Notes: generated by a model not told the origin, from the letters alone. Counted from the stretch's first letter, positions 1 through 54,595 are shown. The stretch is DNA of 54,595 nt from Chitinophaga pinensis (GCA_945860565.1 CAMAQS010000006.1:1-54595); one strand, 5' to 3'. Translations and numbers: made by a program.

Positions 1-163
<163 letters not shown>

Positions 164-166
164 TTA

Positions 167-181
167 TCAAAGCAAGTGCCA
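167..181 (-). promoter_or_regulatory. putative sigma-54-type -24/-12 promoter of dnaK (TGGCA-N6-TTGA)
   Basis: Minus strand TGGCACTTGCTTTGA lies 30 nt upstream of the dnaK ATG. GG-N10-GA spacing (the canonical form is GG-N10-GC). Confidence 0.5.
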
Positions 182-204
182 ATTGCACTTTTGGCATTAC
201 AGGC

Positions 205-229
205 TGTCGAAATGTCAGAAAATGTCAGA
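205..229 (-). promoter_or_regulatory. tandem TGACA repeats upstream of dnaK (candidate regulator binding site)
   Basis: Perfect 10-bp tandem AAATGTCAGA x2 (210-229) plus a degenerate third copy (TGTCG, 205-209). An opposite-orientation TGACA is at 248-252. Confidence 0.4.
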
Positions 230-270
230 AATCTCTCCCAAAAGGGGTGACAAGTAAAGACAAAACGTCT

Positions 271-1275
271 TTATCTAATGAAATTTAATTCTTTGGTGGC
301 TGGATTGCTTTGTAAAATTCCAATACTGGCTGGCTCTAGAGGCACTTTGTTTACTTCTTGTTTACATCGGCTACCAAACAATCCAAATCCACCTTCTATA
401 TTTGAATATTCCGCTTGTTTTTGCACAATTCCAATGGAAGGTTCGTTAACGGAAATGTAATCGATTAAATTTTGGCTTCCTCCATAATATTGAATTCCAA
501 CCGTTTTGAACTTTCGAATAATGTTTTTGGAAACTGTTAAACTATTGGCTAAAAACTGCAAAAAAGACAATCTATCAATTTGATGAATAACCGTTTGCAT
601 GGGTTGGTTAAACCCGGGTTGCGAAATGGCGTAATTGGTAATGACATTCCAAGTAATATTTTTGGTACCTATGAAAGATGTGTCTGCAGCATTGTATTCT
701 TCAATTTGCGCAGTCATTTTAATATCGAAGGCGTAGGCATTTGTGCCGGGCACATAAGAAATGGTAATATAATTTGCAGCCAAAGAAAAAATGGGTGTGT
801 TGCTTCTAAAAGGCGCTTCAATTCTGGCCTTTCTAAGGGTCCATGTAACTGCACTGGCAATGTTTCCTGTTAGTCCGCTTTTAACTTCTACTTTATACGG
901 TTCGTTTTCGGCAATGGCATTTTTTGTGGTGTAAAGGTAATTCACATCGGAGGCAAATAAACCCGGATTTTTTATTACATTGTTAGTTTTTTGTAAAGGA
1001 ATAACCTCTCCGGTATTTAGGCGAATGAGGTTTACTTCAACGTTTTTTAAATACAAACTATCGGAATTTTGCGCTGCCACCAAAGCACTGGTATTGTTAT
1101 TTAGAAAGGCTTTGTTCACTTTTATATATTGAATGGTGTCGTTGGGATCTAACAAACCATAAACCACCATGGTCTCCTTCCAATCTGCATTGATGTCCAC
1201 TTCATTTTCACAATACGTCAGCCATCCCCCAAAAAAAACAAATAAACCCGTAATTAGAAATCGATTCCCCTTCAT
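271..1275 (-). CDS. DUF4249-like outer-membrane lipoprotein
   Basis: Signal peptide ending LTY-C, then CENEVDINADWKETMVVYGLLDPND..QYIKVNKAF and C-terminal YSNIEGGFGLFGS, typical of Bacteroidota DUF4249 lipoproteins. Confidence 0.7.
   Translation of the reverse strand: MKGNRFLITGLFVFFGGWLTYCENEVDINADWKETMVVYGLLDPNDTIQYIKVNKAFLNNNTSALVAAQNSDSLYLKNVEVNLIRLNTGEVIPLQKTNNVIKNPGLFASDVNYLYTTKNAIAENEPYKVEVKSGLTGNIASAVTWTLRKARIEAPFRSNTPIFSLAANYITISYVPGTNAYAFDIKMTAQIEEYNAADTSFIGTKNITWNVITNYAISQPGFNQPMQTVIHQIDRLSFLQFLANSLTVSKNIIRKFKTVGIQYYGGSQNLIDYISVNEPSIGIVQKQAEYSNIEGGFGLFGSRCKQEVNKVPLEPASIGILQSNPATKELNFIR
1223..1233 (+). repeat. over-represented motif CATCCCCCAAA, exact copy (in DUF4249 gene)
   Basis: Read directly. 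See finding on the motif. Confidence 0.7.
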
Positions 1276-1401
1276 TCAACTGCGAAGGTACTTAAAAGGC
1301 CATGGAAATTGAAATAATGCAGAAACCATGAGCTTTTTTTGACAAAAATGGTTCTTTATTGCGAAATATTTGCAATTATTGCATTCAAATAAACACCATA
1401 C

Positions 1402-2217
1402 ATGTCAGTTCATAGAGAAATTAGGAAAATTACTACGCACGTTTTAAGTGAAATGAAAGCGCGTGGCGAAAAGATTTCAATGCTTACCGCTTACGATTTT
1501 TCAACAGCAAAAATCATTGACGATGCAGGGATTGACGTTATTTTGGTGGGGGACAGTGCTTCGAATGTCATGGCGGGACACGAAACCACTTTGCCCATCA
1601 CTTTAGACCAAATGATTTACCATGCAAGCAGCGTGGTGAGAGGTGTGGTGCGTGCGTTGGTGGTGGTTGATCTGCCCTTTGGAAGTTATCAAGGAAATAG
1701 CAAGGAGGCGCTAAATAGCACCATTCGCATTATGAAAGAATCGGGTGCGCACGCCATTAAAATGGAAGGCGGTGAAGAGATTTTGGAAAGCATAAAACGA
1801 ATTCTTACAGCGGGTGTTCCAGTAATGGGACATTTGGGATTAACGCCACAAAGCATATACAAATTCGGGACGTATACGGTGCGGGCTACGGAAGAAGACG
1901 AAGCAAATAAACTCATTAACGACAGTAAAATGTTGGAAGCCGCAGGCTGTTTTGCTTTGGTTTTGGAAAAGATTCCAGCACATTTGGCCAAAAAAGTTGC
2001 CGAAACGGTAAGTATTCCTGTCATTGGCATTGGTGCTGGTAACGGTGTAGACGGACAAGTATTGGTTTTACACGATATGTTGGGCATTAACAAACAATTC
2101 AATCCAAGATTTTTACGTCGGTATTTAAATTTGTACGACGACATCAAAGACGCGGTTGGGCAATACATTCAGGATGTCAAATCGACGGACTTTCCGAATG
2201 AGAGAGAGCAATATTAA
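1402..2217 (+). CDS. panB: 3-methyl-2-oxobutanoate hydroxymethyltransferase
   Basis: Motifs [44 protein letters not shown]. Confidence 0.97.
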
Positions 2218-2499
2218 ATTGTCGGACAAGAGAAAAAAGCGGGTAGGTCGACCTCTGATTAACTCTATTTAATTTAGCCCAATTTTAGACGAGTTCGAAC
2301 AAGGTGCACCTATCCTAAATTTACATAATTTTAAACCTACCTCAAAAAATACAATTAGATAACATTCAATAACTTAATTAAATTTCATTTGGCTAAATGT
2401 GCATATTATTTGCGCTTTCAGCCAATTCGAAAGTAATTCCATTTGGCTAAAAGTGGAATTTGAATACCATTTTTAATTGGCGGAATGCTAAAAAATCAC

Positions 2500-2537
2500 A
2501 TTAAAAAAGCCCCGATAGATATCGGGGCTTTTTTAAT
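2500..2537. terminator. bidirectional rho-independent terminator
   Basis: ATTAAAAAAGCCCCGATA-GA-TATCGGGGCTTTTTTAAT: perfect inverted repeat with A/T tails, between convergent genes and 16 nt past the zinc-ribbon gene stop. Confidence 0.9.
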
Positions 2538-2553
2538 GGTTTAATATTTTGGT

Positions 2554-3351
2554 TTATTTGGCCGTAGTCAAACGCATTTTACGGCGTGTTGGCTTGTCTT
2601 CTTTGATTTCATCGAATGCAGAAATTCCGCTGATGGTTTGATCCACTAAAATTCTACCGCAATGCTCACAATCGGTAATTTTGATGTGTGCGCGGATGTC
2701 TGAGTGACGTTGTGGTGGAATTTTACTAAAGCAACCACCGCAAGAACCACGAACGATAGGTGCAACCGCAACACTATTTTTCATATTTTCACGAATTCTG
2801 TGGTAAGCACGAGACAAACGTTCGTCAACTCGTTTTAGCGCTGTTTCGCGTTCTTTCTTCAATTTAGTGATTTCCTCTTCGTTTTCTTTTTCGATTTCAG
2901 ACAATTCAGCTTGCTTGAATTCTAAATCGGCTTTTCTGCGGTCTAAAGAAGCTTGAGTAAGGTCTAAAACTTCTTGTTTGCCTTCAATTTGTTTAGAAAA
3001 GTCGCGGATTTTTTTCTCAGCAGACAAGATTTCTAATCCTGCAATCTCTTTTTCTTTGTCAATGGCTTCATACTCACGGCTGTTTTTGATGTTATTCAGC
3101 TGGTCGTCGTATTTTTCAATGGCACGTTGAAAGTCTTTGATTGCATTCTTTTTACTGCTAATTTCAGCATTGTACAAGCTAATCTCTTGTTGGATATGTG
3201 CGACTCTTGTCTCTAAACCTGCAATATCGTCTTCCAAATCTGACACTTCCATTGGCAATTCACCAAGAACTGCGCGTAAGGTGTCTAATTTGTTATCGAT
3301 TTGTTGGAGTTTCCAAAGGTCTTGTAGTTTTTTTTCAACTGTTACGTCCAT
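2554..3351 (-). CDS. coiled-coil protein with C4-type zinc ribbon (CT398/DUF164-like)
   Basis: Long coiled coil followed by CGGCF..IPPQ...CEHCGRIL. Directly follows nif3, the usual gene pair. Confidence 0.9.
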   Translation of the reverse strand: MDVTVEKKLQDLWKLQQIDNKLDTLRAVLGELPMEVSDLEDDIAGLETRVAHIQQEISLYNAEISSKKNAIKDFQRAIEKYDDQLNNIKNSREYEAIDKEKEIAGLEILSAEKKIRDFSKQIEGKQEVLDLTQASLDRRKADLEFKQAELSEIEKENEEEITKLKKERETALKRVDERLSRAYHRIRENMKNSVAVAPIVRGSCGGCFSKIPPQRHSDIRAHIKITDCEHCGRILVDQTISGISAFDEIKEDKPTRRKMRLTTAK

Positions 3352-3353
3352 TT

Positions 3354-4460
3354 TTATTTATAATATTGTACTGGGTTGGTGTTGGTATGTGCAAAAATGG
3401 TTGCAAAATTAGGGAATTTTTTTGACAAAATCTCTGCGAAAATTGAAACAGTGTATTTTTCAGACTCAAAATGTCCAATATCACACAATAACATGTCATT
3501 TTCAGCATCAAAATACTCGTGGTATTTAACATCGGAAGTGATGTAGGCATCGCACTTTTCTTGCTTGGCTTTGGAAATTAAAAACGCCCCTGAACCGCCG
3601 CAAATGGCCACTCTATGAATCGTTATTTTGTCTGATCGGGTATATTTAAACGTCTCCAAATCCATGCTTTTCTTGAGGTGTGCTAAAAATTCGGGTTGCG
3701 ACATGGGTTCGCGGAATTGACAAATTAAACCTGAACCAACACTTAAAACTTCGTTTTCTAGTGCAACCAACTCATACGCGACTTCTTCATAAGGGTGTGC
3801 GTAAAACATTGCGTCAAGCACCTGTCTTTTAAGATAAAATGGAAAAACCACTTCGAATTTTTGTTCTTCTACCCTACTTGGTTCATCTACGGATCCTTCA
3901 AATGGATTCGCGCCGGTTTGAGGAGTATAACTTCCAACTCCAGACCATGAAAATCCACAATCCTTATAATTGCCAATTTGTCCAGCACCCGCTTTAAAAA
4001 TGGCATTCTCTACCGCCATTTTATATTCGGTTGGAACGGTAACAGACAACTTTAACAAGGTGTTTTTTTGGGGGGATAATACCCGCTGAGGAATGAGGGC
4101 CAATCTACTGGCTATCTTATGGTTTACACCCTGATGTAGCACGGAATCTAGGTTGGTATGACACGCATACAAAGCCACATCGTGTTTGATGGCCAACTGG
4201 ATGGCACGATCTACGTACGTATTTCCATTGAATCGTTTTAATCCTGAAAACACAATGGGATGGTGAGAAATAACCAAGTTGCATCCCTTATCGATTGCTT
4301 CTAAAACAACCTCTGGGGTGCAATCTAACGACAGCAATGCGGAAGATATTTGCATTTTGGAATTGCCTACAATAAGGCCACTATTGTCGTAATTTTCTTG
4401 AAGACTTATTGGCGCCACCTCTTCTATGGCTTGCATGATTTCTGCTAATTCTAGCGACAT
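3354..4460 (-). CDS. Nif3-like dinuclear metal centre protein (DUF34) with PII-like insert
   Basis: QENYDNSGL, ISHHPIVF, HTNLD, AHPYEEVAY, DIGHFESE. Start moved to ATG 4460 (MSLELAEI) to avoid overlap with the divergent gene. Confidence 0.92.
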   Translation of the reverse strand: MSLELAEIMQAIEEVAPISLQENYDNSGLIVGNSKMQISSALLSLDCTPEVVLEAIDKGCNLVISHHPIVFSGLKRFNGNTYVDRAIQLAIKHDVALYACHTNLDSVLHQGVNHKIASRLALIPQRVLSPQKNTLLKLSVTVPTEYKMAVENAIFKAGAGQIGNYKDCGFSWSGVGSYTPQTGANPFEGSVDEPSRVEEQKFEVVFPFYLKRQVLDAMFYAHPYEEVAYELVALENEVLSVGSGLICQFREPMSQPEFLAHLKKSMDLETFKYTRSDKITIHRVAICGGSGAFLISKAKQEKCDAYITSDVKYHEYFDAENDMLLCDIGHFESEKYTVSIFAEILSKKFPNFATIFAHTNTNPVQYYK

Positions 4461-4503
4461 AGTCAATTTTTCTGTGAAATTAACGCAAATTTGCATACCA
4501 ATT

Positions 4504-5667
4504 GTGAAAAAAGCGATATTAAAAAAAGGAAAAGAAATTGCCATTCAGCGCAAACACCCATGGATATTCTCAGGTGCCATTGAAAGTATGGACCCATGCA
4601 GTGCCGGCGAATTGATAGAAATTGAAGACAGTAAAGGGAATTTTTGTGCCATTGGACATGTGAGTACAGGCAGTATTACGATCCGAATTATCACCTTTTT
4701 CCAAGAAGAAATCGACCAAGAATTTTGGAATCGCCGTTTAAATGCGTGCAAAGGTGTTCGGGACGACCTGAATCTACATCCCCACAAAACCACAAATACG
4801 TTTAGATTGATACACGGTGAGGGCGATGGTTTGCCTGGACTCATTGTGGACGTCTACGGCTCGGTTGCGGTAATGCAAGCCCATTCCGATGGCATGTTTT
4901 TAGCCTTACCTCTCATAACACAAGCCATTCAAAACGCTTATGGAGAGGACATTTCGACGATTTACAGCAAGAGCAAAGCCTCAATGCACGATGAGTCGAT
5001 TAAAGACACCTATTATTTAGGTAATCAAGCGGAAATTGTTTCGAGTGAGAATGGCATGTTGTTTAACGTGAATTGGGAAATAGGACAAAAGACAGGATTT
5101 TTTATAGATCAGCGCGAAAATCGCCACTTGTTGCGAAATTATTCTCAGGGCAAATCGGTTTTAAATACATTTGCTTATACGGGGGGATTTAGTATTGCGG
5201 CTTTACACGGTGGTGCCAACAAGGTAATATCGGTTGATATATCTAAAACAGCCACTGATTTGTGTACCATCAATGCAGCATTAAACCATCTTGAAGATAA
5301 ACATGAATCCATCACCGCCGATGTAATGGAATATCTGCAATTACAGGATGAGTTGTATGATATTGTCGTATTGGATCCGCCTGCATTTGCCAAAAGTTTA
5401 AAGAAAAAACACGCTGCGACAATGGGTTATAAAAGATTAAATATGTTGGGATTAAAGCGTGTGAAACCTGGGGGACTCTTGTTTACTTTTTCGTGTTCTC
5501 AGGTAATCGATGAAACCTTATTTTTAAATACAGTAACCGCCGCAGCCATAGAATCGGGAAGAAATTGCCGCATTTTGCATCGATTGTCACAAGGGCCAGA
5601 CCATCCAGTTAACATCTTTCACCCAGAGGGTCATTATTTAAAAGGACTGGTTTTGCGGGTAGATTAA
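4504..5667 (+). CDS. rlmI: RlmI-family (PUA + SAM-dependent) 23S rRNA methyltransferase
   Basis: HPWIFSG, RLIHGEGDGLPGL, GQKTGFFIDQRENR, VVLDPPAF, TFSCS, DHP..EGHYLK. Probable GTG start at 4504. Confidence 0.85.
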   Translation: MKKAILKKGKEIAIQRKHPWIFSGAIESMDPCSAGELIEIEDSKGNFCAIGHVSTGSITIRIITFFQEEIDQEFWNRRLNACKGVRDDLNLHPHKTTNTFRLIHGEGDGLPGLIVDVYGSVAVMQAHSDGMFLALPLITQAIQNAYGEDISTIYSKSKASMHDESIKDTYYLGNQAEIVSSENGMLFNVNWEIGQKTGFFIDQRENRHLLRNYSQGKSVLNTFAYTGGFSIAALHGGANKVISVDISKTATDLCTINAALNHLEDKHESITADVMEYLQLQDELYDIVVLDPPAFAKSLKKKHAATMGYKRLNMLGLKRVKPGGLLFTFSCSQVIDETLFLNTVTAAAIESGRNCRILHRLSQGPDHPVNIFHPEGHYLKGLVLRVD

Positions 5668-5685
5668 ACCGTGAATATATTTGCC

Positions 5686-6780
5686 TTATTTCTGGGCAAA
5701 ACGATAAAAAATATACGCCACAGGCACAAAAAGCAAGTTTGGCAACCAAACGGCCAATTGAGGTGTTACAACGCCCGTGGCACCCAAGCTGATGAAATAT
5801 TTACTAAAAAATAAGAAGAAAAGAATTACGAAAATTCCAACTCCAAGTGCAATTCCGAGTCCACCTCTTGTTTTTTTCCCAGCCACAGACACGCCAATGG
5901 CAATAAGAATAAAGGTACTAAACGGTGAAGCATAGCGGCGGTACAATTCGGTATTCAGTGCATTCACATTGGGAGATCCGCGTTCTTTTTCTTTGCTTAT
6001 GAAACTACTTAACTCACTTTGATTCAAACTTTGCACGTCTTCCACTCTAAAGAAAAAATTGGCCGGATTAAATCCTATGTTGGTGTCTAAATATGGAAGA
6101 ACGGTGACCTTTTGATTTCCGTTGGCTAAAAATTCGCGTTGGGTAACCAATTCAAGTCTCCATGTTTTAGTGCGTTTATCCCACCGAATAAACCGTCCAA
6201 ACAAGGTACTTTTTAACTCAACGCCTTTGTATTCTTCAACGGTGACACCTATGCCAGAACTGTCGTGGTTGGAGAAATACTCCATATACATAATCACACC
6301 GGGTTTAATTTGGCGGTAGATGGCATTTCTAGATTCGGACCAATAATCTCTGAGGTAGGTATTTTCGAATTTTACCCGTTTTTTGTCGGATATGGGAATC
6401 AACCATGCATTCAGCAGGTAACTTCCATAGGCCATGAGCGCCCCGACTATCATATAAGGACGGAGAATTCGCAGTAAAGACATCCCCCCAGCCAACATAG
6501 AAATGATTTCAGAACGGGAAGCCATTTTGGAAGTAAAATAGAGTACTGAAATGAAAATAAAAATAGGACTAAATGTATTGATGAGTGTGGGAATGAAACT
6601 CACATAATACACCGAAATAATTTCACTCACTGGCGCATTTCGCTTAAGAAAATTATCTAGCTTCTCGGCAACATCAAAAATGATGATGATGACAACAAAC
6701 AAAAATATAGTCACCAAAAATGTTTTGATGAATTTTGAGGCTATGTAGCGGTCTAACTTATTGAAGTATTTGGACCACAT
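5686..6780 (-). CDS. LptF/LptG family LPS export permease
   Basis: LDRYI N-terminus, three N-terminal TM helices, periplasmic domain, C-terminal AVWLPN. Follows tgt as is common in Bacteroidota. Confidence 0.9.
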   Translation of the reverse strand: MWSKYFNKLDRYIASKFIKTFLVTIFLFVVIIIIFDVAEKLDNFLKRNAPVSEIISVYYVSFIPTLINTFSPIFIFISVLYFTSKMASRSEIISMLAGGMSLLRILRPYMIVGALMAYGSYLLNAWLIPISDKKRVKFENTYLRDYWSESRNAIYRQIKPGVIMYMEYFSNHDSSGIGVTVEEYKGVELKSTLFGRFIRWDKRTKTWRLELVTQREFLANGNQKVTVLPYLDTNIGFNPANFFFRVEDVQSLNQSELSSFISKEKERGSPNVNALNTELYRRYASPFSTFILIAIGVSVAGKKTRGGLGIALGVGIFVILFFLFFSKYFISLGATGVVTPQLAVWLPNLLFVPVAYIFYRFAQK

Positions 6781-7898
6781 TACAATCTTCGGTTAGTGGT
6801 TTTTAGAATGCTGTTTTTCCAGATATGAAATTCATTCTGAAGAATTTGTTTGCGTGCTTCACGCACCAACCAAAGGTAAAATTTTAAGTTATGAAGACTG
6901 GCCATCATGGGTCCCAACATTTCTCCTGCGGCAAAAAGGTGACGCATGTATGCAAACGAATAATCGGGGGTAATCCAAGTATCTATGGGACGAAATTCCC
7001 TCTCCCATTTTTTATTTCTTAGATTTACAATGCCTTCACGGGTAAAAATCATGCCATTGCGGCCATTTCTGGTAGGCATAACACAATCAAACATATCAAT
7101 ACCCAACGCAATGGATTCCAAAATATTTTCTGGGGTGCCCACACCCATTAGGTAACGGGGTTTGTCGTAGGGCAAAATATTGCACACCAATTCAGTCATG
7201 GCATACATGTCTTCATGTGGTTCACCAACACTCAGTCCGCCAATGGCGTATCCACCGGCATTGTGTTGGCTAATGTATTCGGCACTTTGTTTGCGTAAAT
7301 CGGGGTAAACACTTCCTTGAACTATTGGAAAAAGTTCTTGATGGTGTCCGTAAATGGGTTCAGTTTGGTGAAAATGCGTCATGCAGCGGTCCAACCAACG
7401 ATGGGTAAGGTGCATGCTTTTTTTGGCATAATCGTATTCACAAGGGTAAGGTGTGCATTCGTCAAATGCCATGATGATATCCGCACCCAGAATTCGTTGA
7501 ATGTCGATGACTCTTTCGGGGGTGAATTCATGTTTAGAGCCATCCACGTGACTTTTAAACGTAACTCCTTCTTCTTTCAGTTTGCGGTTATTGGCCAAAG
7601 AATAGACTTGATAACCTCCAGAATCTGTTAAAATAGGTCTGTTCCACTGCGAAAATCCGTGAATTCCACCAGCGGCTTGCATGGTTTCAAGTCCAGGTCT
7701 TAAATATAAGTGATAGGTATTTCCAAGAATGATATCTGCATTAACCTCTTGTTCAAGGTCTTTGCGTTGCACCGCTTTTACGGTTGCAGCAGTTCCCACG
7801 GGCATAAAAATGGGAGTTTCTATCACTCCATGGTCTGTTTCTATACGACCAGCTCTTGCTTTTGAGTAAGGATCTTTATGTTGAAGGGTAAAATTCAA
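6780..7898 (-). CDS. tgt: tRNA-guanine transglycosylase
   Basis: ETPIFMPVGT, NTYHL, LTDSGGYQV, GGLSVGE, PRYLMGVG, DMFDCVMPTRNGRNG. Confidence 0.97.
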   Translation of the reverse strand: MNFTLQHKDPYSKARAGRIETDHGVIETPIFMPVGTAATVKAVQRKDLEQEVNADIILGNTYHLYLRPGLETMQAAGGIHGFSQWNRPILTDSGGYQVYSLANNRKLKEEGVTFKSHVDGSKHEFTPERVIDIQRILGADIIMAFDECTPYPCEYDYAKKSMHLTHRWLDRCMTHFHQTEPIYGHHQELFPIVQGSVYPDLRKQSAEYISQHNAGGYAIGGLSVGEPHEDMYAMTELVCNILPYDKPRYLMGVGTPENILESIALGIDMFDCVMPTRNGRNGMIFTREGIVNLRNKKWEREFRPIDTWITPDYSFAYMRHLFAAGEMLGPMMASLHNLKFYLWLVREARKQILQNEFHIWKNSILKTTNRRL

Positions 7899-8602
7899 TT
7901 TTGTGCCATTAAGGAGATGGAAAAAAGCCTAGGAAAAATGGCACTCATAGAACCCGAATAATAGCTGCCTGGAACACGCACCAACGCATTGTTTAATCCA
8001 TTTGACATTTTGAGTTCCACTGATACATCAACATATTCCATTCTAAATTCCCACCCTGCGCCAAATTCATAATAGTACGTATCTTCCTTTAAGGCAACAA
8101 TGGGCTTACTGACACCAATGACCAATTTTTCATTGCTTTGAAAGTCGTGAGACCACCGAACGCCTGCTAAAACGTAAAATCCGGTATTATTTGGCATATC
8201 CGATCGGTACTTAATGGTTAAAGGAATATCTAGGGAAATGGTTTCTATCTTTAGGATTTGATCTGGTGTTTTGGCCCAATCAAATTCAATATTTCTATTG
8301 TGTAATTGCAACATAGTTAACATTTTTAGCTCCCAAGGCCTGCCAATACGCATGGCAACACTGCCACCAAATCCGCCGCCAGTTTGGGCCATCGGACGAA
8401 TATTCAACAAAGAATCGTTGCGCTGCCAGAAAGATTGATCTAGCTGCATTTTCATTTTCGCTTGGGTACCAGAAAAAGCTATCCCCCAAAAAAAACGTTT
8501 ACGAAATAAACGATTGGGATCGCGCGGAGTGGCGTCCAGACTCTGCCATAAGCAGAATATGAGCAATATGGAAATTACTTTACGCAACGGTACAAGGTAC
8601 AA
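7895..8602 (-). CDS. porT: PorT/SprT family outer-membrane beta-barrel (T9SS component)
   Basis: Signal peptide, LDIPLTIKYRS, FYVLAG, YYEFGAG, ELKMSNGLNN. Lies immediately downstream of ubiE, the usual porT context. Start uncertain. Confidence 0.72.
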   Translation of the reverse strand: MYLVPLRKVISILLIFCLWQSLDATPRDPNRLFRKRFFWGIAFSGTQAKMKMQLDQSFWQRNDSLLNIRPMAQTGGGFGGSVAMRIGRPWELKMLTMLQLHNRNIEFDWAKTPDQILKIETISLDIPLTIKYRSDMPNNTGFYVLAGVRWSHDFQSNEKLVIGVSKPIVALKEDTYYYEFGAGWEFRMEYVDVSVELKMSNGLNNALVRVPGSYYSGSMSAIFPRLFSISLMAQN

Positions 8603-9303
8603 ACACCAAAAGTTAACGGTTTAAAAGTAACGTCAGAAAATCCGGATTCTTTTGCAATTTTCACAAAATTTTGACCCTCTGGAAATGCCGCAACACTTTG
8701 TGGAAGATAGGTATACGCAGTGGCATCTTTGCTCACTAGTTTGCCCAATGGAGGCAAAATGTATTTGAAATAAAACCAATAAAGGCCACTAAAAACGGGG
8801 TTTGTGGGTTTAGAAAATTCCAAAACAGCCAAAATCCCACCGGGTTTTAACACCCTGCACATGTCCGTCATTCCCGCTTTTAAATTCTCGAAATTGCGCA
8901 CACCAAAACTAACAGTCATGGCATCAAAAGAATCATTTCCGAAAGGCAGATTTTCAGAATCTGCTTGTTGTAACAGAATGCGGTTGGTTAGTTTTAATTT
9001 TTCAAGTTTAATGTCGCCTTTGTCTAACATACCGCGGCTGATATCTATGCCGGTAATTTGGGTATGGGGGATTTTACTCAGTTCAATTGCTAAATCCGCT
9101 GTACCTGTAGCCACATCTAAAATGGTTTTAGCACCGCTTTTTGCAATCATTCGGCGCACTCGTTTACGCCACGAATAATCGATACCCAAAGACAAAAAAT
9201 GGTTCAAAAAATCATATCTGCCCGAAATATTATCGAACATTTCCTCAACTTGTTGTTTCTTTGAACTATCGGAGGTTGGGTTTGGTTTAATGGTAGCGCT
9301 CAA
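8575..9303 (-). CDS. ubiE: demethylmenaquinone methyltransferase UbiE/MenG
   Basis: VEEMFDNIS..YDFLNHFLSLGID..WR, ILDVATGTAD, FGVRN, RVLKPGG, YTYLPQSV. TTG start at 9303 inferred from the TATATTTG promoter just upstream. Confidence 0.95.
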   Translation of the reverse strand: MSATIKPNPTSDSSKKQQVEEMFDNISGRYDFLNHFLSLGIDYSWRKRVRRMIAKSGAKTILDVATGTADLAIELSKIPHTQITGIDISRGMLDKGDIKLEKLKLTNRILLQQADSENLPFGNDSFDAMTVSFGVRNFENLKAGMTDMCRVLKPGGILAVLEFSKPTNPVFSGLYWFYFKYILPPLGKLVSKDATAYTYLPQSVAAFPEGQNFVKIAKESGFSDVTFKPLTFGVCTLYRCVK

Positions 9304-9359
9304 AATAAAAGTGCTGCAAATATACACCATTCATTTTCCAATCTCACTGAGATATTGAT

Positions 9360-9953
9360 ATGAAAATTTTAAACGCAGATTATTTAGGGAGTTGGGAAAA
9401 ATCAATTGACATGCCTTTGACACAAAGGCCTGAATTTGCATTTATTGGCAGGAGTAATGTAGGCAAATCTTCGTTAATCAACATGCTAACAGACCGCAAG
9501 GAATTGGCCCGAACAAGCTCCAAACCGGGGAAAACCCAAACCTTAAACTTATATTTAATCAATGGAACCCTTCAAATCTGTGATTTACCGGGATATGGTT
9601 ATGCCAAGGTTTCTAAAGGCGATAGACTGAAATTCAGTAAAATGATCCAGTACTATCTAAAGATGAGGCCCAATTTATTCTGTTTATTTATTTTGGTGGA
9701 TTTACGCATTCCTCCACAAATTATCGACATTGAATTCATCAATGATGCTGGCGAAAACGAAATACCCATTGTTTTGGTTGGAACTAAAAGTGACAAGCTC
9801 AAAGCAGAGGAAATAGAAGAAAAAATCGCACTTCTAAAAGAAAAATTAGAAGAAACGTGGGAGGAGATGCCCCCGTTTATAATAAGTTCGGCCAATACCC
9901 AAGTCGGCAAAACCGAAATTTGGGATGTCATTCAAAAGGCAGCAGCAGGTTAA
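9360..9953 (+). CDS. yihA: ribosome biogenesis GTP-binding protein YihA/YsxC (EngB)
   Basis: GRSNVGKSSLIN, PGKTQTLN, DLPGYGYAK, TKSDK. Confidence 0.96.
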   Translation: MKILNADYLGSWEKSIDMPLTQRPEFAFIGRSNVGKSSLINMLTDRKELARTSSKPGKTQTLNLYLINGTLQICDLPGYGYAKVSKGDRLKFSKMIQYYLKMRPNLFCLFILVDLRIPPQIIDIEFINDAGENEIPIVLVGTKSDKLKAEEIEEKIALLKEKLEETWEEMPPFIISSANTQVGKTEIWDVIQKAAAG

Positions 9954-11407
9954 CCCCACAGAAACCGGTACGACGAATTTATAAGTTCTTGCATCGGAAT
10001 TTTTTGATGGTCTAACGGATATTTCTCCATAAACATCGATTTCATGTAGTCAATTCGAATGGAAGATTTGGCACTGCGTTGATTCAAAGCCGCTACTGCA
10101 CACAACCATTCTATGGCCAATACATTTTTGGTATTTTCCATTACCTTGTGCAATTTGGTTGCCGCATTGGCACCCATAGAAACATGGTCTTCTTGGCCGT
10201 TGCTACTCACAATGCTGTCGATGCTTGCCGGAGTGCAATACTGTTTATTTTGACTCACCAAAGATGCCGCAGTGTATTGAGCTATCATATAACCACTATC
10301 CACTCCTGCATCTGCCGCCAAATATGGGGTCAATCTGCGCTGACCACTCACCAACAAATAAATGCGGCGTTCCGAAATATTTGCCAATTCAGAAATGGCC
10401 ATGGCGGCATAATCTAACGTTAATGCCAATGGTTGACCATGGAAATTGCCACCGCTCACCACCACCCCATCTTCTTCAAATACATTTGGATTGTCGGTTA
10501 CGGAATTTAGTTCAACTTCCCATGTTTTAAAACAGTATTCTAAGGCATCTAAACTCGCGCCATGCACCTGTGGAATACAGCGAAAACTGTAGGGGTCTTG
10601 AACTTGTGATTTGGACAATTTGGCAATTTCTGAATCATGAAGTATTTCACGAATATCTTGCGCCACTTTAATTTGTCCTATATGCGGCCTTACCCTATGG
10701 ATGGCTTCATGAAATGGCTCCAAACGGCAATCAAATCCATCGATACTGGCACCGCTGATTTCGGCCAATTTTTCTTGGATTTCTGTAATTTGCTCATACG
10801 CCTCGAGTGCATAGGCCAGCATAAACTGCGTGCCATTAATCAATGCCAGTGCTTCTTTTGGCGCCAATGTAATGGGTTCCAATCCATTGTTATTTAACCA
10901 TTCTAAAGCCGAGATGCGATTTTCTCCTTGCCAAACATATCCTTTTCCAATAATTGGTAAAGCCATTTGAGCCAAGGGAGCCAAATCTCCTGATGCACCC
11001 AATGAGCCTTGATCCGTTACGTCAGGAACGACCTTATCGGATTGATTAAACATAAAAGCCAACCTCTCAAAAACAACAGGTCGAATGGCGGAATGTCCTT
11101 TGCTCATATTGAGTAATTTCAACCACATCATTTTCTTCACGATGGACGGTTTAACCCGTTGTCCAACCCCCGCAGCATGCGTAATCAGCAAGTTTTCTTG
11201 TAAGGCGGACAACTCCTTATTTGAAATAACCACATTTTGCAATGATCCGAAACCTGTGTTAACACCATATACTGGATTTGGGGAATTCTCCATGTACTGA
11301 GTTAAAAAGTCCACACTTTTTTGCATGTGTAAACGGGTTTCATCGGTAAGTATAACAGGCTGTTGCATGGCTTGCAATGCTTGTTTTAAAGTATAGGGCT
11401 TATTCAT
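9950..11407 (-). CDS. hutH: histidine ammonia-lyase
   Basis: VYGVNTGFG, MIO-forming GSLGASGDLAPL, QDPYSFRC, GGNFHG, QEDHVSMG. ATG at 11407 overlaps the hisS end. Confidence 0.93.
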   Translation of the reverse strand: MNKPYTLKQALQAMQQPVILTDETRLHMQKSVDFLTQYMENSPNPVYGVNTGFGSLQNVVISNKELSALQENLLITHAAGVGQRVKPSIVKKMMWLKLLNMSKGHSAIRPVVFERLAFMFNQSDKVVPDVTDQGSLGASGDLAPLAQMALPIIGKGYVWQGENRISALEWLNNNGLEPITLAPKEALALINGTQFMLAYALEAYEQITEIQEKLAEISGASIDGFDCRLEPFHEAIHRVRPHIGQIKVAQDIREILHDSEIAKLSKSQVQDPYSFRCIPQVHGASLDALEYCFKTWEVELNSVTDNPNVFEEDGVVVSGGNFHGQPLALTLDYAAMAISELANISERRIYLLVSGQRRLTPYLAADAGVDSGYMIAQYTAASLVSQNKQYCTPASIDSIVSSNGQEDHVSMGANAATKLHKVMENTKNVLAIEWLCAVAALNQRSAKSSIRIDYMKSMFMEKYPLDHQKIPMQELINSSYRFLWG

Positions 11408-12785
11408 TAAAATCAAATTTGTCTGGATGTACTACGTTTTCTATTGACCTAAATTTCTGCTCTCCGGATTTCAAATTTCTGCATTGATATCCACGCATCA
11501 TAAATTCATCTCTTCCAATGATATAGGCATAAGAAAAGTTCAATTTATTGGCATATTCGAGTTGTTTTTTAAGCTTTGCGGCGCTGGGATACACTTCATT
11601 TCTGATGCCCAATTCTCTGAGCCGGCGCGAAAGGGCTGTAGCCGTTGGCAAGTATTCATCTTCCATGGCACAGATTAAAGCCGTGGTGGTATTTTGAAAT
11701 GAAGGAAAAATGCCGGCGGCTTCTAGGGTGTCGTAAATGCGGTCTAACCCGAATGAAACACCCACACCTGAAACATCTTTCAAACCAAACATTCCTGTTA
11801 AATTATCATAGCGGCCACCGCCTCCAATGCTGCCAATTTTAAAGTCTTCAGGAACGCGTTCGTCTGATGTTACCACTTCAAATACACAGCCGGTGTAATA
11901 ACTCAATCCACGTGCAAGGGTTAAATCCAATTGTACGCCTCCATCATCCCCCAAAAACGAGAAAAGCTGCCTTAACTCATTCATTCCCAACATTAATGCG
12001 TCATTTTGAATGGGCTCATACGATGCCAAAGCTTCAAAAAGTTCAGAATTATTTGCATTTTGCGCCACATTCCATAGCCAATTCCAATGTGGAACGGAAT
12101 GGCTTAAGCCTCTATTTTCCAATTCAGCCGCTACCCCATCTTGACCAATTTTATCGGCTTTATCAATGGCTACCATGAATGAGCTCCAATTTTCTTTGGA
12201 ACCCAATACTGGCAAAAACGCATCTAAAATACCCCTATGATTTACCTTTACAGTAACCTTTAAATCCAATGACTTGAAAACTTCTAAATACATTTCAACC
12301 AATTCCGCTTCTGATATAATGGAATTGGCACCCACCACGTCAATGTCGCACTGCCAAAATTCTCTATACCGGCCTTTTTGTGGACGGTCGGCTCTCCAAA
12401 CGGGTTGCATTTGATACCGTTTGAAAGGAAATTGAATTTTGTCGCGATTCATCACTACAAATCTGGCCAAAGGAACAGTTAAATCGTAACGCAATCCACG
12501 GTCTACAATTTTAGGAGTAAGGACTTTATAATCCACATTTGCAAGCAGTTGTGGATCTATTTTCGACAAATATTCGCCTGAATTTAAGACTTTAAAAAGC
12601 AACTGATCGCCTTCATCGCCGTATTTACCTTGTAAAGTTTTAAGATTTTCCAACGCTGGAGTTTCGATGGCGTCAAATCCATGTAATTGGAAAACGCGCT
12701 CCATTGTTGAAAGAATGAATTTGCGTTTTTGCATGGTTTCTACACCAAAATCTCTTGTACCCGAGGGCAACGAAGGTTTTTCCAT
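11400..12785 (-). CDS. hisS: histidine--tRNA ligase
   Basis: PSGTRDF, LRYDLTVP, RADRPQKGRYREFWQCD, LARGLSYYTG, GGGRYD, anticodon-binding C-terminus. Confidence 0.97.
   Translation of the reverse strand: MEKPSLPSGTRDFGVETMQKRKFILSTMERVFQLHGFDAIETPALENLKTLQGKYGDEGDQLLFKVLNSGEYLSKIDPQLLANVDYKVLTPKIVDRGLRYDLTVPLARFVVMNRDKIQFPFKRYQMQPVWRADRPQKGRYREFWQCDIDVVGANSIISEAELVEMYLEVFKSLDLKVTVKVNHRGILDAFLPVLGSKENWSSFMVAIDKADKIGQDGVAAELENRGLSHSVPHWNWLWNVAQNANNSELFEALASYEPIQNDALMLGMNELRQLFSFLGDDGGVQLDLTLARGLSYYTGCVFEVVTSDERVPEDFKIGSIGGGGRYDNLTGMFGLKDVSGVGVSFGLDRIYDTLEAAGIFPSFQNTTTALICAMEDEYLPTATALSRRLRELGIRNEVYPSAAKLKKQLEYANKLNFSYAYIIGRDEFMMRGYQCRNLKSGEQKFRSIENVVHPDKFDFNE
11945..11955 (+). repeat. over-represented motif CATCCCCCAAA, exact copy (in hisS)
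   Basis: Read directly. Confidence 0.7.
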
Positions 12786-12848
12786 GCTGCGAATTTAGGA
12801 CTTATTTTCTAGGGTAGCCAACAGTCCGCTGTGGTAAATGAAAAGAAA

Positions 12849-13361
12849 TTAATTTCCAGACAAAGCCCGAAGTTGCTCTTCTAGCTCGTCTTCAGCACCA
12901 GGAGTATAGCCTTGATGTGTATAAACAATTTTACCTTTTGAATCTACAATAAAGGTCATTGGAGGATTATTTACGTTCATTGCACGCGCCAAATCTTGAT
13001 TCTGGTCTATGGCAATGGTATACGCCCAACCTTCACCCAATACTTTTGGTTTCACTTTTTTAACATTGCGGGCATCGTCGATGCTCACAGCCACCAATTC
13101 CATGTTGTATTTTTTGCTCCATTCTTCATAATGGGCATCGATGGCTTGAAGTTCTTTTATGCAGGGACCGCACCAAGTGGCCCAAAAGGAGATTACCGTG
13201 ATTTTACCAGAATCGACCATGCTGCGAAAATCAACAGATTCACCATCAATGGTTTCTACCTTTATGGAAGGCACAGTTTCTTGAGCCGAAAGGGTGCTAA
13301 CAAACAATAAAGACAGTGCGACAAGAAAAAATCCAGGTTTCATATATACAAATTTATTCAT
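12849..13361 (-). CDS. TlpA-family thiol-disulfide reductase (exported thioredoxin-like)
   Basis: Signal peptide and FWATWCGPC motif. Alternative start at 13343 (MKPGFF). Confidence 0.9.
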   Translation of the reverse strand: MNKFVYMKPGFFLVALSLLFVSTLSAQETVPSIKVETIDGESVDFRSMVDSGKITVISFWATWCGPCIKELQAIDAHYEEWSKKYNMELVAVSIDDARNVKKVKPKVLGEGWAYTIAIDQNQDLARAMNVNNPPMTFIVDSKGKIVYTHQGYTPGAEDELEEQLRALSGN

Positions 13362-13375
13362 TTTGGGGGATGTTT
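13359..13375 (-). repeat. extended motif AAACATCCCCCAAAATG, exact 17-mer copy
   Basis: CATTTTGGGGGATGTTT on the + strand. Identical 17-mers at 37803 and (reverse) 46951. Confidence 0.75.
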
Positions 13376-13397
13376 GGCGGTTGTTTAGATGAAATGT

Positions 13398-13412
13398 TCA
13401 AATACCATGCCA
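13398..13412 (-). promoter_or_regulatory. putative sigma-54-type promoter of tlpA (TGGCA-N6-TTGA)
   Basis: Minus strand TGGCATGGTATTTGA, same form as the element upstream of dnaK. Confidence 0.4.
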
Positions 13413-13421
13413 TAATTTGGA

Positions 13422-13799
13422 TTATTTAGGTTCCCACAATTCAATTCGGTTGCCGTTGATGTCGTTAATCCATGCAAATTTTCCGTAATCGTAGTCTTCC
13501 ATGGGTTTTACTTGCATTACTCCTTGACTTTCTAATTGGATTAATAGTGCATCCATGTTTTGCACGATGTAATTTATCATAAAGGGCTGATTGTTGTCAC
13601 CAAAATAATCGCTGCTTCTTTTGAATACATTCCAAACGGTAAGTCCTTCGGTGGTCTTGTCATTTGCATCAATCCAAGGAAATGATTTACCCCATTCTTG
13701 GGCATCAAATCCGAGCATTTCGTTGTACCATTCGCGTGTTTCTTGGGCGTTGTCGCTTTTAAAAAAGACGCCGCCAATTCCAGTGATTTTTCCTTCCAT
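13422..13799 (-). CDS. VOC/glyoxalase family protein
   Basis: ITGIGGVFFK, FMINYIV, YGKFAW..D..GNRIELWEP. Confidence 0.9.
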   Translation of the reverse strand: MEGKITGIGGVFFKSDNAQETREWYNEMLGFDAQEWGKSFPWIDANDKTTEGLTVWNVFKRSSDYFGDNNQPFMINYIVQNMDALLIQLESQGVMQVKPMEDYDYGKFAWINDINGNRIELWEPK

Positions 13800-13901
13800 G
13801 ATTGTAGTTGCTTTACAAATATAAAGAAAATGGTCTATTCTCTTTGGATGGCTTTACTCTATAATTGGGGGTTTGAGACATCAGTCCCGATGTTTTTAGG
13901 A

Positions 13902-14714
13902 TTAGTCAATAATTATTAACTTGGCCACTTTAATTTCATTGTTTCCTTCGGATAGTCGAATGCAATACACGCCACTTGTAAGATTGTCGCGGGAAAATGG
14001 AATTGTATGCCCCGAAATGTTTTTCACCTGCTTTAAAGTCTGTCCAAATGCGTTAAAAACTGTTAGGGTTGCATTTTGAAGATTGCCTGTTGTCTGCATG
14101 GTTGTTGAGGATACAAAAGGATTGGGAAAAATCGAAAAAACATCCTTGTTTGAACTTTCAATAGCATCTAAAGTGGTTTGTCCCGACTGAATGCATGTAT
14201 TTGGGGCGCTTTCGTAGGCGTAATCTTTTACTGTAAAGGATGAGGATGTTGCCAGCACATCTATTCGTACCCAGCCATAGTAGGTGTCTGCCCCCACAAT
14301 TAACTTTAGGGCTAAATATTTATTGGTTTCACCTACCCAGTAACCGCCGTTTGTTCCGAAAGCCAATGTGCCAGGGTTATTTGTATCATACCATGTTTTT
14401 AGAGAATCACAAATATTATAGGACGCAGACAATGCCCATGGTAAATGGACTCCACCAATTAAATTTCCTGAATAAGCGTTGTTGTTTTGCGGGGAACAAA
14501 TCACACCCATTCCTGCACCATCAATAACACCGTAATGAATGACGAAATCAACAATGGTGTCATTGTTTAAATCTAAAGAATACGTTGCATTGGTTGTAGC
14601 GTCCGGGATATCGGTATATACAATTTGCGCGGTTAAACTGCCGTTGAAAAAACCCAATATCAAGAAGCACCATAAGGATGACCAATTTTTCAGAAACTCA
14701 ATTTTAGTTTTCAT
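13902..14714 (-). CDS. secreted protein with T9SS type A C-terminal sorting domain
   Basis: Signal peptide and C-terminal FSIFPNPF...LTSGVYCIRL...KLIIID. Confidence 0.88.
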   Translation of the reverse strand: MKTKIEFLKNWSSLWCFLILGFFNGSLTAQIVYTDIPDATTNATYSLDLNNDTIVDFVIHYGVIDGAGMGVICSPQNNNAYSGNLIGGVHLPWALSASYNICDSLKTWYDTNNPGTLAFGTNGGYWVGETNKYLALKLIVGADTYYGWVRIDVLATSSSFTVKDYAYESAPNTCIQSGQTTLDAIESSNKDVFSIFPNPFVSSTTMQTTGNLQNATLTVFNAFGQTLKQVKNISGHTIPFSRDNLTSGVYCIRLSEGNNEIKVAKLIIID

Positions 14715-14870
14715 TTTTTGTTATTGGGGTTATTGTGATACCGCTGCAAGTTGAATTGTAAATATAACACTGTTTTTGGAACGGTTCAGCTCAATAAGTT
14801 GGTTTTATCAATAAATATTCGGCTTAGACATTATTTCGTTTCTTCGGCTCTTACTTTTACAACTAGTAAC

Positions 14871-14960
14871 AACCCACCCCGTCGGCCGTGGCATAATATG
14901 TTCGAGCGAAATATCTTGCGTAACGGCCGCCACCCCTCCGTCGGATGGGAATTTCATGGG
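14871..14960 (+). repeat. structured intergenic repeat, copy 1 (REP/MITE-like)
   Basis: AACCCACCCCGTCGGCCGTG...CGTAACGGCCGCCACCCCTCCG..GGGAATTTCATGGG. The first 20 nt are identical to copy 2 at 16095. Confidence 0.85.
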
Positions 14961-15028
14961 GTCCATTTTTACCCTTTCTAGCAGAATAACCCAAGGCGAA
15001 ATGAATTAATCGAGCATTTTCACCGCAA

Positions 15029-15862
15029 TTATTTGTGCAATTTTATCAATGTTTCTTCGATGAATTTATTTTTAACTTTATAAGCGACAAATGTTTTATT
15101 TGAATCCGAATTTACAAAACTAAACCCTTTGCTTTTGAGCAGTCCTGTAAAAACGTCGATGTGGTTTAATTTAATATCTCCGCCAACGTCAGCTGCAAAA
15201 AAATACCCATCGTGAATTGATTTGGATCCATCGGGTAACAAAATTTCGATTCCAACTGCATTTGGAATGAATATCAAAGTTCCAATTGGTATTTTGGTTT
15301 TGTCAACTGCAATTGTTCTGTATGGAATCAATTTAAAACCATTTACACCGTCTCCAAATTTCCCTTTTGCTTTATACCAAAGAGCATATCGAATTCCTAT
15401 ATTCTTGTAATTTGAATATTTTTTACATTTTGAACAATCAACTTGTTCTGTTTTTGATTTTCCTCAATGGTTTAGTGTCAAGGGATTCCCAATGCTATCC
15501 GTAGTGTAAATAGTCCCTTCCACCGCTGCCTCACACCAATCGCATAATTCAATTTTAACGCCTATTGGTTTTTCATTTAGATCCTTAAGTTCTATTCCTG
15601 TTTTTGAATATTTTGCTTCATGAATATAGTATTGAGTTGCCCATAGTTCCATTTGGGGACAGTTTATTAAATCGTTCAAACTATCGGGCATCATAAATCC
15701 AAAACCGTTGTTGTCGAGTCGGTTAAGTTGAGATTGCAAAATAAAATTGCTATTGTCGATACCTTCAACTCCTGTTTGAGTCAGGTTGTGGAAGTCTTTC
15801 TTTTGTCCAAAAATATTGGTCGAAAACGCTAATAATGTCAAAAAAAGGAAGTTGATTTTCAT
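15029..15862 (-). pseudogene. exported 3D-domain (MltA C-terminal-like) protein interrupted by one in-frame TGA at 15464-15466
   Basis: ORFs 15464..15862 and 15029..15331 are in the same frame. The intervening sequence reads TLNH*GKSKTEQVDCSKCKKYSNYKNIGIRYALWYKAKGKFGDGVNGFKLIPYRTIAVD with no other stop. 3D motifs IAVD..IPIG, AADVGGDIK..HIDVFTG. Confidence 0.85.
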
Positions 15863-16094
15863 ATTTTGGTATGGATGTTAATAAAGAATCTCCGTTAACA
15901 TGCTTTTAAACGAATATACATTAATTCTAATTTTGTTACTAGATGCCCAAAGCTCATTTATTCGTTGTTGGCGCATCTTAGCAATTCAGTTTCGTCCTAA
16001 TCAATATTACCTGTGCTTTTTTGTCGATTGTGCATTTTACTAAACTTGTTTGTGGAAGTCGCGTTTTGTAGATGAATAATGTGATAAGTAATAA

Positions 16095-16183
16095 AACCCA
16101 CCCCGTCGGCCGTGAATTAATATATTCAAATTAAACGCAATACGTAACGGCCGACACCCCTCCGGGGAGGGGAATTTCATGGG
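16095..16183 (+). repeat. structured intergenic repeat, copy 2
   Basis: GTCGGCCGT...ACGGCCGAC stem followed by CCCCTCC-GG-GGAGGGG hairpin. Same orientation as copy 1. Confidence 0.85.
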
Positions 16184-16323
16184 TACTATAGGGGATTATA
16201 GATAAAATGTCTGTGCATTTTATGCGAAAGTGGGATTTGAGATTTTTGGTTTGTGCAAATTTCAGTGATGTAATATGTGGTAATGGAAAAAACAGTAAAT
16301 TCGTTTTTCTACACACTGAATCC

Positions 16324-16656
16324 ATGCACTATTTAAAATTGAATCGAGCACATCTCCTTTTTTTGATACTCGTATTTTCCCTTTGGGGATGCAAAAAACA
16401 TACATATTCCGCATGTTTTAACATGGATAAATCGACCATTTCAGTGGGTGATTCCGTTGTCCTTTCCAATTGTTCTAATTTTGATGGTGGATATACAGAA
16501 TGCCTTTGGGATTTTGGTGATGGGAAAAGTGAATTTTCAAACGGAACAGATGTCATTAAACATCAATATAATACCCTTGGACAATTTGAAGTTAAACTGA
16601 CCATTGGAGAAAAAGAGAATTCTTCGGTGGTGTCAAAAGCAATTATTGTGAAATAG
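16324..16656 (+). CDS. small PKD-domain lipoprotein
   Basis: Lipobox LWG-C, and PKD core VGDSVVLSN..WDFGDG...HQY...GQFEVKLT. Start moved to ATG 16324. Confidence 0.8.
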   Translation: MHYLKLNRAHLLFLILVFSLWGCKKHTYSACFNMDKSTISVGDSVVLSNCSNFDGGYTECLWDFGDGKSEFSNGTDVIKHQYNTLGQFEVKLTIGEKENSSVVSKAIIVK

Positions 16657-16770
16657 AATGTTTGCACCTCCATTCATGAGATTGCTTTAAAACCAAAAAC
16701 CAACACGTTTTGGGTGGCAACACGGTATTTCTCGGACCACATTCTTTGGACTTCAAAATTTCTAATTTAT

Positions 16771-16834
16771 TAACTTTTCGCCATCGTAATGACCAATAGT
16801 TATAACTTTTGGTCATTATAATGACTTTTAGTTA
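16771..16834. promoter_or_regulatory. tandem 32-bp palindromic operator array overlapping the ATPase promoter
   Basis: TAACTTTTCGCCATCGTAATGACCAATAGTTA + TAACTTTTGGTCATTATAATGACTTTTAGTTA (25/32 identical). The array runs into the -7 box TATATTTG at 16833-16840. Confidence 0.7.
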
Positions 16835-16845
16835 TATTTGTAGCG

Positions 16846-17967
16846 ATGTTTTTGAGAACAATTGAGCAAAATTTGAAGAAAAAACTAAAGCCAGGAAAAG
16901 CGATAGTGTTAATTGGTGCGAGACAAGTTGGGAAAACAACGTTGATAAAATCAATCTTAAAAGATGTAGATCATCTTTTTTTAGATGCCGATGACCCTTC
17001 TATACGAGCCCTATTAACCAATCCCACTACTTCAGAATTGCGAAGTATTATCGGGAAGTACACGTACATTTTTATAGATGAAGCTCAACGGATTCCATCG
17101 ATTGGTTTAACTTTAAAAATCATTACAGACCAATTTCCGCAGGTGCAGTTATTGGTAAGTGGATCATCAGCATTTGAACTAAACAATATAATTAATGAAC
17201 CACTTACCGGAAGAAAGTGGGAATACGAACTGTATCCTTTGAGTTGGCAAGAATTTGAAAACAAATTAGGCTATGTAAACGCTGAACAACAATTGGAAGA
17301 TAGATTATTGTATGGCTTTTATCCTGAGGTAATAAACAATCAAGGCGAAGAAAAAGAAACATTAAAAAATATCGTTAACAGTTATTTGTATAGGGACTTA
17401 TTGGCATTTACGGAAATAAGAAAACCGGATTTTTTGGAAAAACTATTGCAAGCTTTGGCAATTCAAGTAGGAAGTGAAGTCAATTACAATGAATTAGCCC
17501 AATTGGTTGGGATCAACAAAGTAACCATCCAAAATTACTTAGATATATTAGAGCGTAGTTTTGTAATATTCCGTTTGCCCAGTTTTAGTCGCAATCTCCT
17601 GAATGAAATAAAACAAAATCGCAAAGTTTATTTCTATGATAATGGACTTCGAAATATGATTATTGGTAACTTTTCTCCGTTGGAATTACGTTCAGACAAA
17701 GGAGCATTGTGGGAGAATTTTTTAATGGCTGAGCGCAAAAAACAAAATAGCTACTATCAAACTTTTGCTAAAATGTATTTTTGGAGAACCAAGCAACAAC
17801 AAGAAATTGATTACATTGAAGAAAAAGACGGCTCATTGCATGCTTTTGAATTTAAGTGGAAATCATTGGGGGCAAAATTGCCAACTACTTTTGGAAAGAC
17901 ATATGACTCCGATTTTACCATTATAAATCGCAGTAATTTTCGAGATTTCGTAAAATTTGACCATTAA
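16846..17967 (+). CDS. AAA+ ATPase (AAA_14) with DUF4143 / PD-(D/E)XK-like C-terminus
   Basis: Walker A GARQVGKT, Walker B IFIDEAQ, SGSS, LTGR, helix-turn-helix-like YNELAQLVGINKVTIQNYL, KVYFYDNG, EIDY...AFEFK. Confidence 0.92.
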   Translation: MFLRTIEQNLKKKLKPGKAIVLIGARQVGKTTLIKSILKDVDHLFLDADDPSIRALLTNPTTSELRSIIGKYTYIFIDEAQRIPSIGLTLKIITDQFPQVQLLVSGSSAFELNNIINEPLTGRKWEYELYPLSWQEFENKLGYVNAEQQLEDRLLYGFYPEVINNQGEEKETLKNIVNSYLYRDLLAFTEIRKPDFLEKLLQALAIQVGSEVNYNELAQLVGINKVTIQNYLDILERSFVIFRLPSFSRNLLNEIKQNRKVYFYDNGLRNMIIGNFSPLELRSDKGALWENFLMAERKKQNSYYQTFAKMYFWRTKQQQEIDYIEEKDGSLHAFEFKWKSLGAKLPTTFGKTYDSDFTIINRSNFRDFVKFDH

Positions 17968-18059
17968 AGTCAATGAAATGTTGAGAATTCAAATCCATCT
18001 TAAAGACATAAAGTTGTCTCTCAAAAATCAATACTTAAATTTTCAAGACCTACACATCC

Positions 18060-18575
18060 TTATATAGACAATTTCATTTTCCGCCACTCTTCCGGTGTCA
18101 AAATCTCTGAATTGGTTTCAATGAGAACTCCGTCTACCCCAGCTGCGTTGGCGCAATCTATGTCGCGCTGCCTATCGCCAATCATTAAACAATTGGCAGA
18201 GTTTAATTGATATCTATGCAACGCCTTTTCAATCATTAAACTGCCCGGTTTGCGGCAAAAACAGCGGCCTGAATAAGCTTCATGGTGGGGACAATAAAAA
18301 AATTCGGTAATGTGAAATTCTCTAAAAATGCATTCCCCGTTTACAAATTGGTGCATGGCCATCACTTCATTTTCAGAATAAAGTTGTTTGGCGAGTCCAC
18401 CTTGGTTGGTTATAACGAATAGCAAGTATCCTTCGTCGAACCACAATTTCATTTTTTGGAGGATGGTGGGCAACAGCACAAATTCTGCCAACGACTTGGT
18501 GTAGTCACCGGGATCGTGATTAATAACTCCATCGCGGTCTAAAAACAGTGCTTTTTTCGAATTATGGGAGTGCAT
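18060..18575 (-). CDS. HAD-IIIA hydrolase, GmhB-like (heptose-1,7-bisphosphate phosphatase family)
   Basis: FLDRDGVIN, ITNQGG, CPHH...CFCRKPG, MIGDRQRD. Confidence 0.88.
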   Translation of the reverse strand: MHSHNSKKALFLDRDGVINHDPGDYTKSLAEFVLLPTILQKMKLWFDEGYLLFVITNQGGLAKQLYSENEVMAMHQFVNGECIFREFHITEFFYCPHHEAYSGRCFCRKPGSLMIEKALHRYQLNSANCLMIGDRQRDIDCANAAGVDGVLIETNSEILTPEEWRKMKLSI

Positions 18576-18697
18576 TATCCCTCAAAAATACACTTTTAAT
18601 AATGAAAATTAGGAGAATGTCATGTTGAATAATGCAAATATGCAGACGTATACACCTCATTTTTTGCGACAAAAAAAACCTATTTTTGCCATCTCTT

Positions 18698-19432
18698 ATG
18701 TCATCTACGCCAAAGTACCTCGTCATAATTCCAACCTACAATGAAATCGAAAACATTGAACGGATGATTCACACCGTGATGGCGTTAGAAAAAAACATTG
18801 ATTTATTGGTGGTGGATGACAATTCACCAGACGGAACTGGAGATGTTGTAAAAAAACACTTTGCCACTTATCCTGAGTCCTTATATATTCTCGAAAGAAA
18901 AGAAAAAAACGGATTGGGCACGGCATATATCGCTGGATTTCATTGGGCATTAGACCGTGAATATGATTATATCTGTGAAATGGATTGCGACTTTTCTCAT
19001 CCAGTAGACCAACTGCCAAAACTTATAGAAGTGTGCGAGAATGGCGCCGATGTATGTGTTGGTTCTAGGTATTATGGTGGTGTTGTAAACGTGGTAAACT
19101 GGCCAATGGGAAGGGTTTTAATGAGTTATTATGCCAGCAAATATGTACAGTTTGTAACTGGATTAGACATTGCTGATACCACTGCTGGATTTGTTTGTTA
19201 CAAACGAAAAGTACTAGAAAGTATTGGCATAGACGATATTAAGTTCAGAGGGTATGCATTCCAAATTGAAATGAAATTCCGCACAAAACGCAAAGGTTTT
19301 ATTCTGAAGGAGCATCCCATAATATTTACAGACAGAACTGCTGGCACTTCCAAAATGAGCACCAAAATATTCCGTGAAGCCTTATTTGGCGTTTTGGAAT
19401 TAAAAATTAAAAGCATTTTCGGTAGGCTTTAA
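18698..19432 (+). CDS. polyprenol monophosphomannose synthase (GT2, DPM1-like)
   Basis: IIPTYNE, VVDDNSPDGT, GLGTAY..GF, EMDCDFSH, GYAFQIE, FTDRTAGTSKM. Start at ATG 18698 after TATTTTTG. Confidence 0.9.
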   Translation: MSSTPKYLVIIPTYNEIENIERMIHTVMALEKNIDLLVVDDNSPDGTGDVVKKHFATYPESLYILERKEKNGLGTAYIAGFHWALDREYDYICEMDCDFSHPVDQLPKLIEVCENGADVCVGSRYYGGVVNVVNWPMGRVLMSYYASKYVQFVTGLDIADTTAGFVCYKRKVLESIGIDDIKFRGYAFQIEMKFRTKRKGFILKEHPIIFTDRTAGTSKMSTKIFREALFGVLELKIKSIFGRL

Positions 19433-19572
19433 TTTTTCTTCGAAAAGTCTGTAGTTTAACAATATAATGCCTGTGGCTTTTCTAGCCCAACTAGAGGCTG
19501 CACCGCATCTACATAATGTAAAAATAATTTCAAATTTTGTAACCGTCATTGTATTTTTTGTATTATTGGAAC

Positions 19573-20163
19573 ATGAAATTAAAAATTGTTTTAAGTGCAT
19601 TGGTAGCAATCGCGGTTGCATCATGCGGTATTACACGTGAACGCGATGGTTTTGGCGGCGGATTTGGTTCCGGTAAAAAATGTGATAAAGAATGTGGAAC
19701 TCCGAATTCAACAACTAAAGTTGAAGGAAATTCTACTGTTAAAGATTTAGCAGAAAGCTCTTTGAAAGTTGAAAACACTGCCATTGAAACCACTGCAGTT
19801 ATAGCTACAGCAGAAGCCAAAGCGGAAATCAAAAAAGCAATTGCCGCAAAACAAACATTTGCTCAAAAAGTGGCCACTAAAATGGCAGTTAGAGCAGCCG
19901 CAAAATATGCACCGGCCAAAGTTAAAAAGGCAGTGGCAAAAAACAGTGGCGCTGGCAATTACGACGATGAAATCTTGATTGCAATTATATTGTGCTTTTT
20001 TACAGGTGTCTGGGGTATTCACCGTTTCTATTTAGGCTACAATCTTATTGGGTTAATCCAATTGCTCACATTGGGAGGTTGCGGAATTTGGTTCGTAATC
20101 GACTTTATACGGTTGATTATAGGTGATTTAGAAGCCAATACTGGGGATCCTTGGTCATTATAA
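19573..20163 (+). CDS. TM2-domain protein with N-terminal lipoprotein signal
   Basis: MKLKIVLSALVAIAVAS-C, Ala/Lys-rich linker, TM2 motif LCFFTGVWGIHRFYLG...LLTLGGCGIW..IDFI. Confidence 0.85.
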   Translation: MKLKIVLSALVAIAVASCGITRERDGFGGGFGSGKKCDKECGTPNSTTKVEGNSTVKDLAESSLKVENTAIETTAVIATAEAKAEIKKAIAAKQTFAQKVATKMAVRAAAKYAPAKVKKAVAKNSGAGNYDDEILIAIILCFFTGVWGIHRFYLGYNLIGLIQLLTLGGCGIWFVIDFIRLIIGDLEANTGDPWSL

Positions 20164-20220
20164 GCATCATTTAAGGCAGTTAGATTAGACTTAAAACTTT
20201 TCTAAACTTTGCCAAAATAC

Positions 20221-20253
20221 AAAGGCGTCAAACTACAATTTGGCGCCTTTTTT
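20221..20253 (+). terminator. rho-independent terminator
   Basis: AAAGGCGTCAAA-CTACAA-TTTGGCGCCTTT followed by a T run. Confidence 0.75.
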
Positions 20254-20270
20254 ATTGTAAATTTGTTTAA

Positions 20271-20591
20271 ATGAAAGTTTCTAATAAAGAAACCCGACGG
20301 AATATTCAATCAGGAATTATTCTTATAGTTCCGTTTATTCTCTGGATACTGCCGGCCAACTTTTTTGATACGGGACAAAGCATTTGTATCAGTAAACTTT
20401 TAATGGACAGAGATTGTCCAGGTTGTGGCATTACCAGGGCTGTGCAACATGCCATGCACGGTGAATTCACTTTGGCCTTTGGCTTCAATAAGGTTATAAT
20501 TGTACTATTGCCCTTGTTTGTTTTTATCTATTTACGTCTGGCACGTGACACAATTAGACGGTTAAAAACAAGATTTAACCGCAATCAATGA
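20271..20591 (+). CDS. DUF2752-family membrane protein
   Basis: SICI...CPGCGITRA..H...AFGFN motif between two TM segments. Confidence 0.88.
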   Translation: MKVSNKETRRNIQSGIILIVPFILWILPANFFDTGQSICISKLLMDRDCPGCGITRAVQHAMHGEFTLAFGFNKVIIVLLPLFVFIYLRLARDTIRRLKTRFNRNQ

Positions 20592-20667
20592 TTGGGATTT
20601 TAAAATAAATTGTACCTTTGCACCTCGATTTTCATGGATTCAGAACCTCGAAGTAATAATTTGAACA

Positions 20668-21615
20668 ATGCGCGTTTACTTCAAACGACAGAACCGCGTG
20701 CACAAAGTGCAGACATTGGCTCAGCTAGAGTCAATGGAGGGTGTAGTATGGATTGATTTACAGAATCCCACTCCGGCTGAAATTAGCGATGTAGAAGCAA
20801 ATTTTGAATTCAAATTCCAAAGTCGACAACAGCAAATCGAAATTGAAAGTTCCTCGCGGTATTTTGAAACCGATGATGAAATCATTGCAAACAGCAACTT
20901 TCTTCAATTTAATACAGAAGGCAACCATTTTTTATCGAATGCCGTTTCTTTTATCTTACAAGATGAAATTTTGTTTACCTATCGAGACTCCGATTTAACG
21001 GCTTTTTCCGATACGGTAAAAAAAATAAAAGGCAGCGGACGGTTCTTTCACTCCGGCAAACAAATTATGGCCACTTTGTTGGAAGTGGGAGTTGACAATG
21101 ACGCCGATTTGTTGGAAAACATATCTAGGCAAGTAACTGAATTGTGGAAAGTCGTTGGTTTTGGAGGAAATCCAGACGAAGAACTCATCTTACGCATTTC
21201 TAGGGTACAAGAAATGACCATGGAAATCCGTCAGAATGCGGTCGATAAACAAAGGGTACTTTCAGCAATTTTAAAAAGCCGCGAATTTGAAGGTGAAGAT
21301 TATGAGCGTCTGCGCATTGTAATTAAAGACATCAATTCGCTGATAGATCATGCCAATTTTACCTTTCAGCGACTTGAATACTTGCAAAATACATTTATGG
21401 GCCTTGTAAATATTGAGCAAAATAAAATCATCAAGATTTTTACGGTTGCCAGTGTTATTTTCATGCCTCCAACCTTAATTGCCAGTATTTACGGTACCAA
21501 TTTTGAATTTATAGAAGTCTATAAATGGAAATATGGATTTTCTTTGGCCGTATTATTGATGATTCTTTCATCTTTAGGGACTTTGTATTTCTTCCGTCGT
21601 AAAAAATGGTTATAA
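20668..21615 (+). CDS. corA: magnesium/cobalt transporter CorA
   Basis: VWIDL..P, EIESSSRY, EQNKIIKIFT..SVIFMPPTLIASIYGTNF (GMN variant GTN), C-terminal FRRKKWL. Confidence 0.92.
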   Translation: MRVYFKRQNRVHKVQTLAQLESMEGVVWIDLQNPTPAEISDVEANFEFKFQSRQQQIEIESSSRYFETDDEIIANSNFLQFNTEGNHFLSNAVSFILQDEILFTYRDSDLTAFSDTVKKIKGSGRFFHSGKQIMATLLEVGVDNDADLLENISRQVTELWKVVGFGGNPDEELILRISRVQEMTMEIRQNAVDKQRVLSAILKSREFEGEDYERLRIVIKDINSLIDHANFTFQRLEYLQNTFMGLVNIEQNKIIKIFTVASVIFMPPTLIASIYGTNFEFIEVYKWKYGFSLAVLLMILSSLGTLYFFRRKKWL

Positions 21616-21639
21616 ACACCAAACTATCTTACTTTTTTA

Positions 21640-22131
21640 TTGTTACCTATTGAAATGAAAGCATTGCTTTTTGGATTGTTATTTTTAAGCATCAAGCCAG
21701 ACTTCATGGTTATTCGCAGTGAATACCGTGCAGCTCTCACATCCCCCAAACACATACAAACATTAAAGTCGAGCACAAAACCCCATATCCAAGATGCATT
21801 GTCTTTGGCTTATTATGCCACCGCAGTTGCTTTGGAAGCAAGGGAATCTTCGTGGGTGCCTACAAAAATAAAATTGGCCAATTCTGCCCATGACCTTTTG
21901 AACAAAGCCGTTACAAAAGACCCGAACTCAATAGAAATTCGTTTCTTACGTTTTAGTTTTCAAGCAAATACGCCTTCCATGCTTGGTTTACAAACGCATG
22001 TTACTGCCGATAAAACTTTTTTATTGGCCAACATACAAACATCACACCCCATGTGGGATGTGATGCATGCATATTATAAACAATGTTCTGCGTTTAGTAC
22101 TACTGAGAAACAGCGCTTGAATCGTCTGTAA
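21640..22131 (+). CDS. hypothetical exported helical protein (EIRFLR family)
   Basis: Signal-like N-terminus (ATG 21655 alternative) and [22 protein letters not shown]...DK.FL. Overlaps the pgk 3' end by 32 nt. Confidence 0.65.
21740..21750 (+). repeat. over-represented motif CATCCCCCAAA, exact copy
   Basis: Read directly. Encodes TSPK in the host ORF. Confidence 0.7.
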
Positions 22132-23314
22132 TGGCTGCAATGCCGGGAAGTACTTTACCTTCAAAATATTCAAGCAATGCTCCACCACCGGTAGACACGT
22201 AACTTACTTGATTTTCAAATCCAAATTTATGCACTGCGGCAGCGCTATCTCCGCCACCAATTAAGCTAAAACTTCCGTTATCAGTGGCTTTTGCTACTGC
22301 TTCTGCAATGGTTTTGGTGCCATTTGCAAATGCATCCATTTCGAACACCCCCATTGGTCCATTCCACAAAATGGTTTTACTGTTTGCCACAACTTCTGAA
22401 AAAGCAGATTGCGCTTGTTTTCCAATATCCAATCCCATCCAACCTGATGGAATGTTTCCACTGGCTACATTTTGAGTGTTGGCATCTGCGGCGAAGGCAT
22501 CGGCAATAACTGAGTCTTCTGGTAAATGAATTGACACTCCTTTTTCTTTTGCTCTTTCTAGTATTTCAATGCATGTATCCAAACGTTCCATTTCACACAA
22601 GGAGTTTCCAATTTCACCACCTTGAGCTTTGAAAAACGTGTAAGCCATCCCTCCACCAATAATAATGTGATCGGCTATATTCAATAAATTCTCTACAATC
22701 AGAATTTTATCTGAAACTTTTGCTCCTCCAACGATGGCGGTAAAAGGTCTTTCCGGATTTCCAACAACTTTTTGTGCATTTGCAACTTCTTGTCCCATTA
22801 CATAACCAAAAGACTTTTTATCCGGAAAAAATTCGGCAATAATGGCGGTTGAGGCGTGTGCTCTATGTGCAGTTCCAAAAGCATCGTTCATATAAAATGT
22901 ACCAAGTGATGCCAATTTCTTTGCAAACTCTTTGTCGCCTTTTTCTTCTTCTTTATAAAACCTTAAATTTTCAAGAAGCAATACTTCACCTGCTTTTAAG
23001 TTTGCCGCAAGATTAACGGCAGATTCGCCGATACAATCATCGGCAAATTGCACTTCTGTGCCCAACAATTCCGACAAATGTGCCAAAATATGCTTTAAAG
23101 AATACTTTTCTGTAGGCCCTTCTTTGGGTCTACCTAAATGACTCATAAGGATTACCGATCCACCATCACTCAAAATCTTCTGAATGGTAGGTACTACGGC
23201 GGTCATTCTAGAATCGTCGGTAATTTCAAATTTTTCGTTTAGGGGGACGTTAAAATCTACCCGAACGAGTACTTTTTCACCGTCGAAATTTTGTTGTTCA
23301 ATTGCATTTTTCAT
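22100..23314 (-). CDS. pgk: phosphoglycerate kinase
   Basis: [55 protein letters not shown]. Confidence 0.98.
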
Positions 23315-23320
23315 ATAAGA

Positions 23321-24856
23321 TTATAAACTTTTAAGTAGTTGATTCATTCCTGTTTCCTTTGCTAAAATGGCGCTTAGAGATTCTATTTTCACCCGCTCTT
23401 GAATCATGGTGTCACGATGTCTAATCGTTACCATGCCATCACTTAAACTATCGTGATCTATGGTAACACAAAAAGGGGTTCCAATGGCATCCATTCTTCT
23501 GTAGCGTTTTCCAATGCTGTCTTTATCCTCAATAAAAACGTTGAAATCGCAACGTAAATCGTTGTATATCTGTTCTGCCAATTCTGGAAGTCCATCTTTT
23601 TTCACAAGGGGTAAAATGGCACATTTTATGGGGGCAATGGCAGGATGAAGCCTTAAGACCACCCTGGTATCTCCATCCACTTGTTCTTCTTGATAAGACT
23701 GGCACATGGTGAGTAAAAAGAGTCGATCTAAGCCTATGCTCGTTTCTACGACATACGGAATATAACTTTCATTGGTTTCGGCATCGAAGTACCTCAACTT
23801 TTTGCCACTAAATTCTTCGTGTTTTCCCAAATCAAAATCTGTCCGTGAGTGAATTCCTTCCACTTCTTTAAATCCGAAAGGAAAATCAAACTCAATGTCT
23901 ACCGCAGCGTTTGCGTAATGGGCCAATTTCACATGGTCGTGAAAGCGGTATTTTTCGGCTGGAGTGCCAAGTGCTTTGTGCCAAGCAATGCGTTTTTCTT
24001 TCCAATATTCGTACCATTGCAATTCGGTACCCGGTTTACAGAAAAACTGCATTTCCATTTGTTCGAATTCCTTCATACGCATGATAAACTGACGGGCCAC
24101 AATTTCATTTCGGAACGCTTTACCTGTTTGAGCAATACCAAAAGGCAGTTTTAGACGGCCTGTTTTTTGAACATTTAAATAATTCACAAAAATTCCTTGT
24201 GCTGTTTCAGGACGAAGATATAAGGCATCTTCTCCCCCATCGGCTGCACTCATTTGGGTAGAATACATGAGGTTAAACTGACGCACATCGGTCCAATTTT
24301 TTGAACCGCTAATGGGACAAACAATGCCTTCGTCTTCAATGAGTTTTTTGATAATTTCTAAATTCCCAGACTCTAAACCTTCCTTTAGAATTCCATCCAT
24401 TTCATCGATTTTCGCTTGATATTCAACGACTCTTGGATTGGTATTTCGGTACATTTCAGCATCAAAAGTTTCACCAAATCGTTTGGCGGCTTTCTCTATT
24501 TCCTTGGCTATTTTTTGGCGGATTTTTTCTTGATGGTCTTCAATAAGCACATCGGCTCTGTAGCGTTTCTTACTGTCTTTATTGTCAATCATCGGGTCGT
24601 TAAATCCGTCGACGTGACCACTTGCTTTCCATATCTTCGGATGCATAAAGATGGCCGAATCCAAACCAACAATGTTTTGATTTAATCTGGTCATGGATAA
24701 ATACCAAAATTGGCGCAAATTGTTGCGCAATTCCACCCCATTCTGACCGTAATCGTATACCGCAGCTAGCCCTCCATAGATGTCGCTACTTGGAAATACA
24801 AAACCGTATTCTTTGGCGTGTGAAACGATTTTATCAAATAGATTTATATCACTCAT
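23321..24856 (-). CDS. glyQS: glycine--tRNA ligase (alpha2 type)
   Basis: IYGGL..YDYG, LRPETAQGIF, GKAFRNEI, EFEQMEMQFF, SRTDFDL, IGKRYRR.D. Start at ATG 24856 after TATCTTTG. Confidence 0.96.
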   Translation of the reverse strand: MSDINLFDKIVSHAKEYGFVFPSSDIYGGLAAVYDYGQNGVELRNNLRQFWYLSMTRLNQNIVGLDSAIFMHPKIWKASGHVDGFNDPMIDNKDSKKRYRADVLIEDHQEKIRQKIAKEIEKAAKRFGETFDAEMYRNTNPRVVEYQAKIDEMDGILKEGLESGNLEIIKKLIEDEGIVCPISGSKNWTDVRQFNLMYSTQMSAADGGEDALYLRPETAQGIFVNYLNVQKTGRLKLPFGIAQTGKAFRNEIVARQFIMRMKEFEQMEMQFFCKPGTELQWYEYWKEKRIAWHKALGTPAEKYRFHDHVKLAHYANAAVDIEFDFPFGFKEVEGIHSRTDFDLGKHEEFSGKKLRYFDAETNESYIPYVVETSIGLDRLFLLTMCQSYQEEQVDGDTRVVLRLHPAIAPIKCAILPLVKKDGLPELAEQIYNDLRCDFNVFIEDKDSIGKRYRRMDAIGTPFCVTIDHDSLSDGMVTIRHRDTMIQERVKIESLSAILAKETGMNQLLKSL

Positions 24857-25148
24857 ATTCTGGCGCAAAGATAGTTATTTTTAAATCTGTAGACCCAAAA
24901 TGAACACTTCAACCCAGAATATGCACTAGAAAATCTTTTACGACCACAAATCCCTTTAAAATTGGGTGTTTCACTCACTTTGTTTCGGTCTCCATTTCGA
25001 TGAAATATGCTTCCCTGTCCAAAGTGCGATTTCTTTAAGCTTTAAGCACTCATGACGAAATTTCAATGAATTATCTGGGTTGAAAAATTCACAAAGCATA
25101 CAGAATGGTTGATATCTTAATGCCAATGTCTTAGATTTGAAAAACAAT

Positions 25149-26096
25149 ATGACACAAAACATAACACTACAAGAAATCATCATTGTCATATTTGCTTTTG
25201 TGCTTACTTTTTTGGGGGGGATAGGCTTGTCATCACTCATTTGGCGAAGGCGCAAAAAGCGCGTATTGCGCAATTTGGAAAAACTCATCACCACAGAACA
25301 GAAAGACTATACCGAATCTCCTGGAGATCCTACGGCCAAAGACATTGAAGAAGCATTTCGTACATTGTTCGTTGCCCGTAAACAAGAATTACAACGCTTA
25401 CAACAATTGGAGAATTACCGCCGAGATTATATTGGCAACGTGGCACACGAGCTAAAAACTCCTCTTTTTTCAATTCAAGGATATATAGAAACCGTGCTTG
25501 ATGAGCCAGAAATGGACCAGAAAACCCGTCAAAACTTTCTTAAAAAAGCAGATAAAAACGCCACACGGCTTGGACAAATTGTCAGTGATTTGGATTCTAT
25601 CACAAAGTTTGAAAGTGGATTTTTAAGCATTGATTTAAATCCGTTTAACATGCTTGAATTGATTCATCAAGTTATGGAGGACATCGAAATTCAAGCGGCT
25701 CAGAAAGAAATAAGTTTATCCGTTCAAATAAAAACAGACTTCACCATTGTTTTGGGAGACCGTTCGAGAATACGTCAAGTATTGGTAAATTTAGGCTATA
25801 ACTCCATTAAATATGGCAAACAAAAAGGCAGTACCCATTTCATCATTTACGATACAGGCGAAAAAATAATCGTAGAAGTTGCCGACAATGGCATTGGAAT
25901 TCCCACCCAACATATTGGTCGCATTTTTGAGCGTTTTTATCGTGTTGATGCAGACCGTAACAGAGAAACAGGTGGAAGTGGATTGGGTTTAAGTATATGT
26001 AAACACATTATTGAAGCCCATGGCGAAACAATAAAAGTCATTAGCTCTGAAGGTGCTGGATCTTCATTTAGTTTTGCCCTACCGAAACACAAGTAA
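25149..26096 (+). CDS. PhoR-like sensor histidine kinase (one TM, HisKA + HATPase_c)
   Basis: NVAHELKTPL, N-box NSIKY, DNGIGI, IFERFYRVD, GSGLGLSI. Confidence 0.93.
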   Translation: MTQNITLQEIIIVIFAFVLTFLGGIGLSSLIWRRRKKRVLRNLEKLITTEQKDYTESPGDPTAKDIEEAFRTLFVARKQELQRLQQLENYRRDYIGNVAHELKTPLFSIQGYIETVLDEPEMDQKTRQNFLKKADKNATRLGQIVSDLDSITKFESGFLSIDLNPFNMLELIHQVMEDIEIQAAQKEISLSVQIKTDFTIVLGDRSRIRQVLVNLGYNSIKYGKQKGSTHFIIYDTGEKIIVEVADNGIGIPTQHIGRIFERFYRVDADRNRETGGSGLGLSICKHIIEAHGETIKVISSEGAGSSFSFALPKHK

Positions 26097-26197
26097 TAAG
26101 CGATTTTCGCAAAAGGTTTTTACCATTTTTGCGCTTTTCGCAAATAATGTTGATATTTCGTTTCTTGGTGGCTGGTGTGATGGATTAAATTTGTAAG

Positions 26198-28498
26198 ATG
26201 ATGCAATGGCCCGACCAACACTCGTCTGATGAAACCCCTCCGTTTTTGGAAAAACTCAATCCCAGTCAGCGTTCAGCCGTTTTGCATACCGAAGGACCAG
26301 TTATGATTATTGCCGGTGCTGGCTCTGGCAAAACCCGTGTACTCACCTTCCGCATTGCGCATATTCTTCATAAAGGAACAGACGCATTTAACATATTGTC
26401 GCTTACATTCACCAATAAAGCCGCCAAAGAAATGCGGAACCGCATTGAAAAACTGGTAGGCAATGAAGCAAAAAACGTGTGGATGGGAACATTTCACAGT
26501 GTCTTTGCCCGTATTTTAAGACAAGAGGCTGACAAGTTGGGCTACCCAAAAACATTTACCATTTACGACACCGAAGACAGTAAAAGTCTAATTAAAAGCA
26601 TCATAAAAGAACTCAATTTAGACGACAAAGTTTACAAAGCCAATCTCGTTTTGGGTCGTATCAGTTTGTCTAAAAACAACCTACTTACTGCAGCCGCTTA
26701 CGCCAACAACGCTGAATTAACCAATTCAGATAAGGCCGCAAACAGACCACTTTTTGGTGAAATCTTTAAAACCTACACCGAACGTTGTTTTAAAGCTGGG
26801 GCAATGGATTTTGATGACATTCTGGTTAATACGTACAAACTTTTAGATACAAACCCAGAAGTATTAAACAAGTGGCAACATAAATTCAAATACATCATGG
26901 TCGATGAGTATCAGGACACCAATCAGGTGCAATACATGATTACCAAAAAATTGGCCGCAGTAAATCAAAATATCTGCGTGGTGGGTGACGATGCCCAAAG
27001 TATTTACGCATTCCGTGGTGCCAATATTCAAAATATTCTGAATTACGAACGCGATTATCCTGATGTAGCGGTGTTTAAACTCGAACAAAATTACCGCAGC
27101 ACCAAAAACATCGTTAATGCAGCGTCTAGTTTAATAGGACACAATAAGAACCAACTAAAAAAGGATATTTGGACTTCCAATGAAGATGGCGACAAAATAA
27201 AAGTCGTCCGCAATCCATCCGACAATGATGAAGGACGCAAAGTGGCATCCTTGATATTTGAAGACAAACACAGTTTGCACCTTCCAAACAAAGCATTTGC
27301 GATTTTATACCGCACAAATGCCCAAAGCAGGGCAATGGAAGAATCCTTGCGACGCCAAAATATCGATTACAAAATATATGGCGGCGTTAGTTTTTATTCG
27401 CGGAAAGAAATCAAGGATTTATTGGCCTATTTAAGGGTCATTATTAATCCCAACGACGAAGAAGCCTTAAAACGCATTATAAATTATCCCGCACGCGGCA
27501 TTGGCGCTACCACCTTAACAAGATTGGCGTATTTGGCAACCACTCAAAATATTGGGATTTGGGAAGTGATATCCCGTGCAAATGAATTTCCAGATATTTC
27601 TTCGGCTGCTTCAAAACTCTCTCATTTTGCAATGATGATTGTCGGCTTTAGAGGCGGGTTAGCCACTAAAAATGCGTATGAATTGGCAACAGAAGTTTCC
27701 AAAAGTACAGGTTTAATGAAAACCCTTTACGAAGACAAATCCATAGAAGGCATTTCACGATATGAAAATACCACAGAATTACTAAATTCAATTCAAGAGT
27801 TTGTAGAAGACGACGAAAGTGAAGACGAAAAAACATTGGCAAATTTCTTGGAAAAAGTGGCGCTTTACACTGACGACGACAAAGAAAAAGACCCAAATAG
27901 AGACTGTGTTTCCCTAATGACCATTCACGCTTCCAAAGGATTGGAATTTCCTGTAGTACATATAGTAGGAATGGAAGAGAACTTATTTCCCTCACAAATG
28001 GCGTTGATGAACCGCAATGAGTTGGAAGAAGAACGTAGACTATTTTATGTGGCCATTACCCGGGCCGAGCAAAAATTGTATTTAAGTTTTGCAACAAGTC
28101 GCTTTAAACATGGAAATTTATTGCATTGCGAACCCTCGCGTTTTTTAGGGGAAATTGAATCTTCGTATTTAGATATGAGTTTATCATCCATGCAAAAACC
28201 AAGTCAATTTCAGGGAAATTCACCCAATCCGGTTGTATTCAAAAGTGAGCCGACACAAAACACCCGAATCTTCACGACACAAAAACCGTCGGTTCCATTG
28301 CCACCCGAAGATCCAAATTTTGTGGCCGCTGATATATCAGAATTGAAAAATGGAGATGCGGTCCAACATCAACGATTTGGCAAAGGCATCGTTGTAATGA
28401 TAGAAGGACAGGGCGACAGTCGGAAAGCCCAAGTAAATTTTGAACAGATTGGAATGAAAACGTTGGTATTGAAATTTGCCAAAATGCGAATACTTTAA
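26198..28498 (+). CDS. pcrA: UvrD/PcrA ATP-dependent DNA helicase
   Basis: AGAGSGKT, TFTNKAA, VDEYQDTN, VGDDAQSIY.FRGA, LEQNYRST, TIHASKGLEF, EERRLFYVAITRA, C-terminal H.RFG.G domain. Confidence 0.94.
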   Translation: MMQWPDQHSSDETPPFLEKLNPSQRSAVLHTEGPVMIIAGAGSGKTRVLTFRIAHILHKGTDAFNILSLTFTNKAAKEMRNRIEKLVGNEAKNVWMGTFHSVFARILRQEADKLGYPKTFTIYDTEDSKSLIKSIIKELNLDDKVYKANLVLGRISLSKNNLLTAAAYANNAELTNSDKAANRPLFGEIFKTYTERCFKAGAMDFDDILVNTYKLLDTNPEVLNKWQHKFKYIMVDEYQDTNQVQYMITKKLAAVNQNICVVGDDAQSIYAFRGANIQNILNYERDYPDVAVFKLEQNYRSTKNIVNAASSLIGHNKNQLKKDIWTSNEDGDKIKVVRNPSDNDEGRKVASLIFEDKHSLHLPNKAFAILYRTNAQSRAMEESLRRQNIDYKIYGGVSFYSRKEIKDLLAYLRVIINPNDEEALKRIINYPARGIGATTLTRLAYLATTQNIGIWEVISRANEFPDISSAASKLSHFAMMIVGFRGGLATKNAYELATEVSKSTGLMKTLYEDKSIEGISRYENTTELLNSIQEFVEDDESEDEKTLANFLEKVALYTDDDKEKDPNRDCVSLMTIHASKGLEFPVVHIVGMEENLFPSQMALMNRNELEEERRLFYVAITRAEQKLYLSFATSRFKHGNLLHCEPSRFLGEIESSYLDMSLSSMQKPSQFQGNSPNPVVFKSEPTQNTRIFTTQKPSVPLPPEDPNFVAADISELKNGDAVQHQRFGKGIVVMIEGQGDSRKAQVNFEQIGMKTLVLKFAKMRIL

Positions 28499-28631
28499 TT
28501 TCTATGTTTGGTATAAAATTGGGGGTTTTGCAATTATTTTATTGAATAAAAATCCAACAGTTTGATTCTAAGTATTTGATACTGGATATAAATGTTACTA
28601 AAAGTGACAAAAATGCGACGTAAATAGTATT

Positions 28632-28653
28632 AAATTCGATATAAATCGAATTT
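28632..28653. promoter_or_regulatory. palindromic operator candidate upstream of the PD40 lipoprotein gene
   Basis: AAATTCGAT-ATAA-ATCGAATTT, a perfect 9-bp inverted repeat, 5 nt upstream of the -7 box TACATTTG (28659-28666). Confidence 0.45.
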
Positions 28654-28695
28654 TTAAGTACATTTGAAAATTAAAATCAAACTTTAAAACCATTT

Positions 28696-29787
28696 ATGAG
28701 ACCAGTAGCAAAAACCATATTAAATTTAACGGCCATTGCGGTTGTAACATTTGGATTAATCCAATGTGGAGGACAAAGAGTTGTTTACTCAAACGATATT
28801 TTCACCACACTTACAGCTCCCGAAGAAGGTGGTGTAAACTTTACACAATTAACCAAAGAAAGTGACATTGTAAAGGGTCCAGAAACGAGGATAAATATTG
28901 AGTCTATCCAAAATGGCAATACCATACAACGCACCGAATTTTTGATGTGGAATACGGCTACATTCTTGAGCCTTTCCCCAGACGGTAAAAATTTCACTTT
29001 TTTAGGAAGCAACAACAATTCAAACAATTTATACATTCGTTCTACTGAGGGTGGAGCTGCAGCGGTGCAGCGTACGTTTAGAAATGACGTATTCGATTTT
29101 TCTTATTCTAAAGATGGTCGTTACTTGGCGTTTTCAGACCGTGTTGGTGTAGGTAGTTCAGCAAACAACAACATTTATATGATTGATGTTGAAAAAGGAT
29201 CTGCAGTAAGACAGATTGCTGCGGCAAATGAAGATGAAGTAAATCCAGAATTTTCTGATGATGGGGGACGTTTATTCTACTCTAAAGAATCAGCAGGAAA
29301 TTATTCTCTTTGGAGCGTAGATTTCAAATCTGGTTTAATGACACAATATTCTGAAGGATTTAACCCTTCGGTTGTGCCAAATACCAATTCAAGACAAATG
29401 TTTGTAACCCGCAGGGTTAAAAACTCATTCCGTACTGAAATTTGGAAAATCGATATCGAAACAGGTGCTGAAACGCAATACATTACTGATTCACGCAGGT
29501 CTTTTTCAAGTCCTAAAGTAAGTCCTAACGGTAAATACATTATTTGCACCGGTTCAACTCCAAAATCTGTGGCTAGACCAACAAACTTAGACATCTTCAT
29601 GTTTAAAATAGATGGAACACGTGAAACCCAATTGACTTTTCACCCAGGAACAGATGCTTCTGCAGTTTGGTCACCCGATGGAAATTCGATTTATTTCATC
29701 AGTTCAAGAGGTAGCTTGACAAATACATACAGTGTTTGGAGAATGAATGTGGAACAATTCTTTGAAGACACCCCAAGTAAAAAGTAA
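28696..29787 (+). CDS. TolB-like beta-propeller (PD40 repeat) lipoprotein
   Basis: Lipobox LIQ-C and repeated SPDG/SKDG/SDDG/SPNG/WSPDG blades. Confidence 0.85.
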   Translation: MRPVAKTILNLTAIAVVTFGLIQCGGQRVVYSNDIFTTLTAPEEGGVNFTQLTKESDIVKGPETRINIESIQNGNTIQRTEFLMWNTATFLSLSPDGKNFTFLGSNNNSNNLYIRSTEGGAAAVQRTFRNDVFDFSYSKDGRYLAFSDRVGVGSSANNNIYMIDVEKGSAVRQIAAANEDEVNPEFSDDGGRLFYSKESAGNYSLWSVDFKSGLMTQYSEGFNPSVVPNTNSRQMFVTRRVKNSFRTEIWKIDIETGAETQYITDSRRSFSSPKVSPNGKYIICTGSTPKSVARPTNLDIFMFKIDGTRETQLTFHPGTDASAVWSPDGNSIYFISSRGSLTNTYSVWRMNVEQFFEDTPSKK

Positions 29788-29806
29788 TTTTTATAATTTA
29801 CGATTT

Positions 29807-30466
29807 ATGAAAAAAACAGTAGCGATCATTGCATGTGCTTTTATCTCACAATATAGCACAGCACAATGGGCTGGATCCTCTAGCGATGCAGGAAGCTCGA
29901 AACAGGCACCCATTCAACAACAAAAAAGTGGGGGTAATGGGAAATTCACCATGGGTTTTCCTATCCGTGCCACAATTGTATCTGCTATATTAGATGAAAC
30001 TGATTATTCATTAACCGATGTTCCCATTAATGGAGTTATGGTAGAAGAAGGAGCTAAATGGGGATTAATGATGGCTATTTCTAAACCCGTAACTGCAAAT
30101 CCGAACCTAGAATTGGGAATTGAATTTGGCTTGTCGTATGGTTTTCAAACTCTAAAATACCAAACCTATAGCACATGGAGCGGTACATTGTTCGAAGAAG
30201 AAAACCAAGTAGATTGTTACCACTTCGGAACGGGTTTAACCATTCAATACAACTTCCCAATGACCGACAATTCTAATTTTTATGTTAAAGCAATACTGGG
30301 TCCTGGTTTTTTAAATGTAACCGACGAGAATTACGATAGCTATTTGGAATCCGATTATGTTACCACATTTTACGGCGGTGGTGTTTTGGGGGTTGAGGGA
30401 AGTGGATTTTTTGCAGAAGCTGGTTTAACGTCTGTTGGATTTTTCAGAGTTGGCCTAAAACTTTAA
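29807..30466 (+). CDS. putative outer-membrane beta-barrel protein
   Basis: Signal peptide (MKKT..STA-Q), alternating beta-strand pattern, C-terminal FRVGLKL. Start moved to ATG 29807. Confidence 0.6.
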   Translation: MKKTVAIIACAFISQYSTAQWAGSSSDAGSSKQAPIQQQKSGGNGKFTMGFPIRATIVSAILDETDYSLTDVPINGVMVEEGAKWGLMMAISKPVTANPNLELGIEFGLSYGFQTLKYQTYSTWSGTLFEEENQVDCYHFGTGLTIQYNFPMTDNSNFYVKAILGPGFLNVTDENYDSYLESDYVTTFYGGGVLGVEGSGFFAEAGLTSVGFFRVGLKL

Positions 30467-30583
30467 CCAAGAAGGGCATATTGCCCACATATGAAATTTT
30501 ATTTTTTGGTTTCGGGGGATGTTTATTCGTTTATGAATGAACATTTTTGATACCATAATATTCTAAAATTCAGATATTTATTG

Positions 30584-30591
30584 TATATTTG
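30584..30591 (+). promoter_or_regulatory. Bacteroidota -7 promoter box of the rpsP operon
   Basis: TATATTTG matches TAnnTTTG. Confidence 0.7.
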
Positions 30592-30593
30592 CA

Positions 30594-30632
30594 ACCCCGT
30601 TTGGAGAATCGGGGCATTCCACGAGATGGGGT
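30594..30632 (+). promoter_or_regulatory. candidate structured ribosomal-protein leader of rpsP
   Basis: ACCCCGTTT/AGATGGGGT outer stem with GAAT/ATTC inner stem. GC-rich island in an AT-rich 5' UTR. Confidence 0.5.
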
Positions 30633-30652
30633 GTATATAAAAAAAAGACAAA

Positions 30653-31246
30653 ATGGCAACAAAAATTAGATTACAGAGACATGGTAGAAAGAGAAGAGCT
30701 TTTTATCATATCGTAGTGGCAGATGCGCGTGCTCCAAGAGATGGCCGTTTCATTGAAAAAATTGGAACCTACAATCCCGTAAGCAACCCTGCAACGATTC
30801 ACTTAGACGTCGCTAAAGCGACCCAATGGCTTTTAGCTGGTGCTGAACCAACAGACACCGTAAAAGCAATTCTTTCCTACAAAGGAGCCAACTACAAGAA
30901 ACACTTACAAGTAGGTGTACTTAAAGGCGCCATTACCCAAGAACAAGCAGACCAAAAATTTGCAGCTTGGGCCGCTGAAAAAGAAGGTTTAATCCAAGCA
31001 AAACGCGACGGATTGTCAGCAGCAGATGCTCAAAAACGTGCCGATGCTTTCAAAGCAGAAGTAAAACGTAAAGACGATATTGCAGCTAAAATCATCGCTA
31101 AAGCAGCGGCTGAAGAAGCAGCAAACGCACCTGCAGTAGAAGAAACAACAGAAGAAAGCACTGAAGAAGGAAACGTAGATTCAGAAGCTACTACCGAAGA
31201 AGCTACCACCGAAGAGGCTCCTTCTGAAGAAACTTCAGCTGAATAA
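30653..31246 (+). CDS. rpsP: 30S ribosomal protein S16 (long acidic C-terminal extension)
   Basis: KIRLQRHG...[24 protein letters not shown]. Confidence 0.98.
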
Positions 31247-31249
31247 TCA

Positions 31250-31762
31250 ATGAATCTTTTGCCACCCAAACTCCATTTGATTGGGAAAATTGTTTCCAAA
31301 CACGGATACAAAGGCAATGTTATAGTTCGTTGGGATGATGAAGACCTCATCCCAGAAATTGGGGATACCCTTTTTGTCATTATCGACGGAATTGGTGTCC
31401 CCTTTTTAATTGAAGAACAAAATTCTACCCAAGAAATATTAACGCTACACACCGTTAACAACGAAACCTTTGCCCAAGAATTGGTTCATTGTGAAGTCGC
31501 CATTGAAGCCGATTTCGTTGAAGAAACCAACGATTTTTCTTTCGTTGGATTTACCATTTTCAATGCTCAAAATGAATCCATTGGCAAAATCACATCCATA
31601 GAAGCTTATCCCGGCCAACTCATGATAACCGTTTCTAGTGAAAATCGTGACTTCTTGATTCCCTATGTTGAAACATGGATTCGCGATGTGAATGAAAATT
31701 CCCGAACTTTGACCATGGATTTACCAGATGGCATCATAGATCCAGAAAATCATGAGGATTGA
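31250..31762 (+). CDS. rimM: ribosome maturation factor RimM
   Basis: IGKIVSKHGYKG and FLIPYV...MDLPDG. Lies between rpsP and trmD. Confidence 0.92.
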   Translation: MNLLPPKLHLIGKIVSKHGYKGNVIVRWDDEDLIPEIGDTLFVIIDGIGVPFLIEEQNSTQEILTLHTVNNETFAQELVHCEVAIEADFVEETNDFSFVGFTIFNAQNESIGKITSIEAYPGQLMITVSSENRDFLIPYVETWIRDVNENSRTLTMDLPDGIIDPENHED

Positions 31763-32435
31763 CATCATATCTGCCGTTCCCGAATTATTGCATAGTCCAC
31801 TGCAACACAGTATCCCCAAAAGAGCTGTCGAAAAAGGACTCGCAACCATTGTAGTGCACAACCTGCACGATTATGGCATCGGAAAATACAAACAAATAGA
31901 CGATTATCCTTTTGGTGGTGGCGCTGGTATGGTGCTCATGCCCGAACCACTGGCAGCCTGTTTGGAATCCCTCATAAAAGAAAGAACCTATCAACACATC
32001 ATATATACAAGTCCCGATGGACAAACCTATTCTCAAGCTAAAGCAAATCACCTGTCTACCCTTGAGAATATTATCTTGATTTGTGGTCATTATAAAGGAA
32101 TAGACCACCGTATTCGTGAAAAATATGTTACAATGGAAATATCAATGGGCGATTTTGTACTCAGTGGTGGCGAAATTGTGGCCGCTGCCATAACAGACTC
32201 CATTGTACGATTACTGCCCGGCGTTTTGGGCAATGAAGAATCTGCATTAAATGATTCATTTCAAGATAACTTATTGGCACCTCCCCTGTATACTCGTCCA
32301 GAAGAATTTCAATCTATGAAAGTTCCCGAGATTTTACTGAGTGGAAACCACGCAAAAATTGCAGAATGGCGCTTTGACCAATCCATTGAAAGAACAAAAA
32401 ATTTACGACCCGATATTTTAGACCCTGAAGCATGA
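31752..32435 (+). CDS. trmD: tRNA (guanine-N1)-methyltransferase
   Basis: DDYPFGGGAGM, CGHYKGID.R, SMGDFVLSGGE, RLLPGVL, YTRP, LLSGNH. Confidence 0.97.
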   Translation: MRIDIISAVPELLHSPLQHSIPKRAVEKGLATIVVHNLHDYGIGKYKQIDDYPFGGGAGMVLMPEPLAACLESLIKERTYQHIIYTSPDGQTYSQAKANHLSTLENIILICGHYKGIDHRIREKYVTMEISMGDFVLSGGEIVAAAITDSIVRLLPGVLGNEESALNDSFQDNLLAPPLYTRPEEFQSMKVPEILLSGNHAKIAEWRFDQSIERTKNLRPDILDPEA

Positions 32436-33199
32436 AATTAAATCTAACCAGACCTTTGGTAGTCTTTGACTTAGAAACCACTGGACTAAACATCACCCAC
32501 GACAGAATTGTTGAAATTTGCATGCTCAAAGTCTATCCCAATGCGGACGAAGAACTGCGCACCTACCGCATAAATCCCACCATCCCCATTCCAAAAGTAG
32601 TGAGTGAAATTCATGGAATTTATGATGCCGATGTGGCCGATAAACCAAGTTTTAAGCAACTGGCACCAGAAATTTATCAGTTTTTACAGCAGTGTGATTT
32701 TGGTGGATTCAATTCTAACAAATTTGATTTTCCATTGTTGGTAGAAGAATTCTACCGTGCAGGGGTTGAATTTGACATCGACAATCGGAAATTTGTAGAT
32801 GCACAACGCATTTTCCACGTAAAAGAACCCCGAAACTTATCGGCGGCATACAAGTTTTACTGCGATCAAACTCTCGAAAACGCACATTCTGCCGAGGCCG
32901 ACGCCCTGGCTACATGGGCAATTATTAAAGCTCAAATAGAGAAATATTCAGACATCCCCCAAGAAATGAAAGGACTCCATGAGTTTAGCGGCCAAAATCA
33001 TTTTGTTGACCTTGCAGGGAGATTTGTATATAATGAAAAAAAAGAAGCCGTTTTTAATTTCGGAAAACACAAAGGCAAACCTTTAACACAAGTGTTGCAG
33101 CAGGAACCAAGTTATTATTCTTGGATGATGGATGGGGATTTCCCTCGTCAAACAAAACAAGTTCTTACGAGAATTCGCCTGAGTTTAATGAACAAATGA
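32432..33199 (+). CDS. DEDDh 3'-5' exonuclease (DNA polymerase III epsilon-like)
   Basis: FDLETTGL, FNSNKFD, AHSAEAD, C-terminal FNFGKHKG extension. Confidence 0.92.
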   Translation: MKLNLTRPLVVFDLETTGLNITHDRIVEICMLKVYPNADEELRTYRINPTIPIPKVVSEIHGIYDADVADKPSFKQLAPEIYQFLQQCDFGGFNSNKFDFPLLVEEFYRAGVEFDIDNRKFVDAQRIFHVKEPRNLSAAYKFYCDQTLENAHSAEADALATWAIIKAQIEKYSDIPQEMKGLHEFSGQNHFVDLAGRFVYNEKKEAVFNFGKHKGKPLTQVLQQEPSYYSWMMDGDFPRQTKQVLTRIRLSLMNK

Positions 33200-33912
33200 G
33201 CCAAAAACAGGTCATACAAATCATACAAGAAACCGATGACTGGGTGGTCATTAACAAACCTCCTTTTGTGCCTTCACTGCCAGAACGCGGTAAATACACC
33301 GCCGAGCCAGTAATGGAATGGAGCCGCAAACGTTGGCCTGACAGCATTTTATGTCACCGCATTGACCGTGAAACATCAGGAGCGTTACTCATTGCGAAAA
33401 ATGCAGAAACATTTAGACATATTGCCATTCAGTTTGAAAAGAGAACCATTTTCAAACGATATCACGCAATTGCCGATGGAAGGGTTCAGTTCGACAATCT
33501 CGAAGTGGACTTGCCGATCAACACTGAAATTATAGGCAAAATTCGCATCGACCGCGTCTTTGGAAAACCCGCCCAAACTACTTTCAATACCATCAAAGAA
33601 TACCGTCATTTCACTTTGATTTCCTGTATCCCACGTACTGGTCGATTGCACCAAATAAGGGTACATTTGGCTTCACAAAATGCGAAAATCGCGGGTGATA
33701 CCTTATATCGAAGCACCATTCCAACCCTTAGCACCATCAAAAGGAAAGTTTCTGGCGAAGACACTGCTCTCATCTCTCGTTTTGCCTTGCATGCGCGCGA
33801 ATTGACGTTTCAAGATTTATCGGGAAATACCATTAATGTGGTTGCAGAATACCCCAAAGATTTTGCCGTATTCCTGAAGTTGTTAGAAAAATATGATTTA
33901 ATTGAAGGATGA
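33196..33912 (+). CDS. RluA-family pseudouridine synthase
   Basis: INKP, HRIDRETSG, TGRLHQIRVH, GD.LY, LHA. ATG 33196 overlaps the upstream stop (ATGA). Confidence 0.93.
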   Translation: MSQKQVIQIIQETDDWVVINKPPFVPSLPERGKYTAEPVMEWSRKRWPDSILCHRIDRETSGALLIAKNAETFRHIAIQFEKRTIFKRYHAIADGRVQFDNLEVDLPINTEIIGKIRIDRVFGKPAQTTFNTIKEYRHFTLISCIPRTGRLHQIRVHLASQNAKIAGDTLYRSTIPTLSTIKRKVSGEDTALISRFALHARELTFQDLSGNTINVVAEYPKDFAVFLKLLEKYDLIEG

Positions 33913-34400
33913 TATCGCCAGATCTATTATTTTACAAGTTTAAACCTTGGAAAAAAGCGTTCATCACTGCCGTTCAACGCATAAAATCGAATCCCCCAAA
34001 AGATTTAGATCAACAATTTGAGCGCTTGCACGATACTGTTTTTGAAAAAATCGATTGTCTCGAATGCGCCAACTGCTGCAAAACCACAAGTCCGATGTTT
34101 TTTGAAAAAGACATTGATCGACTTTCCAAAGCATTGGGCATGAAAACGTCGGCTTTTGTAAGTGAATATCTAGTTCGTGATAAAGATGACATCTATGGCC
34201 TAAAGTCAACCCCTTGCCCATTTTTGGGTTCCGATAATTATTGTTCTGTTTACGACGATCGTCCCAAAGCTTGCCGAGAATATCCGCACACCAATCACCG
34301 TAAAATGCACACTCACTTGCATTTATTAGAAAAAAACGCCATAATTTGTCCTGCGGTTTACGAAATATCGCAAAAAATCGCCAAAATTGAACCGATTTAA
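33909..34400 (+). CDS. YkgJ family cysteine-cluster (CxxCxxCC) protein
   Basis: CLECANCC, CPFL, CSVY..RP.AC.EYP. Confidence 0.9.
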   Translation: MISPDLLFYKFKPWKKAFITAVQRIKSNPPKDLDQQFERLHDTVFEKIDCLECANCCKTTSPMFFEKDIDRLSKALGMKTSAFVSEYLVRDKDDIYGLKSTPCPFLGSDNYCSVYDDRPKACREYPHTNHRKMHTHLHLLEKNAIICPAVYEISQKIAKIEPI

Positions 34401-34445
34401 TGGCGTACGCCAAAAACGAATCATTTATATTTGTAAAAATTGCAC

Positions 34446-35297
34446 ATGAAAATTATTTTTTGGACCTTATCGATTTTAGCTTTTGGTTTGCCTCGCATAG
34501 GCATGAGTCAACACACAGAAAAAGAATTAAAAAAACACGAAGAGGCGAAAATAAAATCCCTTAAAAGGAACAGAGCAATCGTCAGTTTGGATACCTTGTT
34601 CTATAAAGGGAACCCGATTTGTTTGTACAATGTGGAATCTACTTTTATGGGTACCGTGATGAAAGGCACGGTAAAAAACATGGATAGTACCGAAGCGATT
34701 TGGACTCGTTTTGTGTCCAATCAAGAAATGCCAAATGTGCGGAATTTGTCGTATTTCGAGTTCATTTTTGTGGGTTCAGGTAGAAAAGCGTATGTCCCAA
34801 ATACCTTAGGAGGTTCATTTGAAAAAACGATTGCAACAGAGGGGCTTTTTAAAGATGGGTTTTTGAATCCTGCTGGTGAAGAGAAACTGGTAGCACAAAA
34901 TCCACAGCCGACATTTGACGGCAGTACTGTGGTGGTAGTGCAAGGGAATGGACGCACGCAGGTAATTCAGCCGAATGTAGGTCAAAACAATTCACCGTTG
35001 GTGCAACGCAACCGTTTTGGAACGATTCAAATTTCTGGAAACTTGATTAATCAGGATTTTAAGCAAGTGGGTAATATAAATAAGCGCATAGAAGCAAAAG
35101 AAGGAACCATTTTTACGTATTACCAGGTAAGTCTTCCCAACGGGACGGACGTAGCAACGGCTATTGCTAGGGGAGCAACATCGCATGAATACACGGTTAC
35201 AACATTTAAAGACAACCGTACTTTCACGGTGAATTCATCCATTGGCAAAGACGAGTTTGATGTTGCGAAGTTTTTGATAGATAATGGGTATTTATAG
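34446..35297 (+). CDS. hypothetical exported protein
   Basis: About 283-aa open frame with signal peptide and TATATTTG upstream. No family recognised. Confidence 0.75.
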   Translation: MKIIFWTLSILAFGLPRIGMSQHTEKELKKHEEAKIKSLKRNRAIVSLDTLFYKGNPICLYNVESTFMGTVMKGTVKNMDSTEAIWTRFVSNQEMPNVRNLSYFEFIFVGSGRKAYVPNTLGGSFEKTIATEGLFKDGFLNPAGEEKLVAQNPQPTFDGSTVVVVQGNGRTQVIQPNVGQNNSPLVQRNRFGTIQISGNLINQDFKQVGNINKRIEAKEGTIFTYYQVSLPNGTDVATAIARGATSHEYTVTTFKDNRTFTVNSSIGKDEFDVAKFLIDNGYL

Positions 35298-35320
35298 GTT
35301 ATTGAATTACAATTTCATTC

Positions 35321-35348
35321 GTAGAGTCGCGATTAATCGCGTCCCTAC
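35321..35348. repeat. GTAG-type REP palindrome
   Basis: GTAGAGTCGCGATTAATCGCGTCCCTAC: GTAG...CTAC-bounded imperfect palindrome of the GTAG REP class. Confidence 0.7.
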
Positions 35349-35375
35349 GAAATAAATTTTGCATAGACTGGCAAG

Positions 35376-35460
35376 ACCTCCCCGTCAGCCGAGATAAATT
35401 TTTTTCAGTTTGAAGTATAATTTTACGGCTGACACCCCTCCGCGGGCAGAGGGGAGATTT
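35376..35460 (+). repeat. structured intergenic repeat, copy 3 (diverged)
   Basis: ACCTCCCCGTCAGCCG...CGGCTGACACCCCTCCG..GAGGGGAGATTT. Same architecture as copies at 14871 and 16095, with a compensatory G-C to A-T change. Confidence 0.8.
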
Positions 35461-35510
35461 ATATTCTGGAAATATTTAAATTGGGGGTCAGGGATTGTGC
35501 AGAAGAAGCC

Positions 35511-35660
35511 GGGGCTTCGAGTGCCTCAGCCACCTGTAGTGTGCAGTGACCTTAAATGGTGCAGATAATTCAGAATTGTTCAATGGATAACCTCAAAGCA
35601 GGTCACTGCATTTCGACTCTCTTTGATTGCTCAATGACCGCGACGAAGGAGTCGAAGTGC
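35511..35660. repeat. cluster of TTCGA-type palindromic elements
   Basis: GCTTCGAGTGCCTCAGCCACC; inverted pair TGCAGTGACCT (35542)/AGGTCACTGCA (35600); inverted pair GCATTTCGACTC (35608)/GAGTCGAAGTGC (35649). Confidence 0.55.
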
Positions 35661-35694
35661 CGGTTTTATTTGCAGAAACTGCAAATAATTTTAA

Positions 35695-36231
35695 TTAAAA
35701 TGAGTTTTTCCACATCATGCTTTCTACGGGACGGTTGGGTTGGCCGCTGTATTTTGCATTCTTTTTGGCGTTGTAAGGCACCAAAATTTCGCCATCAACA
35801 GGGAAATAGATTAATTGTCCGATGGGCATGCCCGCATAAACGCGCACTGGCATTTTTACCGATATTTCCAAGGTCCAGTTTCCGCAAAATCCAACATCGC
35901 CTTTGCCTGCGGTGGCGTGAATGTCGATGCCAAGGCGCCCTGTGCTGCTTTTGCCCTCCAAAAATGGAACATGGGCATGCGTTTCTGTATATTCCAATGT
36001 AACGCCCAAATAAAGCATATCGGGCTGCAGAACAAATCCTTCCTCTCCTATTTCAAAATGCCGAATGGTATTGTGTTTTTTGGCATCCAACTCTTCGCTT
36101 TCGTATACGGCCAAATATTTACCCAAATGCACATCGTAACTGTTGCTGCCTAAATCGTGGCGGTTGTATGGCTCGATGATGATGCTGCCTTTTTCAATTT
36201 CCTCTAATATGCGCTTATCGGATAAAATCAT
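35695..36231 (-). CDS. dcd: dCTP deaminase
   Basis: MILSD, SYDVHL, EGKSS.GRLG, GDVGF.G.WTLE, MPIGQL, KYSGQ. Start at ATG 36231. Confidence 0.95.
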   Translation of the reverse strand: MILSDKRILEEIEKGSIIIEPYNRHDLGSNSYDVHLGKYLAVYESEELDAKKHNTIRHFEIGEEGFVLQPDMLYLGVTLEYTETHAHVPFLEGKSSTGRLGIDIHATAGKGDVGFCGNWTLEISVKMPVRVYAGMPIGQLIYFPVDGEILVPYNAKKNAKYSGQPNRPVESMMWKNSF

Positions 36232-36258
36232 GGCGCAAATATACACAGATATTGGATT

Positions 36259-37170
36259 TTATTTCCGCAGTGGGTTCTTCAATTTTGAAGGCCTAAAATC
36301 TCCAATTCGTTGAATAAAACTGATGCTGGGCAAGGGCAAATTGTACAAATTATTCACTTTTCGAACCTCTCCGTACGGACCATGTTCCAAATATTCACCT
36401 CCCCAATTCCCGAAATACATCAAGCCAAAAGACCAACTTTTATTGGAATTTTTAGTGCTGATTAAGCGAAATTGTACGTTTGCATAAATAGAATTTCTTG
36501 GCACCAAAATATCTTTGGGCTTCAATACAAATGGCGAGGTGAGCGGATTGCTTTCGTCTACCAACAGGCGTTGTCCCGCCGAGCCGTATACCCATTGATT
36601 TACCTGCGGCATGTTTTGCCTACCCGATGAGTACCACATTTCCCCTAACAGAAAAATGCGCTCGCTCAAGCGTTTGCATCCCCCAAACTGAAAAACCAAA
36701 GACCCTTCCGGCAAGCGATTTGTTGACAAATACCCCATGGCTAAAGTTGCGTGATTGTCTATGTTTCCAATGGTATATCCTCCGTAAATTAAATTGGCTC
36801 TTATAAAAACGTCGTTCTCAGAAATCAAACTAGATGTCAATACATCTCCCACAATCATGCGTTGATTTTTTGCTACTTCCACTGAATATTGCGGGGCGAT
36901 ATATGCGTAAAATGGCAGAACTAATCCACCCGCAAGAGTAATTTCGTCGGTTATTCCATACTGAATATCGTTTACCAATCCATTTAAATTTTGGTATTGT
37001 AGGGTGCGTTTTTCAACCGGAAAACCCGACTGCATAAACACATACCTTCCTCCAATTAGCACAATTTCAGTAGAATCGGGTGCAGTAGTATCGGGCACAA
37101 TATTTCTTTCGGCCCAACCATTCAAGGCTAGGCTAAAAAATAGAACCATTAATACTACCCTATAAAACAC
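36259..37170 (-). CDS. hypothetical exported protein, probably outer-membrane beta-barrel
   Basis: Signal peptide and amphipathic beta-strand pattern (QYGITDEITLAGG, YGGYTIG, FLLGEMW). No family assigned. Confidence 0.7.
   Translation of the reverse strand: MFYRVVLMVLFFSLALNGWAERNIVPDTTAPDSTEIVLIGGRYVFMQSGFPVEKRTLQYQNLNGLVNDIQYGITDEITLAGGLVLPFYAYIAPQYSVEVAKNQRMIVGDVLTSSLISENDVFIRANLIYGGYTIGNIDNHATLAMGYLSTNRLPEGSLVFQFGGCKRLSERIFLLGEMWYSSGRQNMPQVNQWVYGSAGQRLLVDESNPLTSPFVLKPKDILVPRNSIYANVQFRLISTKNSNKSWSFGLMYFGNWGGEYLEHGPYGEVRKVNNLYNLPLPSISFIQRIGDFRPSKLKNPLRK
36677..36687 (+). repeat. over-represented motif CATCCCCCAAA, exact copy
   Basis: Read directly. Confidence 0.7.
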
Positions 37171-37184
37171 GATACAAAAATATT

Positions 37185-38081
37185 TTAATTCTGTGGCTCT
37201 TGTACTTCAACTTTCCAACACTTAATGTGTGCATCGTCGCTGCAAGACACAAATTCGGTATCCGAGAGCCACAAAATTTCATTCACAGAGCTTTTATGCC
37301 CTTGTATCTTTGCTAGGTCTATCACTTTCAACAAGTTGAATTGCTCGTCCCACAACCTAATGCTTTTGTCCATGCTGCCACTTCCAAGCCATTTCCCGTT
37401 AGGACTAACACTCAAGGCATGAATGGTAAACCAATGGGCATCCACCACTTTTTTGACTTCATTTTCGGAATTCCATTGCCCAATTTTTGCGGAACGTCCG
37501 GCATAAATACACTGTTTGTTCCATTCCAACACACGAAATATGCTAGAATCATCGATTTTTTGTTTTTGGAGGATGTTTAATGCGGTGTCCATTTCCCAAA
37601 CTACTCCTTCACTGCCGCAAATCAACACATTGCCCTTCTCCGTTAACGCAGCGTAACGCAAGGATTTGATTGAAAGTTGCACCATTTTCCGAATTTCTCC
37701 GGCATGAGACATGACACACAATTGCCCATCCCCCAAAAGAACAAACAGATTGCCACCGGGAACCGTTAAAATCCAAAATATGCCATGAGTTGCAATTTTT
37801 ACCATTTTGGGGGATGTTTTTTTTTGCAAAAAATACAACTGACCAAATTGTGTTCCTGCTAAAATGGTATTTGAATGGGGCAAGTAAGAAACGGAATAAA
37901 CAGCTTCTGGTATTTGAGCAAACAGCACACCGGTGGTGGATTCTGATGATTCCCAATGTACAATATAACCATCAGAACCGGCGGAGAAAAAACCACCTTT
38001 GCCATCCAAACACATGCAATAAACCGACTGTTTATGTCCGGTAAAGGTGTTCTTCAGTAAAACCGTTATTTTTGCGCTCAT
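37185..38081 (-). CDS. WD40-repeat protein
   Basis: FTGH..SVY, SAGSDG..VHW, DAH.FTI..L.VSPNG..L.SGSMDKSIRLWD, GH.SSVN, SCSDD..IKCW. ATG 38081 preferred, GTG 38141 possible. Confidence 0.88.
   Translation of the reverse strand: MSAKITVLLKNTFTGHKQSVYCMCLDGKGGFFSAGSDGYIVHWESSESTTGVLFAQIPEAVYSVSYLPHSNTILAGTQFGQLYFLQKKTSPKMVKIATHGIFWILTVPGGNLFVLLGDGQLCVMSHAGEIRKMVQLSIKSLRYAALTEKGNVLICGSEGVVWEMDTALNILQKQKIDDSSIFRVLEWNKQCIYAGRSAKIGQWNSENEVKKVVDAHWFTIHALSVSPNGKWLGSGSMDKSIRLWDEQFNLLKVIDLAKIQGHKSSVNEILWLSDTEFVSCSDDAHIKCWKVEVQEPQN
37727..37737 (+). repeat. over-represented motif CATCCCCCAAA, exact copy (in WD40 gene)
   Basis: Read directly. Inverted relative to the copy at 37803. Confidence 0.7.
37803..37819 (-). 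repeat. extended motif AAACATCCCCCAAAATG, exact 17-mer copy (in WD40 gene)
   Basis: CATTTTGGGGGATGTTT on the + strand. Encodes KTSPKM. Confidence 0.75.
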
Positions 38082-38676
38082 GGGTGTGGTAAAATCGTGG
38101 ACTTCAGATTCGGGAGCCTCTTTGTGGCTGTGGAAATCCACTCCGTTGTCCGTCCAAAATTACGACATTTTCAGCACCCACAAAAAAGGCCGTGAAAAAG
38201 AACGTGAGTTAATATCGGGTTTCAACACCTACCTACATCCCTCAAAAACTATCGTAAAAGATGAATTCGGCAAGCCTTTTTTGGAGCCAACCGACATACA
38301 TATAAACTACAGTCATGCCGGTGATTATTTGCTGTGGGGCGAGCACGAGCAATTTTCCATTGGAGTAGATTTGGAATCCAAACGACCTCAGCTAGAAAGA
38401 ATAGCCACTAAATTTTGCTCGGAGCGCGAGCTCGATGAACTTTCAGGAGACCGATTGGAAGGTTTACTTGCCATTTGGACCTGCAAGGAAGCCATGTACA
38501 AGGCCTATGGAAAAAAGGAAGTAGATTATAGAGATCGATTTTACGTTTTGCCTTTTGAATTGAGAGAACAAGGCTGCATTCGTGCGCAATTTTTGTTGGA
38601 AACTGTCATAGATTTTGACATTGAATACCGCTGGGAAGAAGGCTATTTGGCCAGTTGGACTATTTTTAAACTATAA
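38080..38676 (+). CDS. 4'-phosphopantetheinyl transferase (Sfp-type)
   Basis: GKPFL, INYSH, IGVDLE, WTCKEAMYK. ATG 38080 sits 5 nt after TATTTTTG (38067-38074). Confidence 0.9.
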   Translation: MGVVKSWTSDSGASLWLWKSTPLSVQNYDIFSTHKKGREKERELISGFNTYLHPSKTIVKDEFGKPFLEPTDIHINYSHAGDYLLWGEHEQFSIGVDLESKRPQLERIATKFCSERELDELSGDRLEGLLAIWTCKEAMYKAYGKKEVDYRDRFYVLPFELREQGCIRAQFLLETVIDFDIEYRWEEGYLASWTIFKL

Positions 38677-38719
38677 AGGCTTCATATAGATTTTGCGATT
38701 TTACCGTTAAATTTGTTGT

Positions 38720-39577
38720 ATGAGAATTCTTTTAATTGCTTTGTTTTTGGTTTTTGGCCAGCCGGTATTTGCACAATCCGGCGATGACACTTCAATTGAC
38801 ATCAGTAAAATTCCAACTAAAAGACACGGTGTAAAAAAGGGAGAAAGTTTTGTGAGTATCGCAAAAAATTATGGCATGAATGTCTCGATGTTGCGAAAAT
38901 TGAATCCTGGTGTGAAGGTCTTAAAACCCGGAATGGGATTGATGGTCATTCCAAGAGGGACGGTCATAAAGGGAGTAAATGGCAACGGAGACACCAGCTT
39001 AATTGGTGGAATTGAAAGGTATCATAAAGTTGAATCGGGAGAAAGTTTTTTAAGTATTGCCAATAAATACAACATTACGGTATCGGTATTGCGCAAATTG
39101 AATCCTCGGGTTAAAACACTGAAATCAGGGATAAATTTAAAGGTTATTGACCGAAGAGTAGTGGAAGGTGACAAAGAAGAAGGAATAAATGAACTGCCCA
39201 TTTTAGAAGATGAAATGTCTGGTGACGAACAACCCATGGTAGAAAATGTTACTCCATTAGATCCGTTTGAAAATCCTCCCGTTACGCCACAATTTCAAGG
39301 TGGACTAGTGGCTTGGCATCAATTTTTACAAAAGAATTTTGTAGAGCCACAACGCTGTAAAATTGCGAAAATTAAGGGGAAATCCATCATAAAGTTCACT
39401 GTAAAAACAGACGGAACCGCGAGTGGTTTTGTGGTTTTAGATGAGAACAAAAAATGCCCAGAATACACATACGAAGCCATCCGCATAATTAAAACTGCAC
39501 CAAAATGGATACCCGGTAAAAATGAAGCTGGAGAATCCATTGATTCAAGGCACACGGTGTATTTTCCAAAACAGTGA
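38720..39577 (+). CDS. exported protein with two LysM domains and a TonB C-terminal domain
   Basis: H.VKKGES..SIAKNY...LRKLNP and H.VESGES..SIANKY...LRKLNP, then PQFQGG...FLQKN...P...IKG...F.V..DG...EAIRII...PKW.PG. Confidence 0.85.
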   Translation: MRILLIALFLVFGQPVFAQSGDDTSIDISKIPTKRHGVKKGESFVSIAKNYGMNVSMLRKLNPGVKVLKPGMGLMVIPRGTVIKGVNGNGDTSLIGGIERYHKVESGESFLSIANKYNITVSVLRKLNPRVKTLKSGINLKVIDRRVVEGDKEEGINELPILEDEMSGDEQPMVENVTPLDPFENPPVTPQFQGGLVAWHQFLQKNFVEPQRCKIAKIKGKSIIKFTVKTDGTASGFVVLDENKKCPEYTYEAIRIIKTAPKWIPGKNEAGESIDSRHTVYFPKQ

Positions 39578-39671
39578 AATGAATTTAGTTCTTGAGGCAA
39601 AATAAATCAGAACTCTATTTCTGCTAGTTTGAAATGGCTTGAGTGTTGAAAAAGTTTTTATGACCACTTCA

Positions 39672-39686
39672 AAACATCCCCCAAAA
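39672..39686 (+). repeat. extended motif AAACATCCCCCAAAA (15-mer), intergenic upstream of lepA
   Basis: Read directly. Confidence 0.75.
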
Positions 39687-39764
39687 CAAAGAGAGAAAAT
39701 AGGCTGAATCTCTCAACAGGAACCTAAAAATAGCCTTTAAAATTGCGTATATTTGCATGTTATT

Positions 39765-41555
39765 ATGGAATTCATCCGCAACTTTTGCATCATTGCACAC
39801 ATCGATCACGGGAAAAGCACATTGGCCGATCGTCTTTTGGAATACACCAAAACCATTGATAAACGGCACATGCAAGCGCAGTTATTGGACGATATGGATT
39901 TGGAGCGCGAGCGTGGAATTACCATTAAAAGCCATGCCATTCAGATGGATTATGAGCTAAACAACCAAAAATACATATTAAACCTGATTGATACTCCTGG
40001 TCACGTAGATTTTAGCTACGAGGTGAGTCGTTCTATTGCAGCATGTGAAGGTGCTCTTTTGATTGTAGATGCTGCTCAAGGTATTGAAGCTCAAACCATT
40101 TCAAATCTATTTATGGCATTGGAACATGGGTTAACCATTATTCCTGTTCTCAATAAAATAGATTTACCCGGAGCCATGCCCGAGGAAGTAAAAGACGAAA
40201 TTGTGGAATTGTTGGGTTGTGAACGTGAAGAAATCATCCATGCCAGTGGAAAAACTGGAGTTGGGGTTTTTGATATTTTAGCAGCCATTATAGATCGTAT
40301 TCCAGCGCCAAAAGGCGATCCAAATGCACCTACAAAAGCATTGATTTTTGATTCTGTATTCAATCCTTTCCGCGGAATTATTGCCTATTACCGTGTGATG
40401 GATGGCTCTATTAGTAAAGGACAGCATGTTAAGTTCATGAACACTGGCATGGATTATATTGCCGATGAAACAGGTGTTCTAAAATTAAATTTACTGCCCC
40501 GTGATTACGTTGGAGCAGGAAACGTAGGATATATCATTTCAGGCATTAAAGATGCCAAAGAAGTGAAAGTTGGTGATACCATTACCGACTTTAAAAATGC
40601 AGCGACCGTTGCTATTAACGGATTTGAAGACGTAAAACCGATGGTATTTGCAGGGATTTACCCAGTAGACACCGAAGATTTTGAAGAATTGCGGGAAGCC
40701 ATGGGCAAACTACAACTCAACGATGCCAGCATTGTTTTTGAACCTGAAAGTTCTGCTGCATTGGGCTTTGGTTTCCGTTGTGGTTTCTTGGGGATGTTAC
40801 ACTTAGAAATCATTCAAGAACGTTTGGAAAGAGAGTTTGGTATGACGGTTATTACTACTGTACCGAACGTGAGTTATATTTGTTATACCACCAAAGGGGA
40901 AACATTGCCTGTTAACAATCCGAGCGATTTGCCTTCTCCAGACAAAATAGACTACGTAGAAGAACCTTATATCAGTGCCACCATCATCACCAAGTCAGAT
41001 TGGGTTGGTCCTGTAATGAGTTTGTGTTTAGATAAACGTGGAATTCTAAAAAACCAAGTTTACCTGACCTCTGATCGTGTTGAGTTGTCGTTTGATATGC
41101 CTTTGGCTGAAATTGTATTTGACTTTTATGATCGTTTGAAGACCATTTCAAAAGGGTATGCGAGTTTTGATTACCACCCTATTGGATACAAAGAAAGCAA
41201 GTTGGTAAAAATGGATATTTTGTTGAATGCAAAACAAGTGGATGCCTTGAGTGCCATCATTCATAAGGACAATGCGTTCGATTTAGGGAAAAAGATTTGC
41301 AAAAAACTCAAAGATTTGATTCCAAAACAACAGTTCGAAATTGCAATTCAAGCAGCAATTGGAGCAAAAGTCATTGCCCGTGAAACCATCTCTGCCCTTC
41401 GTAAAGACGTGACTGCCAAATGTTATGGTGGTGACATTAGTCGTAAACGCAAATTATTAGAAAAGCAAAAAGAAGGTAAAAAGAAGATGCGTTCTGTTGG
41501 TAATGTGGACATTCCCCAAAGCGCCTTCATGGCTGTGTTAAAACTAAACGATTAA
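39765..41555 (+). CDS. lepA: translation elongation factor 4
   Basis: [64 protein letters not shown] 39765 after TATATTTG. Confidence 0.98.
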
Positions 41556-41570
41556 GTATCTTTGGAAGTA

Positions 41571-42686
41571 ATGACTTCCAATCTTGAACTTAATAGACTT
41601 ATATCACTTACATTTTTAAAGGGCATTGGTCCCATTTTAGCGAAATCGATGATACATCGGTTTGGCTCTGCCGAAGCTGTATTTCAAGCCAAAGAGCATG
41701 AACTTTTGAATATAGATGGACTTGGTCCAACGCATATATCTTTGATTAAACAGGTTTCGGAATCATTGTTTTTGCGCGCAGAAACAGAAATAGAATATTG
41801 CGAAAAACACAATATCAATATTATTCCATTTAGCAGTGCAGACTACCCCATTCGTTTAAAACAACTCATTGATAGTCCGGTATTGATTTATGTAAAAGGC
41901 AATGCCCAGTTGAATCATCCACGGACAGTATCTATTGTGGGAACGCGGAAGCCATCGGTACAGAGTTTACAAATGGTGCAACAAATAGTGGAACAATTGC
42001 AAACCTGTGGAATTCAGATTATCAGTGGCATGGCTTATGGTATAGATATTCAAGCACATAAATCCGCTCTTCAAAACGGATTGGAAACCATTGGCGTTAT
42101 GGCCCACGGCTTGGACCAAATTTACCCGAGCAATCATCGGCAAACAGTAGAAGAAATGTTGCATAAAAATGGAAGCATCATCAGCGAAATGCCCATTAAA
42201 ACTGCGTTGCACCCTGATTTGTTTCCCCGCAGAAATCGAATTGTGGCAGGAATGAGTGATGCTTTGATTGTGGTTGAAAGTAAATTAACTGGTGGAAGTA
42301 TGGCCACGGCGCACATTGCACACAGTTACGACCGAGAGGTATTTGCCATCCCCTCACATCCCTACAAAAGCCCAGAAAATGGATGCAATGCGCTGATTAA
42401 ACGAAACATTGCTCATTTAATTGAAGACGGAATGGACCTCATTCGCTGTATGAAATGGAGTCATGCTTTAAAAGAAGTTCCTACAAAACAAATTGAATTG
42501 TTCCCCAATCTAAATGAAGATGAAAAAAACCTATTGCACATCTTAACGGGCAAAAAACTGCACATCGACGAACTGCTAAATTACAGTGATATGCCATTGC
42601 ATAGGCTAACACTCGGGCTATTGGAATTGGAATTAAAAGGAATATTGCAGGTATTACCGGGAAAGTATTACCAACGTATTTCTTAG
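41571..42686 (+). CDS. dprA: DNA-processing protein DprA
   Basis: YP..L, IVGTR, SGMAYGID..AH, FPRRNRIVAG, GGS..TA, REVFA.P, C-terminal winged helix. Confidence 0.95.
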   Translation: MTSNLELNRLISLTFLKGIGPILAKSMIHRFGSAEAVFQAKEHELLNIDGLGPTHISLIKQVSESLFLRAETEIEYCEKHNINIIPFSSADYPIRLKQLIDSPVLIYVKGNAQLNHPRTVSIVGTRKPSVQSLQMVQQIVEQLQTCGIQIISGMAYGIDIQAHKSALQNGLETIGVMAHGLDQIYPSNHRQTVEEMLHKNGSIISEMPIKTALHPDLFPRRNRIVAGMSDALIVVESKLTGGSMATAHIAHSYDREVFAIPSHPYKSPENGCNALIKRNIAHLIEDGMDLIRCMKWSHALKEVPTKQIELFPNLNEDEKNLLHILTGKKLHIDELLNYSDMPLHRLTLGLLELELKGILQVLPGKYYQRIS

Positions 42687-44521
42687 CGTTTTTTGGTTTT
42701 CTGCTGACTGGCTTTCATGGCAGCTTCCATCCTCTTTTGAAAGTTGGATTTCACCACAGGCTTTTTGCGGCTTTCGCTAATTTGGGCATGCAATTTTTTA
42801 TCGTCCACCATTTTACGGATAACGTATTGCTGACCAAAAGTAATCATGTTACTCACAAAATAATACCAAGTTAAACCGGAAGCATAATCGTTCAATACAC
42901 CCAAAAAGATGATTGGCATAAAGTATCCAATCCACTTCATTTGTCCTGTAACACCAGAAATCTGATTGTTTAAATGGGTATAAATAAGGGTTGAAACGGT
43001 CATTAACAGGGTAAACAAACTCAAATGATCACCAAAAAATGGAATGGTAAATCCAAAATCTAAGATAGAATCATAACGACTTAAATCGTGAGACCATAGG
43101 AATGATTTTTGTCGCAGTTCAAATGCCACTGGAAAAAACTGAAACATGGCAAACAAAATGGGCAATTGTAACAACATCGGAACACAGCCGGACAGCGGAC
43201 TTACACCCGCTTTTTTATAAAGAGCCATGTTATCTGCTTGTACTTTTTGCATGTCGCTGCCGTGTTTCTCCTTAATTTCATCGATTTCAGGCTTAAGGAT
43301 ACGCATTTTAGCAGTTGAAATGTAGGATTTATAAACCAAAGGCAACAAGAACATTTTGATGATGAAAGTCAGCATCATAATGATGATACCCATTTCACCG
43401 ATTACATTGCCTAACATGGCAAAAACAGGAATTACAACTCCTCTATTTACCCAGCCAAAAATACCCCAACCCATTGGAATGATGCGTTCTAGTTCGGCAT
43501 TTGCAACTCCTATATTGGTATTTTCTAATGTTTTATAGTGGTTTGGTCCAAAGTAAAAGCTAAAGTTTAGGTTTTTAGTTGGTTCACCTTTGTATTCTGA
43601 AAACAACTGAGCGGACATTTTTTTTATGTTGTGGGAATCTCTTTCATCGTGGAGACTCATGGAGATTTTTGCATCGCTCAAAATGTCTGACTGGCTTGCT
43701 AAAACGGCGGAGAAATACTGTTGTTTAAAGCCTACCCAATTGATTTTATTCTTGAGTGTCTCAGAAGTTTCTTCCGTTGAAGTAACACTAACTGGTTCTT
43801 CATTTGGCATTTTATAGACGATGGCAGAATTTTGCAAATCCCACTTCATGTCCTTTTCTTGTTTTTGAAGGACGGCATCCCAATTCAGTTTAAAATCGGA
43901 ATTACCACGGCGAATGTAGTTGTCCATCCCTACAATATTCACAGAATAACCTACAACATATTGGCTAGACTTAAGGGTGTAGGTTTGTTCTATATAAGAG
44001 GTTGGTGACAGGCGCACAGCAAATTTGATAGAGCTGTCGGTTTGCGCAGCAACTTCCCAAAAGAAATCTTTGGAATTAAGAATTTTACCGTCGCGGTCGT
44101 TCCAAGACCAATTCATTTGATGTTTGTCTTTTTCTAATAGAATTAGGTCTGTTGAGTCGGCTCTTTTAAATTGGTTTAATTTAACAGATTGAATGGTACC
44201 GCCTTTGTTAGAGAAGGTAAGCGTCAGGTCTTTGTTTGTAATAAACGACGATTTTTCAGTTCCTTGGGTATACTGGGCCAATTCTTTGGTCACATTTTGG
44301 GCTAGTGAATCAATTTTAGCCGCAACAACGGAAGAGTCCGCGATTTTGGGGGATTCAACGATTGCCGACTTCAGTTTGGCTTTTTCCGCATCGACTTTGG
44401 CAAGGCTATCTTGCGTTTTGCGGATTTGGGCTTGTTGCTCTGGAGTAGGCGCTGTGTACCAGTAGTATCCTGTAAGGATTAAAAAAATAAGTGAAAAACC
44501 AATAATTGTATTGCGATCCAT
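42683..44521 (-). CDS. yidC: membrane protein insertase YidC
   Basis: MDRNTIIGF, YFGPN, GWGIFGW, AKMRILKPE, GVSPLSGCVP.LLQ.P, ELRQ..FLW..DL. Start moved to ATG 44521. Confidence 0.96.
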   Translation of the reverse strand: MDRNTIIGFSLIFLILTGYYWYTAPTPEQQAQIRKTQDSLAKVDAEKAKLKSAIVESPKIADSSVVAAKIDSLAQNVTKELAQYTQGTEKSSFITNKDLTLTFSNKGGTIQSVKLNQFKRADSTDLILLEKDKHQMNWSWNDRDGKILNSKDFFWEVAAQTDSSIKFAVRLSPTSYIEQTYTLKSSQYVVGYSVNIVGMDNYIRRGNSDFKLNWDAVLQKQEKDMKWDLQNSAIVYKMPNEEPVSVTSTEETSETLKNKINWVGFKQQYFSAVLASQSDILSDAKISMSLHDERDSHNIKKMSAQLFSEYKGEPTKNLNFSFYFGPNHYKTLENTNIGVANAELERIIPMGWGIFGWVNRGVVIPVFAMLGNVIGEMGIIIMMLTFIIKMFLLPLVYKSYISTAKMRILKPEIDEIKEKHGSDMQKVQADNMALYKKAGVSPLSGCVPMLLQLPILFAMFQFFPVAFELRQKSFLWSHDLSRYDSILDFGFTIPFFGDHLSLFTLLMTVSTLIYTHLNNQISGVTGQMKWIGYFMPIIFLGVLNDYASGLTWYYFVSNMITFGQQYVIRKMVDDKKLHAQISESRKKPVVKSNFQKRMEAAMKASQQKTKKR

Positions 44522-44647
44522 AATGGAGGTGCGAAGGTACGATAAAGGTGTGTAAACAAAAAGTGAAGAATATAGTGTCAAATATTATCAAAAATTGCAT
44601 TAATTATAACGACTTCTACAATTATAATAACTATATTTGCACCCTGA

Positions 44648-46165
<1,518 letters not shown>

Positions 46166-46177
46166 TATCTCTAAAGA

Positions 46178-46408
46178 ATGCAAGTAGAAATTTTAACACC
46201 CGATAAAACCTTGTTCACAGGTACCGCTGAAATCATCACTTTTCCAGGTACCGACGGTAGTTTTCAAGTAAAAGAAAATCACGCTGCAATGATTAGCAGT
46301 TTGGTGAAAGGCATACTTGAAGTACAATCTGCCAATGAAACTGTAAAATTCGATATCAACGGTGGATTGGTAGAAGTTTTGTCAAATAAAGTCGTGGTGT
46401 TGGTTTAA
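46178..46408 (+). CDS. atpC: F0F1 ATP synthase subunit epsilon (short, beta-sandwich only)
   Basis: EILTPD, PG.DG.F.V..NHA, GG.VEV. Directly after atpD. Confidence 0.93.
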   Translation: MQVEILTPDKTLFTGTAEIITFPGTDGSFQVKENHAAMISSLVKGILEVQSANETVKFDINGGLVEVLSNKVVVLV

Positions 46409-46432
46409 TAACACAAGCAATCTATTTTATAT

Positions 46433-46462
46433 AAGGCCATCCTAAGGGGTGGCCTTTTTTTT
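46433..46462 (+). terminator. rho-independent terminator of atpDC
   Basis: AAGGCCATCC-TAAG-GGGTGGCC followed by T8. Confidence 0.9.
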
Positions 46463-46950
46463 GTACGAATAAACGTCCCTTGAAAAAAGAAGCCTTTCTT
46501 GGTATTTACTTTTTGAGGGATTTTAATAGGCTCATAAAATCAACAAGATTACAGATAGAGATTCAAGGAAACATGACAAAATTAAACAAATCAAAGTATC
46601 CATCTTGCAATCAATTGTGGTTGCAATACTAAAATTAAAGCAATGAATTCATCGGAATATTGGCAGCAAACCATTTGTAATGAGTTAAAAAATCATTTCA
46701 ACACCCTATAAAAGCATATTTGAAAGACCCTCCGATATCTTGACAATTCTCAGTACCAAAAGTTGTTTTCAAGAAAGAGAGAATCGTGCTGCCATAATTT
46801 GCAGATTGATTTAAGTACTGATTTTAGTACAATCTACCGGTGAAACTACCCATACGAAATAAATGGAGAATGAGTGGATGTTTGGTGAAATAAACCCACC
46901 TAATCTAGATTTTGCAGGCCTCGGGGTTTATGTAAACAATATAATTGAAA

Positions 46951-46967
46951 AAACATCCCCCAAAATG
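46951..46967 (+). repeat. extended motif AAACATCCCCCAAAATG, exact 17-mer copy (intergenic)
   Basis: Read directly. Confidence 0.75.
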
Positions 46968-47201
46968 TTCAACGTTTAAAAACATCCTTTCCACGATTCT
47001 TAAATGCTTTTGTTCAACGAAATACACCACAAGCTAAACAAATAAAATCTTCGTAAAAAAGTTTATAACACTACAAATCAATAATTTAATGTATTGCTTT
47101 CTATTTTGTTATACTTTTTGTTTGATTATTGAAATTGCTTTATTAAACAAAATAAATTGCATTATTCAAAAAGTAGTGTGATATTTGTTTAACGATTCGC
47201 T

Positions 47202-47741
47202 ATGAACATTACACAAATGAACTTCGACCAAATGATGGAGCAAGAATTAGCCCCGCTAAGAAATTATGCATTATCGCTCACCCACGACATGGATGATACT
47301 AAAGATTTGGTACAAGACACCATCCTAAAAGCGTATCGATACAAAGACAAGTTCCAAGCTGGTACAAATTTAAGAGGTTGGTTATACACCATCCTTAAGA
47401 ACTCTTTCATCAACAATTACCGTCGCGATCAAAAACGCAATACATTTTTAGATAGCACAGAAAACACTTTTTTCTTAGACATTCCAAGTCATAGAGTAGA
47501 CAACGACGCTGAGTTGAAATTTATCCGCAGAGATTTAAATGAGGCCGTAGAAAACTTACCAATGGATTTGAAGATTACATTTAAGTTAAATGCAGATGGA
47601 TTCAAATATCACGAGATATCTGAAGAGTTAAACATTCCTATTGGAACAGTTAAAACCAGAATATTCATTGCGCGCAGAATTTTAAGAGAAAAATTAAAAG
47701 ACTATGCATTGGAATTTGGTTACTCGTCTCAGATGGCTTAA
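47202..47741 (+). CDS. ECF-type RNA polymerase sigma factor
   Basis: Region 2 DLVQDT.LKA...F..GTNLRGWLYTILKNSFINNYRR and region 4 GFKY.EI.EEL.IPIGTVKTRIF.AR. Confidence 0.93.
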   Translation: MNITQMNFDQMMEQELAPLRNYALSLTHDMDDTKDLVQDTILKAYRYKDKFQAGTNLRGWLYTILKNSFINNYRRDQKRNTFLDSTENTFFLDIPSHRVDNDAELKFIRRDLNEAVENLPMDLKITFKLNADGFKYHEISEELNIPIGTVKTRIFIARRILREKLKDYALEFGYSSQMA

Positions 47742-47751
47742 TTTGGCGTGA

Positions 47752-48435
47752 ATGAAATGGACCTATGTAGTATTAGATTTGGCAACCATCGCCGGTCCAT
47801 TGTTCCTTTCATTCGATAAAAAAGTTGCTTTCTACAAGAAATACAAATCCCTATTCCCAAGTATTGCCATTGTTTCTTTTGCGTACCTTTTATGGGATAT
47901 TTGGTTTACAACTGTAGGAATTTGGAAATTCAATCCGCCTTATTTGCTTGGTACTTACTTTGCCCAATTACCGATTGAAGAATATGGATTCTTTTTGGTG
48001 GTACCCTATGCCCTATTGTTCATTTATGAATGCTTGAAAATATACTTTCCAAAATATAATTTCATTCCGCAGATAGGTTACTATGTTGTAATGTTAATAT
48101 GTGTTATTGCATTAATCACCTTTCACGACCGCTTATACACCACAGTCACATTTTTATTGTTACTGGCTACACTTGTAATACTGAGGATATTCTATTTCAA
48201 ACAATCGCTCAAACACAGTGCGCATGTATTTCTAACATTTCTTATCAGTTTGATCCCTATGGGTATTGTGAACGGGATTTTAACCAGTAAACCGGTATTG
48301 ATTTACAATAATTTAGAAAATTCTGCCATAAGGATAGGGACTATTCCTTTAGAAGACTTTTTTTACAACTTCTTGTACATTATTTGGGTAGTTTGTATAT
48401 ATGAGTGGTTGGAATATAAGAAAGCTACCAAATAG
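47752..48435 (+). CDS. lycopene cyclase domain-containing membrane protein (fused CrtYc/Yd type)
   Basis: Two repeats with LPIEEY.FF and IPLEDFFY motifs, plus WD..F...GIW.FN and NG.LT...V..YN. Confidence 0.88.
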   Translation: MKWTYVVLDLATIAGPLFLSFDKKVAFYKKYKSLFPSIAIVSFAYLLWDIWFTTVGIWKFNPPYLLGTYFAQLPIEEYGFFLVVPYALLFIYECLKIYFPKYNFIPQIGYYVVMLICVIALITFHDRLYTTVTFLLLLATLVILRIFYFKQSLKHSAHVFLTFLISLIPMGIVNGILTSKPVLIYNNLENSAIRIGTIPLEDFFYNFLYIIWVVCIYEWLEYKKATK

Positions 48436-49405
48436 CCGGATCTTTTAAAGACAATTCCTTTGCTTTTTTCCTTTGGGATTTGGTTCCAGGAATTGGAATG
48501 TATTTCTCAGGGTATTTTTTCAAATCCAATAAGACCTTATTCAATTGAGTAGTTGTTTCCAACAAGGCCGTATAAAATTGCTCATCATAGATTAATTTCC
48601 CTACAGTGCCTTTGCCTTTATTGATTTCTGCAATTATTCTATTTCCACCTTTACTCAAACTATCGAGTTGTTTCATTGTTGAAGGCAAGTCTATTTCATT
48701 AAATCCATTTGAAAATTTTTCAAGATTCTTTAGAGTCACTGCGATACTTCGATTGTAGTTTTCCAACTGAGTTGAAAAAGACGAAACATTGGTAAGGGTT
48801 TGATTTACTGCATTTGCATTATTTTGTATGAGCTTATTGCTTTCATTCAATAAACGAGTAATACTATTAATTGCCAAGGGCAACTCAACCAATGCTTGAT
48901 TTAATCCAGCACTATTAAAAAATTGATTCATTGTAGTAATCAAAGAATCAACTTTTGAAGCGAGAGGCATAATTTTCTCATTGATAGCCGAGAATTGATC
49001 ACTTGAATAGAGTGCTTGAAGGGTATCGCCATCAACAGCATATTCAGAAGAGCGTCCTAAAACCAATCTAACCTTTCTACCTCCAAGAATTTCAGACTCA
49101 ATTTTCATTTTGGTATCTTTGGGAATTTCCAAAGAAGACGCCAATTCAAAAATTGCTTGAATACTTTTACCATCGGGTGTAATGTCCAAACTCGTTAATT
49201 GTCCAACGCGTAAACCGTTAAACACGACACTGGTTCCAATACCCAAACCTTGCGTACTATCATAGAATACCACAAATTCTTGTCCACGTGTAAAAGGATT
49301 ATCTTTTCCTCGCATAAAGTTATATCCCAAAATGAGAATGGTAATGGCCAAGGTTGTAAGCGCACCCACTTTAAATTCTTTGGATAGATCTTTAAATACC
49401 GACAT
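48425..49405 (-). CDS. MlaD/MCE family protein
   Basis: KEFKVG, GYNFMRG, GL..G..V..NGL.VG.V, helical C-terminus with GTVGKL..D...Y and DLKKYP.KY. Confidence 0.9.
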   Translation of the reverse strand: MSVFKDLSKEFKVGALTTLAITILILGYNFMRGKDNPFTRGQEFVVFYDSTQGLGIGTSVVFNGLRVGQLTSLDITPDGKSIQAIFELASSLEIPKDTKMKIESEILGGRKVRLVLGRSSEYAVDGDTLQALYSSDQFSAINEKIMPLASKVDSLITTMNQFFNSAGLNQALVELPLAINSITRLLNESNKLIQNNANAVNQTLTNVSSFSTQLENYNRSIAVTLKNLEKFSNGFNEIDLPSTMKQLDSLSKGGNRIIAEINKGKGTVGKLIYDEQFYTALLETTTQLNKVLLDLKKYPEKYIPIPGTKSQRKKAKELSLKDPAIW

Positions 49406-49467
49406 TGTCTTCAAAATTACTGAATAAAATCGAAATCCGTGTAGAATCTCGACGGAAAAACAAAGTC

Positions 49468-49504
49468 AAAAAAAAAGGTCCCGGCAATTAAGCCGAGACC
49501 TTTT
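49468..49504 (-). terminator. rho-independent terminator of the large secreted-protein gene
   Basis: Minus strand AAAAGGTCTCGGC-TTAATT-GCCGGGACC followed by T9. Confidence 0.88.
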
Positions 49505-49526
49505 AATATTTGAAATCAACTAAATA

Positions 49527-52500
49527 TTAATCTCTCACAACTAACTTCTTAACAGCTGTTTGGCCATTGTTAGTCATTCTTACAAAATAGATACCAGTAC
49601 CTAAGTATGTCATATCCATTTCTTCAGTACCCATTCCACCTTTAACAGTTAGAGTTTTAACGGTAGCACCTACTGAATTAACCACTTCGATGTTCAAAGG
49701 TTGGTTGTTATTCAAGTTATAGCTAATGTTTACTTTACCCGTAGTTGGGTTAGGATTCAATCCTACTAAATCAGACAACTTCAATGTTTCGTTGCTCAAG
49801 TAAGTATTCTGACAATTTGGAGGATACTGTACATAAACTGTACGAGAAACTATTGCTGCTTCATTACCGCTAGGATCAGTTACAGATAAGTTGACGTAGT
49901 ATACACCTACTGCATAAACGTTGACATTGTGGTTTACTACTTTAATCAACTTTTCTAAATCACTTGCTGAATAGTAGTTGTCTTTTACAATCAAACCACT
50001 AAGAGCCCAGAAAGGAACACCAACACAAGTTGATACTGGAGGAGCAGTTAACTGTGGAGCCAAACGATCCACAACTTTAACATAACGTCTCTTTGTAGTT
50101 TTATTACCGCTTGCATCAGATGCAGTGAAAGTCTCAACATAAGTACCTAATGTATATGGATCTACTTTACCAGATTTTACAGAACTTACTTGTGTAGGGC
50201 CATAATAGTTATCAGTAACAGTTACGCTACGTGAGCTATAAGGCTCGTTCACATCGTGAAGAATTGTATCATTGGTATTCAATTCAATATTTGGTGCGAT
50301 GAAATCATCTACTATATAATTAATGATGAAACCATCTTCATCTGCTTTGTTCATTGATGGATCAGCAGAAGTATAAACGATAGGGTATGTAGCACGGCTT
50401 TGGTTGTTTACAACGCCATTATAACCAGGAGTTTTAGCAAGGAAGATATTTCCGTTACATATATCCAAAGCATAAATATCGTCAACAAAAGCACTGTTCA
50501 ATTGAACATTGATAACCATACCGTTAGTAATACGCTTACCTAAACGGTAAATACCAGGTTTTTGAGTATCGCGAACTTTTACTAAACGAGTTGTTGTAGA
50601 GCTGTTACCTTGAGCATCTTTTACAGAATAAACAAGGGTATAATCTCCCACTTTAGAAGCGTCAACCATACCTGCAACTTTTACTGCAGAAGTTAAGTCA
50701 CCATCAACCGCATCATTTGCAATTGCACCTGCATCAGTAAACGTTCCACACTGTTCAACGTTAACAGTATCATTTCCTTGTAAGCTCAATACTGGACCAG
50801 TTCTATCTAATACAACAATAATTGTACGAGATTTTGTGGCAGCTTTATTGCCAGAAGCGTCTGTCAAGTTGAAGTCGATGTTATAAACACCTGCTACTGA
50901 ACAATCCAAATCTGAAGTCAACATTACACTGTTAGTCAAGTCACCTTCAGTTACATCAAAGGCAACATAAGTAGTTTTTACAACTTCGGCATAACAAGCA
51001 CCAGAGTTAGCTGTACGTTCAACACGAACAGTGTCGCTACCTACTAAGGTAATTTGTGGAGCCATGTTGTCATTAGACAATTGAATTGCATAATCTTCAA
51101 ACTCACCTACTTGGTTTACACCACATGGGCTGTTAGAGAAAGTACCATAAGAAGCACCTACACGCATTCTAGTTTTGCCTTCAAAACTTTTGCTCAAAGC
51201 AGGAACCGTAATAGTACCGGTTACACTCATAGAATTTACAGTACCAGTAGAAATTACTTCTTCGCCAGCATCATCGTAGTCACCATCAATATTCCAGTCA
51301 ACCCATACTTTGTAGTTGATATCGTTTGAATTGGTTTTACGTGCGATGTACACTTCATAAGAAGCACCGTAGGTCATCTTCATTGGGAAACCATCTGTAT
51401 AATCAGAATATGACTCTCCACCTTCAGTTACATTGTTTGCAAGGATAGTTCCTTTAGCATCTGTAACTTTAACAGTAGTGATTGCAATATCCTTACTAAC
51501 CATATTGGTTAAAGGAATACAATAATCAACACAAACGATGTATTTATTTTTGATTACCTTTTTCTCGGTCAACGTTCTACCAGCAGTACCATTGTAAGCA
51601 CTTAAGGTAAATGTATAAGCTCCACCTTGAGTAAACTCAATTTGTGGGTTTTGGCTTTTGTTGCTTGTTCCATTCACATATTTAAATGTTGTTGGGAAAA
51701 TGCTCCATTCAAATACATCCGCATAATCAGATTTTGTAGTGAAGGTAACATCTTCTCCAATTACTGGACGAAGGTTGTTTGCAGAAAAGTCAACGATACC
51801 AGCTGATGTAGGATCGAAAACAGTGATATTTTTACATGCTGTATCGATACCAGTACAAGTTTGAGCAATCAAACAAATATTATATGTACCTGTAGTATAT
51901 ATAGCAGTAGATAAATTTTCAACATAACTTTCTGGATTTCCATCAACTTCCCAAATATAAATTGGAACGCCTTTGGTATTGACAGTTTTGTTCTCACACA
52001 AGAAGGTTACACCGGTTCCAACTGGATTGAATTCAGTTGTCCAATTTGCTTCAGGAGCGGTTGGAGTTTCCAAATCAGACTCCCAGTTCATGATAAACCC
52101 TTTGTCTACACCTGCACCATTGGTTTCGAAAGTGATATAACCAGCACCATTCTTAAGAACGATGGTTGCAGTATCCCACAAAATTTGATTGTTACCGTTG
52201 ATACCATCTGCTGGAGTAACCAATTTACTTGGATCAGCCTGATCGGAATCATAGATTCTCAATTTGTCATTGGCATCAGCAAAAGCCAATTCTTTGAAAG
52301 TAATACGAATTTCTTTGGCACCACAAGGTAAAATTTGGAAATAGTCAATAGACGTTTTACGGTTATTGGCATAGTTACCAGTTGGACCTGCGTGGTCAAA
52401 TAAACGACCATATCTAGTGGTTGCAACTTTTTGTGGACCTAAATAGTTGTCAAGTGTTGGTAAACACTCAATGTAACGATTTTTACAAACCGTAGTACTG

Positions 52501-53570
52501 TTACCTACACTGTTACCAGCTGTTAAACATACTTTGTGCCATCCAGCTTCAACCAAGCTGAATTTTGGATTTTGATTACTTGAAACATCATCTCCTATGC
52601 CTGTTGGTGAGTAAATTTCCCATGCCCATGAAGTAGGACCATAAGTAGATAAATCAAACAATTGTACATCATATCCTAATTCAACCTCATTATTGTCTGC
52701 AATAAAATCAGCAATTGGAGCTTGAGTAGGAGCCGTGATTGTAACTTGTTTGGTAATAGAATCTGCAATACCGCAATAGTCTACCAACATTTTCACGTCG
52801 TATTTGCCGCCAGTATTCCATTTAGCTGTACCTTTAGTCAGATTATCCACAATAATAGAATTTGCTTTGTCAAAAGTCCATTTGTAGTTTGCACCGGCAT
52901 TTGGATTTGTAGCAACGAAAGTTACGTTAGAACCTTCCCAGTTTGGACCAGTAGGAACGATAAAGTTGGCAACTGGAATAGATCCTACCTTATAGTTAAC
53001 TTCTAAGTCAAATACGTTACCATAAGTAGCGGCGCTTCCACAACCATTGTTTTTGGTTAATGTGTAAGCATTCCAACCACCACGGAAACGCATGTAAGAA
53101 GAACCACTTGTTGTGAAACATGGTACTTTTACATTGAATGTAGTAGCGCTGGCACCAATTTGGTAAGATTGTGGATCAATCACAACCTCAGCAGCCGAAA
53201 ACGACTTGTTTAAGTCTGTGTCCATCCAAACACCAGGACGAGTATAATACCCAGCCCATTCGGTACCTGTTAGTTCAATGACGATTTCCTCGCCCGCAGT
53301 TAAATCAAAGGCAGCGCCCTGATTTAAGATTCCCAAGTAGTTACTTGCAGTGTTACATTTCAACGAATTGTAGGAAGCCAAAACGGTACCCGCTTTGTTT
53401 TTCACTACTACCGCATCCAAGTCTCCGCAATAGCCGTACTGATTACCACAACCATAAGCGGCTGCAGCTGTACAAGGTGTCTGAGCTTCTACGCGATTGC
53501 CTTGGACATAGCCCAATACCATCGCCCCGAAAATCAGGACCTTTTTAAACATTGTAGTTGTTGATTTCAT
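49527..53570 (-). CDS. large T9SS-secreted protein: GEVED-like, PKD, CUB-like, GEVED, 5x DUF5011 Ig-like, type A CTD
   Basis: Signal peptide; VWMD.D....F...E...MRFR...GNVFD and VWVDWN.DG.Y...GE...RMRV...GEFEDY; PKD P.A.F...W.W; five D..AP.I.L...D.SGN-type repeats; C-terminal PNPT.G...GIYFVR...KKLVV. Confidence 0.88.
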   Translation of the reverse strand: MKSTTTMFKKVLIFGAMVLGYVQGNRVEAQTPCTAAAAYGCGNQYGYCGDLDAVVVKNKAGTVLASYNSLKCNTASNYLGILNQGAAFDLTAGEEIVIELTGTEWAGYYTRPGVWMDTDLNKSFSAAEVVIDPQSYQIGASATTFNVKVPCFTTSGSSYMRFRGGWNAYTLTKNNGCGSAATYGNVFDLEVNYKVGSIPVANFIVPTGPNWEGSNVTFVATNPNAGANYKWTFDKANSIIVDNLTKGTAKWNTGGKYDVKMLVDYCGIADSITKQVTITAPTQAPIADFIADNNEVELGYDVQLFDLSTYGPTSWAWEIYSPTGIGDDVSSNQNPKFSLVEAGWHKVCLTAGNSVGNSTTVCKNRYIECLPTLDNYLGPQKVATTRYGRLFDHAGPTGNYANNRKTSIDYFQILPCGAKEIRITFKELAFADANDKLRIYDSDQADPSKLVTPADGINGNNQILWDTATIVLKNGAGYITFETNGAGVDKGFIMNWESDLETPTAPEANWTTEFNPVGTGVTFLCENKTVNTKGVPIYIWEVDGNPESYVENLSTAIYTTGTYNICLIAQTCTGIDTACKNITVFDPTSAGIVDFSANNLRPVIGEDVTFTTKSDYADVFEWSIFPTTFKYVNGTSNKSQNPQIEFTQGGAYTFTLSAYNGTAGRTLTEKKVIKNKYIVCVDYCIPLTNMVSKDIAITTVKVTDAKGTILANNVTEGGESYSDYTDGFPMKMTYGASYEVYIARKTNSNDINYKVWVDWNIDGDYDDAGEEVISTGTVNSMSVTGTITVPALSKSFEGKTRMRVGASYGTFSNSPCGVNQVGEFEDYAIQLSNDNMAPQITLVGSDTVRVERTANSGACYAEVVKTTYVAFDVTEGDLTNSVMLTSDLDCSVAGVYNIDFNLTDASGNKAATKSRTIIVVLDRTGPVLSLQGNDTVNVEQCGTFTDAGAIANDAVDGDLTSAVKVAGMVDASKVGDYTLVYSVKDAQGNSSTTTRLVKVRDTQKPGIYRLGKRITNGMVINVQLNSAFVDDIYALDICNGNIFLAKTPGYNGVVNNQSRATYPIVYTSADPSMNKADEDGFIINYIVDDFIAPNIELNTNDTILHDVNEPYSSRSVTVTDNYYGPTQVSSVKSGKVDPYTLGTYVETFTASDASGNKTTKRRYVKVVDRLAPQLTAPPVSTCVGVPFWALSGLIVKDNYYSASDLEKLIKVVNHNVNVYAVGVYYVNLSVTDPSGNEAAIVSRTVYVQYPPNCQNTYLSNETLKLSDLVGLNPNPTTGKVNISYNLNNNQPLNIEVVNSVGATVKTLTVKGGMGTEEMDMTYLGTGIYFVRMTNNGQTAVKKLVVRD

Positions 53571-53755
53571 AGATATACCTGTGTATTAAGTTTTTCTTAA
53601 GACGCAATATGCTAAAAAGGTTGCATACAAGCATAAAAAAGTTGTAAAAAAAATATGTTGAGCTATTATTAAAACATTATTAATCAATTATTTAATACAT
53701 TAGCTCAAAAATAATTGACATAAGTATGACGGATTTTGCTTGTTGAAACGACTGT

Positions 53756-54544
53756 TTAGTGCTTTTTCTCGACAGAATTTTTGTAGTTTTTAATGGCTCT
53801 GAAGATGCCTAAAGCCACAGCTGTTTTTCCTTCGTCGGTGTTTAAATATTGTCTGTCGTTGTTATTGGTTAAAAAACCTGTTTCAATTAAAATTGAAGGC
53901 ATGGATGTTTGCCATAAAACCAAAAATCCGGCTTGCTTTACTCCCCTGCTTCTAATTTGGCTAATTTTTCCAGTTTCTTCTTCTATCATCGTAGACAATC
54001 TTAAACTCTGAGTTAAAAATGCATTTTGCACCAAAGAGAATATAATGTGTCCTTCTGCCGAATTTGGATCAAATCCACCATATCGCTGATTGTCCTTATA
54101 ATCTGATTCAAACACGATCGCTGAATTTTCCCGTTTGGCTACATCTAAATTGCCTTGATTCTTATGTAAACCCATAAAATAGGTTTCGCTGCCTGCTGCC
54201 TTTACATTTGGATTGGCATTACAATGAACAGAAATAAATAAGTCTGCTTCATTGCGATTGGCAAAATTAGGTCGCTCCCATAATTTTAGAGATTTATCCG
54301 TTTGTCGGGTGTATAAAACCCGCATTTCTGGAATACTGTCCTTTATATATTTACCTACCTTTAATACTACAGCTAAAGTGATCTCTTTTTCCCATACTTC
54401 TCCTGCTCCATTACAACCGGGATCATTGCCCCCGTGTCCAGCATCCAAGACAATTGTTTGCACTTGGTCGATTTTTCGTTTAGGAATTTTCGAAGAAGGC
54501 ATAAAAATCACGATTATTGCAGTAAGAAAACACGATAAAATCAA
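53756..54544 (-). CDS. N-acetylmuramoyl-L-alanine amidase (Amidase_3), start possibly outside the window
   Basis: IVLDAGHGG.DPG, EK.I.L, LFISVHCNA, REN, RGVKQAGFLVL, PSILIETGFLTN. The frame stays open to the window end. Confidence 0.93.
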   Translation of the reverse strand: MILSCFLTAIIVIFMPSSKIPKRKIDQVQTIVLDAGHGGNDPGCNGAGEVWEKEITLAVVLKVGKYIKDSIPEMRVLYTRQTDKSLKLWERPNFANRNEADLFISVHCNANPNVKAAGSETYFMGLHKNQGNLDVAKRENSAIVFESDYKDNQRYGGFDPNSAEGHIIFSLVQNAFLTQSLRLSTMIEEETGKISQIRSRGVKQAGFLVLWQTSMPSILIETGFLTNNNDRQYLNTDEGKTAVALGIFRAIKNYKNSVEKKH

Positions 54545-54595
54545 TTTAGCCGTTTTCGAACGAACTTTAGTGTTAAGTTGAAAATACGGAGTAAG

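Follow-up and report, generated by a model that had tools for sequence, protein, structure and literature searches.

The locus considered here raises the question of why one short, non-palindromic word should recur so many times in 54,595 nucleotides of DNA (the window, by which we mean the whole stretch analysed). The 11-mer CATCCCCCAAA is present in nine exact copies, as compared to 0.07 expected from 100 dinucleotide-preserving shuffles (maximum shuffle count 1); for the core ATCCCCCAA there are 13 copies (0.63 expected) and for the 17-mer AAACATCCCCCAAAATG three (0.00 expected), and 19 sites lie within one mismatch of CATCCCCCAAA (1.62 expected). The preliminary description of the locus, made from the sequence by eye, proved accurate: its nine exact copies agree with ours in all coordinates and strands, its three 17-mers are identical, its further core copies at 8481+, 32954+, 33991+ and about 44345- were recovered (the last at 44346-), and its one-mismatch copies near 30510-, 37564-, 38235+ and 41510+ were found at most one base away (Table 1). 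The copies at 37727 and 37803 form an inverted pair, 78 bp apart, in a single ORF.

Table 1. Motif copies in the window, and the competence gene dprA
Position	Strand	Sequence or feature	Context
1223..1233	+	exact CATCCCCCAAA	5' part of ORF 271-1275(-)
8480..8490	+	one-mismatch TATCCCCCAAA, core ATCCCCCAA intact	core match at 8481+
11945..11955	+	exact CATCCCCCAAA	within histidyl-tRNA synthetase ORF 11400-12785(-)
13359..13375	-	exact copy in 17-mer AAACATCCCCCAAAATG	intergenic, ORF end 13361 / ORF start 13422; 11-mer at 13362
18455..18465	-	one-mismatch CATCCTCCAAA	one-mismatch scan
21740..21750	+	exact CATCCCCCAAA	within ORF 21640-22131(+)
30385..30395	-	one-mismatch CAACCCCCAAA	one-mismatch scan
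30511..30521	-	G-dialect copy CATCCCCCGAA	motif also at orthologous G023 site
32953..32963	+	CATCCCCCAAG	unrelated sequence (e.g. GATTTGCCTAAC) at aligned position in 4 relatives
33990..34000	+	AATCCCCCAAA	proto-sites such as AGCCTCCAAAG at aligned position in relatives
36677..36687	+	exact CATCCCCCAAA	ORF 36259-37170(-); aligned position reads CATCCTCCAAG or CAGCCGCCCAT in relatives
37565..37575	-	one-mismatch CATCCTCCAAA	one-mismatch scan
37727..37737	+	exact CATCCCCCAAA	WD40-repeat ORF 37185-38141(-); encodes LLGD; gap-free vs G005 orthologue
37803..37819	-	exact copy in 17-mer	WD40-repeat ORF 37185-38141(-); encodes TSPK; 11-mer at 37806
38236..38246	+	T-dialect-like CATCCCTCAAA	one-mismatch scan
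39675..39685	+	exact CATCCCCCAAA	intergenic; 68 bp upstream of lepA (39753-41555)
41510..41520	+	one-mismatch CATTCCCCAAA	one-mismatch scan
41562..42686	+	dprA (DNA_processg_A, 243 bits)	competence gene
44345..44355	-	AATCCCCCAAA, core intact	core match at 44346-
46951..46967	+	exact copy in 17-mer	intergenic, between ORFs 44657-46165 and 47202-47741; 11-mer at 46954

Enrichment and shape of the motif

The window derives from the MAG of an uncultured freshwater member of Flavobacteriales (2.39 Mb, 156 contigs, 87.7% complete; G000, the source genome), which agrees with the earlier assignment to Bacteroidota. The motif is not confined to the window: according to an order-3 Markov model, the source genome should contain 2.55 copies of CATCCCCCAAA, and it contains 173 (91+/82-). 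The corresponding values are 262 vs 4.16 for ATCCCCCAAAA, 66 vs 1.05 for ATCCCCCGAAA, and 328 vs about 5.2 for the degenerate form ATCCCCCRAAA, i.e. an enrichment of about 60-fold that persists after correction for composition. The core ATCCCCC occurs 769 times, the k-mer family of the motif heads every ranking of over-represented words from k=8 to 12, and the site density amounts to about one per 6-7 kb. This density climbs with local GC content (rho 0.43).

The motif has the form (A/C)ATCCCCC(A/G)AAA and continues into an A-rich stretch of about 10 bases. In the logo a strong core is followed by a weak A-rich flank that extends to about +19, similarly for the 623 sites in ORFs and the 146 outside them, and the information is limited to about 11 bases and the compositional flank. 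Tolerance to substitution is graded and position-specific. Single-base variants at T1, C2 and C3 occur at or below expectation in the source genome, whatever the base, so that TCC is the invariant part, while C5-to-T is 25-fold enriched, A7-to-G 63-fold and A7-to-C 29-fold. A few copies have longer flanks in common, e.g. those on contigs C113 and C125 and two on C41. The earlier claim of a mainly intergenic location for the longest copies holds for two of the three 17-mers in the window but not genome-wide, where 48 of 171 flanked copies of CATCCCCCAAA lie outside crude ORF calls.

Strands, frames and chromosomal positions

The sites of the source genome are divided evenly between the strands (185+/191-) and, with respect to ORFs, between sense (145) and antisense (144), with 87 outside ORFs; thus, 77% of the sites are in ORFs, and the remaining 23% are to be compared with the 11% of the genome that is non-ORF. 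All six frames are occupied, and the peptide readings noticed in the window (FGGx, xLGD, TSPK, IPQ, xPPK, FWGx) recur throughout the genome. At least one site is present on 123 of the 156 contigs, and the spacing is Poisson-like (CV 1.04). Of 11 close pairs of sites in the source genome, 4 are inverted, so that inverted pairs are not over-represented. Only a single site each is present on C5 (61 kb) and C11 (45 kb), both of them housekeeping contigs.

No association was found in the source genome between the strand of the sites and GC skew (52/40 vs 65/39; Fisher p=0.47), although in the same windows ORF orientation is strongly tied to the skew (OR 3.2, p=7.5e-21). The same holds for 1.18 Mb of a congener, G018, with 131 vs 113 sites (54% vs 46%, p=0.28) and no flip of orientation at the skew switch on its contig C1, as compared to OR 2.56 (p=1.1e-11) for ORFs; the sites are spread evenly over its 50 kb bins. 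By GC skew, the motif therefore displays the unskewed, dispersed pattern that the preliminary description had associated with uptake sequences of the DUS/USS type.

The lack of strand or replication polarity argues against Chi and KOPS, which are likewise short, non-palindromic, over-represented words dispersed through core genes, but for which co-orientation with replication is a defining feature; they are also shorter words than the 11-mer, with much lower enrichment. A polar motif of this kind is rejected for both genomes. A Chi-like signal for recombination or self-marking, read by a helicase-nuclease of the AddAB/RecBCD type so that self DNA is protected and RecA loading stimulated, could nonetheless be imagined: an ORF of 1057 aa on contig C20 contains a PDDEXK_1 nuclease domain and is compatible with AddA/AddB, the motif is rich in G on one strand, and the density of sites resembles the spacing of Chi in E. 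coli (roughly every 5 kb), a signal whose sequence also varies by lineage. We regard this reading as highly improbable, given that, apart from the missing co-orientation, the recognized word comprises at least 11 bases and a flank of about 10 and is enriched about 60-fold, whereas known Chi sites have 5-8 bases and are modestly enriched. The presence on 123 of the 156 contigs with Poisson-like spacing argues against matS and parS, and sites of the matS/parS/NBS type are rejected altogether, since the motif is non-palindromic, present in hundreds of copies and evenly spread.

Genus restriction, dialects and origin of the sites

Only a single genus of Flavobacteriales, uncultured and from freshwater, carries the motif. 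ATCCCCCRAAA is present in 9-385 copies in all 19 congeners scored, as compared to 0-19 copies in 81 genomes from 14 other genera of the family, and in 78 further loci from Bacteroidota, 1.41 Mb in total, the two motif types have one and two copies. The 27 genomes of the genus comprise one with the A-dialect ATCCCCCAAAA (the source genome), seven with the G-dialect ATCCCCCGAAA, eight with RTCCCTCAAAA and 11 that are low for all three; copy number among congeners varies about 30-fold. An unbiased k-mer scan ranked the dialect motif top in G004 and G018 and detected no motif in 253 kb of G003. The relatives thus carry the same motif or its dialects, and the three dialects follow well-supported clades (the T clade and two CG clades, each with support of 100/100), judging by a tree of the single gene lepA, in which the backbone lacks resolution and G024 is classed as CG.

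These data bear on the concern that the motif is an artefact of assembly, binning or composition, or a by-product of codon or homopolymer bias. The source genome is indeed a fragmented and incomplete MAG, and the motif follows local GC. However, the enrichment survives both the dinucleotide shuffles and the Markov model, a control pattern (the motif read backwards) yields, in each of the genomes scored, no more than 0-5 copies on a strand, and within the genus the genomes of 16 separate species contain the motif family, which is absent from sister genera of similar GC content and size. Taken together with the use of all six frames, the Markov enrichment and the genus restriction effectively refute this reading, to which we assign practically no probability.

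How the sites arise can be judged from orthologous sequences. In an 18 kb syntenic alignment of the source genome with four congeners, each lineage has sites of its own, which go back to proto-sites (GCCTCC or CCACC, for instance) by changes that include non-synonymous ones; in one shared site only the dialect position differs. The site at 32953, at which the four relatives have unrelated sequence, represents a gain specific to the source genome via several substitutions. Among the alignments of orthologous regions that cover a motif, 24 of 25 are gap-free, the motif is also present at 9 of 24 orthologous positions, and the ORF-internal sites fall at poorly conserved residues, whose codons are not conserved in motif-free orthologues. 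Within these small samples (25 alignments and one 18 kb region), the sites come from point substitution rather than insertion.

Highly iterated short sequences are also known as HIP1 in cyanobacteria, which occurs within genes too, and as REP and MITE elements; HIP1 and REP are palindromic, while REP and MITEs are intergenic insertions. The motif differs from all of these in being non-palindromic, mostly intragenic and made by substitutions, on which grounds HIP1 is rejected. REP and MITE are rejected in view of the 77% of sites in ORFs, the roughly 11 conserved bases with their flank, and the gap-free alignments. A related reading, which we consider improbable, takes the motif for the footprint of a sequence-biased process other than uptake, for instance motif-directed repair of mismatches or nicks accompanied by biased gene conversion, or else a dispersed miniature mobile element. 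Biased conversion would also yield sites from near-motif proto-sites, and the few copies with common longer flanks could point to an element. On the other hand, no variant at positions 1-3 exceeds expectation, and this holds for every base and not for one specific transition, unlike in repair of the very-short-patch type; at position 5 the variant with T is enriched instead of depleted. With information only in about 11 bases and a compositional flank, and with the gap-free alignments and the location of most sites in ORFs, the sites are not element insertions.

Every statistical feature described above is also compatible with a DNA-binding protein that acts inside the cell in a sequence-specific manner and whose sites are selected or driven. 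In its specific form, this alternative holds that the motif is bound by a genus-specific protein (nucleoid-associated, chromosome-organizing or of the condensin-loading type), that selection keeps the sites and that the dialects reflect co-evolution. A non-palindromic core with an A-tract-like flank is a signature of bendable DNA, graded tolerance at individual positions is expected of a protein-DNA interface, and both the even dispersal of the sites and the failure to find known uptake receptor machinery (see below) agree with such a role. Nevertheless, we find it unlikely. The about 30-fold variation in copy number, with 11 of the 27 genomes near background and none detected in the G003 scan, would be odd for an architectural requirement. 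The fast positional turnover (9 of 24 positions kept) and the location of 77% of the sites in ORFs at poorly conserved residues also speak against it. Besides, the known architectural sites (matS, parS, KOPS, NBS, SBS) either are palindromes present in low numbers or have polarity, and the motif does not fit either description.

A putative uptake signal and its possible receptor

The distribution of the motif fits the statistical signature of DUS and USS: it is enriched, strand-symmetric, dispersed, substitution-derived and lineage-restricted, with dialects. We propose that it is recognized as DNA itself and not as a feature of a peptide, RNA, promoter or mobile element, and we see about an even chance that it is a signal for uptake in transformation, or for self-recognition, built up by molecular drive. 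According to this scenario, a DNA-binding component of the natural-transformation machinery would favor motif-bearing fragments, such conspecific DNA would be taken up and recombined more frequently, and point mutations yielding a new site or a better one would be spread through molecular drive at positions where the encoded protein tolerates them; drift in the specificity of the receptor would then be followed by the genomic motif, giving rise to clade-specific dialects. Where the preliminary description had left the choice between an uptake signal and a site for a nucleoid or repair protein, the tests of distribution, dialects and orthologues favor the DUS/USS type, but the receptor machinery based on the type IV pilus (T4P) was not found. 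None of the three outcomes that the preliminary description named as refuting was observed. Weighing against the uptake reading are also the density of sites, several-fold below that of classical DUS and USS, the missing enrichment of inverted pairs and the single sites on contigs C5 and C11.

The search of the 87.7% complete source genome for T4P components, which covered the ATPase (T2SSE, PF00437; PilB-type) and the Secretin (PF00263), gave no match. To our knowledge, T4P is the only type of receptor machinery for uptake sequences, so any uptake receptor would be of a new kind. Competence genes do accompany the motif: the source genome encodes comEC, a ComEA-like ORF with HHH_3, comF and dprA, and comEC is present in 24 of the 27 genomes. 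However, these genes are widespread, also in motif-poor congeners, and fail to separate the latter from motif-rich ones, and hence constitute weak evidence; dprA in the window is, as already stated in the preliminary description, context and not proof. A surface protein encoded next to comF is intact in the motif-poor G001, G003, G019 and G021.

The closest parallel is the DUS of Neisseriaceae (AT-GCCGTCTGAA, with dialects, read by the minor pilin ComP), likewise a hugely over-represented non-palindromic 10-12-mer with genic and intergenic copies on both strands. Both have an invariant inner core with tolerant outer positions, TCC in the source genome and CTG in the DUS, and in both the dialects are distributed along the phylogeny, as far as the published account of DUS dialects goes (PMC3630211). 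The density is about 5-10 times lower than that of the thousands of DUS copies given there (PMC3630211), and the inverted-pair terminators typical of Neisseria are not enriched. Our motif belongs to another phylum, Bacteroidota, its role in uptake is putative, and a ComP-type receptor is unlikely, because the T4P ATPase and secretin were not found. The USS of Pasteurellaceae (AAGTGCGGT and AT-rich flanks) shares with the motif a strong short core followed by weak flanking segments, AT-rich in the USS, and the use of all reading frames in a biased manner. In H. influenzae 65% of USS are in ORFs, as compared to 77% of our sites, and there too the sites fall at poorly conserved residues and are missing from the orthologues of motif-less relatives, according to the portion of that study considered here (PMC2817400). 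The motif departs from the USS in its sequence, in its A-rich flank on one strand only, in its fewer copies and in the missing T4P machinery, its uptake function being putative.

Within the same order, Flavobacteriales, Riemerella anatipestifer and R. columbina are described as naturally transformable without T4P (PMC7965970, PMC8459023), in a process that depends on ComEC, DprA, ComF, RecA and an HhH protein (PMC8459023); the source genome encodes homologues of ComEC, DprA and ComF as well as a protein with HHH_3. R. columbina favors its own DNA, although no real uptake sequence is reported for it; in Riemerella, k-mers of the poly-A type were the only candidates proposed, and a discrete over-represented motif is not reported (PMC7965970), in contrast to the source genome. 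The DUF5689 surface protein, essential in Riemerella, was not detected by Pfam in the source genome; the domain is detected, and only weakly, in 7 of the 27 congeners, all of which fall outside the ATCCCCC-dialect group.

According to the uptake reading, the recognizer would reside within the uptake machinery, and these organisms would be competent. The receptor of a new kind could be part of a T4P-independent Flavobacterial machinery of the Riemerella type, and a protein exported by T9SS, such as the comF-adjacent Calx-beta/OB-like protein, is a candidate. It is possible, if somewhat doubtful, that the motif represents a third independently evolved uptake-sequence system, the first outside Proteobacteria, with a new surface receptor in Bacteroidota that lack T4P. 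If this were true, gene flow among co-occurring freshwater species would be hindered by the three dialects of this one genus.

Enrichment and anatomy of the motif

All coordinates at which the preliminary description had placed the non-palindromic ATCCCCC(A/G)AAA-type motif, in proposing a lineage-specific DNA uptake signal or a nucleoid- or repair-protein site, proved correct. In the window, CATCCCCCAAA is present nine times against 0.07 copies expected, with at most one copy in any of 100 dinucleotide-preserving shuffles; the core ATCCCCCAA is found 13 times (0.63 expected), the 17-mer AAACATCCCCCAAAATG three times (0.00 expected), and 19 sites are counted if up to one mismatch is allowed (1.62 expected). 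For the whole assembly of the metagenome-assembled genome (MAG) under study, G000 (2,392,316 bases in 156 contigs, with C6 as the contig that forms the window; 36.4% GC), an order-3 Markov model predicts 2.55 copies of CATCCCCCAAA, 4.16 of ATCCCCCAAAA and 1.05 of ATCCCCCGAAA, and the observed numbers are 173 (91 on the plus and 82 on the minus strand), 262 and 66, respectively, i.e. about 63-68 times the expectation. Words of the motif family head the lists of over-represented words at each length from 8 to 12. Since the enrichment extends across G000 in hundreds of copies, the motif neither lacks a genome-wide excess nor is confined to the window, the first two grounds on which the preliminary description had been prepared to abandon it, and we regard an artefact as hardly credible. 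The sole words unrelated to the motif within the top 15 over-represented 8-mers of G000 are the palindrome GGTCGACC (42 copies genome-wide against 12 expected) and CGACGACG (31 against 9).

A logo built from 769 ATCCCCC sites of G000 favours C at position -1 and A at -2 and -3, continues after the C run with A or G followed by AAA, and retains 50-60% A in the flank as far as about +19, with a weak G/C patch from -12 to -7; it is alike for the 623 sites within crude ORF calls and the 146 sites outside. The spectrum of single substitutions in ATCCCCCAAAA is graded. Variants at T1, C2 and C3 all remain at or below approximately the expectation, except for C3-to-G (3.7-fold), while C5-to-T (68 copies) is enriched 25-fold, A7-to-G 63-fold and A7-to-C 29-fold, and the outer A positions show moderate tolerance. 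The optimal C run is five residues long (262 copies, compared to 55 with four and 39 with six). This graded tolerance is characteristic of a surface at which a protein recognizes DNA and not of copies of an element. A few copies have flanks that are nearly identical over tens of bases (see the table of features below) and hence lie within larger repeated segments, but these constitute a small minority of the sites.

Origin and placement of the sites

In the alignment of window positions 30000-48000 with the syntenic regions of four congeners (G004, G023, G005 and G002), the coding-region sites of G000 are found opposite related non-motif sequences: GACATCCCCCAAG is aligned with GATTTGCCTAAC, and ATCCCCCAAAA with GCCTCCAAAG or ACCGCCCAAAA, and the site-making differences include amino-acid changes. 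Conversely, sites of G004, G023 and G002 are missing in G000. At one shared site, three genomes have TTTCGGGGGAT, G005 has TTTTGGGGGAT and G000 has TTTTGGTGGAT. A broader but thin sample compared 324 sites of G000 with about 0.25-0.42 Mb from each of three congeners; here, 24 of the 25 alignments covering the motif were gap-free, and some dialect of the motif was present at 9 of these 24 orthologous positions. The inverted pair inside a WD40-repeat gene of the window aligns without gaps to the orthologue from G005, where AKEP corresponds to TSPK and AGGSG to LLGDG, and the reading frame remains open despite the two motif copies. These are exact copies 78 bp apart, and both lie between repeats, in a part of the protein that is poorly conserved. 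Taken together, the alignments indicate that sites are made by substitution at tolerant positions, and the preliminary description's third potential objection, namely that motif-free orthologues would conserve the same residues and codons, does not apply, as the orthologues differ at the sites. That some other process of biased conversion produced the sites is an improbable alternative.

Placement was analyzed for 376 ATCCCCCRAA sites of G000 with crude longest-ORF gene calls. The sites are divided almost equally between the strands (185 and 191) and, within ORFs, between the sense and antisense orientations (145 and 144); 87 sites (23%) fall outside ORFs, i.e. into 11% of the genome, and 77% are in ORFs. 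The motif uses six of six frames, yielding the peptides xSPK/E, IPQ/R, xPPK, xLGD, FGGx and FWGx, which, together with the equal sense and antisense counts, rules out an explanation by peptide or codon usage. Along the ORFs the sites are spread out and are only slightly more frequent at the 5' end, probably because the ORF starts were over-extended. At least one site is present on 123 of the 156 contigs (33 contigs have none, against 40 expected from the Poisson distribution), the coefficient of variation of the spacing is 1.04, and only 11 pairs of sites are 150 bp or less apart, seven of them direct and four inverted. Promoters or terminators can be rejected, given the 77% of sites in ORFs, the variable position of the intergenic sites with respect to the start and end of genes, and the four inverted pairs among the 11. 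The density of sites is about two-fold higher in high-GC than in low-GC 10 kb windows (rho 0.43). The contigs C5 (60,916 bases) and C11 (45,129 bases) of G000, with about 33.5% GC, carry one site each against 9.6 and 7.1 expected, and exhibit no enrichment of another dialect. Their housekeeping content (RecQ, ribonucleotide reductase, LeuRS, CarB, ABC-F) rules out mobile islands; the depletion could reflect regional heterogeneity or binning of a mixed population.

The orientation of the motif in G000 is unrelated to the local GC skew (counts of 52 and 40 versus 65 and 39, Fisher p=0.47), and in the same windows the orientation of ORFs follows it (OR 3.2, p=7.5e-21). Because the contigs of G000 are short, polarity was retested on three large contigs (1.18 Mb) of the congener G018. 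There, the C-rich strand of the motif coincides with the G-skewed strand at 131 sites and does not at 113 (p=0.28), the orientation on contig C1 is unchanged across a clear switch of the skew, and the density is even in 50 kb bins; ORF orientation is again related to the skew (OR 2.56, p=1.1e-11). An apparent excess of sites on one strand of C1 disappeared in the GC-skew test over the 1.18 Mb. The absence of a relation to skew in both genomes and the even density thus leave readings of the Chi, KOPS and matS type, which the preliminary description had considered, unsupported, and a Chi-like function in particular is very doubtful.

Coordinates of the features discussed in the text
Feature	Sequence	Coordinates (strand)
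Inverted pair of motif copies	window, G000	37727/37806 (37727-37816)
WD40-repeat ORF containing the pair	window, G000	37185-38141(-)
Example of an RTCCCTCAAAA copy	window, G000	38236-38246(+)
Copies sharing near-identical flanks	G000	C113:383/C125:270
Copies sharing near-identical flanks	G000	C41:2963/C41:4543
comF and ~1060 aa protein	G000	C3:26827-29967(-) and adjacent ORF = L177:1501-4707(-), L177:4846-5553(-)
comF and ~1060 aa protein	G018	L176:4669-5358(+), 5442-8621(+)

Dialects and taxonomic range

Related genomes, to which the preliminary description had referred as a check, do carry the motif, in three dialects within the genus of 27 genomes.

Dialects of the motif in the genus
Dialect	Genomes	Copies
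ATCCCCCAAAA	G000 only	262, plus 66 G-type and 78 T-type
ATCCCCCGAAA (G-type, CG)	G002, G004, G023, G005, G013, G024, G046	71-250
RTCCCTCAAAA (T-type)	G007, G011, G015, G016, G018, G020, G022, G068	219-380
None (low)	eleven genomes	<=26 of any of the three

In unbiased k-mer scans of 400 kb each, the top word was ATCCCCCGAAA in G004 (44 copies, with 0.25 expected) and TTTTGAGGGA in G018 (60, with 1.81 expected); in 253 kb of G003, the sole low genome scanned, no word had a z above about 6. In a tree calculated from the codons of one gene, lepA, of 21 congeners and two outgroups, the T-dialect genomes form one clade (100/100) with G000 as its sister (moderate support, 82/91), the CG genomes (G024 included) form two clades (100/100 each), and the low genomes fall into three lineages. 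The backbone of this tree is unresolved, and therefore a single origin of the motif within the genus is plausible at most. The T-type copies in G000 belong to the dialect of its sister clade, and ATCCCTCAAAA alone accounts for 68 copies against 2.7 expected; they may have survived from an ancestral dialect or, alternatively, reflect relaxed specificity at the variant position. A chimeric MAG can be dismissed as their source, as the T and C types co-vary positively across contigs (rho 0.27) and the T-type copies are not concentrated in low-GC contigs.

The best match of the G000 LepA in named records (85%) comes from a "Flavobacteriales bacterium" MAG, and the organism is an uncultured freshwater member of the Flavobacteriales. 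Public MAG records titled Bifidobacteriaceae or Lachnospiraceae (loci L004, L064 and L037) contain LepA proteins 74-78% identical to that of G000; the taxonomy in these titles is probably wrong. Taxonomically, the motif is narrowly confined: ATCCCCCRAAA occurs in 9-385 copies in all 19 congeners scored and in 0-19 copies in 81 genomes from 14 other genera of the same family (0-5 per strand for the control pattern read backwards), ATCCCCCAAAA occurs in 0-5 copies in 16 genomes of another family of the same order, and two types of the motif occur once and twice in 1.41 Mb from 78 other Bacteroidota loci.

Competence genes and the uptake hypothesis

The co-occurrence of comEC and comEA, suggested as a check in the preliminary description, holds for G000 itself, which possesses comEC (195 bits) and an HHH_3 ComEA-like ORF of 242 aa, and does not extend to a link between comEC and motif richness, as 24 of the 27 genomes have comEC and its presence does not separate the motif-rich from the motif-poor ones. 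G000 also contains dprA (in the window) and a comF homologue (TIGR00201, E=1.6e-24, under NCBI's subfamily cut-off); the T2SSE ATPase and the secretin had no match in this genome, which is 87.7% complete. Among the motif-poor genomes, the ComEC domain was not found in G009 (96% complete), it scores 144-148 bits in G003 and G012 compared to 168-195 in most congeners, and it is normal in G021 and G019; the low or missing ComEC may indicate decaying competence in some motif-poor lineages.

The gene set of G000 fits the transformation published for Flavobacteriales. According to PMC8459023, transformation of R. anatipestifer requires ComEC, DprA, ComF and RecA together with four proteins unrelated to known machinery, including a DUF5689 protein (placed in the fimbrium by the authors' localisation software), an HhH protein and a protein predicted to lie in the outer membrane. 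DUF5689 was not detected in G000, and its weak matches in 7 of the 27 congeners lie within a protein of about 1060 aa that combines Calx-beta domains with a C-terminal T9SS sorting domain and directly adjoins comF in G018 and G000, two divergent congeners. This protein contains a conserved all-beta region with weak DUF5689 and OB-fold-like hints. It is intact in 11 of 11 genomes probed, motif-poor ones included, with about 50% identity between clades and no clear dialect signal. The search by presence or absence, which covered DUF5689, comEC and the comF-adjacent protein, did not lead to a receptor. The model predicted for the conserved domain of the latter protein (residues 645-885) from an 11-sequence alignment is unusable (mean pLDDT 47.7). 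For the same domain, a profile search of solved structures returned only RPA2 (E=0.44), and a protein atlas gave scores of at most 0.83, 13% of the cluster members having DUF5689 and 10% tRNA_anti-codon; we treat these matches as leads only. Likewise as a lead, the comF-adjacent protein is a candidate receptor, possibly a surface DNA-binding partner of the transformation machinery.

We propose, at roughly even odds, that the motif works like the DUS of Neisseriaceae and the USS of Pasteurellaceae. As far as DUS and USS are characterized in PMC2817400 and PMC3630211, the motif resembles them in that a non-palindromic word is extremely enriched and symmetric between the strands, that most copies are intragenic, with a bias but no restriction as to frame, that sites arise by point mutation where residues are weakly constrained, that the inner core is invariant and the flanks are AT-rich, and that the motif is restricted to a lineage in which its dialects are ordered phylogenetically. 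Because the known receptor machinery, the type IV pilus, was not found in G000 and a role in uptake is so far a proposal, we do not classify the motif as a DUS or USS. The main rival, a binding site for an intracellular protein, appears unlikely considering the 30-fold range of copy numbers among congeners, the near absence of the motif in 11 of the 27 genomes, and the fast positional turnover of sites; even so, such a site would still make the motif a genome-wide DNA signal of unusual strength and fast evolution.

In Neisseria, sequence-specific uptake works via a pilin of the type IV pilus, and to our knowledge such uptake has been experimentally established in only two proteobacterial families. 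In open-access papers and bioRxiv preprints we found no uptake sequence or counterpart of the motif for Bacteroidota. The relevant passages of PMC7965970 name only H. influenzae and Neisseria as examples of sequence-specific uptake, and report that R. columbina prefers its own DNA, with poly-A k-mers as the only candidate signals offered. Returning to the uptake hypothesis, the motif carries every statistical hallmark of an uptake sequence and occurs in a genus of Bacteroidota without detectable type IV pilus genes. Self-biased transformation may therefore have evolved more than two times, and the motif would point to a new outer-membrane DNA receptor in a Flavobacterial transformation pathway independent of the type IV pilus. 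The genus, with 16 motif-bearing genomes of three dialects and 11 motif-poor ones, provides a natural experiment in which such a receptor can be sought by comparative genomics. The dialects would also be candidates for barriers between species of abundant freshwater bacterioplankton, in which recombination is usually only inferred.
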